A stretch of DNA of 64,000 bases from positions 12,220 to 76,219 of the forward strand of contig CAZEDB010000001.1 of NCBI GenBank assembly GCA_964510855.1, read 5' to 3'. The notes under the pieces are model-generated. The model was given only the letters and a program-made list of their open reading frames with translations. It was not told where the DNA came from and did no database searches. This document shows positions 1 to 64,000 of this stretch, one piece after another; position 1 is the stretch's first letter, and the number at the start of each line of letters is the position of its first letter. Made by a program: the position numbers and the translations under genes. This stretch comes from an uncultured Enterobacteriaceae bacterium. GTDB taxonomy: Bacteria > Verrucomicrobiota > Verrucomicrobiia > Opitutales > UBA953.

Positions 1-281
1 TTGGAAAAACCGTGGCACAAAATTTAGCCCTAGTGAGCCGCCTTAATCGCATCACGGCCCTAGGCTACCCTGTGCTGCTTGGGACAAGTCGTAAGTCGAC
101 ACTGGGGGCCGTACTCAATGAGCCTGATGCTTTAAAACGTGAACCTGGTGATGCGGCCTGTGCTACCTGGGGAATTGCCCAAGGCGCCGCCATGATCCGC
201 GTCCATGATGTCGCCGCCCTGCGACCGGTTATCAAAATGGCCGACGCCCTTCGCTACGGTAAAAACTGGGAAGCCTCGTAA
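1..281 (+). CDS. folP: Dihydropteroate synthase, 3' end (gene starts upstream of the window)
   Basis: The frame is open to base 3. The C-terminal motifs LLGTSRKS and AAMIRVHDV are typical of DHPS. Confidence 0.85.
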   Translation, partial: GKTVAQNLALVSRLNRITALGYPVLLGTSRKSTLGAVLNEPDALKREPGDAACATWGIAQGAAMIRVHDVAALRPVIKMADALRYGKNWEAS

Positions 282-329
282 GTTAGGGCCTTATTAAGGC
301 CTCCTTAAACTGCTGTAAAAGAGGGAGGG

Positions 330-402
330 AGCCAGCAGTCGGACTTGAACCGACGACCTGCCGCTTACAAGGCGGCTGCTCTACCAACTGAGCTATGCTG
401 GC
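330..402 (-). tRNA. tRNA-Thr (anticodon UGU)
   Basis: The reverse complement folds by hand into a 73-nt cloverleaf. Acceptor GCCAGCA/TGCTGGC, D-arm GCTC..GAGC, anticodon stem GCCGC/GCGGC with loop CTTGTAA, T-arm GTCGG-TTCAAGT-CCGAC. CCA is not encoded. Confidence 0.9.
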
Positions 403-513
403 GACCAACCAAAACTAGCCTTTTAGAGGCTAAGGCTGGGGTCAACCCCAGACGAGGGTGGATTGGGATTGAAGCAGGGCTAAACGGGGCTGATAAAAGA
501 CCCCCAGACCCCC

Positions 514-2001
514 ATGCGACTCCCCAAGTCCCTCCTCATTCTCTCCTCCTCTCTCTTGATCGGTTGCGCTTCAAGCGACCCCGACGGCAAGACGGAAGAG
601 GTTACGATTTTGTCGAAGCCCAAAGGCGCCATGGTAGAAATTAATGGTACGCGTGTGGGACGAACCCCCATCACGGTCGAACTCGACCGCACGGAAAACC
701 ATGAAGTTACCCTTGATAAGTCTGGCTATGAACCCCGGACCACAACCGTTCGTCCCAGTCTGCGTAACAGTTCTTACGGTTTCGGCGGTCAAGTCGTGGT
801 AGAATTAGATCCCATTGGTACAGGTGACAACCTGACCGCAGCTGAGAAGGCGGAATTTAATCGCGCGCGCGAATCCGCTCGTGCCCCCGAAGGAGTCGAT
901 GCCGCTATCTATGGCACGCTTCAGGGTGACATTACTGAGGCTAGACTCGCTGCCGAAAAACTCGCGGCGATTGCTAAGGCGGCCAAAGAAGAATCCGAGC
1001 GCTCGCAAGCCGACTTAACCGCCGCCATCGCAGCCCTCAAAAAAGAATCAGCTGCCGATGAAGCCGAAATCCAAGCCGCAGAAGATAAACTTAAGGAAGC
1101 CCTCGCTGCCGCGGTAGCCTCCGAACAAATTTTAGCCACTGAGCAACGCGTTGTTCGTCTGCGCTTAGCAGCGATTGACGCCACCCAAGCTTCGGGTGAG
1201 CCCGTAGCTCCTGAGGCTAGAACCAACCTCGCTGAATCGCAAGAGAAGTTGGCGCAGGCAGAAGTCGTGGCCACCACCAACCGCTCGGTCTTGGCGGAAG
1301 CAACCGCAGCCCTCAGCGCCGTTGCCCAAGCACGTGCGGCTAAGGGTGGTCAGTCTGAAGCCGAGCGCATGCAAGGTATCATGGACGAAGCTGGCAAGCG
1401 TCAGACTACCTTAGCTAAGATTGAAGCCGACCTTGCGGTCTCGTCAGCTAACGTTGCCGCACGCGTCGACAATCTCGAGAAGACGACGATTGCTGGCAGC
1501 CAAGCCGCGATTGCCGCTGCTCAAGCTGAAGTTGAAGCCGCTCGCCAAGAGGCGGCTGGCCTCAAAGTTGCCCTCGAAGTTGCTAAGGCCGACAGCGCCC
1601 GTGAAGCTGCCGCCACCGCCGAACAAAAAGCTGCCCTCGCCCAAGAGCAAGTCATGGCACTCGAGAAGCGTCTCGCCGATATCGAAGAAGCGCATAAAGT
1701 TGCCCTCGAAGAAGCCACCGAAGCGCACAACCTTACGGTTGCGGCTTTGGAAGAAGCTAAGGGCCGAGCCGCACTTGCCGCTGAAGTTGCCCAACGTGAA
1801 GCGGTTGAAGCCGCTGCCCAAGCCGCTGCTAAAGCTAAACTCGAGGTCGAGGCCGCTCAGCGCACGATTCTTGACCGCACCTACGCCGAGTTCACCGCTC
1901 GCAAGGGATTGCTCGAAGCCCGACTCCGCGCCAAGGAAATCACGCAAGCGACCTACCTGGCTGAAATTGAGGCCTTAGAAAAAGAAGCCCGCGGTCGTTA
2001 A
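514..2001 (+). CDS. Lipoprotein with an N-terminal PEGA domain and a long Ala/Glu/Lys-rich coiled-coil
   Basis: Signal peptide with lipobox LLIGC. PEGA-like segment ILSKPKGAMVEINGTRVGRTPITVEL..HEVTLDKSGYEP. About 380 aa of A/E/K/Q-rich helical low-complexity sequence follows. Confidence 0.7.
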   Translation: MRLPKSLLILSSSLLIGCASSDPDGKTEEVTILSKPKGAMVEINGTRVGRTPITVELDRTENHEVTLDKSGYEPRTTTVRPSLRNSSYGFGGQVVVELDPIGTGDNLTAAEKAEFNRARESARAPEGVDAAIYGTLQGDITEARLAAEKLAAIAKAAKEESERSQADLTAAIAALKKESAADEAEIQAAEDKLKEALAAAVASEQILATEQRVVRLRLAAIDATQASGEPVAPEARTNLAESQEKLAQAEVVATTNRSVLAEATAALSAVAQARAAKGGQSEAERMQGIMDEAGKRQTTLAKIEADLAVSSANVAARVDNLEKTTIAGSQAAIAAAQAEVEAARQEAAGLKVALEVAKADSAREAAATAEQKAALAQEQVMALEKRLADIEEAHKVALEEATEAHNLTVAALEEAKGRAALAAEVAQREAVEAAAQAAAKAKLEVEAAQRTILDRTYAEFTARKGLLEARLRAKEITQATYLAEIEALEKEARGR

Positions 2002-2020
2002 TTATCCTCCTGCTAAAAAA

Positions 2021-2046
2021 AGCCCGCCTCACCGCGGGCTTTTTTG
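2021..2046 (+). terminator. Rho-independent terminator after the PEGA lipoprotein gene
   Basis: Stem AGCCCGC (2021-2027) pairs with GCGGGCT (2034-2040), followed by a T-run. An A-run lies upstream. Confidence 0.6.
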
Positions 2047-2080
2047 TTGGAGCCCTCACGATTGAGGGCAAAGGTGCGCT

Positions 2081-3169
2081 ATGCCCGAGCTTGAACGCAC
2101 GCCCCTCTTTAATTTCCATGTCGCCCACGGGGGTCGCATGGTCCCATTTGCGGGCTGGGAAATGCCCGTGCAGTACACGGGCATCATCGAAGAACACTTA
2201 GCGGTTCGACGCGCCGCGGGGCTTTTCGATGTTAGTCACATGGGCGAATGTCGGGTATCTGGGCCTGATGCCGCCACCTTCCTGGACCGCGTCATGACGC
2301 AAGTTATGTCCACCATCCCCATCGGGATGGCGCGCTACACCATCATGTGCCAACCCGACGGCGGTTGTGTCGACGATCTGATTGTCTATCGCCTCGATGC
2401 GGAAACATTTCTCATCTGTCTTAACGCCTCTAACGCCGCTAAGGATATTGCTTGGCTGCGCCAACAGGCTGGGACCAATCGGGTAACGATTGTTGATGAG
2501 TGCCGAGACTGGGCCCAGCTCGCCCTACAAGGACCCTTAGCGGAAGCTATCTTAGCTGGCCTAACGTCAGCAAATTTAGCGGCACTTAAACGTTTTGGTT
2601 TTGTTACCACAACCGTCGCAGGCTGTGCAGGCTGTCTGGTTTCGCGTACAGGTTATACGGGCTCGGCTGGATTTGAAATTTATCTACCAGCGGCGCATGC
2701 CACCCAAGTCGCTGAAGCGATTTGGCACATCGGCAAGCCCCAAGGATTATTACTTGCAGGGCTAGGCTGCCGGGACTCTTTGCGTCTCGAAGCAGGCTAC
2801 CCTTTATATGGTCACGAAATCTCGGAGACGTTGTCGCCCATCCAGGCTGGGTTAGGTTGGGCGGTAAAGTTTACCAAGCCGGCGTTTGTGGGTCGTGAGG
2901 CACTTAAGCGCCAGGCAGACGGCGCCCTAACCGAAAAAGTCGTGGCCTTTTCCCTTAATGACCGTCGGATTGCCCGCCAAGGAACCGCGGTGCTTTCTGG
3001 CACGCAGCAGGTTGGCCAGGTGCTCTCTGGGACACTTTCCCCCTTATTAAACAAGCCCATCGGCACCGCTTTAGTGTCCCTCGACGCTCTCAACCAGGGG
3101 CAACTTGAGGTCGACCTACGCGGCAACCGCGTGCCCTTAATCATTAGCTCCGAACCTTTTTATAAGTGA
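2081..3169 (+). CDS. gcvT: Glycine cleavage system T protein (aminomethyltransferase)
   Basis: N-terminus TPLFNFHVAHGGRMVPFAGWEMPVQY, 362 aa, and gcvH lies immediately downstream. Confidence 0.95.
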   Translation: MPELERTPLFNFHVAHGGRMVPFAGWEMPVQYTGIIEEHLAVRRAAGLFDVSHMGECRVSGPDAATFLDRVMTQVMSTIPIGMARYTIMCQPDGGCVDDLIVYRLDAETFLICLNASNAAKDIAWLRQQAGTNRVTIVDECRDWAQLALQGPLAEAILAGLTSANLAALKRFGFVTTTVAGCAGCLVSRTGYTGSAGFEIYLPAAHATQVAEAIWHIGKPQGLLLAGLGCRDSLRLEAGYPLYGHEISETLSPIQAGLGWAVKFTKPAFVGREALKRQADGALTEKVVAFSLNDRRIARQGTAVLSGTQQVGQVLSGTLSPLLNKPIGTALVSLDALNQGQLEVDLRGNRVPLIISSEPFYK

Positions 3170-3214
3170 GGGATTGAGTTTCAGCCCAACTCCCCTTCCC
3201 ATCTTACTTTAACG

Positions 3215-3595
3215 ATGAGCAACGTTCCTGACACCCTGCGTTACACCGCCGAACACGAATGGCTTCGGATTGAAGCCGATGGCACCGCTACCATTGGTAT
3301 CACGGATCACGCCCAGGCTGCACTCGGGGACGTCACCTTTGTTGATCTTCCTAAAACCGGTGCTTCTTTTGCGAAAGGCGCAACCTTTGGCGCAGTTGAA
3401 TCCGTTAAGGCCGCCTCGGACCTTTACTCACCTGTCGCTGGCACTGTGGTCGCAGTTAATACCGACCTCAACGCCGCACCTGACTTAGTTAATCGCGAGC
3501 CTTATGGCGGGGCATGGATGATTAAGCTCAAATTGGATCAGCCAGCAGAATTGAATGCTCTGCTCGATGCGGCGAGTTACCGCAAACTCCTCTAA
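3215..3595 (+). CDS. gcvH: Glycine cleavage system H protein
   Basis: 126 aa. Carries the lipoyl-lysine motif VESVKAASDLYSPVAG and the HEW motif near the N-terminus. Confidence 0.95.
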   Translation: MSNVPDTLRYTAEHEWLRIEADGTATIGITDHAQAALGDVTFVDLPKTGASFAKGATFGAVESVKAASDLYSPVAGTVVAVNTDLNAAPDLVNREPYGGAWMIKLKLDQPAELNALLDAASYRKLL

Positions 3596-3639
3596 GGGCG
3601 GCGCTTGCGCTCAGCTTAAGCGCTGACTAAGTTCCACGC

Positions 3640-4776
3640 ATGGGCTTCGGCGAAATCCATGCAGCACATCCTTGGGAGACGACCCGAGCGCGTATTCTTA
3701 GTCGCACCTCGGCCGACGTCCAACGTGCGTTAGGTCACGCGCGCGAGGGCCGGGCCGACTTACAGGATTTTGAAGCGCTGATTTCTCCGGCAGGTGCCAA
3801 CTACCTCGAGGCCATGGCCCAACTCAGCCATGAAAAAACTGTTCAACGCTTCGGGCGCACCATGCAAATTTTTGCCCCCGCCTACCTTTCTAACGAATGC
3901 CAAAACGTTTGTACCTATTGTGGTTATAGCGCTGGCAATAAAGTCCCGCGCCGAACCCTAACCCCACCAGAAATTCTTCGTGAAGCGGGTGCCCTTCGCC
4001 AATTAGGTATCGATCACGTGCTCTTACTTACGGGCGAATCAAATAAAGTCGGGGTAGATTACTTAGAGTCTGCCCTGCAACTCCTACGCCCGCATTTTAG
4101 TTCACTCTCGCTTGAGGTCCAACCCCTTGAAACCGCGGACTACCTTCGCCTACGTCGCGCAGGCCTCAACACCGTCTTGGTCTACCAAGAAACCTATCAC
4201 GCCGAAGCTTACCGCACTCATCACCCTAAAGGACGGAAGTCTGATTTTGGCTGGCGGCTCGACGCACCTGATCGTGTGGGCGCTGCCGGTGTCCACAAAA
4301 TCGGCTTAGGCGGACTCTTTGGCCTCGAGGATTGGCGCACGGAATGCTTCTTCACCGCTTTGCACTTGGGTTGGCTCGAACGACGCCATTGGCAGAGCCG
4401 CTTCAGTGTTTCTTTTCCTCGGTTGAGGCCACATGAAGGCGACCTCGCTCCTAAGGTTGAAATGACCGACCGCGATCTCGTGCAAGCGATCTGCGCTTTT
4501 CGTCTCCTTAATGGCGAAGTTGAACTCAACTTAAGCACGCGGGAACGGGCAAGCTTCCGCGATCAAGCCTTCCGACTGGGCGTTACCGCTATGTCAGCTG
4601 GCTCACGCACGAATCCTGGAGGTTATGCCGAAGGCGCCAGCGCCTCACTCGAACAATTTTCAGTCGAAGATACCCGCAGTCCACGCGAAGTTGCAGCGAT
4701 GCTGCAAGCGGCTGGCTATGAACCAGTCTGGAAAGACTGGGATGCTTCCTATGACCAAGCAGAAGCTTTAACCTAA
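3640..4776 (+). CDS. thiH: Radical SAM enzyme, ThiH-like 2-iminoacetate synthase (tyrosine lyase)
   Basis: YLSNECQNVCTYCGYS matches the ThiH/HydG-type CxxxCxxC context (YLSN.C.N.C.YCG.S). The 378-aa length fits ThiH. Confidence 0.65.
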   Translation: MGFGEIHAAHPWETTRARILSRTSADVQRALGHAREGRADLQDFEALISPAGANYLEAMAQLSHEKTVQRFGRTMQIFAPAYLSNECQNVCTYCGYSAGNKVPRRTLTPPEILREAGALRQLGIDHVLLLTGESNKVGVDYLESALQLLRPHFSSLSLEVQPLETADYLRLRRAGLNTVLVYQETYHAEAYRTHHPKGRKSDFGWRLDAPDRVGAAGVHKIGLGGLFGLEDWRTECFFTALHLGWLERRHWQSRFSVSFPRLRPHEGDLAPKVEMTDRDLVQAICAFRLLNGEVELNLSTRERASFRDQAFRLGVTAMSAGSRTNPGGYAEGASASLEQFSVEDTRSPREVAAMLQAAGYEPVWKDWDASYDQAEALT

Positions 4777-4777
4777 C

Positions 4778-5515
4778 ATGCTCCGCACTTGGCTTGACCA
4801 TCCTCTACGACCGGGAGCAACCACGGTCACACTCTCACCAGAGGCCAGCGCCCACTTGGTGCGGAGTCTACGCGCCCGCCGTGGCGATACTGTAGTTTTA
4901 CTCGATGGCGCCGGTCTTATTGCCGAAGGTCGATTAAGTTCGGCCGATGGTAACGCCGCCCAAGTCGAGTTACTCAAGGTTTCTCGCGCACCTACGCCCT
5001 CACCTCAACTCATTCTCGCTCAAGCCATGCCCAAGGGGGGCACGATGGATGACTTAGTACGTTCGGTTGCCGAAGCAGGTGCCTCTGAAATTATCCCCCT
5101 CATGACCGCGCGCTGCGAGGTGCGACTCGACCCTGAGCGCGCCGCGGTTAAAGCTGCACGCTGGCGCGATCAAGCTATCGAAGCCTGCAAACAGTGCGGT
5201 AATCCTTGGCTTACCGAAATTGCCCCGCCCGCCTCCTTCCGTGCTTGGATGGATGCCCTACCTTCACCAGTAGGTGGCGAATTACGCCTGACTGCCTCGC
5301 TTGAAATTGATGCCGAGCCCCTCGCTCATGTTAATTTTACCAACATCGCTCGCGTTACTTGGTTGGTAGGTCCTGAAGGCGATCTTACCCCTGAAGAACT
5401 TGCTGGGGCTCGACATGCTGGGTTCAGACCCGTCTCCTTAGGTCGCCTAACCTTACGGGCCGAAAACGCCGCCCTTGCTTGCATGGTAGCGACGCAAGTG
5501 CTCGCGGCTAGGTAG
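4778..5515 (+). CDS. rsmE: 16S rRNA (uracil1498-N3)-methyltransferase
   Basis: 245 aa, with the C-terminal SPOUT motif VGPEGDLTPEE..LGRLTLRAE. Confidence 0.85.
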   Translation: MLRTWLDHPLRPGATTVTLSPEASAHLVRSLRARRGDTVVLLDGAGLIAEGRLSSADGNAAQVELLKVSRAPTPSPQLILAQAMPKGGTMDDLVRSVAEAGASEIIPLMTARCEVRLDPERAAVKAARWRDQAIEACKQCGNPWLTEIAPPASFRAWMDALPSPVGGELRLTASLEIDAEPLAHVNFTNIARVTWLVGPEGDLTPEELAGARHAGFRPVSLGRLTLRAENAALACMVATQVLAAR

Positions 5516-5583
5516 AGTTATCTAGGGAATGAACCTTGGCTGGGGGTTGGTGACGACCTGAAGGAGTGCACTAAACTTCAGGG

Positions 5584-6042
5584 ATGGATACTCCACGCTC
5601 CTCCCCCTCCGAATCCTCACTCCTTACGTTTGATGCTTGGCGTCAAACCCGCGATACCGCTGGGCTTATTCTCCGTTTAACCCGACAACCCGGTCTACGC
5701 GATGATCCCGCCTTAACCGATGCACTGGCCCACGCGGTAATCGAGGCGGCAGGCGAACTTGCGCGCGGGCGCTCTCTTCCCGCCCAACGGCCAGATGCCA
5801 AAAGGGTCGCCTACGAAAGCGCCTTGGGTTCGTTGGCTAAACTCGAATCCGTCTTAGGCATTGCCGCCGTCGTGGGTAAACTCAGCGCCCGTGAAGGCCG
5901 CGAGGCTGAAGAGGCTCTAGGGAGTGCCCGCCGTTGCGTGCATGGTTTGCTCCGAGCGCTCAACGGCGGGGGGCGCGCGCCACAACCTCGCGCATCCGAC
6001 GCAAAATTTCGTGGAGACGATCCCTGGGGCAGCCGAAGTTAA
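5584..6042 (+). CDS. Possible four-helix-bundle protein (family of the 23S rRNA intervening-sequence-encoded proteins)
   Basis: The helix pattern W..T.D.A..I.RLT / LTD.L..A / ALGSLAKLES.L.IA...GKLS..E / GLLRAL resembles that family. The tail overlaps the convergent lyase gene by 83 nt. Confidence 0.4.
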   Translation: MDTPRSSPSESSLLTFDAWRQTRDTAGLILRLTRQPGLRDDPALTDALAHAVIEAAGELARGRSLPAQRPDAKRVAYESALGSLAKLESVLGIAAVVGKLSAREGREAEEALGSARRCVHGLLRALNGGGRAPQPRASDAKFRGDDPWGSRS

Positions 6043-7117
6043 GTCGGACATGTCCGGGCCCGCCAAACTCTGCCCCATTCGTCAGACCAACGCCGCCTTG
6101 CTCAAAAGCACTATGGGCATCTTCAAAGCCCAAAGCCGTGGCATCAAACCATGCCAAGAAACTCGATTGAGGGCGCTGCCGCAAAACCAGACCCGGCATG
6201 TGACGCAACTCAGCTTCGATCAAATCCAAGTTGCCCCGCAAGTAGTCGACACAGGCCAAGCGCCATGGTTCGCCGTGGTTAAAGGCAGCTTCGGTAGCGG
6301 CCAGACCAAAGACATTTTGATCCAGGGAAAGACCCTGCAAGAGACGGCGGAATCGCTGGCGCAGACTAGGATCAGAAATAATTGCGAAGCCGCAGGTGAG
6401 CCCTGCGACATTATAGGTCTTACTCGCGGCCATCAGGGTAATCGTACGGCGCGCCATCTCTTCACTCAGCGAGGCAAAGACGGTGTGCTGGGCAAGGGGA
6501 TCGAGCACGAGGTCACAATGAATTTCATCTGCGCAAACCATGAGATCATGGCGAATGACTATCTCAGCCAAGCGCCGCAATTCACTGAGATCAAAGACGC
6601 GCGCCAGAGGGTTGTAAGGACTGCAAAGCAGCAAAACCTTTGCCGACGAATTAGCACAAGCCTCCTCCAGCCGATTCCAATCAAACGTCCATCGCGTACC
6701 TTCCCACGCCATCGGGACGCGCAACAAGCCACGTTCGGAAAGGGTTGGGGCACTCAAAAAAGGGGGATAAACTGGGAAGGTGCTAACGACACTTTCGCCC
6801 GGAGCTGCACCGATACGAATCGCACCGTGAATGCCCGGAACCAACGATGTAAGAAACGTTATCCATTCAGGCTGAACCTCCCAGCCGTGCCGTCGCTTCA
6901 AATGACCTGTAACCGCGGCAAAGGCTTGGTCACGCTGCATGGGGTAGCCATAAACTCCATGCTCCGCACGTTCGCGCAACGCCTCTACAACTGCAGGAGG
7001 CGAACGAAAATCCATGTCGGCAATCCAACAAGGGATGATATCTTTTCCGGCATAGCGGTTCCACTTAGTGCTATCGGTAATGCTACGGTCGGGGCAGTTA
7101 TCGAAATCAAAGGCCAT
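5960..7117 (-). CDS. PLP-dependent C-S lyase (MalY/PatB-type cystathionine beta-lyase)
   Basis: N-terminus FDNCPDRSITDSTKWNRY..IPCWIADMDF, and the PLP-lysine context ASKTYNVAGL. Confidence 0.85.
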   Translation of the reverse strand: MAFDFDNCPDRSITDSTKWNRYAGKDIIPCWIADMDFRSPPAVVEALRERAEHGVYGYPMQRDQAFAAVTGHLKRRHGWEVQPEWITFLTSLVPGIHGAIRIGAAPGESVVSTFPVYPPFLSAPTLSERGLLRVPMAWEGTRWTFDWNRLEEACANSSAKVLLLCSPYNPLARVFDLSELRRLAEIVIRHDLMVCADEIHCDLVLDPLAQHTVFASLSEEMARRTITLMAASKTYNVAGLTCGFAIISDPSLRQRFRRLLQGLSLDQNVFGLAATEAAFNHGEPWRLACVDYLRGNLDLIEAELRHMPGLVLRQRPQSSFLAWFDATALGFEDAHSAFEQGGVGLTNGAEFGGPGHVRLNFGCPRDRLHEILRRMREVVARAPRR

Positions 7118-7264
7118 GGAAGCGTCTTAAGGTCCTATGTTTGGAATGAGGGCGGCAGCGGGCAAATGCATTTTGAGAACCAACGCCGATTTCGCACCTA
7201 ATCCCGACCCTTCGACTCTCGCCACTCGTGCTTTATTGGCCCGCAAACCCAGCATCAGCCTACA

Positions 7265-7984
7265 ATGCCACCCTTAGACCCAGCATGGATAGATTTTATC
7301 TTCCCGCGCGACTGTGCCGTGACAGGTCACGCACTCGACACCCATGAACCCGGACACCTCAGCGCCCAAGGGGGACGGGCACTGTTGCGGATTACCGACC
7401 CACGTTGCGGTAGATGCGGCCAGCCACTGTATGGGAAAGTCTTAGGCAGTAAGGATTGCCCCCGTTGCACCGATCTGCCCACAGGTTTTGGACGGGCGGT
7501 GTGTGCCTTCAAATCTCGTGACCTTGCTCGCGAACTCATCCACCGGGGCAAATACCGAGGCGAACCCCAACTTTGGGAGGATCTTTGTCGGCTCGCCTGT
7601 GAAGATGCTCAGATTCGTCGTCACCTCGCAGGCTCCTTACTGATTCCTGCCCCACTCCACCCCGATCGACTCCGTGAGCGGGGCTATGATCAGGCAGCTC
7701 GCATTGCACATGAACTAGGTCGCTGGGTACCAGGGGCCCTGCCCGCGCATTATCTCATACGCACTCGCGCTACGCAGCAGCAGGCACGGCTGGACCGGGA
7801 GGCTCGCCAAGAAAATCTTGATGATGCGTTTCGTTTATTACCCGGACTCACAAGGATACCTAAAAAACGGCTGGTGGTGGTTGATGATGTGTTAACCACT
7901 GGAGCGACTTTAGCTTCAGCAGCTAGGACTTTGCGTGCCGCAGGTGCCAAAGTCGTGGATGCGTTTGCCTTAGCTCGCGGGTAG
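7265..7984 (+). CDS. comF: ComF family phosphoribosyltransferase-domain protein
   Basis: N-terminal Cys pairs CGRCGQ..CPRC, and the PRPP-binding loop VVVDDVLTTGATL. Confidence 0.8.
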   Translation: MPPLDPAWIDFIFPRDCAVTGHALDTHEPGHLSAQGGRALLRITDPRCGRCGQPLYGKVLGSKDCPRCTDLPTGFGRAVCAFKSRDLARELIHRGKYRGEPQLWEDLCRLACEDAQIRRHLAGSLLIPAPLHPDRLRERGYDQAARIAHELGRWVPGALPAHYLIRTRATQQQARLDREARQENLDDAFRLLPGLTRIPKKRLVVVDDVLTTGATLASAARTLRAAGAKVVDAFALARG

Positions 7985-7985
7985 T

Positions 7986-8777
7986 TTAGCGCAGACCTTG
8001 GGCAGCCAAGAGCATGGTTAAATCTTCTGCACGAATGCACATTTGCTGGTTAATAAAAACGCGTAAGTCAGCCGCGAGAGGCGCAATAAACGTCCGCACC
8101 AGGCGCGGGGTTTTGAATTCGAGTCTTGCGGCGTGCAGAGCTTGACGGGGCAAAGCCAGGGACTGTTCATGACGGTCGGTCCAACCCTTTTCAACGAGTT
8201 CAAGGTAGAGGGATTCATCACGACCGTAGAGTTTATCTCCAACCACGGGGTGCCCTAACCAAAGCGCATGGGCCCGAATCTGATGTTTTCGGCCTGTAGG
8301 TAATTGCACACGAGCCAGGGTATAGCCGGCCGCACATTTCAGCGGTTCAAAGAGGGTGATAGAGGGCGAACCCCTGGCATGCACGGTAGTCTTAACCGCA
8401 ATCCGACTCGCCGCATCAGGGCCTAGCGGTTGGTCGACGACGGTGGTTTGCTTCAGTTCGCCTTCCAGTAGGGTTAAATAGGTTTTTTCTACTTCGCGCT
8501 TTTCCATAGCAACCTGTGCCACCGATGCCGCCGCTTCATGTTTAGCTAAAAGTAAAACGCCGCTGGTCTCGCGATCAAGTCGACTCACAAGATGAACTTT
8601 ACCGCCGCGCATTTCTCGAATCGCACCAACGAGTGATGACCAGGGGCCATCTTTGGATGGATGACAAACCACCCAGCCGGGCTTATCTATCACGAGATAG
8701 TCCTCATCCTCCTCAATAATCCAGCTCGTCAGTTCCGATGGATTTATTTTGGGGTGTTTTTCGTGCGCCTCTCTCAT
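7986..8777 (-). CDS. RluA-family pseudouridine synthase
   Basis: Catalytic motif SRLDRETSGVLLLAK and GRKHQIRAH. Confidence 0.85.
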   Translation of the reverse strand: MREAHEKHPKINPSELTSWIIEEDEDYLVIDKPGWVVCHPSKDGPWSSLVGAIREMRGGKVHLVSRLDRETSGVLLLAKHEAAASVAQVAMEKREVEKTYLTLLEGELKQTTVVDQPLGPDAASRIAVKTTVHARGSPSITLFEPLKCAAGYTLARVQLPTGRKHQIRAHALWLGHPVVGDKLYGRDESLYLELVEKGWTDRHEQSLALPRQALHAARLEFKTPRLVRTFIAPLAADLRVFINQQMCIRAEDLTMLLAAQGLR

Positions 8778-10033
8778 GGACCTGAAGCTAGGCGATCCTG
8801 CAAAGTGGCATCGGGCAACTCACCCTCGAGGCGGGCTAAGACTTCACCCGCTAAATAAAGCGATCCAACCACAACCACAACCTCACCAGGTGCAACGCAT
8901 CGACCTTTGGCAGGAAACAGCTTGGCAACGCTCGAAGTCTCCACGGGACAGCTTACCTTAGGGGTGAGTTGCAAAAGACGCGCTGCCGGGGTGGCCCTTT
9001 CAGTTGCAGGCTCAACCAAGATAAGGTGTCCGGCATGACGGGCGACAACCTCGAGCAAGGGGGCGGCCCGAGTATCTCCCGTGGCACCAACCATAATTGT
9101 CGGGCAACTGAGCTTCGCTAACTGACGGTCAAGGTAACGTGCGCCTTCCTCATTATGGGCAGCATCGATAATTAAGGTCCGTCCGTCCGTAAGTGTCACT
9201 CGCTGCCAACGCGCAGGCCAATCGACTTTCAGCAAAGCCGCCTGTGCTTTTTTAAGATCAATGGGCAAGGTTGCGCTTGCTAGGGTACACAAATCCAAAG
9301 CTACGCCCGCATTCACCTGCTGATACTCACCTTCGAGATTAGTCACTAAACGTTGTGAGAAACCTTGGAGAGGAGCGTTGATAGACCGTGCCCGTGTAGC
9401 GATGACTTGGTAAGCCTCAGACGGAAGGTCGCCTAGGACACAGGGTACGCCGGACTTAAGGATACCTGCCTTCTCGCCTGCAATGGCTGCCAAAGTGTCT
9501 CCAAGATATTCTTGGTGGTCGAGTCCGATGCTGGTAATCGCCGTCGCTAGAGGATGACACGCGGTAGTGGCATCGAGCCGTCCGCCCAGACCGGTTTCTA
9601 AAACAATCACATCACAGGCTTGCTCGCGAAACTCTAGCCAAGCAATGGCGGTCATGAGTTCAAAGAACGTGGGCGCAAGATCGGGTGTCTCAACTACGAT
9701 AGTATGGTAAATCGGACGGAGTTGTTCCACGTACGCTAGCAACCTCGGGGTCGGTAACGGCACCCCGTCGACCTTAATGCGCTCACCGACGCGTACTAAA
9801 TGGGGGCTAGTGTAGAGCCCGGTCTTTCTGCCATGCGCCCTTTGAATCGCAGCGACCATAGCGCAGGTGGAACCTTTGCCATTGGTTCCTGCGACGTGAA
9901 AGGTGGGTGTACGCCGCAACCAAGTATCAAGGTCGAGTCGCCGCACTAACTCATGCATCCGGTCTAAGCCCAAGCGTGAGCCGCCGGCACGCAAGCCCAC
10001 GAGCCAGGCGAGCGTGTCTGAGGCGTCAGGCAT
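8774..10033 (-). CDS. folC: Bifunctional folylpolyglutamate synthase / dihydrofolate synthase
   Basis: P-loop HVAGTNGKGST and a Mur-ligase-type layout. There is a 4-nt overlap with the downstream rluA-family gene. Confidence 0.9.
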   Translation of the reverse strand: MPDASDTLAWLVGLRAGGSRLGLDRMHELVRRLDLDTWLRRTPTFHVAGTNGKGSTCAMVAAIQRAHGRKTGLYTSPHLVRVGERIKVDGVPLPTPRLLAYVEQLRPIYHTIVVETPDLAPTFFELMTAIAWLEFREQACDVIVLETGLGGRLDATTACHPLATAITSIGLDHQEYLGDTLAAIAGEKAGILKSGVPCVLGDLPSEAYQVIATRARSINAPLQGFSQRLVTNLEGEYQQVNAGVALDLCTLASATLPIDLKKAQAALLKVDWPARWQRVTLTDGRTLIIDAAHNEEGARYLDRQLAKLSCPTIMVGATGDTRAAPLLEVVARHAGHLILVEPATERATPAARLLQLTPKVSCPVETSSVAKLFPAKGRCVAPGEVVVVVGSLYLAGEVLARLEGELPDATLQDRLASGP

Positions 10034-10037
10034 TTAC

Positions 10038-10907
10038 TTAGCGTCGACGACGAGTAACCGTGCGGGCCTTGGTGCGCGGACCGAGGGCTCGAAGAATTTT
10101 CGCTAAACGACTCTTCATTTCTTTGCGGGGAATAATGCAGTCGATGAGCCCGCGCTTAACTAGGAACTCAGAGGTTTGGAAACCTTCAGGTAAATCTTGA
10201 TTGGTGGTTTCTTTAATGACACGTGCGCCGGCAAATCCAATCAGGGCTTCAGGTTCGGCGACAATCAAATCACCCAAGGTGGCATAGCTTGCCATCACGC
10301 CTGCCATTGTAGGGTTAGTTAAGACCGCAATGTAAGGCAGACCTGCAGCACGTAACTTAGCTAAGGCCGCGCTGGTCTTGGCCATTTGCATTAGGGAAAG
10401 AATGCCTTCTTGCATCCGGGCACCGCCAGACGCGCAAACCACGATACAGGCTCGGCGTTCTTTGATAGCCCGCTCAATGGCGCGCGTAACTTTTTCTCCC
10501 GCGACTGAGCCCATCGAGGCTCCCATAAAAGCGAAGTCCATCACGGCTAATGAGACGGGGATACCTTCCAGCAAACCCGTACCCGAAATCACTGAATCCC
10601 GCAGGCCAGATTTCTTTTGGTGCTGGGCAAGGCGCTCAGGATAAGAACCCCCGGCAGTGAACTTGAGGGGATCTTTAGAAACCAGCCGGGCGTCCGTCTC
10701 GCGCCAGGTACCTTCGTCGATCAAAAGCTTAACGCGTCGGGCCGCGGGCAGACGATCATGATACCCGCTAGGGAATACATTCCAATTCGCCTCGAGGTCG
10801 CTCGAAAAAACCATTTCGCCCGTACCTGGGCACTTAGTCCAAAGACCTGCGGCAATATCGCGCTTCTTAGGGGAAGGGGCGTGGCTACGTTTATTAAATA
10901 CAGGCAT
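10038..10907 (-). CDS. accD: Acetyl-CoA carboxylase carboxyltransferase beta subunit
   Basis: Collinear with E. coli AccD (LWTKC.., carboxyltransferase core GGARMQEG). The N-terminal zinc-ribbon cysteines are mostly absent (see findings). Confidence 0.9.
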   Translation of the reverse strand: MPVFNKRSHAPSPKKRDIAAGLWTKCPGTGEMVFSSDLEANWNVFPSGYHDRLPAARRVKLLIDEGTWRETDARLVSKDPLKFTAGGSYPERLAQHQKKSGLRDSVISGTGLLEGIPVSLAVMDFAFMGASMGSVAGEKVTRAIERAIKERRACIVVCASGGARMQEGILSLMQMAKTSAALAKLRAAGLPYIAVLTNPTMAGVMASYATLGDLIVAEPEALIGFAGARVIKETTNQDLPEGFQTSEFLVKRGLIDCIIPRKEMKSRLAKILRALGPRTKARTVTRRRR

Positions 10908-11012
10908 GGACTTTGGGGTTAGGCGAGAGGGACTGGGATTATCAATAAGGAAAGTCTGAAAGAAGGGAAGCGGGATGAAGGTGAGCTCAGGGATAAACCT
11001 AAAGGGGCGGTT

Positions 11013-12395
11013 TTATTTTTCTTTAGACGTTAGTGCGAGCCGCTCGAGGAGTTGCTCGTAAGCCTTCATGGCTCGTTCGGCCATTTGTAATTCAAGGTTT
11101 TCGTTGGGTGCGTGAAGGCGTGAGTCGGGGGTGAAAAGCCCGATCATCACGGAATCAAGTCCCGTCTCACGGCGAATGTCACCAATGATAGGGACGCTAC
11201 CCCCTTCGCGAAGGTAGAGAGGGGGGCGACCAAAAGCTTGGGTAATAGCAACCTCTGCTTCAGCAAAAGCACGCGCGAGCAAGGGGTTTTGTCCAGTGGG
11301 CGTATTGGGCCGACCTGGAGGGCAAACAAAGTAAGCTCCACTACTCTGCCGAGAAACACATTCACAACGAATACCCTTAGGCACGCGGGCACGAATCGCG
11401 GCCTCAACACGTCGCAGCGTCGCATCGGCATCCATCCCAGGTACGAGTCGGCAGGTAATTTTGGCAAAAGCCTTACTGGGGATGACGGTCTTAGAGCCTT
11501 CGCCTTGGTAACCTCCGCCAATACCATTAAATTCTAAAGTCGGCGCAAAGCGTGTCGCTTCCGCACCCGTAAGGCCTGGTGCAGGATGTAAGGCCTCAAC
11601 CTTAAGACGCTGGGCATAAGCCGCATCGCTTAAGCCTAATTGACGTAACTGCTCCCGCTCCCAATCGGCAGGCAACTCAACGCCTTGATAAAAACCTTCT
11701 ACATTCACGGTATTATCAGGGAGGTGTAATGAGGCGCAGATTTCTGCAAGAGCTTGAATGGGGTTATACACCGCACCGCCATCTAATCCGGAATGTAAAT
11801 CTCCTTTGGGACCCGTAAGCGTGACCTCGAGACCCACAATGCCGCGCAGTCCCGTGGTGATGACAATTTGATCAGACGAGGGACTCGCCGTGTCGGAAAG
11901 AATAACACAGCCAGCCTCAGATAACTCCGCTTTATGTGCTGCCAAAAACTCCGGGAACGAAGGTGACCCAATTTCTTCTTCGCCTTCGACCAAAAAGGTG
12001 ATGCGCAAAGGTAGCTCGGGACGACGTTTCAATAAACGCGCCAGCGCGACGAGAGCGACCAAGTGCGGACCTTTGTTATCTGCAGTGCCTCGGCCCCAAA
12101 TTCGCCCTTCGCGCACCTCGGGCTCGAAGGCTGGAGTCGTCCATAAATTCAAGGGATCGGGGGGTTGGACATCATAGTGCCCGTAGATAACCACATGGGG
12201 CCAATGCGCAGGACCCCGACGACGTCCGAGCACAACGGGGTGAAGCGGGGTAGGTACAACTTCGACCTCCAGCCCTGCCGACTTCATCAATCCACAAATG
12301 TGCTCCCGCGCCCCCACCATGCCGGCTTTAAAACTCGAATCAGCCGAGACACTGGGGTGCCGAACATAGGCGAGGAGCTCCTCGGTGAAATTCAT
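11013..12395 (-). CDS. M20-family metallopeptidase (dipeptidase / ArgE-DapE-CPG2 type)
   Basis: Motifs YGHYDVQP, RGTADNKG and EGEEEIGS. Confidence 0.8.
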   Translation of the reverse strand: MNFTEELLAYVRHPSVSADSSFKAGMVGAREHICGLMKSAGLEVEVVPTPLHPVVLGRRRGPAHWPHVVIYGHYDVQPPDPLNLWTTPAFEPEVREGRIWGRGTADNKGPHLVALVALARLLKRRPELPLRITFLVEGEEEIGSPSFPEFLAAHKAELSEAGCVILSDTASPSSDQIVITTGLRGIVGLEVTLTGPKGDLHSGLDGGAVYNPIQALAEICASLHLPDNTVNVEGFYQGVELPADWEREQLRQLGLSDAAYAQRLKVEALHPAPGLTGAEATRFAPTLEFNGIGGGYQGEGSKTVIPSKAFAKITCRLVPGMDADATLRRVEAAIRARVPKGIRCECVSRQSSGAYFVCPPGRPNTPTGQNPLLARAFAEAEVAITQAFGRPPLYLREGGSVPIIGDIRRETGLDSVMIGLFTPDSRLHAPNENLELQMAERAMKAYEQLLERLALTSKEK

Positions 12396-12485
12396 ACCTT
12401 AAGGGTTAGAAAAAAGCCCCACCGGGGCGAGTCAAAGCAAGCAGTCACTATTGAAAAACCTAGGGTTTCCCCCACTTTTCAAGCC

Positions 12486-12725
12486 GTGCTGCCACCTATT
12501 ATCTTAATTCGGGTCATCGTAGGCAGCCTTTTAATCATCACGGGCTTAGTTGGCCTAGTCATCCCCGTCATGCCCGGGGTTCTCTTTATTGCTTTAGGAT
12601 TAAGCATCGGCATCACCTGGCACCCCAAGGGTCTAGCCTTGTGGCGAAGAATAAAAGCCGGGCTCTACCGTTTTGCGGTCAAGGTTTTTGGGCGGCAGAA
12701 AACTAAACCGCCGAGCAACCCTTAG
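12486..12725 (+). CDS. Small two-TM membrane protein (YbaN/PGPGW-like)
   Basis: Only the part of ORF 12165..12725 that does not overlap the M20 gene is plausible. There is a GTG at 12486, and the hydrophobic segment LIITGLVGLVIPVMPGVLFIALGL follows. Confidence 0.3.
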   Translation: MLPPIILIRVIVGSLLIITGLVGLVIPVMPGVLFIALGLSIGITWHPKGLALWRRIKAGLYRFAVKVFGRQKTKPPSNP

Positions 12726-13912
12726 GACGTGAGTTTAATAAAGGTGCGCTTGCCAGCTTGGATAACCAACTCAGCTGAAGGGCGAGCAATGCGGTGACTG
12801 CGATCCGCAACCTTATCGTCACCCACCTTAACCGCCCCCCCTTCGATGAGGCGGATAATTTCTTTCTTAGAAGGGAAGAGGCCGGTCGCGGCAAGGACAT
12901 CGACGACTAAAGCGTCGGTATCAGCCGAGACAAGTGCGCCCCAGGCAAAGGCAGGCATATCGTCGCGCACTAAGCCTTTAGAGAAAACATTTTCAAACTG
13001 TGCCCGTTCATACTGCCCGGCCTCATCGCCGTGGAATTTTGCAGTAAGTGCAGAGGCTAATTGTTTTTTCATCTCCATAGGATGAGCGGCCTGACGGCGC
13101 GCAATATCCGCTTCATCACTCCCCATTAACAAACGCCAGTAGGTCCACATGGTAGCGTCGGGAATCGACATGACTTTTCCGAAAATATCTTTCGCAGAGT
13201 CGTTGAAGGCAATGTAGTTGCCGAGGGACTTAGACATCTTTTGTACGCCATCTAAACCCACCAAAAGCGGCATGGTTAATACCGCCTGAGGGGGCTGACC
13301 CGCAGCTAGCTGCAGATCTCGGCCTACCAACATATTAAACAGCTGATCACTGCCGCCCATTTCTAGATCTGCCCGTACTTCCACAGAGTCATGGCCCTGC
13401 AAAAGCGGGTAAAGAAATTCAACTAAGGAAATAGGCGTACCCTGGGTATGCCGCTTTGAAAAATCGTCTCGGGCTAGCATCTGTTGCACCGTCATGTGAC
13501 GGCAAAGTTGAATCGCCTCTAAGAAGGTCATGCGACCAAACCAATCACCGTTACGCACCACCTCGGTGCGGGCAGAATCAAGAATGCGATACGCTTGCTC
13601 GAGGTAGGTCTTGGCGTTGGCTGAAATTTCTTCTGGGGTAAGAACCGGACGGGTCGAGGAGCGCCCTGTGGGGTCACCTACCCGCGTGGTGAAATCACCA
13701 ATCAATAGCACCGCTTGGTGGCCAAGGTCTTGCAGCTCACGTAATTTATTTAGGCACACCATGTGGCCAAAAGTTAAATCGGGCCGGGTGGGATCGACCC
13801 CAAGTTTAATCCTGAGAGGTTTGCCCGTAGCCAGACAGGCCAACAACGCATCCTCGCCAATGAGGCGTTCGGTGCGTGCCTTGATGGCGGCCAACTGGGC
13901 AACAGGAGTCAT
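12722..13912 (-). CDS. tyrS: Tyrosine--tRNA ligase (Thermus-like type 2)
   Basis: KMSKS motif present, GVDPTRPDL..GH at the HIGH position, and a C-terminal S4-like domain. Collinear with what I recall of Thermus TyrRS. Confidence 0.92.
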   Translation of the reverse strand: MTPVAQLAAIKARTERLIGEDALLACLATGKPLRIKLGVDPTRPDLTFGHMVCLNKLRELQDLGHQAVLLIGDFTTRVGDPTGRSSTRPVLTPEEISANAKTYLEQAYRILDSARTEVVRNGDWFGRMTFLEAIQLCRHMTVQQMLARDDFSKRHTQGTPISLVEFLYPLLQGHDSVEVRADLEMGGSDQLFNMLVGRDLQLAAGQPPQAVLTMPLLVGLDGVQKMSKSLGNYIAFNDSAKDIFGKVMSIPDATMWTYWRLLMGSDEADIARRQAAHPMEMKKQLASALTAKFHGDEAGQYERAQFENVFSKGLVRDDMPAFAWGALVSADTDALVVDVLAATGLFPSKKEIIRLIEGGAVKVGDDKVADRSHRIARPSAELVIQAGKRTFIKLTS

Positions 13913-13962
13913 TCCCTAGACTGTCCACGCAACACCCCGCGGGGAAAAGGCAAAAATCTTAC

Positions 13963-16900
13963 CTAGTCGCGCGCGCTATAGCGGCGCTGCGGCGGCGAAC
14001 TCGGGGGTACGGGTTCAATTTGGACACCGACACAAGCTGGGTGCTTACCTAACTCAGCGTAAATTGCGGGGTCAAAGAGCGTGGTCATACCCCGGGCTGC
14101 ATCCGCCACTAACTGGCGGCCATCAGGCTGTAGGAAGGCCACTGAAACCGCGGTCGGGCCGTCAATTCGGCGAGCAACTTCTGATAATCGGGCAAGGAAG
14201 GCTTCAGCCTCGGGGCCGGGTTTCAGTACGAAGGTTGCCCGTGCTATCAACCCAGCACAGTCGCGTAGCGGCCGTAGGCTGTGTGCCTGCAAGGCCCACT
14301 CCCCGCGCTCTTCGCGATGCACGAGGCGACAATCTAGCGCCACCATGGCACCATCCATGAGCAGGGGTGCATCGCCCTCGCGAAGAGCAGCGGCTTTCTC
14401 ATAAGCCTCAGTAAACATTAAGACCGGCACGGAGCGCCGGCGGTCGGCGACGGTGAAGACGGCCCATGGACGATTATCTTTTTTAGAAAGTTTTTTCTCC
14501 AGACCCCCAATAATGCCACAGATACGAACGATGTGACGTCCATCTTTAGGCAACGTCACTTCAGCTAATGAACCTTTGAAGGTAGCAATGGCTTCATCGA
14601 GACCATGGAAATCCGCCAGCGGGTGACCAGAAAGATACATGCCTAGTAATTCTTTTTCGTTACGCAGACGCTCCAGACGCGGCATGGGCTGGGATTTACG
14701 TAAAATAGGATCTCCGCCCGAAGCGTCGCCAGCTCCCATTAAATCAAACAAGCTACCCTGCCCTGCGGCACGCTCTTTACGCTCCGAAGCATGACGTCGA
14801 CGCACCGACTCAATTGAATCAATCAGGTGTTGCCGGTCGTCTTTAGTATAATCAAGCGCTCCTGAACGCACCAAGCAGTCGAGCGTACGGGCGTTAACCT
14901 CGGTGTCTCCGAGTCGCCCCACTAAATCATCGAGCCCACGGAAAGGCCCACCTTTGGCTCGTTCAGCCACAATGGCATCGGCTGCCATTTGCCCCACGCC
15001 TTTAATTGCGCCTAAACCAAAGCGAATGGCGTTTTCGGCAAATGCGGGCGTAAAGTCGGTATCCGAATGATTCACATCGGGGCCGAGCATACGAATGCCT
15101 AGGGCTTCACACTCAGCAACAAACTCCCCGAGCTTATCTGAATTACCCTGCTCGGAGGTCATCAGAGCCGCCATGAATTCCACGGGGTAATTCGCTTTTA
15201 AGTAACCCGTGCGATAAGATAGCAAGGCGTAGGCGGCAGAGTGAGATTTGTTAAATCCGTATTCGGCAAACTTTTCTAGAGTAGCGAAAATTTCTTCGGC
15301 TTTTTTACGAGGTAAAGCATGCGTACGCTCAGCACCAGCAATGAAGATGGCGCGCTGCTCATCCATTTCCTCTTTAATCTTCTTACCCATAGCGCGGCGG
15401 AGTAAATCGGCGCCGCCGAGCGAATAGCCGGCAATCACCCGGGCCGCCTCCATAACCTGTTCTTGATAAACTAAAATGCCGTAAGTCTCTTTAGCTACAG
15501 GCTCGAGCAAGGGGTGGGCGTAGCGAATGGTAGTTGGATCTTTCTTACCCCGAACATAGTCAGGGATGAATTGCATTGGGCCAGGGCGGTACAGAGCGAT
15601 GAGGGCGACAATTTCGTCGATGCTTGAGATATCGAATTGACGACAAAGCGCCTGCATACCACCCGACTCTAACTGAAAGACGCCAACGGTACGGGCTTCG
15701 TTAAGAAGTTTAAAGGTGGTGGTGTCGGTTAAGGGCAACTTCTCGACATCAAAGTCAGGCAGCTTGCGATGGCGGCGCACCAAGCGTTGGGCGTCATCAA
15801 TCACGGTGAGGGTCTTGAGGCCTAAGAAGTCCATCTTCAGTAGCCCGAGCTTCTCCACTGGATCCTTAGCATACTGAGTGGTGAGGTCACCCTCCTGCAT
15901 AGTTACTGGGATAATTTCGGTGAGCGGCCGGTCCGCGATAATCATCCCGCAGGCATGCTTACCGCTATTACGTACCATGCCCTCAATAACTCTTCCTTGT
16001 TCAAGAATTTCTCGTGCGACGGGATTAATTTCAGCTTCGTGGGCAAGTTCTGCAGATTTTTCGAGGGCATCTTCTAGGCTGATATTCAAGTCATCAGGAA
16101 CGAGTTTAGCTAGGCGATTGGTCTCAGGGAAATCGAGACCGCGAATACGTGCTAAGTCGCGCACCACCATTTTTGCGCCAAAGGTGCCGAAGGTAATAAT
16201 GTTTGCGACCCGATCCTCACCATACTTCTTGCGTACATAGGCCACAACCTCGTCGCGCCGACGCATGCAAAAATCGATATCGAAGTCAGGTGCAGAAACC
16301 CGCTCGGGATTCAGGAAACGCTCGAAGAGGAGACCAAAGCGAATGGGGTCGAGGTCGGTAATCCGCAGGCAGTAGGCAACTAATGAGCCCGCGCCTGAGC
16401 CGCGACCTGGACCGACGGGGATACCTTGGCGACGGGCCCAATCAATAAAGTCCCAGACAATTAAAAAGTAATCGACGAAGCCCGTACCCGCAATCACGCC
16501 GAGTTCAAATTCCACCCGGCGGATTAACTCAGCCGGGCTGATTCCACCTTTAGCAGGGACAGTTTCATCTTGGCGCGCCTTAGCATCATCGAAGTTCACC
16601 CCGTAGCGCTCGAGTAGTCCCTTCCGCACTTCAGCAATCAGCCGTGAGCCAGCTGCGGCCATAGCCTTTCGACGCTCCTTGGAAATAACGGTTTCGGATG
16701 CCTTAGCACCATTGGCAGCTAACTGACGTTTAAGCGCTTCATACCCATCAAGAATGGGCTCAAGCCTAGGCTCAACCCGCGTGCGCTCGGAAACTTCTAG
16801 AGGGTAAACTGGATAGAGGCTTTGTCCGACGGGTAACTGCACGTCGCACATCTCAGCGATGGCAACGGTGTTGGTGAGGGTTTCGGGTGCTTCACTAAAA

Positions 16901-17700
16901 ATGCGCCGCATTTCAGCCTCACCTTTAAGATAAAATTCGCGCGATGCATAACGCAGGCGGCGTTCATCCGACAAGCGGGCGCCCGTTTGAATACAGAGCA
17001 TCGCATCATGGGCCCCATTGTGACCTGAATCGACGTAGTGGACGTCATTTGTTGCCACCGCACGCAGACCAAACTCTTTAGCGAGATCGAGTAAGGGGGC
17101 TAAGATGCTCTTTTGCTCCTCGAGCCCATGATCCATCAGTTCGATGACGAAGTTTTCCTTGCCGAAAATTTCGATAAACTTTCCGCAGGCAGCACGTGCA
17201 CCATCGATATCGCCTCTTAACAAATGCTGTGGAATGACCCCTTGCAAACATCCACTGAAACCAATCAGGCCCTTAGCATGAGCGGCCAGTTTCTCAAGAT
17301 CCGTGCGAGGTTTATAATGCAGACCTCGGGTGTGCGCATCCGAGACTAGGCGCGTTAAATTTTGGTAGCCTTCAAAGGTCTTAGCCAAAACCCCCATGTG
17401 GTAATACTTATGCTCCCGACGATCGGGCTTGTCGGTATTCCGGTGGTCCCAGACGAGGTACAGCTCACAACCCAATAGGGGCTTAATAGGTCGACCACCT
17501 TTTTTCGAAAGGGTCTTGGCTTCGTTCCAAAAATCAAAAAGGCCAAAAAGATTACCGTGGTCAGTAATGGCGACGGCCCGCATCCCCATGTCGCAAGCCT
17601 TAGACATCAGCCGATCAATCCGGCTACAGCCATCGAGCATGCTATAGTCGGTGTGCACGTGGAGGTGCACAAAGTCTGGGCTATTGGGCTTATCAACCAT
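13963..17700 (-). CDS. dnaE: DNA polymerase III alpha subunit
   Basis: 1245 aa. PHP domain [15 protein letters not shown], a polymerase core and a C-terminal OB region. Confidence 0.97.
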
Positions 17701-18131
17701 CGTAGGTAAAGGTGGCTTGGGCAGACACTAGGGCAAGAGGGAAGGTCTATCTACCAAAGACTGGGCTAAACTACATCAGAGATAGCCCATAGGCAGCAGG
17801 CTTATCATTAGTTTCAGAGGCGAGAAACAGTAACCAGAGATCGGGCTCCCCCAACTGGTTAGTGAACCATCCCAGCCTACCTAGGATAACTAGAAAACAT
17901 AAACTCTATCGGCCCAAAGCTTTTAGAAGCCGTCTTCGTGCTTGGATGTCTAAGAAAAGTAGCGCTAAAGGGCCGAGTTGTTGCAACTGCCATCAAAGTG
18001 CGTAAGGGAGACTAAATAGGCATGGAATCCCACCATCCCAATGACGAAGTAGACGATCTTAAAGGTCACGCTCCAAGGGGCACCGTCGGTTTTAAATTGA
18101 GCCTGCCAGCAAGACGTTTAACTCATTCCGT

Positions 18132-19124
18132 GTGCGTCGAATTCGTCTAGCTTTTAGCGATTTCATTTTTTCCAACAATGCTCGAGATCGCATGGCTGGG
18201 TTTAACCCACATGACAACGTCTTCACGCGTCTACTTAAAAGCCGTTATACCCTAGAAATTGTACCAATGGAGGAGGCCGAGGTGCTCATTTACTCAGCCT
18301 TCGGAGAGGCCCACCAAAGATTTATAGGTAAAAAGATCTTTTATACCTCTGAAAATGTTTTACCTGACTTTAATGAATGCGATTTTGCCGTTACTTTTAG
18401 TCATAGTGATGACCCTAGACACTATCGATTACCACAGTATGTCTTTTATGTCGAAGACCCCCAACAGTTAGTAAAGGGCGCTGACTATCGACCCGAGCAC
18501 GTATTACAGACCAAAGAACACTTTTGTAATTTTGTAGTAAGTAACCCAAGGTGCCCTGAGCGTAACCAATTTTTCCGACTCCTTAATCGAAGGCAACGGG
18601 TTGATTCAGCGGGTCGGCATTTTAACAATATCGGAGGTGTGATTAAGGATAAGATCTCGTTTATAAAGAAGTATAAGTTCACCCTAGCTTTTGAGAACTC
18701 ATCGACCTCCGGCTACACTACTGAAAAATTAGTGGAGCCAATGCTGGCAGGAAGCATCCCGATATATTGGGGAAATCCTGACGTCGGTCGCGATTTCAAC
18801 CCTAAGAGTTTTATAAATGTTTCTGATTTTAGTAATTTTGATGAGGCCATTGATTACATTCTCAAAGTCGATGCCGAGCCTGAGCGTTACCTTGCCTATC
18901 TAAACGAGCCGTGGTTGAATCATAATCAGGTACCTGTATGGTTTAATAAAGAGAATCAGCTAGCCGCATGGATGGGTTTTATTGATGCTTCTTGGGAAAA
19001 GCGCCGCCGAATTTATCAACGCCGGGGTCTGCGTGATCATGTTCGTGGCACGGGACTGGCCCGGCATTTATCGAGCCTTGGCTGCAAACTCGATGGCTTA
19101 GCCTGGAAGTTCGGCTGGCGTTAA
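18132..19124 (+). CDS. GT10-family alpha-1,3/4-fucosyltransferase
   Basis: KYKFTLAFENSSTSGYTTEKLVEPMLAGSIPIYWGNPDVGRDFNPKSFINVSDFSNFDEAIDYI is nearly collinear with the H. pylori FucT segment QYKFNLCFENSQGYGYVTEKI..IPIYWGSPSVAKDFNPKSFVNVHDFNNFDEAIDYI, as I recall that sequence. Confidence 0.85.
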   Translation: MRRIRLAFSDFIFSNNARDRMAGFNPHDNVFTRLLKSRYTLEIVPMEEAEVLIYSAFGEAHQRFIGKKIFYTSENVLPDFNECDFAVTFSHSDDPRHYRLPQYVFYVEDPQQLVKGADYRPEHVLQTKEHFCNFVVSNPRCPERNQFFRLLNRRQRVDSAGRHFNNIGGVIKDKISFIKKYKFTLAFENSSTSGYTTEKLVEPMLAGSIPIYWGNPDVGRDFNPKSFINVSDFSNFDEAIDYILKVDAEPERYLAYLNEPWLNHNQVPVWFNKENQLAAWMGFIDASWEKRRRIYQRRGLRDHVRGTGLARHLSSLGCKLDGLAWKFGWR

Positions 19125-19226
19125 TCCTCAGCTATAAGAGCTTACTTGATGCAAAACATTATCTATTGGCTTACGGTATAAATAGAAAAACCTTAAGGTA
19201 GTCGCAGTAAATGACCGATACGTACG

Positions 19227-20492
19227 TCATTTGCAAAAAGCCTTCGTCAGTCGTTCGACGAAGCGCTGCCGCGACAAGGTAGCACGGGTCTCAGCAGCAG
19301 CGACCCCTTGTCTATGTATCGCATCTGCAGGGAGCTCCGCGTAATACCTCAATCCATCACAAAGGGCTTCTGGGTTCCCAGGCGGCCCACAAAGCAGACC
19401 ATTTACACCGTCTACGATAAGATCGGGGGCAATTCCAACCGATGTTGAGAGCACGGGGCGTCCAGATGCCATCGCTTCTGAAATCATCATAGGTCCAGCG
19501 TCATCGACTGAGGGAGAGACAAAAAAATCTGCCGCTTGATAGGCAGTGGACATAGTCTCATCGCCGGAAAGAAACCCGAGGTCGGTGAAAGTGATATATT
19601 TCAGGTTCGTAGGAAAGAACCCGCTTGGGCCAGCGCCAGCGACATGAAGTCGTACCCCGAGTTTATCGAGCCTGCCTAATGCCTCTAGAAAAACACCAAA
19701 TCCTTTATAGGTTATCTGGGGGTCTACCGTGCGTACGAGGGCTACCCGCCGACTGTCTGCAGGCAGGCCTAAACGACGCCTCGCTTGTAGGGAATCGGTT
19801 ACCTCAGGCAAACACTTCAGGTCCAAGGGAATAGGCAGCACGGTTTGCGAAAGACCTTGGAGTACGTGGCTTTCGCTGGCCTTGCGCGCCGACCAGTGGC
19901 TCTGGGCTAAGACAACGGCACCCGCCTTGCGCCAAACATGAGAGCGTGTAGCGGCCTGCCGGCGGGTGACATCATTATCATCGATAGAATTAAGCGCTGG
20001 GCAGCTTCCGCACCCCTCGCGATATCGAGCGCAGGATAGGCTATAATGGCAGCCTCCTGTCATGTGCGCCATGTCCACCTGCCAGAGCCCAATCCTGGCG
20101 CCGAGTGCTTCGGCGATACGGACAACTGAGGCTGGCGACAGATAACCTCCCAGCCAATGCACTAAAACAATATCCCAGTGAGTCGAAATTTTACGGGCGT
20201 GCGCAATAATCGGTTCAGCAGGAAAAACTCCCTCGTCATCAAAATCGAATACCCCATCTAATTTTAGTCCGATACGGCCGAGTTTGCCGGCGAATCTGCG
20301 GCCGTGCCAGGCAACTGAACATACTGGCCCCAGCAACTTAGAGGCGTCGATGACCTCGGGCACAGGGCGCTTCTGTTTCATCACATATGCCGTCGAATGT
20401 ACGCCCTGTTCTAATAAAGCCTGATGAATTCGCATGAATCCAACGGCGGCGCCCCCACCGGCATCCATCTTGCATAAGTGGAGAATCCGCAT
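19227..20492 (-). CDS. GT4-family (GT-B fold) glycosyltransferase
   Basis: N-terminus MRILHL..GGGAA. C-terminal E-x7-E-like region ISEAMASGRPVLSTSVG. Confidence 0.75.
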   Translation of the reverse strand: MRILHLCKMDAGGGAAVGFMRIHQALLEQGVHSTAYVMKQKRPVPEVIDASKLLGPVCSVAWHGRRFAGKLGRIGLKLDGVFDFDDEGVFPAEPIIAHARKISTHWDIVLVHWLGGYLSPASVVRIAEALGARIGLWQVDMAHMTGGCHYSLSCARYREGCGSCPALNSIDDNDVTRRQAATRSHVWRKAGAVVLAQSHWSARKASESHVLQGLSQTVLPIPLDLKCLPEVTDSLQARRRLGLPADSRRVALVRTVDPQITYKGFGVFLEALGRLDKLGVRLHVAGAGPSGFFPTNLKYITFTDLGFLSGDETMSTAYQAADFFVSPSVDDAGPMMISEAMASGRPVLSTSVGIAPDLIVDGVNGLLCGPPGNPEALCDGLRYYAELPADAIHRQGVAAAETRATLSRQRFVERLTKAFCK

Positions 20493-20538
20493 TTACGTTG
20501 ATTCTTCTTTAACTCACTGAGAGTGCAAGTCCTGCGTC

Positions 20539-21351
20539 ATGATGATAAGTACCGAAAAAATTATCCCAGAGATGCCTAAACTTACCGTCGTTACTGTCAC
20601 TTTTAATGACCTAAGCGGGCTCAAACTTACGCGTGAAAGCGTGTGTAAGGACGATGACACCGACTTCGAACACGTCGTTATCGACGGGGGATCAAAAGAC
20701 GGAACTATCGAATATCTCCAAGGACTTCCAGCCGACGTCAGGTGGGTAAGCGAAAAAGACCGGGGGCCGTATGACGCCATGAACAAAGGCGCCTCACTTG
20801 CCCGAGGAGAATGGGTGATGTTTCTTAACTCTGGTGACACTTTAGCAAAGCCTGGCAATCTGGCAAAACTAGTAGCAGCGGCAAATCAATCCGATGCCGG
20901 TTTGGTTTTCGGGGATCACTTCTATAAAGGCAAACTTAGGTCGGCAAAATCCTTGGAGCATTTACATAAACTCCTAAAAGATGGGGACGTAAAAGGATGG
21001 TTGCGGGGGCATCCCTGTCATCAGGCGGTGATTGCTCGCCGACCATTACTGCTGGCTATGCCATTTGATCTAAGCTTCAAGATAGCTGCCGATTTTCACT
21101 GGATGGAGCGCGTCCGCAGTAGTGGAGAGAAATCCCTCAAGGTCGACGGGCCCATCTGCGTCTACCAGCCAGGAGGCCTATCTTCTCGAAGCCTCCTGCG
21201 CTGCACCATCGAATGGTGGAAGATTGTTAAACTCGCGGGCGGAACATCCTCCGTTTGTAGGGCCTTCTTCCTTAAATCATTGCGGAAACACGGGCGCCAA
21301 AAATGTAGGGCTTCTCTGATAGCGAAATTGAAGCGTTTACTTGGGCTATAA
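20539..21351 (+). CDS. GT2-family glycosyltransferase
   Basis: LTVVTVTFND, VIDGGSKDGT and FLNSGD (DxD-like). Confidence 0.8.
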   Translation: MMISTEKIIPEMPKLTVVTVTFNDLSGLKLTRESVCKDDDTDFEHVVIDGGSKDGTIEYLQGLPADVRWVSEKDRGPYDAMNKGASLARGEWVMFLNSGDTLAKPGNLAKLVAAANQSDAGLVFGDHFYKGKLRSAKSLEHLHKLLKDGDVKGWLRGHPCHQAVIARRPLLLAMPFDLSFKIAADFHWMERVRSSGEKSLKVDGPICVYQPGGLSSRSLLRCTIEWWKIVKLAGGTSSVCRAFFLKSLRKHGRQKCRASLIAKLKRLLGL

Positions 21352-21482
21352 TTTCAGCCTGTGTAGCTCCGATAACTTGTTTTTTCACGCGCTCTTAAAG
21401 AAACCAGTCGATTCATAAACGCTTTAACTGAAGGCATCTTTTCGATAAGTTAAGTCACCCGCCTTTATATAGAAGATATGCG

Positions 21483-22463
21483 ATGCATCCTAAAATGAAT
21501 CCCCCTATCTATTTACTTACAACCTGTCTCAATTCCGTCGCCACCATCGATAAGACGCTATGGGGTGTTTTTTCGCAGGAAGGCGGCATCTCCATCCGCT
21601 ACCATGTACAAGATGGTGGATCGACTGATGGAACTCTTGAAAAGTTAGCGTCTTGGGAAAAGCGGCTTTCAACAATGAGGGCGCAACTTCCATGCGAAAT
21701 CGAGTTCAGCTACGACTCTCGACGAGATGGCGGAATGTACGAAGGAATCCGGGCCGGATTCGACCAAATGGGTGTACCCGAAAATGCACTCATGGGGTGG
21801 TGCAACGCGGATGACGTCGTATGGCAAGGCTCATTAGCTCACATCAATCACGTCGGTAGAGAATTTCCAGAGGTGCAATGGCTGTCCGGCTGGTCCACCG
21901 CATTCGATGAACTCGGGCGCTTCAAATGGATGCAGCAAGGCACCTTCTTTCCCCAGCAGATCCTTGCGGCAGGAATGGCCAATGGAACCCACTGGTCTCA
22001 CCTTCAGCAGGAAAGTACTTTTTGGCGGAAAAGACTTTGGGATAAGGTTGGGGGCATTGATCCATCCTTTAAACTGGCTGGCGACTGGGACCTTTGGCGA
22101 CGCTTTGCGCAGCACGAAGAAATTGTTCATGTTGACCGGCAACTAGGCGCTTTTTATTTCCGCAAAGGCCAAAAGAGCTCTAACGCGGCGACCTACGCCA
22201 GCGAATGCATCGCGGCCTACCCTATGGCAGCTAGAGTCGCAGACTATCGACGGTTACTAACCTCTAAACCCAAGCTTGGCGTAACCCGCATAACAAATGA
22301 TGAAAACGGTAAGCTTGTACGAGTTCACGATGAGGTTGATTCGATTTTAGGGGAAAAAATTCGTTTCAATCTACTCCCACTGTCTACTTATTTCCGGAAT
22401 TTAAAACGACGCCACTATGCCTTGCGACGTCGGCATGAACGTCGGGTCAGCCGCGGTAGCTGA
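21483..22463 (+). CDS. GT2-like glycosyltransferase
   Basis: YHVQDGGSTDGT and CNADDVVW resemble GT-A nucleotide-binding and DxD motifs. The rest is unrecognised. Confidence 0.55.
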   Translation: MHPKMNPPIYLLTTCLNSVATIDKTLWGVFSQEGGISIRYHVQDGGSTDGTLEKLASWEKRLSTMRAQLPCEIEFSYDSRRDGGMYEGIRAGFDQMGVPENALMGWCNADDVVWQGSLAHINHVGREFPEVQWLSGWSTAFDELGRFKWMQQGTFFPQQILAAGMANGTHWSHLQQESTFWRKRLWDKVGGIDPSFKLAGDWDLWRRFAQHEEIVHVDRQLGAFYFRKGQKSSNAATYASECIAAYPMAARVADYRRLLTSKPKLGVTRITNDENGKLVRVHDEVDSILGEKIRFNLLPLSTYFRNLKRRHYALRRRHERRVSRGS

Positions 22464-22511
22464 CCATGATTGATCCACAGATATAAATCTGTGGTCACCT
22501 ATAAAACAAAT

Positions 22512-23342
22512 TCAACGAACTCGTACGTACCAATCATCGAAACGGGAATGCTTCTCGTGTTTCTGCTGATATCCTGCCGACTCGAGTAGTTGCTTAATCT
22601 GTTTTCTCATAGGTGTATAATTATGCTCGCAGGTGATAACCTTAAATTTAAAGCGGGAGAAATCGAATTCCTTTAAGATAGCAAATTCGCTACCTTCCGT
22701 ATCTATAGAAAGGTAGTCAGGCTCGGCGGGGGCACCATGCCGCTGCAAAAGGTCATTCAGCGAAACGGTGGGTACCTGATAGCGACACTTTCCAATTCTA
22801 GCCTGCGCGTGGATATCAGATTGGGCAAAATGACTCAGTGTAGAAAACTCACCTATATCAACTTCATCAAAGTCCAGCTGCTCTCCCGAAATTGTCCAAA
22901 CACACTCGGTGTCGATGGCGCAACTCCGGTTCTTCGCCAGCAAGGGGTGCCAGCATCGTGCCGGCTCTGCTAGGATCCCTTTCCATCCGAGCCGTTTCTC
23001 CAGCAACCAGCTGTTGCTGAGTGCGATGCCATCGGCGGCGCCGAATTCGACAAAGAACCCGTTTTCACGTCGTACACCAAGTTCAGAGAGGACAAATAAG
23101 TCCTGCATCAGTTGTGAGCGCGAGAACCCCACTTCTGCTAAAAATTCTGCCCGGCGGCCCTCGGAAACCTGGGCAATCAATGCAGTTAGTAGGTCAAGTT
23201 TCTCGTCAGCGCCTAAACACTCGCCAAAAGCAGCGGCTTCAACCAAACGAACTTCTAAGGCCTTTCGAGCTAGACTGCGCTGCTTTTGATCCAAACGAAG
23301 CCACTCGGGAAAGTACTTAGCTAGTTTCTTACGCAACTTCAT
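22512..23342 (-). CDS. FkbM-family methyltransferase
   Basis: FFVEFGAADGIALSNSWLLE..GWKGILAEP, DYLSIDTEGSE. I moved the start to the internal ATG at 23342, which gives an ATGA overlap with the upstream gene's stop. Confidence 0.75.
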   Translation of the reverse strand: MKLRKKLAKYFPEWLRLDQKQRSLARKALEVRLVEAAAFGECLGADEKLDLLTALIAQVSEGRRAEFLAEVGFSRSQLMQDLFVLSELGVRRENGFFVEFGAADGIALSNSWLLEKRLGWKGILAEPARCWHPLLAKNRSCAIDTECVWTISGEQLDFDEVDIGEFSTLSHFAQSDIHAQARIGKCRYQVPTVSLNDLLQRHGAPAEPDYLSIDTEGSEFAILKEFDFSRFKFKVITCEHNYTPMRKQIKQLLESAGYQQKHEKHSRFDDWYVRVR

Positions 23343-24229
23343 AAGCGATGGGGCATTCGTGATGCGACCGAGGCAATTAGTTGCGCAGGTGTAGCGCGTG
23401 CGATATCGATACGGCCAAGTGGTCTCCACCCCTCAACCAGGAGAGGCTGGCCGGGAGCCGAGGCCAAGATGAAGCCATCGTAGCTTGTGGTATGGTTCTC
23501 AAAAGGAGAGGATACTTCAATGTGGTAACCATACGACCGAAGCGTATTTTCGACAGATTGGTGCAACAACTCTGAATGCGTCGATACGAAGACACGGTCG
23601 ATACGATGCTCGCCCAATGATACGGCAGCGCCCTCAAGTACTTCTACTTCGAATCCTTGAACGTCTGAATGAAGGATATCGAGGTGGATTAAGCCCTGAT
23701 TGCGCAGGAAGGCGTCCACCCCAAAGCCGGACTTTCCAACCCATTCTTGATAAAACTTCCCGGTGAAGCCGTTGGCGCGGAAATTTTCTCGGCCGGCTTC
23801 TAGGTTAATAGGGTCAGCCTCAACCATATGACATAGAGAAGACGGATAGGCTTTTTTAAGCCAGATAGAATAATGGGCCCAGTATGCACCCAGCTCCAAC
23901 ATTACAGGCGCAGGCGTAGCCAACTTACGGAGCATTTCTTGAAAGCAGTATTCTTCAAGGGGCTCATGCACGCCGCGGTTAATTATTAATAGATCACTGA
24001 AAGTGCCATAATACGAACCTGGCCCCCGCAAAGGCACCCTAATACCATTATGAAGGATAACGTGGTTGTTGTGATCAACATATCCCGCTTCAGGGACGCG
24101 ATTAATCAGTAGATTGACGGGGTCAGAAAGGACTTCGCGAAACCGTTCTAGGAATGCCTCAGCTTTGGCAAGTGTCTGCGGATCGGAGAAAGTAGACTTT
24201 TCTACCGCAGTCTTTTTTTTCCAGAACAT
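23339..24229 (-). CDS. FkbM-family methyltransferase (second copy)
   Basis: MLELGAYWAHYS, LHSDVQGFEVEVLEGA, and a class-I methyltransferase layout. Confidence 0.65.
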   Translation of the reverse strand: MFWKKKTAVEKSTFSDPQTLAKAEAFLERFREVLSDPVNLLINRVPEAGYVDHNNHVILHNGIRVPLRGPGSYYGTFSDLLIINRGVHEPLEEYCFQEMLRKLATPAPVMLELGAYWAHYSIWLKKAYPSSLCHMVEADPINLEAGRENFRANGFTGKFYQEWVGKSGFGVDAFLRNQGLIHLDILHSDVQGFEVEVLEGAAVSLGEHRIDRVFVSTHSELLHQSVENTLRSYGYHIEVSSPFENHTTSYDGFILASAPGQPLLVEGWRPLGRIDIARATPAQLIASVASRMPHRL

Positions 24230-24267
24230 GATTATGGCTTAGCTAGTGATAGTTTTACGGGATAAAA

Positions 24268-25440
24268 CTAACAGGGCTGCGCTACTTCGCGAAAATGTTT
24301 TGCGACGTAGGCAATATCTTCCGGCGAGATATTCGCATGGTTAGGAAGGTAGAGACCAAAGTCGTGAACCTTATCGGCGACGGGTAAATGCGTAACGCCG
24401 TACTTCTTAATCCAGAAAGGTTGGCGGCCCATCGAGCCACAGACTAGCGGCCGGCATTCAATGCCCTGTGCCAAAAGGTGTCTGGATACCTCAAGTCGAT
24501 TCTTGGCATAAGTACCGTAGGAAAAACTTGAGACAAAACCGCCTTCGCTAGTTTGGCACCAGAACTCAGGTAGGGCTTTTCGGTAGAGCTCAAAATTGCG
24601 GGCGCGAATGGCAGCAATTTCAGGAAGCCGCTTAAGTTGCAGACGGCCGAGATAAGCATTTAGATCGGTTGAGCGCAGATTATAGCCCGCGTAGTAAAAG
24701 CTGTAAAACTCTCTGAAATCATCGATTTGAAATTCTTTCTTCCAGGCCCGACGGTCAGCTTCGGGGACGTCGCGCGACCAACCATGCGAACGGATGGAGA
24801 GCATAACACTATAGAGTTTATCGTCACTGGTTGTAATTGCCCCACCTTCGATGGTTGATATATGGTGGCCGTAATAAAAAGAGAAAGAGCCGGCGAGCGA
24901 GAGCGCCCCAGTTTTAACACCTTTGTATTCAGAACCTAGGGCCTCACAGGCGTCCTCAATAACTAAACATCCATGCTGGGCACAGAGGCGGCGGACGGCA
25001 TCCATCTGGTTGGGATGTCCCAAGATATGAACCAAAATCAAAAGTGCTGGCTGTTCCTTTTTCAAAAGCGCCTCAAGATGATTAAGATCAACCCCAAGGT
25101 CTTTAGCATCCGAGTCACATAGGAAGCACTCGAAGCCCATTTGTACAAACGGAGACAGCGTGGTAATCCAAGAGACCGCTGGGACAATAACCTTTTTATT
25201 ACGAAGATACCCTGCCTCTAAAAGGCTGTAAGCCATGAGGAGATTGGCCGAAGATCCACTGTTTACCATGATGCTATACTTCGTTCCGGTATAGGCGGCA
25301 AATTCCGCTTCAAATTCCCGCGTAAGGGGTCCTTTAGTAATTTGGTGACCTTCTTTTAACCAACTCGCAAGCAGGTCTATTTCATGGGCTGAAATGGTGT
25401 TATCAGCGAGTTTAACAGCTCGGGTAGGCATATAAATCAA
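24268..25440 (-). CDS. PMP/PLP-dependent NDP-4-keto-6-deoxyhexose 3-dehydratase (ColD / E1 type)
   Basis: DegT-family fold, but SFSFYYGHHISTIEGG has a His-His where aminotransferases carry the Schiff-base Lys. Compare ColD SFYSHHIATMEGG; IRSHGWSR also matches ColD IRAHGWTR. The start may be the ATG at 25431. Confidence 0.75.
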   Translation of the reverse strand: MIYMPTRAVKLADNTISAHEIDLLASWLKEGHQITKGPLTREFEAEFAAYTGTKYSIMVNSGSSANLLMAYSLLEAGYLRNKKVIVPAVSWITTLSPFVQMGFECFLCDSDAKDLGVDLNHLEALLKKEQPALLILVHILGHPNQMDAVRRLCAQHGCLVIEDACEALGSEYKGVKTGALSLAGSFSFYYGHHISTIEGGAITTSDDKLYSVMLSIRSHGWSRDVPEADRRAWKKEFQIDDFREFYSFYYAGYNLRSTDLNAYLGRLQLKRLPEIAAIRARNFELYRKALPEFWCQTSEGGFVSSFSYGTYAKNRLEVSRHLLAQGIECRPLVCGSMGRQPFWIKKYGVTHLPVADKVHDFGLYLPNHANISPEDIAYVAKHFREVAQPC

Positions 25441-26297
25441 CGGTGGCGTAGGGAGTTTAGTAAACTGTGGAACCCGTAGGCCATGCGGGCGTAGATTCGA
25501 GAGAAAAAGAGCATGACACCTGCGATCAAATCAAGCCGTAAGACCGAAATCGTCTTAGCTATAATGTAATAGCGTCGCGCAGACTGATAAGCTAAACGGA
25601 TGGCGCGCTGCTTGAGCTTATCGCGCTGGGCATCAACCGTAATAGATTCAGAATGTACGGAAAAAACCGTGAGGGGTTCGGCCACAAACCCAATACGGGG
25701 ATACTTTAAGGTAACTAACGCTGACATTAGCCAATCTGGCCCAACCCCTCGATATTCGTGGCGGGCAAACGGGACCGTGCCTACAAAAAGTGCGTCGAGG
25801 ATATCTACCCTCCGCATGAGTACGGCACCAGGCGAGACGAGGCCTTTTAGGTGTAAATTCATGAAGCGCGACGCGGGGTAAACTCCTGTCTGCCCAACAC
25901 CCGTGAAAGACTCTTTAATTTTTTCGCCGGTTGCTTCATTTCGAATCTCAGCGGTAGTGAAGCAAAGACCGATATCATCACCCATTAAAGCCAGACACTT
26001 ACTTACGTAAGTGGGCTGTAGATAATCGTCGTCAAAGTTAAGGTGAACGTATTTTGCCGAGGCATTCATAACGCCATCGAGCCAACAAAAGTGCACCCCG
26101 TGGTCCACATCACGTCGAATATAGCGGATGCGCTCTCCGAATGAGGCAGCAACGGTTGGGGTATCGTCTGAACTACCATGGTCTACCACGATGACTTCGC
26201 AAAGTTCTGTCTGGGCCAGGGCTGACTCAACACAACGCTTGAGCATTGCCGCGCGATTAAATGTCGGAATGACGATGGTGACAAGGGGTACGGTCAT
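25437..26297 (-). CDS. GT2-family glycosyltransferase
   Basis: VTIVIPTFNRAAML, VVDHGSSDDT and NFDDD. Confidence 0.8.
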   Translation of the reverse strand: MTVPLVTIVIPTFNRAAMLKRCVESALAQTELCEVIVVDHGSSDDTPTVAASFGERIRYIRRDVDHGVHFCWLDGVMNASAKYVHLNFDDDYLQPTYVSKCLALMGDDIGLCFTTAEIRNEATGEKIKESFTGVGQTGVYPASRFMNLHLKGLVSPGAVLMRRVDILDALFVGTVPFARHEYRGVGPDWLMSALVTLKYPRIGFVAEPLTVFSVHSESITVDAQRDKLKQRAIRLAYQSARRYYIIAKTISVLRLDLIAGVMLFFSRIYARMAYGFHSLLNSLRHR

Positions 26298-27079
26298 TAG
26301 CTGAGAAATTGGCGGAGGCGGGAAATGTCAGCAACTAGAGAAGTCGCAGGCGACGATGAGGCAGGGACAATTCGCAAAGGCTGCGGCGCCTGAGACTGGG
26401 CGAAGTCACTGATTTTTGTACCACGACCTGAACCAATATTAATAATGCCAGTTGCTTGGCGCTCGGCGAGAGCGAGAATCCTTGCCACCACATCATCAGC
26501 TAACGACAGGTCACGAACGTCGTCTACGCCATGCAATGGAAAGGGCCGGGAAAGATCTTCGGTGGCAAAGCGATGGCGCAAGGTCGGGTAAAGAAACGAA
26601 CCCGTCTGTTCGGGATGATAAAAACTAAAGATACGTCCTATGCACCAAGGGATACCAGCAGTGTCCGCAGAAGACTCGACCACCTGCTCACCCATGCGCT
26701 TAGATAGTCCGTAAGGATTAATTGGGCTTACGGGTGCGTCTTCACGTAATGGCTCCTGCTGGGGTCGATAGACGTGACTGCTACTAGCGTAGAAAAGCCA
26801 AGGCTTAGAACGGCAAGCCGTAAGGGCTGAAATGAGGTTAGCGGTACCTCCTACATTGACGCGAAAAGCTCGCGCTGGGTCATTCTGCACGACCTGAGTC
26901 GGAACCACGGCAGCAAAATGCAACATCGCATCAAATTGAGCCTGTTCGACCCATCCCTGTAAGGCTTGCAGTTCACCTACATCCCCCGTGAATAAATTCA
27001 CATCATGGCCGAGCTCAACAAGTTGCTTAACCGCAATTCGGCCCAAAATACCCCGTCCGCCAGTGAGGCCAAAACGCAT
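26297..27079 (-). CDS. Short NAD(P)-dependent sugar epimerase/reductase (SDR)
   Basis: Rossmann motif GGRGILG and catalytic YGLSK (YxxxK). 260 aa. Confidence 0.7.
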   Translation of the reverse strand: MRFGLTGGRGILGRIAVKQLVELGHDVNLFTGDVGELQALQGWVEQAQFDAMLHFAAVVPTQVVQNDPARAFRVNVGGTANLISALTACRSKPWLFYASSSHVYRPQQEPLREDAPVSPINPYGLSKRMGEQVVESSADTAGIPWCIGRIFSFYHPEQTGSFLYPTLRHRFATEDLSRPFPLHGVDDVRDLSLADDVVARILALAERQATGIINIGSGRGTKISDFAQSQAPQPLRIVPASSSPATSLVADISRLRQFLS

Positions 27080-27194
27080 ATTTCCATAGTTGCGACGTGA
27101 GCCCTCTATTTCAACCCGAATACCCTTAAGAAATTAGTTTGTTGCCACCTTAATGACTTGGAACAACCCGCAGACTCCGCTTCATTACCTGCCT

Positions 27195-27266
27195 GCGGGC
27201 GTCGTATAACGGCTATTATGTGAGCTTCCCAAGCTTGAGACGAGGGTTCGACTCCCTCCGCCCGCA
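27195..27266 (+). tRNA. tRNA-Gly (anticodon CCC)
   Basis: 72-nt cloverleaf by hand. Acceptor GCGGGCG/CGCCCGC, anticodon loop TTCCCAA, T-arm GAGGG-TTCGACT-CCCTC, discriminator A. CCA is not encoded. Confidence 0.9.
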
Positions 27267-27281
27267 CCCTGGTACCGCTTC

Positions 27282-28028
27282 ATGTTGCCAACTATCTACC
27301 TAATAAATCTAGACCGCGATACCGATAGACTGCGGGAGTTTATGGGAGCCAATGGCTCACTAGGACTCCAAATTATTCGTGTTCCCGCAATACTCGGTAA
27401 AGACATTCAGGTTCCTCCGGTTGACTTAGATGGGTATCGGCGAATCAACGCTGGCGGTGGCCCACCTAAACCCGCGGAAGTGGGGTGCTACTTAAGCCAT
27501 ATCAAAGCCATGGCGTTCTTTTTAAAAAGTTCAGAGCCTTGGTGCATTATTATGGAGGACGATGCTAATCTAAAATCAGCTAGTCTAACGGTACTAAAAA
27601 GTCTTGGTGAATCAAAGGCCTGGGATGTGGCTAAACTTTTCTACTTTCACCACGGATTTCCACTCCGCATGCAGCCGCTCGCGGAAAATCACCACCTAAC
27701 TCTACATCTGGCACGCACCACGTCTTGTGCGGCCTATGCTATCACGCGTGAAGCAGCTCTTAAACTCACTAAACATCTTCTGCCTATTAAGGAACCTGTA
27801 GATCACGCCCTAGATCAAGGGTGGGACAGCGGCCTTCGCATACGTGCGCTTTATCCACGACTCGCTGATCTGATGCCAACCTCAACTCAATCCACCATTG
27901 GTTATGGTGTGCGAAAACGTCAGGCGATGCCGGCCTATGCCTGGGTACAGCTGCGCAAGGGTATGCGAGAAATACGTCGGTTTTGCCATGGTCTCAAATT
28001 CTACCTTTTAAGTTTTTTAAAAAGGTAG
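27282..28028 (+). CDS. GT25-family glycosyltransferase (LPS/LOS-type)
   Basis: IYLINLDRDTDRL, GCYLSHI and IIMEDDA are typical of GT25. Confidence 0.75.
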   Translation: MLPTIYLINLDRDTDRLREFMGANGSLGLQIIRVPAILGKDIQVPPVDLDGYRRINAGGGPPKPAEVGCYLSHIKAMAFFLKSSEPWCIIMEDDANLKSASLTVLKSLGESKAWDVAKLFYFHHGFPLRMQPLAENHHLTLHLARTTSCAAYAITREAALKLTKHLLPIKEPVDHALDQGWDSGLRIRALYPRLADLMPTSTQSTIGYGVRKRQAMPAYAWVQLRKGMREIRRFCHGLKFYLLSFLKR

Positions 28029-28086
28029 GGAGACAATCTCTAAGTTTAAGAAGCAGAAAGCAGTCCTGCCTATAAACAAGCGGGAT

Positions 28087-28686
28087 TTAGTTAGTTGAAT
28101 TGCCCGTGAAGCGGGGCATTGGGCGTGTGGGCGTGTGATCAATCCCGGAGCGCGCAAAAACTTTGAAAAAGGTGCGGTAGACAATTTTGAGGTCCAACCA
28201 AAAGGTGCGGTTATCGACATACCAAACATCGAGGGCAAATTTTTCATCCCAACTCAGGGAATTACGTCCATTAATCTGCGCCCAGCCCGTAACTCCAGGC
28301 TTAACCTCAAGGCGGCGCCGCTGAATCGGACTATAGAGAGGGACGTATTCCATCAGCAAGGGCCGGGGACCGACAACACTCATGTCGCCTTTAAACACAT
28401 TCCACATTTCAGGAAATTCATCGAGCGAACTCGAGCGCAGGAATTTACCGAAAGCCGTCAGACGTTCATTATCAGGTAAAAGTTCGCCTTGGGCGTCACG
28501 CGCATCGGTCATGGAGCGAAACTTTATCATCTCGAAAGGTTGCCCATCTTTTCCGGGCCTTACATGCCTAAAGAAAATTGGGGCGCCAAGCTTTAGGCGT
28601 ACCAAGATGGCTACTGTCAGGAGTAAGGGGGAAAAGGCCAACAACCAGCCGAGGGAAAATCCAATATCAAAAAGACGTTTAAGCAT
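28087..28686 (-). CDS. Small monotopic phosphoglycosyl transferase (PglC/WbaP-C-type initiating sugar transferase)
   Basis: MLKRLFDIGFSL..., PIFFRHVRPGKDGQPFEMIKFRSM, and PGVTGWAQINGRN. Confidence 0.85.
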   Translation of the reverse strand: MLKRLFDIGFSLGWLLAFSPLLLTVAILVRLKLGAPIFFRHVRPGKDGQPFEMIKFRSMTDARDAQGELLPDNERLTAFGKFLRSSSLDEFPEMWNVFKGDMSVVGPRPLLMEYVPLYSPIQRRRLEVKPGVTGWAQINGRNSLSWDEKFALDVWYVDNRTFWLDLKIVYRTFFKVFARSGIDHTPTRPMPRFTGNSTN

Positions 28687-28691
28687 GTGGG

Positions 28692-31052
28692 TTAGCGAGG
28701 AAGACGATCAATTTCTACCAGTCCAATCCGAGCGAGGCGGTCGATAAAGGCAATTTCTACTTCAGCCTCATTACCGTCGTTAGGACGAACTGGAACCTCG
28801 AGAACGTTCAAACCAGGTACAAGCCGGATGCTACGATTTAAACCTCGGCGGTGCGGCGTAGAAACCTGCGCCAGCGGCTCACCCGTTAATTCATCAACTT
28901 TGGGGGGCGTAGGCGTGCTCTTAGGAAAACGCACCTTCAAGGTAGCTCCATTACCAGGTTCATGGTCATCTTGCACCGTGACTCGGATTCGCAAGATTTC
29001 ACCTGCAGCAACGGAGAAGGTACGGTGCATACGTCCTTGTGGAGCTAAGGCTTCAACACCTTCGGCACTGACTTCATAGGTACCAGGAGCCGCGACCCAA
29101 ATCCGCCAGCCCTCGTAGTCGACAGGTAAACCGCGAAACGAGAAACTGGTAGCGGTAACTTTGGCTCGTTTGCGCTGAGAGGCAATTACGGCGAGTTTAG
29201 CTTCCGCGGGTGCCTCAGGAGGAACTCGCGTGGTTGGTCCAACAATCAAGGGCCAGGGGTTAGGTTCAGAAAATTTAACCCACTCAAGATTTTCCTGTGA
29301 GGGCCAACGTGCGGCGTGAAAGGCAATTAAGGCGTCGCGGCGGGCATACTCCGCATTTAACATCGCATCGAAAGCGGCGGCAGAGGCGACGGTGCCAGAC
29401 CTAATAATAAGGCGTGCTTGTTCCTGCCGCACGTGATGAGTGCGTACCGCTGCCCAAGCTAATTCAAACTGGGTGAGCCGCTGGCGCATCCGGCGGTGGC
29501 GAGCATCCGAAGGCGCAGCCGCCAGGGCCTCACGAGCATCTTTTAAATAAGCCAACCCGCGCGCACCCAAGAGGTCTTGATAGTCTGCCACCCGAAAACC
29601 GCTATCACGCCAACCCAAGAGCCATTGTCCCGGAATGCGCTCACCCAAGGTAGCCTCCCAAATGCGCCCGATATCTTCGTAAAACTTGAGCATGGCTGGG
29701 GCGGCTGGACCATAAGCAGCGGTGAACCAGTGAGCCTGCAGTTGTTGCACATCCGCCTCAGGATCTGAAAGCAAACGTGATCCGACCCAAGCCTTGGGCG
29801 CATCGAATATCCAAAGTGGATCTAATTCAGCATACCAACTATCGACCCCCGCGCGCTGTGCTGCTTTGATGGAACTGGAGAGCGCACCAAAATGGACCCG
29901 CGGGAAAGGGACATCGCGCCCGAACCAATAATCCCAGGTGCCGAGGCGCTTCACACCTGACTTACCCCAAGCTGCTAAGCGCTCAGATTCCTCTTCGGCA
30001 TAAGCTGGGAGCGCATATTGAATACGATCGGCACAAACCGCAGGGAAAATATCAGGGTGTACTGGGAATGAAGGTGGGGCCTGGGCATCCAGATAAGCGA
30101 GGGCGCCTAGAGCGCGATCGCCTCCTGGATTCCAGTTGAGTTCAGCTACTTCATTTAAAAACCCAAAAACAAAATCCGATCGATGAGGTCGACCATCAAT
30201 AACTTGTTCGCCCGGCCAAGCTTCAGGAATATCAGGATAAACTACTGAATCATTAATTCCCATGGGGACGGCTATCTCTCTTGGATTGGCTGTAAGCCAG
30301 GCAAAGGCGGCCGCAGCGGCTAAAGGGGCGGCATCGGGGTGGGATAAATCAGGATTAGCTGATCGGCCTCTTTGCGTAGGTGCTAGTGCCACGCCATCGA
30401 GTTGGGCAAAAAGTTCAGGTCTCTGCTCAAAAAGCTCCTGGGTAAAAGCAAGGTGAATGCCATGAGTACACCTCGGGCGCTCGCCATAGCCATTGAGACG
30501 AGCCCAAGCAATCGCTTCAGGTCCTCGCATACCTGAGATAGCACGCCAAGCGATAGCAGGAACCCAAACTTCATCGGCGGGTGGGCTGACGAGTTCTAGG
30601 GCGGCATAATCAGCGCCAGCGTGCGAGGGTAAGACAAATGTCACGCCGAGCGCAGCTTCCGCAAAACGTCCGCAAGCCATGCGCGTAGCCATAGGGCTAT
30701 TACCAACCAGCACCAAGGTATCACCCCACCATTTTCTAATAGCGGTATCGCCATCGCGCGGAGCGGGGAGAAGTTCAGCCCGTCGGGCCAGTTTAGTATT
30801 ACCAAGCGCAATGCCGGTCCGTGCAGTCGTACCTTGCTCGAGTCGTACCTCGGGGCGGATTCCCGTCACGCGTTCGCACCAATCGGCGAGTTCTTCAGCA
30901 GCAACTAATTCTTCAAAATCAGGTTCAGCCGGAATCCAAATCGGGCCACTCCACTGATTATTAATAAAAAGCGCCTGCGGCTGCGTTCCCTGAGGAGTAT
31001 GCGCACAGCCAGCGAATGCTAGCATTAGGAGCAGCCAGAAATATTTCTGCAC
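28692..31052 (-). CDS. Large lipoprotein of unknown function (possibly DUF4838 / glycoside-hydrolase-associated fold)
   Basis: Signal peptide with lipobox LAFAGC. The N-terminal pattern ..EELVAAEELADWCERVTG.. resembles the DUF4838 N-terminus, but the family call is weak. Confidence 0.5.
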   Translation of the reverse strand: MQKYFWLLLMLAFAGCAHTPQGTQPQALFINNQWSGPIWIPAEPDFEELVAAEELADWCERVTGIRPEVRLEQGTTARTGIALGNTKLARRAELLPAPRDGDTAIRKWWGDTLVLVGNSPMATRMACGRFAEAALGVTFVLPSHAGADYAALELVSPPADEVWVPAIAWRAISGMRGPEAIAWARLNGYGERPRCTHGIHLAFTQELFEQRPELFAQLDGVALAPTQRGRSANPDLSHPDAAPLAAAAAFAWLTANPREIAVPMGINDSVVYPDIPEAWPGEQVIDGRPHRSDFVFGFLNEVAELNWNPGGDRALGALAYLDAQAPPSFPVHPDIFPAVCADRIQYALPAYAEEESERLAAWGKSGVKRLGTWDYWFGRDVPFPRVHFGALSSSIKAAQRAGVDSWYAELDPLWIFDAPKAWVGSRLLSDPEADVQQLQAHWFTAAYGPAAPAMLKFYEDIGRIWEATLGERIPGQWLLGWRDSGFRVADYQDLLGARGLAYLKDAREALAAAPSDARHRRMRQRLTQFELAWAAVRTHHVRQEQARLIIRSGTVASAAAFDAMLNAEYARRDALIAFHAARWPSQENLEWVKFSEPNPWPLIVGPTTRVPPEAPAEAKLAVIASQRKRAKVTATSFSFRGLPVDYEGWRIWVAAPGTYEVSAEGVEALAPQGRMHRTFSVAAGEILRIRVTVQDDHEPGNGATLKVRFPKSTPTPPKVDELTGEPLAQVSTPHRRGLNRSIRLVPGLNVLEVPVRPNDGNEAEVEIAFIDRLARIGLVEIDRLPR

Positions 31053-31169
31053 ACTGGGAGTCTCTAGAGCCCGAGCAGGGGCGGCAAGCCCTCACCCACG
31101 GGCGAGTAAAGATAACTAGGGAAAGGGGGCAGTGGATTAGCATTTAAAGGTGCACAGGGTCGCTGGCCT

Positions 31170-32363
31170 ATGCACCCCTCACTCCTGTTTTCTTTCTGTT
31201 GCTTGGTTGTTACACAAGTTTCCGCCGCGGTTTGGTCAGGCGCTGGTAACCCAGACAATATTTGGGACCCAGCCAATTGGCATCAGGGGACGGCGCCGAC
31301 TTACGAAGATCCGGTATGGGAAATTTCTGCGGGCCTTACAGCGCGGGTCGATACTGCAACTGCTCCCGCGTGGATTATTAAACGTGGTGAAGGCACCTTA
31401 GTGTTGGGATCATCGTTACCCGATACGATTAGTTTAGAGGTCGAACAAGGTACGGTGAGTTGGACGGATCCGGTTGCGCTTGGACACCTCCGTCTTAGCG
31501 GGGGCCTACTTGCAGCCGGACAAAGTCTGCAGGTCGGGCTAATGGAAATTGCGGGTGCTACTGATTTAAACTTAGCGACCTTACCCAATCTCTCAGTTGG
31601 AACCCTCCGCGTAGAAAGTACAGGGACGGTAACCTGGTCAGAGAACGTACTCGCCAGCAGTCTAGAAATTGAAGCGGGTCTGGTTGACTTCACCGATACC
31701 CGTGTACCCGCCAGCGTTGCCATCACGCTTAATGGCGGCGAAATGATTGGGGGTATTCTTGAGTCTCAAGTTACTGCCACGGGTGGAACATTAAGTTCTA
31801 CGATTTTAGGAAACTTTTATTTAAGAGGCGGCCAAGTAACCGCGAATGGCGCACAAATTTATGGGCAAGTTCTCTTAGAAGGCGGCATGCTTTCGGGTTA
31901 TTTGGGTACCATGGGAAGCATTTTTACTGCCTGGTATGGAGGACAAGTTCATATCGCCGGCACCCTTTATATGGAATCGATGGGGGCTTTAGGTTTTCCG
32001 CTGGAATTTGCTGAGTTAACTCAACCCATCGTCGTTACAGGCGAGTTTAGCTCGTCGATGACAAATGTTTTAGATTTTGGCTTAGTCGATTGGCGCGACC
32101 CTTATTGGGATGAAATTCGTCAATTCACCGTTATCGATGTTTGGGAAGGCGGGGTTGTAAACGCGACCTTTGCTCACGATGAAACGATAGGGGACGGGCA
32201 GGGTTTATGGAGTCGGGCGGATAATACCGAGGGCGACTTAATCATGCGCTGGACCCCACAAGATATCACCCCGGTCCCTGAAGCGTCTACCACTGGCCTC
32301 TTAGCCTTGGCAGCGCTAGCGCTGGTTAGCGTCCGCCGAAAGCGGCACGGAAGGCTTCAATAA
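31170..32363 (+). CDS. PEP-CTERM-anchored secreted protein with autotransporter-associated beta-strand-like repeats
   Basis: N-terminal signal peptide, IIKRGEGTLVLGSS-type repeats, and C-terminal VPEASTTGLLALAALALVSVRRKR (PEP motif, TM helix, Arg cluster). Confidence 0.75.
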   Translation: MHPSLLFSFCCLVVTQVSAAVWSGAGNPDNIWDPANWHQGTAPTYEDPVWEISAGLTARVDTATAPAWIIKRGEGTLVLGSSLPDTISLEVEQGTVSWTDPVALGHLRLSGGLLAAGQSLQVGLMEIAGATDLNLATLPNLSVGTLRVESTGTVTWSENVLASSLEIEAGLVDFTDTRVPASVAITLNGGEMIGGILESQVTATGGTLSSTILGNFYLRGGQVTANGAQIYGQVLLEGGMLSGYLGTMGSIFTAWYGGQVHIAGTLYMESMGALGFPLEFAELTQPIVVTGEFSSSMTNVLDFGLVDWRDPYWDEIRQFTVIDVWEGGVVNATFAHDETIGDGQGLWSRADNTEGDLIMRWTPQDITPVPEASTTGLLALAALALVSVRRKRHGRLQ

Positions 32364-33456
32364 CCCGCTCACGTTCGCCGTCCGTCATACCTGAACCCGA
32401 AGGTAGGCACAAACCTTGGGCAAAGAGCTGATCGCTCACGCCTCGCCCGATGTATTCTGTCGAACGGAAGACGGGCTGAAGGTGCATGGGCTTCCAGATC
32501 GGGCGCGTTTCAATGTCGGCCTTCTCAAGGGCGAGCCGGATACGTTCACGATCAGTGCCGGCTTCCTGCGGGTTAATAGTAAGACACGAAAGCCAACGTG
32601 TCGACTGACCCCAAGGGGCTTCGGGCTGCATTTGCAGTCCAGGCAAATCAGCAAAAGCTTTTTGGTAAGCGGCGAAGTGGGCCCGGCGGCGCGCCACCTT
32701 GGCGTCGAGATTTTCCAATTGGCCACGTCCAATACCCGCACAGACATTACTCAAACGATAGTTATACCCTAGCGTCGTATGCTCATAGTGCGGAGCAGGG
32801 TCGCGGGCTTGAGTTGCAAGATGACGCGCCTGCTGCGCGAGCGCTTTATCATGGGTAACCAACATCCCGCCTCCAGAGGTAGTAATAATCTTATTCCCGT
32901 TAAACGAATGAATCCCGAAGCGCCCCAAGGATCCTGGTGACTTTCCTTGATAGGTGGCCCCAAGGGCCTCGGCAGCATCTTCAATCAGTGCCACACCATG
33001 CTGCTCACAAATTTTAATAATGGGGTTAAGGTTAGCGGCCTGACCATAGAGGTGGGCGACGACTAACCCCCGCGGCGCACGACCCGTGCGGGCTTTACGG
33101 GTAATAACCTCGGCTAAAATATCAGGATCGGCATTCCAACTTACGGATTCAGAATCAACAAAAACTGGGGTGGCGTTTAAATAAGTAATCGGCGCAGCTG
33201 AAGCGACAAAGGTGAGTGTGGAGCAAATCACTTCGTCGCCCTGCCCTACCCCAGAGAGACGAAGCGCCAGATGTAAGGCAGCGGTACCTGAGGCAAGAGC
33301 TACCGCATGAGGTGCACCAACCTTAGCCGCAAACTCTCGCTCAAAGGCCTCAAGATTAGGGCCAACTGGAGCCACCCAGTTGCCTTCAAAGGCTTCCGCA
33401 ACATACCTGCGCTCGGCAGCACCGATATCGGGAGGAGATAGGTAGATTCGGGCCAT
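32326..33456 (-). CDS. DegT/DnrJ/EryC1/StrS-family sugar aminotransferase
   Basis: HSFNGNKIITTSGGGML retains the PLP lysine. The layout is typical of the family. Confidence 0.85.
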   Translation of the reverse strand: MARIYLSPPDIGAAERRYVAEAFEGNWVAPVGPNLEAFEREFAAKVGAPHAVALASGTAALHLALRLSGVGQGDEVICSTLTFVASAAPITYLNATPVFVDSESVSWNADPDILAEVITRKARTGRAPRGLVVAHLYGQAANLNPIIKICEQHGVALIEDAAEALGATYQGKSPGSLGRFGIHSFNGNKIITTSGGGMLVTHDKALAQQARHLATQARDPAPHYEHTTLGYNYRLSNVCAGIGRGQLENLDAKVARRRAHFAAYQKAFADLPGLQMQPEAPWGQSTRWLSCLTINPQEAGTDRERIRLALEKADIETRPIWKPMHLQPVFRSTEYIGRGVSDQLFAQGLCLPSGSGMTDGERERVIEAFRAAFGGR

Positions 33457-33503
33457 CTGTATTCAGCGTGGCGAGGCAAGCGGACTGGGGCAATCCGAGA
33501 CCT

Positions 33504-33656
33504 TCAACGCCCGATTTTACGGGGCTTTTCCCCACAGCCACAGCCAGAACCGCAACCAGCTGAGGGTTCTTTTTTAAGGCTTTTCATCAGCCTTACGAGC
33601 AACCACCCCGAAGCTAAACCCACGAGTAAAAAGGTGAAAATAAGATCTAGGTTCAT
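33504..33656 (-). CDS. FeoB-associated Cys-rich small membrane protein (50 aa, not in the supplied ORF track)
   Basis: Hand translation gives MNLDLIFTFLLVGLASGWLLVRLMKSLKKEPSAGCGSGCGCGEKPRKIGR. Its ATG overlaps the feoB TGA (ATGA at 33653-33656). It has one TM helix followed by a CGSGCGCG cluster. Confidence 0.6.
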   Translation of the reverse strand: MNLDLIFTFLLVGLASGWLLVRLMKSLKKEPSAGCGSGCGCGEKPRKIGR

Positions 33657-35803
33657 AGCAGGGCGGTGCCGAGTTGATAAACGCTAACCGCCGCTAACCA
33701 AGCTAGCGTAGTCATTAGGAAGAAGGACGCGGCGGCCCATTTCCAACCGCCCGACTCTTGTGCCAGCGTCGCCACGGTTGAGCCACACTGGGAACACAGG
33801 GCAAAGAAAACCATCAAGGCAAGAATAGTGGGGAGCGTAAAAATAGGCGTGCCGGCGCGAGGGCCCTCATTCCAGGTAGCGGCGCGCATCGCATCGCGTA
33901 AGTGTGCACTGTCAGCCCCAACTTCTTCACCTAAGGCATAGGTTATACCTAAAGTAGAAACAATTACTTCACGTGCTGGGAACGAAGCTAGTACCCCTAC
34001 GGTAAGCTTCCAGTCAAAGCCTGCGGGATCAAAGGCAGGCTGAAGTCCCTTCCCCATCCGACCCATCCAGGAATTTTCTACCAGTGCCGCTTGGGCTAAA
34101 GCATCTGCGCGCTCAACCGTTTCACCTGAAGCCAGCGCTTGGTTTTTAATTTCAGCGGATTTTTCTAAATCTCGCGGGAAGTAAGAAAGCACCCAGATAA
34201 TAATCGTGAGCGCAAAAATAACTGTGCCCGCTTTACGAATAAACTCGGCCACGCTTTGCCAAACGCGCCATAAAACGTCGCGCATCTTAGGTAGTTGATA
34301 GCGCGGTAGCTCGAGTACAAAAGGTGCGGGCCGTACTTTTAAAACCACCCGGGTTAAAATAAAAGTAACAGGGACGGCTACGAGGAGACCGACTAAGTGC
34401 ATCCCTACCATCGCTACCGATTCCCAGCCCGAACCATACCAAGGCCCGATGAAAGCGGAGCACATCAAAGCGTATACTGGGAACCGCGCCGAACAACTCA
34501 TGAAGGGTACGGCGAAGGCGGTAGCGAGACGGGCTCTTGGATCTTCAATGGTACGCGTCGCTAAAATACCAGGAATAGCACAGGCATAGCCTGAGAGCAG
34601 GGGTACGAAACTTTTTCCATTCAATCCACACCAACCAAAGAGGCGGTCCATGATAAAGGCTGCCCGCGCCATATAGCCGCTATCCTCTAAGATGCCGACT
34701 AAGAGAAAGAGGAAGGCAATCTGGGGGAGAAATACGAGAAACGCCCCGACCCCGCCGATAATACCGTCGGTTACCAAACTTTGGAATACCGGCATCGCTT
34801 CTAAGGAGGGTGCGACGGCACCACGCGCCCAATCCACTGCCCATTGGATGCCTTCCATGGGTAACTTAGCTAAGGCAAATACCGTCCAAAAAATTCCCAA
34901 CATGATAACGGCAAAAAAGACCGGCCCGAGCGCCCGATGCAGCAGAAGTTTATCGACGGCTGCGGTCCGTGTTGGTTTAGAGGAACCGCGCACGACCCCT
35001 TCAAGATCAATACGTAGGCGCGCATAGTGCACGAGAGGTTCGGCTGCGGGCGGGTTCATACCCGCGCGGCGAATACGCTCTCGGGCAGCTTTTAAGACGG
35101 GCGTGCGAGCCTGCTCACTCCAACCCAAGGATTCCGCAACCGTAGGTGCTACATCAAAGAGGAGTCGCTGGGCGAGCGCCTCGGGAACAGGTCGACCCGT
35201 GTCACGGGTAGCTAGGGTAGCAACTTCCTTCACCGCAGAAGCCACGACCTCGGGCCATGCCACACGACGAAGCCGATCCGTACTTTTTAAGGTATCGGCT
35301 ATTAAACGACGTACTTCAGCTAAACCTTCGCCACGCCATGCCGAAACTAACGCAATGGAAATACCGAAGCGCTCGGCAAGTTTATCGACATCGATTTCAA
35401 TACCTCGGTCACGCGCCACGTCGGCCTGATTAATAACTAGAACCGCTGGCAGACCGAGTTCAGCAATTTGCGAAACGAGAAAACAATTTCTTAAAAGATT
35501 AGTAGCATCACAAACCATCAGCACCGCATCGGGTGCGGGCATGCCTTGGTAACGACCAAGAAGGACGTCGATCACCACTTGTTCGTCGGGCGAAATCGCC
35601 GCCAGCGAATAAAGTCCAGGTAAGTCGATGAGCTCGACGAGTTGGCCTCCGCCTAAATCACAAGTGCCCGATTTACGTGAAACGGTTACCCCTGGGTAAT
35701 TGCCCACGCGCTGGCGTAAGCCAGTAAGCGCATTAAAAAGGGTGGACTTACCCGTGTTGGGATTTCCCACCACCGCAATACGGGGTAATGCAGAAGCACT
35801 CAT
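33653..35803 (-). CDS. feoB: Ferrous iron transporter FeoB
   Basis: G-domain VVGNPNTGKSTLFNALTG followed by a polytopic permease. I set the start at the ATG at 35803, which overlaps the feoA stop (ATGA). Confidence 0.92.
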   Translation of the reverse strand: MSASALPRIAVVGNPNTGKSTLFNALTGLRQRVGNYPGVTVSRKSGTCDLGGGQLVELIDLPGLYSLAAISPDEQVVIDVLLGRYQGMPAPDAVLMVCDATNLLRNCFLVSQIAELGLPAVLVINQADVARDRGIEIDVDKLAERFGISIALVSAWRGEGLAEVRRLIADTLKSTDRLRRVAWPEVVASAVKEVATLATRDTGRPVPEALAQRLLFDVAPTVAESLGWSEQARTPVLKAARERIRRAGMNPPAAEPLVHYARLRIDLEGVVRGSSKPTRTAAVDKLLLHRALGPVFFAVIMLGIFWTVFALAKLPMEGIQWAVDWARGAVAPSLEAMPVFQSLVTDGIIGGVGAFLVFLPQIAFLFLLVGILEDSGYMARAAFIMDRLFGWCGLNGKSFVPLLSGYACAIPGILATRTIEDPRARLATAFAVPFMSCSARFPVYALMCSAFIGPWYGSGWESVAMVGMHLVGLLVAVPVTFILTRVVLKVRPAPFVLELPRYQLPKMRDVLWRVWQSVAEFIRKAGTVIFALTIIIWVLSYFPRDLEKSAEIKNQALASGETVERADALAQAALVENSWMGRMGKGLQPAFDPAGFDWKLTVGVLASFPAREVIVSTLGITYALGEEVGADSAHLRDAMRAATWNEGPRAGTPIFTLPTILALMVFFALCSQCGSTVATLAQESGGWKWAAASFFLMTTLAWLAAVSVYQLGTALL

Positions 35804-36060
35804 GGCTGGGGTGGACGGGGGATAGGACAATCCGCAGCCACATCGACCCAGATCTCCGCCGCCTCTTGTAAGCGCAGACAAATTTCTACCCCGTTGAAAC
35901 GGAACTCCACTGGGTCACCTAAAGGGGCGCGACGGATAACGGTAACGATCATACCGGGGATAAGGCCCAAGGCCATCAGGCGCTGGTCAACTGGGCGCTC
36001 GCTGTTAAGCGAGACCAGTTTCCCGGATTGGCCGGGCATGAGTTGAGAAAGCGAGACCAC
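35800..36060 (-). CDS. feoA: Ferrous iron transport protein FeoA
   Basis: 86 aa with the SH3-like FeoA pattern LSQL.PGQSGKLVSL...LMALGLIPG, directly upstream of feoB. Confidence 0.85.
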   Translation of the reverse strand: MVSLSQLMPGQSGKLVSLNSERPVDQRLMALGLIPGMIVTVIRRAPLGDPVEFRFNGVEICLRLQEAAEIWVDVAADCPIPRPPQP

Positions 36061-36065
36061 GCTAA

Positions 36066-36082
36066 TTGAGATTCAATCTCAA
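36066..36082 (-). promoter_or_regulatory. Fur-box-like perfect palindrome upstream of feoA
   Basis: TTGAGATTCAATCTCAA is an 8-1-8 perfect inverted repeat. Its core TGAGATTCAATCTCA has the 7-1-7 architecture of the Fur box TGATAATnATTATCA. It lies 6 nt upstream of the feoA start codon. Confidence 0.45.
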
Positions 36083-36162
36083 CTTGTGACCTGTTTGAAA
36101 GAAGTCAATGCGTACCGACCTTGCCCTTGCTACAAAAGGTCGGGCTCGCCGAGGGTATCTCC

Positions 36163-37677
36163 ATGCAGTCCCGGCCCCTGGTAAAACCTGACCCTGCCCC
36201 GCACGTTCCTGAGGTGATCGATACGGCGGGTATCGGCGGCCACCCCAAGGGGTTAAGTAACCTCTTCTTCGCCGAGATGTGGGAGCGTTTTTCGTTCTAT
36301 GGCATGCGCGCCATTTTGATGATCTTTATGGTCACATCGGTGGATCAAGGCGGACTTGGCTTCGATCAAACCAATGCCGCCTGGGTTTATGGTAATTACA
36401 CCATGGCCTGCTACCTCCTTTGTATTTTGGGTGGTTACCTAGCGGATAATTTTGTCGGGGCTAAACGGACGGTAGCTGTCGGGGGTCTTATCATTACCTG
36501 TGGTCACTATATTTTAGCCATCGATGCTCTGCCGGCTTTTTACAGCGGCCTCGCTTTGGTCGCAATAGGTACGGGCTTACTTAAACCTAATATCAGTACC
36601 TTAGTGGGCGGACTCTACTCTCCGAATGATCGCCGTCGCGACGCAGGGTTCTCGCTCTTTTACATGGGGATTAATTTAGGGGCCTTCATGTCGCCCCTGA
36701 TCACAGGCTGGCTGGCACAAAGCGAAACCTTCCGGTCCCTACTCACTAGTTGGGGGCTTAATCCAAACAGTAGCTGGCATTGGGGTTTTGGCGCCGCTGC
36801 TCTGGGTATGACCGCAGGGATGATTATTTACCTACGACGACTTTCATGGCTGGGCACCATCGGCGAACCCCCAACAAAAGACTCACCGCGGCCATGGGGA
36901 CAACTTCTGGTCGTCACTACCACCACCTTGTTGCTTTTAGTATTAATCGGTAATGCAGAAGCTTGGCCTTGGGCTCCTTGGGCGGTTGCTGGAGTGGGCA
37001 TCATTAAATTTGCCCATCTAACGTCATTACTTCGGCCCACTGAACGGCCGCGCATGGGAGCTATTATCGTCTTCTTTACCTCAGCGGTAGCCTTTTGGGC
37101 GCTATTTGAACAAGCAGGCTCTACCTTAGCACTCTTTGCCGAACAACTCACCCACAACGAAGTAGGGGGCGTAGGATTTCCCTCTTCATGGTTCCAATCG
37201 GCCAATGCTTTATTCGTCTTACTCCTCGCACCAATCTTTGCCTGGGCTTGGGTAAAATTAGGTGACTATGAACCGTCCGTGCCAGTGAAATTTGCGCTCG
37301 GCCTATTTTTCCTTGGGCTGTCTTTCATCCTCATGGTGCCAGCAGCGCAGGCAACAATCGACGGTCGCGTAAGCCCGCTGTGGTTACTGGGTGTCTACTT
37401 TTTACAGACGATTGGAGAGATGTGCTTAAGTCCAGTCGGGCTTAGCACCATGACTAAACTCGCTCCCGCCCGCCTAGGCGGCATGGTGATGGGCATTTGG
37501 TTCTTAGCGGGCGCTTTAGGAAACAAATTAGCCGGCTCACTTGCCGCAGGTTACACCGGAACCGATGCGGAGCAGTTAGCGAACTTCTTCCTTAATCAGG
37601 GATTAGTGGTGGGTGGCCTAACAGTCGCCCTGTTCGCGATTGCACCTTGGGTGCACAGATTGATGGACCGAAAGTAA
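36163..37677 (+). CDS. POT/PTR2-family proton-dependent di/tripeptide transporter
   Basis: Signature FFAEMWERFSFYGMRAIL and about 14 TM segments. The start is uncertain (TTG at 36121 or ATG at 36163). Confidence 0.88.
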   Translation: MQSRPLVKPDPAPHVPEVIDTAGIGGHPKGLSNLFFAEMWERFSFYGMRAILMIFMVTSVDQGGLGFDQTNAAWVYGNYTMACYLLCILGGYLADNFVGAKRTVAVGGLIITCGHYILAIDALPAFYSGLALVAIGTGLLKPNISTLVGGLYSPNDRRRDAGFSLFYMGINLGAFMSPLITGWLAQSETFRSLLTSWGLNPNSSWHWGFGAAALGMTAGMIIYLRRLSWLGTIGEPPTKDSPRPWGQLLVVTTTTLLLLVLIGNAEAWPWAPWAVAGVGIIKFAHLTSLLRPTERPRMGAIIVFFTSAVAFWALFEQAGSTLALFAEQLTHNEVGGVGFPSSWFQSANALFVLLLAPIFAWAWVKLGDYEPSVPVKFALGLFFLGLSFILMVPAAQATIDGRVSPLWLLGVYFLQTIGEMCLSPVGLSTMTKLAPARLGGMVMGIWFLAGALGNKLAGSLAAGYTGTDAEQLANFFLNQGLVVGGLTVALFAIAPWVHRLMDRK

Positions 37678-37763
37678 ACCTCGTGAAACCAGCAGATGCG
37701 TAGGATTTATGAAGTCCTTACCCAAGCTGTTTACTTTAAGATAGACTTGCAGGCGCATTAAAT

Positions 37764-37790
37764 AAAAAGCCCCGGCACACCGGGGCTTTC
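37764..37790. terminator. Bidirectional rho-independent terminator between convergent genes
   Basis: Stem GCCCCGG (37769-37775) pairs with CCGGGGC (37780-37786). An A-run lies 5' and a T-run 3'. Confidence 0.6.
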
Positions 37791-37810
37791 TAAAATCCTT
37801 TAAATCTTAC

Positions 37811-38479
37811 TTACTTCTTTGCACGACGGCGGATGGCAGTTCCCGCGAGGACCAATCCACCGAGGATTAAACCATAAGTGGAGGGTTCGGGAACGGCGGT
37901 TCCAACGATTAGAACGTTGTCGTAGTTCTTGTACGGGTTGGTCAAAACCCAGGTGCCTGCGTTGAAATTTTCGAAGGCCAATCCGCTCAAGAACGATCCG
38001 CTGGTTGGCCCTGAAAGTACGAGTTGTTGACCGCTGGTAGCGTTGACTTCGGTCTGTAAACGCCACATCACATAACCTACGCCATTACCGCCAAATAGCG
38101 TAATTTTTTCAAATGTACTGCTCTGATTAGTCGTGGTATTGGTCAAGACCAACCCAGTATTGAGGCCAGTGACATCAGCCAGCGGATTATCTAAGGCAGC
38201 CCCAGCAGTACCGGTCACCACATCCAATCCAAAAGAGGCGTTTCCAGAGCCAAAAGGTACGCTAAAAATTGACCAAGTCGAGTACTCCCCAACCTCCGGG
38301 GAGTAAGTTGGTGTACCAGTGTAGCTCCAAGAAAAACGCGTGTCTGCGCCGCCATTCTCAGAACTTAGGGTAGTTGTGAACGCGGGCGTCTGCGCACGAG
38401 CAACGGTAATCGAGAACGTGAGAACGGCAGGCAGAACTAGAGCATGCATGGGCAAAGTAGTAATTTTCACTCTATTCAA
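37811..38479 (-). CDS. PEP-CTERM-anchored secreted protein
   Basis: Signal peptide and the C-terminal VPEPSTYGLILGGLVLAGTAIRRRAKK. Confidence 0.75.
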   Translation of the reverse strand: MNRVKITTLPMHALVLPAVLTFSITVARAQTPAFTTTLSSENGGADTRFSWSYTGTPTYSPEVGEYSTWSIFSVPFGSGNASFGLDVVTGTAGAALDNPLADVTGLNTGLVLTNTTTNQSSTFEKITLFGGNGVGYVMWRLQTEVNATSGQQLVLSGPTSGSFLSGLAFENFNAGTWVLTNPYKNYDNVLIVGTAVPEPSTYGLILGGLVLAGTAIRRRAKK

Positions 38480-38540
38480 GTCAAGTTACATAACCCGAGA
38501 AGCAGTACGTACCTATGCCTTGAGAGAATATACAGAGATA

Positions 38541-39308
38541 TTATGCAACAACCTGAAGCTTAACTGACACTGGACAATGGTCTGAGCCCTTAACCTCAGC
38601 ATGAATACGTGGATTAGACCATGCACCGTCTAGACTTTCGGAGGCGAGGATGTAGTCGAGTCGCCAACCAATATTTCTTTCTCGTGCCTGCATGCGATAG
38701 GTCCACCACGAGTAGGCTCCGGTTTTCGCAGGATAATGGGACCGGAAAGTGTCTGTAAGATTTAACTCACTCAAGGTTATGCCGAGCGAGTTGCGTTCTT
38801 CTTCGGTAAAACCCGCATTGCGCTGATTAGCTTGGGGATGGGCTAAATCAATCGGCGCATGGGCGCAGTTAAGATCCCCACAAACTAAGTAAGGTTTCCC
38901 TTGCGTAAGGGTGCCGAGGTGACGGCGAAAATCTTCATCCCACTTCAAGCGATAATCGAGTCGGGTTAATTCACGCTGAGCGTTAGGTACATAAGCCGAA
39001 ACGACCCAGAAGTCCTTGAACTCAGCCGCTAATACCCTGCCCTCGCGCGGATGGTCGCCAGGAAAATCCGCTACCACCTGACGTGGGGCGACGCGTGAAA
39101 GGATAGCTGTGCCTGAGTAGCCTTTTTTATCGGCTTCGTGCCATGCAGTATGGGCGAAGCCTAAATCAAGTGCTTGGGCCTTAACCGTTTCACACTTAGT
39201 TTCTTGGAGGCACAAAATATCCGGCGTAGCTTCGGTGATAAAGGTCGCCAAGCCTTTGCCGAGCGCCGAGCGCACACCATTCACATTCCAAGAAACTAGG
39301 AGGGGCAT
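38541..39308 (-). CDS. xthA: Exodeoxyribonuclease III
   Basis: SWNVNG.R, LCLQETK, and C-terminal GSDHCPV. Confidence 0.92.
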   Translation of the reverse strand: MPLLVSWNVNGVRSALGKGLATFITEATPDILCLQETKCETVKAQALDLGFAHTAWHEADKKGYSGTAILSRVAPRQVVADFPGDHPREGRVLAAEFKDFWVVSAYVPNAQRELTRLDYRLKWDEDFRRHLGTLTQGKPYLVCGDLNCAHAPIDLAHPQANQRNAGFTEEERNSLGITLSELNLTDTFRSHYPAKTGAYSWWTYRMQARERNIGWRLDYILASESLDGAWSNPRIHAEVKGSDHCPVSVKLQVVA

Positions 39309-39364
39309 AGGTTACTCGAAACAAAGCATCGCTGAACCTTGCTGAGATGATTCCTGAGAAAGTC

Positions 39365-40171
39365 TTAACGTTTCTCAGGCGTGCCGAAGAGCGTACGCAT
39401 GCGGCGATCGAGATCGTCGTCGGGCTGTGGCGAAGTTGTTGGCGTATCACTTGGCCGCTTAGGCTCAGCGCGGGGGGCAGGTGTAGGCGCGGGAGGTGCA
39501 GGAGGGGGAACAAGGCGAGGCTTGCCTGATATCTCTACAAGGCGGGCACGCGCTTGGGTCTCTAAGTCTGTAACTTTGTGATCAACGATGAACTTAGCGC
39601 CTTTGGCACGAACCTCAACCGTACCATCTCCAAAGACTTTACTTACTTGGAGGCGCTCACCTGCAGCTAAGGGCAATTCACCAATCACCTCCGTGCCTTG
39701 AAGAATTTGGGCATCGATCGCCTTACTCAGCGTAATAACCAAAGGCCAAGCGGCAGGCTTAATGCAGAGCTCAGCAAAATCGACCGGGGTTAAATCGGCC
39801 GGCGATACTTCAGGAGGGGTCGTTACCACTGGAGTGGGTTCGGGATTGGCAGGCTGAGGCGCTGGCTCAGGAACTTGGGTTACAGGTTCAGGCTCTTCTT
39901 CGACCAGTTGCTGGGGCTTGGGTGCCTCAGCAACCGGGGCGGGCGCAGGCGCGGGAGGGGCGATTGGCGTAGTACGACCAAAAAGGTTGGAGTTGTCGGG
40001 CGGCTGAACGGGCTCAGGCACAACCTGCACTTGGGCGGAAGGGGTGCTGGACGGCTTAGGCGCATTCGCCAAGCGCACGTTCTCTTGCTGCTTCACCCAG
40101 AGCAACGAGCCGAGGATGCCGAGCGTAGCTCCCAGCAGGACGAGAAGCGTGCTTTTAATCAAAGATACCAT
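39365..40171 (-). CDS. Membrane-anchored proline-rich protein of unknown function
   Basis: An N-terminal TM helix, about 100 aa of P/A/E/V-rich spacer, an ~90-aa globular segment, then a second Pro-rich tail. Confidence 0.5.
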   Translation of the reverse strand: MVSLIKSTLLVLLGATLGILGSLLWVKQQENVRLANAPKPSSTPSAQVQVVPEPVQPPDNSNLFGRTTPIAPPAPAPAPVAEAPKPQQLVEEEPEPVTQVPEPAPQPANPEPTPVVTTPPEVSPADLTPVDFAELCIKPAAWPLVITLSKAIDAQILQGTEVIGELPLAAGERLQVSKVFGDGTVEVRAKGAKFIVDHKVTDLETQARARLVEISGKPRLVPPPAPPAPTPAPRAEPKRPSDTPTTSPQPDDDLDRRMRTLFGTPEKR

Positions 40172-40179
40172 AGAAAGGT

Positions 40180-41760
40180 TTAGGTGCCGGCTTTAAGTTC
40201 AACCACATCGTGGGGAGCTGACTCACGTTGGCCAGCGGGTGAAACCCGGATGTAGCGGGCTAGTCTACGATGTTCTTTAAGATTGCGAGCGCCAAGATAG
40301 CCTAGGCCGCTCTGCACCCCGCCACAAAGCGTACCTAACACCTTATCGACGGTGCCTGAAACTTCCTTCAAGGCTTCAATGCCTTCAGGGGCCACCTTAG
40401 AATGTTTACTGTGCGGTGCCGCGTGACCGTAGCGTGCGGCCGAGCCTTGACGCATCGCTTCAAGCGAACCCATCCCACGATACTCTTTATAGGTCTTACC
40501 ATTAATCTCGAGGATCTTGCCTGGAGCCTCGCGACAGCCGGCGAGGAGTCCACCAAGAATAACGCCATCAGCAAGCGTGAGGGCTTTTACAATATCCCCA
40601 CTCTTACTAATCCCACCGTCGGCGAGAATTCGGATGCCTTTCTTCTGGGCCGCAAGTGAGCATACATGGAGGGCGGTGAGTTGGGGAATGCCTACGCCAG
40701 CAACCAAGCGGGTGGTACAAATTGAACCAGGACCTTGCCCCACCTTAATCGCATCGGCACCGGCAGCTGCGAGAAAATCAACGCCTTCACCACTGGTGAC
40801 ATTACCCGCAATCAGGGTGAGTTGCGGGAAAGCTTTTCTTAAGAAGCGGGTAGCCTCGCCAATACCTTTAGAAAAACCGTGGGCACTCGAAACCGCTACC
40901 GCATCGAGCCCGGCCTCCACTAAGGTCTCAACGTGACGGATGAGGCGCTTTTGTTCAACCGCACCATCTTCCGTGCGGGGAACAGAAACGGCAGCTCCCA
41001 CTCGTAAGCGAAAACTCGCATCGCGGCTGGGGCGGAGATTAGCCCGGGATTCTTCGGCGAGGCGCTCGATATCGGAAAGGGTGAAAAGACCGCGCAAGTG
41101 GCCCTTACCATCGGTCACGAGTAATTTGTTTAAACCTACCTTATCAGAGAAAATACGGTCGGCCGTAGCAATGGGGTCTTTGCCTAAATCTTTTTCGGAA
41201 ACGGAAAGGACTTTTTCAGCCGGAATCATGGCGTCTTTAACCGACCGAGCGCGGTGGCGGTCCTTAACCGCATTACCTGGGAGTAAGCCTAAAAGTCGTC
41301 CATCTTTTGCTACCACGGGGAAGGTACTGAAAGACAATCCATCGCGATCAATGCGAGCCAAGACATCCCCAATTAATAAGTCAGGGGTAACGGTCGCAGG
41401 GTCGGCTATCATGCCGTGAATATGATTCTTAACGCGCAGCACTTCGCGGAGCTGATCGTCTTCCGACATATTATAATGGAGTAGACCGAGACCGCCATTA
41501 AGGGCCATAGCGATGGCCATCTGGTGTTCCGTAACGGTATCCATGTCTGACGACACCACAGGTAAGGAAAGGGTTAGGCGGTCGGATAAGGTGGTATCTA
41601 AACGCGTGTCACGCGGTAATACATCTGAGTAAAGAGTGGCGAGGGTGACGTCATCATACGTCAAACCCACCCCGGCGTGACGGGCAAAGAACTCTTTGGC
41701 GGGCAGATAAAAATCGGCGTCGGAATGACGCGCGGGCTTCTTCTTTGGGGAAACGGACAT
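40180..41760 (-). CDS. guaB: IMP dehydrogenase
   Basis: GLTYDDV, a CBS pair, and the catalytic loop [11 protein letters not shown]-like ([17 protein letters not shown]). I set the start at the ATG at 41760 (MSVSPKK...). Confidence 0.93.
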
Positions 41761-41862
41761 GGTGTGCGTGTTTCCCCAAGGGGTGTTAGGGAAACATCCC
41801 CTCCTGGGCAAGGAGAATAGGGGCAGTCTTGCCACTTCCCCACTTACTAGGAACATTAAGGG

Positions 41863-42828
41863 GTGGCTGATGGCTCCTTTCAGTTTCGTCGCTTACGGCG
41901 TCATTTCAAAAATCCCCTCCAGACGGGTTCGGGTACGGTAAGTCATATCGACCGCTTACTCTTACGCGTCGAGTCCGCTCAGGGCATTGGCTGGGGTGAA
42001 ATCGCCCCTTGGCCAACCTTCCCGGTCGAAAAAATTACCGACGCTCTAAACTTCCTCGAAGCCGCCAAGGGCAACCTTGCCGCGCTCTATGCAGGAATTG
42101 CGGGATATGAACAGCAGTTCCCTTGCCTTATGGCTGCCCTGGCCATGGCGCGTGATGGGGCGACTATTCAATCAACCTCCGTAGCCCTTCCTTGTACGGG
42201 ACTTGTCCCCATGGGCGCTCCAGCCGAACGACTGAAGTCACTCTATGAATTGGGCTATCGTAGCATAAAAATTAAAATTAGTCCGGAAACCAACTTGGTC
42301 GCCCTTGAAGCTAAGATCGCAACCTTACCTTCTGACTTAACCCTGCGGCTCGATGCCAACGGTTCACTTCCTCCTGAGCGAGCCCGCGATTGGATTCATT
42401 TCACGCAAGGTACTCCGCAAATTGAATTCCTCGAGCAACCGCTCGCAGCCGGACATCCCGAACTCCTGCAACACAGCGGCAGTAAAATAGCCCTCGATGA
42501 GTCAGTAACCCAACCCGTCGGTAACCTTGCAGCTGAATCCTGGCCGGGGCTTTTTGTCATCAAGCCAGCGTTATCCGGCGACTGGGGTCCAGTTGCTGCT
42601 TGGGCTAAGGCGCGACCTGGGCGAGTGGTGCTTTCTTCAGCTTTTGAAACCGCGATTGGCCGTCAGGCAGGTTTAGTTTGGGCGTCGGCCCTTAACCTCA
42701 ATCGCGCCGTGGGCTTTGATACGCTCAATTACTTTGAGTCTGATGGTTGGGAAATGCATAACTCAGGACCGGTCGTAAAAACTTTAGACGGGTTTGATTG
42801 GGAGGCTTATTGGAGAAAAAATCCATGA
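41863..42828 (+). CDS. menC: o-Succinylbenzoate synthase (enolase superfamily)
   Basis: Metal-ligand contexts [15 protein letters not shown] and KIALDES. Adjacent to and overlapping a menE-like gene. Confidence 0.7.
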
Positions 42829-44027
42829 GAGGCGTGCTGAATTTTCAGACCGACCCTGAGCTGCACTTGCAAACGACGCTGGCAGCACTCGAACGGCGTG
42901 AGCCTATTTTCTTGGGTAACCCACGCTGGTCACCCGAACAGCGGGCGGCCGCCTTGCGCTTGGTTCCTTTAGGTTGTCGGGTTGAGGGCACATCCGACCC
43001 CGCGCGCGGCGTAGCCCCGTGTGATTGGCCAACCGCTTGGTCTGGGCGACTGATGATTCCCACGGGCGGTACCGGGGGCACGGTACGTTTTGTGATTCAC
43101 GACGAACGCACCCTTTCTGCCGCTTGTGAGTCACTGCGCCTAGCACTTGCGGCACGTAACTTAAACGGCCCTTTGCATGCTGCGATTGTTACGCCGCCTT
43201 GGCATGTGAGCGGACTGATGCCCGCGCTTCGCGCCCGCCACACTGGCGGGAGTTGGGCTTGTGCCCCAGGTAATTTCTTAGCGGAAAATCCTTTACCCGA
43301 GATTCACTTACCTCCGGGCGGTCACCGCTTGATTTCACTCGTCCCTACTCAACTTCAACGCCTGCTCGTGCATCCTGCTGGCGATGCTTGGCTGCGCCAG
43401 TGGGAGGTTATTCTCCTCGGCGGTGCTTCGGTGTCGGCTGAACTTTGCCAAGTCATTCAACAACGCCGCCTGCCCGTTGCTATCACCTATGGTATGACCG
43501 AGACCGCGGCCGCAGTGGCATTAGCGTGGCCGGAAGATTTTCAAGCCAGAGGTTTACCTGCCGGCCATCCCTTACCAGGCGTGGGCATGGCATCACGTAA
43601 CGGACAACTAGAAATCGAGTCCCCCAGTTTAGGTTTAGGCGTTTGGCCTACGCAGCCATTAAAACGTCCCTACCTAACGGGTGACCTCGGAGAGCTTTTG
43701 CCCGATGGTCGGGTGATTGTTACAGGTCGAGCCGATCGGGTGTTGATTAGCGGAGGCGAGAAAGTAGACCCTGCGCGAGTTGAGCGTGTGCTGTGTGGGC
43801 CAGGTCTTGCCCAATCAGCTTGGGTGACGGGTCTGCCTGATGCCACTTGGGGTCAACTCATTGTCGCCACCGTAGTCGCCCCGCCTGAACTCGAGACCGC
43901 TTTAAGAAAGGTTGCCGATGAGGCACTCGAGCCCGCTGCACGCCCGCGGCGTTACTTATTTGTTTCAGCTCTACCCTATGATGAACGAGGCAAGCTTCCG
44001 CTGCGGCCCGATCAATTTAACGTTTAA
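42825..44027 (+). CDS. menE: o-Succinylbenzoate--CoA ligase-like adenylating enzyme (short)
   Basis: PTGGTGGT, YGMTET, and GDLG..DGRVIVTGRADRVLISGGEKV. The start ATG at 42825 overlaps the menC stop (ATGA). Confidence 0.65.
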   Translation: MRGVLNFQTDPELHLQTTLAALERREPIFLGNPRWSPEQRAAALRLVPLGCRVEGTSDPARGVAPCDWPTAWSGRLMIPTGGTGGTVRFVIHDERTLSAACESLRLALAARNLNGPLHAAIVTPPWHVSGLMPALRARHTGGSWACAPGNFLAENPLPEIHLPPGGHRLISLVPTQLQRLLVHPAGDAWLRQWEVILLGGASVSAELCQVIQQRRLPVAITYGMTETAAAVALAWPEDFQARGLPAGHPLPGVGMASRNGQLEIESPSLGLGVWPTQPLKRPYLTGDLGELLPDGRVIVTGRADRVLISGGEKVDPARVERVLCGPGLAQSAWVTGLPDATWGQLIVATVVAPPELETALRKVADEALEPAARPRRYLFVSALPYDERGKLPLRPDQFNV

Positions 44028-44034
44028 TCTAAAC

Positions 44035-44829
44035 TTAACTGCGTGCCGCGCGCCAAATCTTAAGGCAGCTCGCCACGAGTTCGGCAAATTGTTCGAGAGG
44101 AACTTGGCTGGGTCCATCTGAGAGGGCGCGTGCAGGATCAGGATGGGTCTCTAAGAAAAGTCCGCTCGCGCCAGCGGCGAGGGCGGCGCGGGCTAATACG
44201 GGGACAAACTCACGCTGACCGCCCGAGGCACCCCCAGCAGCGCCAGGAAGCTGCACGGCGTGCGTAGCATCCATAATCGTCGGCCAGCCATTTGCTGCCA
44301 TGATGGGGAAGCTGCGCATATCGACCACGAGGTTTTGGTAGCCGAAGGTGGTCCCACGATCAGTCTGCCAAATTTCTTTTGCACCGGCGCCGGAAAGTTT
44401 ATCGACGACGTAACGCATCTCAAAAGGGGAAAGGAATTGCCCCTTCTTAACGTTAACCACTTTCCCTGTCTGAGCTGCAGCCACTAGCAAATCCGTTTGC
44501 CGACACATGAAGGCAGGAATTTGTAAGACATCAGCAACCTTGCCCACGGGAGCGCATTGCTCGGGGCTATGGACGTCTGTTAAAAGTGGAAAACCATAGT
44601 CGCGGCGCGCGAGGGAAAGTAATTCAAGCCCCGCCGCTAACCCGGGGCCGCGGTCTGCGTTCAGCGAGGTGCGGTTAGCCTTATCATACGAACCTTTAAA
44701 AATGATATTTAATTCAGGATTTTTATCGGCAATTACACGCAGCTCTTTGGCTACGGTACGCACATTAGCTTCAGACTCTAGCGAACAAGGGCCGGCAATA
44801 AGAAGAAGGCGACGCGGGTCGTGAAGCAT
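44035..44829 (-). CDS. kdsA: 3-Deoxy-8-phosphooctulonate (KDO8P) synthase
   Basis: 264 aa, with [19 protein letters not shown] and DATHAVQLP. Confidence 0.92.
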
Positions 44830-44866
44830 GGGGTGAGATTAAGGAAAGATAGGAAAAGGTCGAGGC

Positions 44867-46597
44867 TCAGTCACGCTTGAGCCACCGCAAGACTTCAGCG
44901 AGGGGGCGGGTATTAATGACTTGGTCGGCGGTCAGCCAGCCCTTGCGAGCCACATTGATACCTAAGCGCGTGAAGGGCAAATGATCTACGTGGTGGGCGT
45001 CGGGATTAATGGAGCACAAGACCCCTTTTTCTGCAGCCCGGCGCCAATGCGTCCAATCCATATCTAACCGGCGAGGGTGCGCATTTAGTTCGATAGATTT
45101 TTTATTAGCGGCGGCCGCATCCACCACCTTGGCTAAGTTTACTTTATAGGCCTCACGCTGCAGTAATAGCCTGCCTGTAGCATGACCTAAAATGTGCACA
45201 TAGGGGTTTTCTAAAGCCTTAATAATACGGGCGGTCATGGCTTCTTCATCTAACTGCATTGAGGCATGAACCGAAGCTACCACCACATCAAGTTTGGCTA
45301 AAATCTCGTCGGGATAATCGAGGGTACCATCCTTGAGAATATCTACCTCACTACCGGAGAGAATACGGACGCGATTACGACCTGACTTATTAAGTGCCTT
45401 GATAGCCGAAATCTGCGCTAAGAGCCGGTCAACCTCAAGACCTCCTGCATAGACGCTGGTTTGTGAGTGATCGGTAATGCCCAAATATTCCCAACCTAAC
45501 GCGTCGGCCGCATCCGCCATTTGCTCAAGGGTAGATTTACCATCTGAGGCGGTGGTGTGATTATGAAAAGATCCCTTTAAGTCGCTCGCTTCTAGTAAAC
45601 GCGGCAGTTGATGATTTTCTGAGGCATCAATTTCCCCCTGCCCCTCGCGAAGTTCCTGAGGAATCCACGGTAAGCCCAAAGTCTTAAAAACCTCGGCCTC
45701 AGAATCTGCTCCCGGGGCGGTCTTGCCTGGTTCTGTAGGCGTAAAGCCCCATTCGCTCATGCTAAGCCCGCGACTTAAGGCGCGCTGACGCATGGCAACA
45801 TTGTGTTCTTTGGAGCCAGTGAAGTGGTGCAGCGCAAAGAAGAATTGAGCGGGAGGAACCACCCGAAGGTCGACTTGTAAGCCGCCTTCAACGCGGACGC
45901 TGGATTTAGTTTGCCCGTGTGCGGTTACTTCAAGGATGCCTGGCTGAACCGTGAACCAATCCATAATCGGCGCAGGTTCGTCGGACGCTACGATGAAATC
46001 TAAATCTCCCACCGTCTCTCGATTACGTCGGAAAGAACCTGCCGCCTCAGCGCGCTTAACTTGCGGCAAGGCCCGTAAACCTGCGAGCAAGGTAGTGACA
46101 ACGCTCTCTACCGAAACCCAGAGGTGGCGTTTTCCGTAAGCTTCTCGATTACGAATCCCAGCGAGGAGAGCGTTTTGGGTTTTTTCACCAAAGCCTTTGA
46201 GCTCAGCTACCTTACCCTCATTACAAGCTGCTTGTAGCCCAGCTAAATCAACCACCCCGAGTTCTTGCCAGAGGCGCCGGGTTTTCTTGGGCCCCATCCC
46301 AGGGATTGATAAAATTTCTGGAAGCCCAGGAGGCAACGAAGCACGGAGTTTATCGAGAAAATCTAAACGTCCATCATGCCTGAGTTTACTAATCTTATCC
46401 GCCAAAGCTTCGCCGATACCAGGTTTCTCTGCGAGCTGACCGCTGGCAATGAGCGTGTCGAGGTCGTCGGTTAGCGTTTCGAGTAAACGGGCACCGTTAC
46501 TATAAGCGCGAATTTTAAAAGGGTTCTCGCCTGAAAGTTCGAGGAGTTGAGCGATTTCATCAAGCACCTCGGCAATACCGTGGGCATCAAGGCTCAT
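44867..46597 (-). CDS. polX: Family X DNA polymerase with C-terminal PHP domain
   Basis: HhH motifs (IPGMGPKK), the Pol-beta-like core GSFRR..ETVGDLDF, and the PHP motif HNHT..SDG. Confidence 0.9.
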   Translation of the reverse strand: MSLDAHGIAEVLDEIAQLLELSGENPFKIRAYSNGARLLETLTDDLDTLIASGQLAEKPGIGEALADKISKLRHDGRLDFLDKLRASLPPGLPEILSIPGMGPKKTRRLWQELGVVDLAGLQAACNEGKVAELKGFGEKTQNALLAGIRNREAYGKRHLWVSVESVVTTLLAGLRALPQVKRAEAAGSFRRNRETVGDLDFIVASDEPAPIMDWFTVQPGILEVTAHGQTKSSVRVEGGLQVDLRVVPPAQFFFALHHFTGSKEHNVAMRQRALSRGLSMSEWGFTPTEPGKTAPGADSEAEVFKTLGLPWIPQELREGQGEIDASENHQLPRLLEASDLKGSFHNHTTASDGKSTLEQMADAADALGWEYLGITDHSQTSVYAGGLEVDRLLAQISAIKALNKSGRNRVRILSGSEVDILKDGTLDYPDEILAKLDVVVASVHASMQLDEEAMTARIIKALENPYVHILGHATGRLLLQREAYKVNLAKVVDAAAANKKSIELNAHPRRLDMDWTHWRRAAEKGVLCSINPDAHHVDHLPFTRLGINVARKGWLTADQVINTRPLAEVLRWLKRD

Positions 46598-47196
46598 CGG
46601 CGTTGAGCTCGGGCGGCTTGATAAATAGCACTGAGCGCCGCGAAATCCTGCTCACGGGTGCCACTTTCAATAATGTGATCATAGGCCGAGGCGCAGGACA
46701 TCTCCACCGCGGAGACTTGCAGTCTTCTTTCAATTTCATCGGCGGCATCGGTGGCCCTTCCACTTAGCCGGCGACGTAATTCGGTGACATCACTTACCTT
46801 GACAAATACCGTCACCAAATCGCCTGCGAGTTCAGGATTTTTCGCTACTTGGGTACGCAGGGTGGCAGCACCCTGTACATCAAGGTTTACCAAGGCGTCA
46901 TGCCCGGCGGCAAGTTGACGCGCTACATCGGCTGCTCGTAAGCCATAGAGCCGCGTATGGACGCGAGCATGCTCGAGAAAGCCGCCGGCATCTAAGGTCT
47001 TTTGAAAAACTTCTGGGGTGAGAAAATGGTAATCCACGCCATCAATTTCACCCTCGCGTGGCACGCGGGTGGTGCAAGTTACCACTCGGGTTAAGGTTGC
47101 GGCATGAGCGGCTACCAACTGATCGCAAAGCGTGGTCTTACCGCTTCCGGCTGGACCGGAAAGAACCAAGAGGAGGCCGCGCCTTTGCTGTCCCAT
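46594..47196 (-). CDS. gmk: Guanylate kinase
   Basis: LLLVLSGPAGSGKTTL and TTRVPREGEIDGVDYHF. The start is set at the ATG at 47196, so the upstream ORF-track extension is rejected. Confidence 0.9.
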   Translation of the reverse strand: MGQQRRGLLLVLSGPAGSGKTTLCDQLVAAHAATLTRVVTCTTRVPREGEIDGVDYHFLTPEVFQKTLDAGGFLEHARVHTRLYGLRAADVARQLAAGHDALVNLDVQGAATLRTQVAKNPELAGDLVTVFVKVSDVTELRRRLSGRATDAADEIERRLQVSAVEMSCASAYDHIIESGTREQDFAALSAIYQAARAQRR

Positions 47197-47726
47197 CACG
47201 GTAGAGTGAGGGCGCGACCGACGGTCGCAAGCGCAGTGGCAAGAAGGATAGCCCCGACCGTGTATCGTAAGGCGGGTCGGGCAAGAAGCCCATCGGTGTG
47301 GCGCACAAAAGCTCCAGGCGAGGTTGCCCACCAAAGCCCCGGGATAACCAATAAAAGATAACAAATCCAAGCGTTGAGTGCACTTTCAGGCAACTGCATC
47401 CAGCCTGCATCAAGCACCGCACGCGCTAAAAACATCATCAAACAACCCAGCGCGCGCACGGGCAAGAGGTCGGGTAGCCAAATAAAAGCGGCTAAGCCTC
47501 CGAGCACAAAAATTATCAAGACAGGTAAACGCGGGAAACCCGCCAAATCAGGTTGGGGTAAATTACCGAGGTGCCAGCCCAACATAAAAATTGCGGCCAA
47601 GCCGAGTACCGCTCCAACGGATTTGGACCTCCTCAAGGAAATCCAGAGATAGGGAGCAACTAAGGTTTGGATGGCGACAAGGGTAAGTACGCTGGCGAGG
47701 AGCCATGTCGCTACAGTTAAAGACAT
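47196..47726 (-). CDS. Polytopic membrane protein of unknown function
   Basis: Five or six hydrophobic segments. Its stop overlaps the gmk start by 1 nt (TGATG). Confidence 0.5.
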   Translation of the reverse strand: MSLTVATWLLASVLTLVAIQTLVAPYLWISLRRSKSVGAVLGLAAIFMLGWHLGNLPQPDLAGFPRLPVLIIFVLGGLAAFIWLPDLLPVRALGCLMMFLARAVLDAGWMQLPESALNAWICYLLLVIPGLWWATSPGAFVRHTDGLLARPALRYTVGAILLATALATVGRALTLP

Positions 47727-47813
47727 AACCTTGGTTCAAAGCATTTTGAGGCCAAGGGCGAGAACGGACTCTCTGGGCTGGTCAGTGTATTTATCCATGG
47801 CAGCCGACTCGGT

Positions 47814-64000: not shown

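Follow-up and report, generated by a model that had tools for sequence, protein, structure and literature searches.

The window analysed here, a 64,000-nt stretch of DNA, belongs to a small, streamlined freshwater Opitutales bacterium (Verrucomicrobiota) with an assembly of 1.63 Mb. Next to its dnaE gene lies a cluster of glycan-assembly genes, with the following features:

13963–17700, minus strand: dnaE (DNA polymerase III alpha; Pfam PHP, DNA_pol3_alpha, finger, HHH_6), the conserved left anchor
17701–18131, no strand: 430-nt non-coding spacer between dnaE and the GT10 gene, without an ORF of at least 100 aa; putative left recombination boundary
18132–19124, plus strand: GT10 alpha-1,3-fucosyltransferase-like, cassette M1 (PF00852, PF18025)
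19227–24229, both strands: cassette M2, nested within M1 (member genes assigned by Pfam)
19227–20492, minus strand: GT4, M2
20539–21351, plus strand: GT2, M2
21483–22463, plus strand: GT2-like gene, M2 (Pfam, sub-threshold)
22512–23429, minus strand: FkbM methyltransferase, M2
23339–24229, minus strand: second FkbM methyltransferase, M2
24268–27079, minus strand: rest of M1, a translationally coupled triad of SDR, GT2 and ColD-type genes (Pfam)
24268–25440, minus strand: ColD-type PMP-dependent NDP-4-keto-6-deoxyhexose 3-dehydratase, M1 triad (ColD 2GMS, Pfam)
25437–26297, minus strand: GT2, M1 triad (Pfam)
26297–27079, minus strand: SDR, M1 triad (Pfam)
27194–27269, plus strand: tRNA-Gly(CCC) (ARAGORN), internal anchor between two variable slots
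27282–28028, plus strand: GT25 (LOS-type beta-glycosyltransferase family), cassette M3 (PF01755)
28087–28686, minus strand: PglC-like monotopic phosphoglycosyl transferase (PF02397), the conserved right anchor
28692–31052, minus strand: DUF4838 lipoprotein, 786 aa (GH163/GH185-type, GH20-like; PF16126, lipobox LAFAGC)
31170–32363, plus strand: PEP-CTERM-tailed secreted protein (PF07589, weak; C-terminal VPEASTTG-TM-RRKR)
32326–33456, minus strand: PglE/LegC-like sugar 4-aminotransferase (PF01041; TIGR04181 at 376 bits)

Pfam, NCBIfam and structure matches bore out most of the families named in the initial annotation: GT10, GT4, GT25, both FkbM methyltransferases, the 3-dehydratase, the SDR, the PglC-like transferase, the PglE-like (DegT) aminotransferase and the tRNA. 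Of the four GT2 or GT2-like genes it listed, we found two solid GT2 genes and one sub-threshold GT2-like gene. The closest solved relative of the GT10 protein is the H. pylori FucT (2NZW, E 5e-43); the 3-dehydratase matches ColD (2GMS, E 7.5e-62) and carries His-His instead of the Schiff-base Lys, while the 260-aa SDR is not specifically ColC-like. The initiating transferase matches PglC over its full length (8G1N, E 3e-61), and the aminotransferase matches C. jejuni PglE (1O61, E 1e-89). The DUF4838 gene, whose domain function has been described (PMC10570127), lies 5 nt upstream of the PglC-like gene in the same orientation. The earlier gene list left out this lipoprotein and the PEP-CTERM protein; an exosortase gene is encoded at C2:55735–56628.

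The cluster had been described as an AT-richer island of about 15 kb. The compositional difference is real: GC is 0.511 across 18132–33456 and 0.496 across 18132–28686, against 0.556 for the whole genome and 0.549 and 0.538 for the flanks in the window. Because 15-kb windows genome-wide have a mean GC of 0.555 (SD 0.012), the island lies about 3.5 SD low, and the lowest seven of the 953 10-kb windows of the assembly, its minimum included, all overlap it. The island is nonetheless smaller and milder than claimed. A hand count of 23 versus 42 G+C in single 60-nt lines had exaggerated the drop, 42 being the top value among 62 dnaE lines; the means per line are 26.5 for GT10 and 32.0 for dnaE. The extent was also too large, since 28087–33456 is of near-average GC, is kept entire in the closest congener (G002) and in three others retains, at a minimum, the PglC-like transferase and the DUF4838 lipoprotein; only 17701–28086 is variable, and the AT-rich part ends with it at ~28.1 kb, not at 33.5 kb.

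Gene by gene, extremes are confined to GT10, the most AT-rich gene (GC 0.444), whose GC3 falls at the 0.3rd percentile, and GT25, with GC3 at the 0.4th; most others lie near GC 0.50, and normal values are seen in GT4 (0.548), the DUF4838 gene (0.549) and DegT2 (0.554). All three codon positions contribute to the GC deficit. Log-likelihood z-scores for synonymous codons lie between +0.3 and −1.35, one GT2 at −2.0 excepted, so that codon usage proper is unremarkable. Lower GC is a general trait of O-chain clusters (PMC11898729).

Comparison with five congeners, all species-representative genomes (G000, G002, G004, G006 and G009), found dnaE, the tRNA and the transferase–DUF4838 pair in place in every one, with different genes in between. 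The slot from dnaE to the tRNA measures 1–9.5 kb and that from the tRNA to the transferase 0–4.7 kb, and the species differ in which of the island's genes they keep; dnaE is 80–87% and the PglC-like transferase 73–87% identical. GT25, for instance, is missing in G006 and G009, and the G004 copy is 44% identical and lies on the opposite side of the tRNA. The aminotransferase is a conserved core gene (83% identical in G002, 66–71% in other Opitutales loci), and the PEP-CTERM protein is conserved in position and fast-evolving in sequence (29% identical in G002). Across Opitutales the transferase–DUF4838 pair is conserved, with the same adjacency in 77 loci, and downstream of the transferase 22 loci carry FkbM (12), DegT (10), GT2 (9), GT25 (8), GT11 (5) and GT10 (5) genes.

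Variation within the species was followed in Logan contigs rather than raw reads; these have flat depth per contig and demonstrate presence, not absence. Of eight further metagenome runs with contigs whose flanks are ~98–99% identical, five show an island that is replaced, mosaic or mostly missing. The 31-mer shares of the conserved and variable parts are 0.54 and 0.07 in X7, 0.53 and 0.06 in X8, 0.53 and <0.05 in X9, and 0.47 and <0.05 in X12, and stand at 0.70 and 0.85 in X3 and 0.52 and 0.70 in X11. Variant contigs are ~98–99% identical across dnaE, all break exactly at 17701, diverge from 17702 onward and resume at the tRNA (~27189–27234). At 17701 there is a joint in X8 and there are loose ends in X7, X9 and X12, on which the reading of these three as replaced rather than deleted rests, the alternative cassettes not having been recovered. 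X8 has a 12-kb mosaic contig in which 1052 nt replace GT10 and 62 nt replace the M1 triad, so that M2 is carried at 88–94% identity without M1; in a minor variant of X4, M2 is missing as a single block, with 19134 joined to 24271; and in X7 and X9 GT25 is cleanly absent, 27271–28094 being replaced by an identical 17-nt filler. GT25 is also absent in X8 and X20. These breakpoints define three independent cassettes, M1, M2 and M3. The PglC-like transferase is 4.8–6.1% diverged in X12 and X7 against 1–2% farther out, and such raised divergence at the boundary has been described for replaced islands (PMC4033161). The window's own version is not a chimera, since contigs of X3 and X11 cross all of its junctions.

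The island is thus polymorphic among relatives and among strains, and the earlier suggestion of a hypervariable, serotype-like locus is strongly supported: its position is fixed, and its content differs between congeneric species and between strains with ~98–99% identical flanks. We consider it probable that this is a flexible genomic island of the replacement type, a serotype or "glycotype" locus with swappable cassettes for a short primed surface glycan; it would decide which sugars coat the cell surface, in versions that differ among strains of one species. Strain-variable surface-sugar islands are already well known in aquatic bacteria, as replacement flexible genomic islands and O-chain clusters of Alteromonas, Pelagibacterales and others (PMC4033161, PMC11898729). 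Like those, the present island sits at a fixed chromosomal position between core genes, carries glycan genes that differ among strains of a single species, has GC under the genome average, is poorly recovered from metagenomes that hold its flanks, shows raised divergence at its edge and lacks mobile-element genes; unlike those, it is hosted by a freshwater member of the Opitutales, is anchored by dnaE, tRNA-Gly(CCC) and the PglC-like gene rather than by rRNA genes, is ~10 kb with three nested, independently varying cassettes, and belongs to a genome in which no Wzx was found.

As noted initially, the 14 locus proteins include no match to a family of Wzx, Wzy, Wzz, ABC exporters or nucleotidyltransferases (Pfam, NCBIfam). 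The genome-wide search, in a MAG that is 95% complete, found neither Wzx, Wzy nor STT3, nor GDP-fucose synthesis genes or a PglD-like acetyltransferase, nor GMD, ManC, RmlA or RmlB, whose lack leaves the ColD-like enzyme with no visible substrate supply; flexible genes are those most often lost in binning. Related Opitutales loci do carry Wzx beside the DUF4838–transferase pair. Elsewhere in the genome are a PglF-like dehydratase (Polysacc_synt_2, 374 bits; C1:95571–97460) 53 kb from the locus, three ABCB-type exporters that are not specifically PglK- or Wzk-like, a fused ABC_tran–ABC2_membrane protein (C16:24988–26691) and, on another contig than the locus, a candidate WaaL-fold/TPR membrane protein (C18:4954–7068; TM 0.61 and E 3.5e-3 to WaaL 7TPG). 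PF04932 is found in three of 25 homologues of the latter, Pfam scores in orthologues being sub-threshold and the G000 protein being without a Pfam match. This agrees with the expectation of an unconventional or remotely encoded route for export and sugar-nucleotide supply.

A pathway can be proposed on these assignments. The PglF-like 4,6-dehydratase and PglE-like aminotransferase would produce a 2,4-diamino-2,4,6-trideoxyhexose of bacillosamine or AAT type, which the PglC-like transferase would load onto undecaprenyl phosphate; these enzymes, as a fixed core, would prime the glycan. The strain-specific part would be added by the cassettes sited between transferase, tRNA and dnaE: M1 with its fucosyl/colitosyl-type GT10, ColD-like 3-dehydratase, GT2 and SDR; M2 with GT4, GT2, GT2-like and two O-methylating FkbM enzymes; and M3 with GT25. 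Since there are ~6 glycosyltransferases but neither a polymerase nor a chain-length gene, the pathway most likely yields a short, defined oligosaccharide, predicted from gene content to be bacillosamine-type-primed, methylated and deoxyhexose-decorated. Some factor other than a classical Wzx would flip it en bloc, after which the WaaL-fold/TPR protein may transfer it to lipid A-core or proteins. Homologous recombination within the conserved anchors could gain, lose or replace cassettes with no integrase; through such exchange co-existing strains would display different surface glycans, phage or grazer pressure being the presumed selective agent, with phage selection drawn from the literature only.

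The same variable locus might instead serve general protein O-glycosylation, not LPS, along the lines of Campylobacter and Neisseria Pgl, with the C18 protein as a PglL-type oligosaccharyltransferase and, as possible targets, the neighbouring PEP-CTERM protein along with further exosortase cargo; we hold this to be a serious but clearly less probable reading. The core is PglC- and PglE-like with a PglF-type membrane dehydratase, the PEP-CTERM protein lies in the conserved part of a genome with an exosortase, the C18 protein fits either role because the Wzy_C fold is common to PglL and WaaL, and the few single-addition glycosyltransferases and lack of a polymerase point to a short glycan like those of Pgl systems. 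Unlike in C. jejuni and Neisseria, no PglB (STT3) was found among the polytopic proteins of the genome and no PglD or specific PglK was identified, the dehydratase is encoded apart, and the glycosyltransferase set is strain-variable and includes methyltransferases together with GT10 and GT25, classically LOS/LPS enzymes. The data are compatible with lipid A-core and protein acceptors alike.

An ABC-transporter-dependent O-polysaccharide, built in the cytoplasm, given an FkbM methyl cap and exported through the C16 protein, is rather unlikely. Methyl caps end chains in such systems, and two FkbM genes, an ABC-2-type exporter conserved throughout the genus and the missing Wzx and Wzy would suit it. 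The exporter, however, is far from the locus and lacks a Pfam-detectable carbohydrate-binding Wzt-type extension, the ABC-2 family is not among the 25 most frequent families in the 22 related loci, no polymerising glycosyltransferase was recognised, and such systems usually begin with a WecA-type rather than a PglC-type transferase.

Still less credible is a stable, vertically inherited LPS/EPS cluster whose low GC reflects amino-acid composition and weak expression and whose strain differences are artefacts of assembly or related species. It would account for a deficit in all codon positions, GC3 extremes restricted to two genes and normal codon preference, for the recurrence of the SDR–GT2–ColD triad beside GT10 and dnaE in distant Opitutales (L239, L240, L241 and L073), and contigs cannot prove absence; but single contigs (the X8 mosaic, the X7/X9 17-nt joint, the X4 joint) join conserved flanks to different contents, flank identity of 98–99% argues for one species, and same-genus species representatives differ in slot sizes and genes kept. 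A classical strain- or lineage-specific horizontal island from a lower-GC donor, inserted site-specifically at tRNA-Gly(CCC), would match the low GC, the tRNA inside the region (earlier taken as a sign of acquisition) and the breakpoints at the tRNA ends, but is largely refuted and highly improbable: the 14 proteins include no integrase or recombinase (Pfam), the tRNA 3' end has no direct repeat and no repeat exceeds chance, the tRNA is the genome's sole copy and keeps its position in each of the five congeners, variable cassettes lie to either side of it, glycan genes fill the same interval in congeners and three further Opitutales contigs, and recent foreign origin draws no support from the ordinary synonymous codon usage or from the ColD module (M1 genes) common to another genus, whose sharing is not recent since its synonymous sites are saturated. 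The sole-copy tRNA and the lack of integrase and att-like repeats fit a replacement island exchanged by homologous recombination.

Two further systems resemble parts of this replacement island. The H. pylori LPS O-antigen pathway comprises WecA, GT10 FucTs, GT25-type transferases, the Wzk ABC flippase and WaaL (PMC2841628); the likeness lies in GT10 (closest to 2NZW) and GT25, in operation without Wzx/Wzy and in a WaaL-fold protein encoded apart from the glycosyltransferase genes. Unlike that pathway, ours has a PglC-type rather than a WecA-type initiator, no Wzk-specific match and no GDP-fucose synthesis genes found, and the locus shows no phase-variation repeats of the homopolymer or heptad kind, diversity coming through gene replacement.

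The GDP-L-colitose pathway of E. coli O55/O111 consists of ManC, GMD, ColD and ColC. GMD and ManC were not found in this genome, the SDR differs as noted above, and a GT2 gene sits between the SDR and ColD-like genes; as in E. coli, a DegT-fold enzyme closest to ColD has His for the catalytic Lys, an SDR is translationally coupled to it, and a fucosyltransferase-family enzyme, linked to it in four genomes, could take a 3-deoxy-fucose donor.

The locus beside dnaE is very probably a surface-glycan island of the replacement flexible genomic type, which is well described. As expected of this kind, it sits at a fixed chromosomal position between core genes, its gene content differs among strains of one species, and it carries genes for exposed glycans at sub-average GC. 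The host MAG (G000; 1.63 Mb, 47 contigs, rated 95% complete, with the window at C1:12220-76219) belongs among freshwater organisms: its close relatives, found with the island's transferase, are “Opitutae/Opitutales” MAGs of the Verrucomicrobiota, and the runs carrying the stretch are metagenomes of lakes, rivers, runoff and groundwater.

Genes of the locus in order from dnaE, assigned from Pfam, NCBIfam and PDB sequence searches
Gene 1: GT10, nearest to H. pylori FucT (2NZW, E 5e-43)
Gene 2: GT4
Gene 3: GT2
Gene 4: GT2-like, sub-threshold
Genes 5 and 6: two FkbM methyltransferases
Gene 7: ColD-type 3-dehydratase (2GMS, E 7.5e-62), with His-His at the Lys site of the aminotransferases
Gene 8: GT2
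Gene 9: SDR, 260 aa
Then: tRNA-Gly(CCC)
Gene 10: GT25
Gene 11: PglC-like phosphoglycosyl transferase (8G1N, E 3e-61)
Gene 12: DUF4838 lipoprotein, 786 aa
Gene 13: PEP-CTERM protein
Gene 14: PglE-like aminotransferase, the second DegT (1O61, E 1e-89)

The gene list of the initial annotation was right apart from its four GT2-type genes, of which there are at most three, and the DUF4838 and PEP-CTERM genes, which it missed. In gene 7 the motif GHHIST aligns with SHHIAT of ColD (2GMS), at the residue marked by the H188N mutant entry 3B8X; the protein thus has the DegT fold with His replacing the PLP-binding Lys, as in ColD/E1 sugar 3-dehydratases. Together with a PglF-like membrane dehydratase at C1:95571-97460 (Polysacc_synt_2 and CoA_binding_3, 374 bits), putative homologues of PglC, PglE and PglF are all present, as in Pgl-type bacillosamine-primed glycosylation. 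The glycoside hydrolases of GH163 and GH185, which are distantly related to GH20, have DUF4838 as their catalytic domain (PMC10570127).

We located dnaE in 40 relatives and fetched the adjoining DNA. The order dnaE, tRNA-Gly(CCC), PglC-like gene, DUF4838 is kept in G000 and in the relatives G002, G004, G006 and G009, and the intervening genes differ among these four congeners, in which dnaE is 82-87% identical to that of G000.

Contents of slot A (dnaE to tRNA) and slot B (tRNA to transferase)
G000 (window): slot A, 9.5 kb; slot B, GT25
G002: slot A, 9.4 kb, its genes including two divergent GT10s and a further DegT; slot B, a 358-aa ORF
G004: slot A, about 1 kb; slot B, 4.7 kb including a 44%-identical GT25
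G006: slot A, about 3 kb; slot B, empty
G009: slot A, about 3 kb; slot B, empty

To the right of the slots, 28087-33456 behaves as core: it is whole in the closest congener, G002, and its transferase-DUF4838 pair is found in the three others; on the right-hand side of G002 the transferase is 87% identical, DUF4838 62%, PEP-CTERM 29%, the second DegT 83% and FeoB 82%. Since G002 keeps this right-hand part, the variable island is 17701-28086, and the extent of some 15 kb (18132-33456) first assigned to it was too long. dnaE bounds glycan genes in three further fetched loci (L239, L240 and L241) as well.

Within the species, variation was followed in metagenome sequencing runs (X numbers), by comparing the shares of 31-mers recovered from a conserved and a variable part of the window.

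Shares of 31-mers per run, conserved part (28087-36000) and variable part (18132-27079)
X7: conserved 0.54; variable 0.07
X8: conserved 0.53; variable 0.06
X9: conserved 0.53; variable <0.05
X12: conserved 0.47; variable <0.05
X4: conserved 0.60; variable 0.19
X3: conserved 0.70; variable 0.85
X11: conserved 0.52; variable 0.70

When the runs' contigs were placed on 14500-34400, the flanks were covered at about 98-99% identity, every variant contig departed from the reference exactly at 17701 (the dnaE start), and contigs rejoined it at the tRNA, near 27190-27234. On contig-level evidence, which speaks to presence and joins and not to strict absence, X4, X7, X8, X9 and X12 have an island that is replaced, mosaic or largely absent. 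The window's version occurs at 99% identity or more in X3, X11 and X20, and contigs from X3 and X11 cross every one of its junctions, so this version is no assembly chimera. A single 12-kb contig from X8 is a mosaic of the island: 1052 nt stand in place of GT10, GT4 and GT2 are 88% identical and followed by a 1493-nt insertion, identity is 94% for the GT2-like gene and for both FkbM genes, 62 nt stand in place of the ColD-GT2-SDR block, and GT25 is missing. GT25 is also precisely missing in X7 and X9, with an identical 17-nt filler in both. Little of the island (depth 0-7) is seen in the dominant X4 strain (depth 27-40), and a minor X4 variant joins 19134 to 24271, bringing GT10 directly beside the ColD-like gene. 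These breakpoints define three cassettes:
M1: GT10 and ColD-GT2-SDR
M2: inside M1, from GT4 to the second FkbM gene
M3: GT25

The loose ends of alternative alleles matched none of the fetched loci, and a scan of metagenome contigs returned no conspecific contig, the best match being 75% identical. An independent assembly (L112, a Logan contig from run SRR14454018) encodes an identical transferase protein; judged by product lengths and Pfam families its genes from the POT transporter to the transferase are as in the window, and the contig stops where the variable region begins, 60 nt beyond the transferase gene. The locus had been proposed as hypervariable and serotype-like, and its content does vary between congeners and between strains with about 98-99% identical flanks. 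Co-existing strains of one species that differ mainly in a surface-glycan cluster at a fixed site constitute the “glycotype island” pattern, which is here extended to abundant uncultured freshwater Verrucomicrobia. With the anchors dnaE, tRNA-Gly(CCC) and the PglC-like gene, and with the breakpoints, glycotypes can be counted in lake metagenomes and connected with phages.

A tRNA-integrated mobile genomic island is very unlikely: no integrase or recombinase family occurs among the 14 island proteins, a search for direct repeats, including from the tRNA 3' end, gave chance-level repeats only, and the tRNA is single-copy and conserved in place. Being the genome's sole tRNA-Gly(CCC), with cassettes varying on either side, it is a conserved anchor and not an integration scar, so the embedded tRNA lends no weight to the acquisition for which the initial annotation had invoked it. 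Phase-variation tracts were sought and the island has no SSRs, only one A7 and one T8 run. Boundary substitution peaks have been reported for islands replaced by homologous recombination (PMC4033161); they may have a counterpart here in a raised divergence of the PglC-like gene, 4.8-6.1% in X12 and X7 against 1-2% farther out (from a few short contigs), and by this analogy homologous recombination may be the replacement mechanism. Recent transfer of M1 was considered because the window and L073, a locus from another genus, share 89% identity in the ColD-like protein, though the transferases are only 65% identical. Third-codon-position identity between L073 and the window is 0.29-0.40 for all genes; synonymous sites are saturated, and the high protein identity reflects constraint rather than recent HGT.

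M1 is instead an old, recurrent module. Its SDR-GT2-ColD triad (24268-27079) is translationally coupled and very conserved, is present also in L239, L240, L241 and L073, and stands with GT10 beside dnaE again in three long contigs; relatives of the ColD-like protein 81-96% identical fall in dozens of protein clusters, the named ones being Verrucomicrobiota/Opitutales MAGs. The other recurrent unit is the DUF4838-transferase pair, whose genes are neighbours in 77 Opitutales loci, drawn from genomes and from metagenomes that include those of lakes (for example L240 1-2669 and L241 3197-6084). In the window (28087-31052) the lipoprotein gene lies immediately upstream of the PglC-like gene, co-oriented and with a 5-nt gap. 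Further upstream of the pair there are often Wzx, GT4 and GH5 genes. Downstream of the transferase, a census of 148 ORFs from 22 of the 77 loci counted GFO/IDH/MocA oxidoreductases (16), FkbM (12), epimerases (11), DegT (10), GT2 (9), GT25 (8), NTP-transferases (6), GT11 (5) and GT10 (5), and no flippase or polymerase family is among its 25 most frequent. Contigs did not break preferentially just downstream of the transferase, the counts within 2.5 kb being similar on both sides (34 vs 26) in a contig-end sample biased by the requirement for DUF4838.

The most likely product would be a short oligosaccharide whose priming sugar is of the bacillosamine or AAT type. About six single-addition transferases would extend it, two O-methylations and a sugar that is fucose-like or 3,6-dideoxy would decorate it, and it would be transferred en bloc to proteins or to lipid A-core. 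The only hexapeptide-repeat protein found (C15:15835-16392) was not judged PglD-like on its sequence and weak match, in place of a family search; as no PglD-like protein was seen, the 4-amino group of the priming sugar may stay free. GMD, ManC, RmlA and RmlB were not found in the 95%-complete MAG, where the best PF16363 match is a 313-aa SDR (174 bits), the NTP_transferase matches are GlgC and two kinase-linked enzymes, and no homologues of relatives' dehydratases or nucleotidyltransferases were found. The genome thus seems to lack the GMD and ManC that would supply GDP-4-keto-6-deoxymannose to a GDP-colitose pathway, and it shows no evident source of a donor for GT10 or of a substrate for the ColD-like enzyme. 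A cluster at C7:41667-45478 comprises an extended SDR, an APH-family kinase, an NTP-transferase and a PIG-L deacetylase, and could serve to salvage a nucleotide sugar.

A genome search for wzx and wzy had been proposed at the outset, and neither was found. PF01943 (Wzx) has no match in G000 or in four of six congeners (G001, G002, G005 and G006), tblastn of Opitutales Wzx against G000 gave no homologue, and Wzy_C has no match above 16.6 bits. Among 62 polytopic proteins screened by hydropathy, 40 of them run through Pfam, the only MOP-family members are MurJ and one MatE, and neither STT3 nor ArnT/PMT nor Wzy_C is represented. At least 21 other Opitutales loci have Wzx within 10 kb of the DUF4838-transferase pair. 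The absence of Wzx looks real for this genome-reduced genus, though MAGs tend to lose flexible genes, and by gene content the locus would not qualify as a Wzx/Wzy-dependent O-antigen or capsule locus. A DegT-type aminotransferase gene at C1:137947-138977 runs off the end of its contig. Parts of a second locus for sugar modification may thus lie on different contigs, which limits claims of absence from the genome. A weak Wzy_C match in contig C11 was a false lead: it lies inside a sodium:solute symporter fused to an N-acetylneuraminate-epimerase-like (NanM/Kelch) propeller (C11:35829-38390, L030, 853 aa). Likewise set aside was C3:81308-82711 (467 aa, 10-TM, no Pfam), whose neighbours, an ApbE-like protein and a thioesterase, have no glycan link.

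For attachment, a candidate WaaL/PglL-fold protein is suggested by structure prediction at C18:4954-7068 (L220; 704 aa, 11 predicted TM segments, a C-terminal TPR, conserved in the genus). Pfam gave no match for the protein of G000 itself; its orthologues score 26-29 bits against a Wzy_C cut-off of 31.7, and PF04932 is found in 3 of 25 homologues. The polytopic domain of its AlphaFold model (pLDDT 80.8) aligns to WaaL 7TPG_B (TM 0.61 on the target, E 3.5e-3), the sole alignment over the whole polytopic domain among the 50 matches listed. An exosortase is encoded elsewhere in the genome. We consider it less likely than not that the acceptor is protein rather than LPS.

For export, the genome encodes elsewhere a fused ABC-2 exporter conserved in the genus and three ABCB-type half-transporters, one beside a GT9 heptosyltransferase and none specifically PglK-like; PDB sequence searches of the ABC exporters could not separate MsbA, PglK and multidrug types. 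Near the ABC-2 exporter, a 695-aa fusion protein (C16:28333-30420, L201) combines an ATP-grasp domain, PylC-like at its N-terminus, with an extended SDR; its GC is 0.489, well under the genome average. It would take a rather improbable conjunction for Wzx to be lost while a variable Und-linked oligosaccharide is still made and flipped by an undescribed route (MurJ or ABCB moonlighting, or a new protein), for the conserved, translationally linked GH163/185-like lipoprotein to be required in the periplasm as a processing partner for the PglC-type transferase, and for ColD-GT2-SDR-GT10 to make a 3,6-dideoxy sugar without GMD or RmlB; a truly new export route is at best as probable as this. Three oddities can be tested: the tight pairing, across the order, of this hydrolase-like lipoprotein with the initiating transferase, the apparent loss of Wzx in a genome-reduced genus, and a widely conserved ColD-type module without visible sugar-nucleotide supply. 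None of these findings overturns current ideas.

Base composition fits the replacement island. GC is 0.556 in the genome, against 0.511 over 18132-33456 and 0.496 over 18132-28686, and the lowest seven of the 953 10-kb windows of the assembly all overlap the island. The GC drop reported by the initial annotation is real but milder than its hand count: the mean G+C per 60-nt line is 26.5 in GT10 and 32.0 in dnaE, and the 42 it quoted is the maximum among 62 dnaE lines. Codon usage, also named there as a test, does not differ, the synonymous-codon likelihood score being ordinary for all island genes except one GT2 (z = -2.0). GC3 bias is nearly nil genome-wide (mean 0.557, SD 0.05), with GT10 (0.3rd percentile) and GT25 (0.4th percentile) the only extremes in the island; GC is normal in GT4, in the DUF4838 protein and in the second DegT. 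Of the 22 loci of the census, 16 have a variable side richer in AT than the conserved one; the difference averages -1.2 points, and is about -4 points for the two congeners included. Reduced GC, as in this island, is a general property of O-chain and surface-glycan clusters (PMC11898729). A second low-GC stretch, C1:96-106 kb, proved to be mostly housekeeping (dnaN, aroA-cmk, purK and others), the PglF-like gene excepted. Base composition is strongly shifted within the one GTDB genus: in G002, whose DnaE is 87% identical, GC at the locus (L001/L032) is ~0.70 vs 0.54-0.55 in the window.
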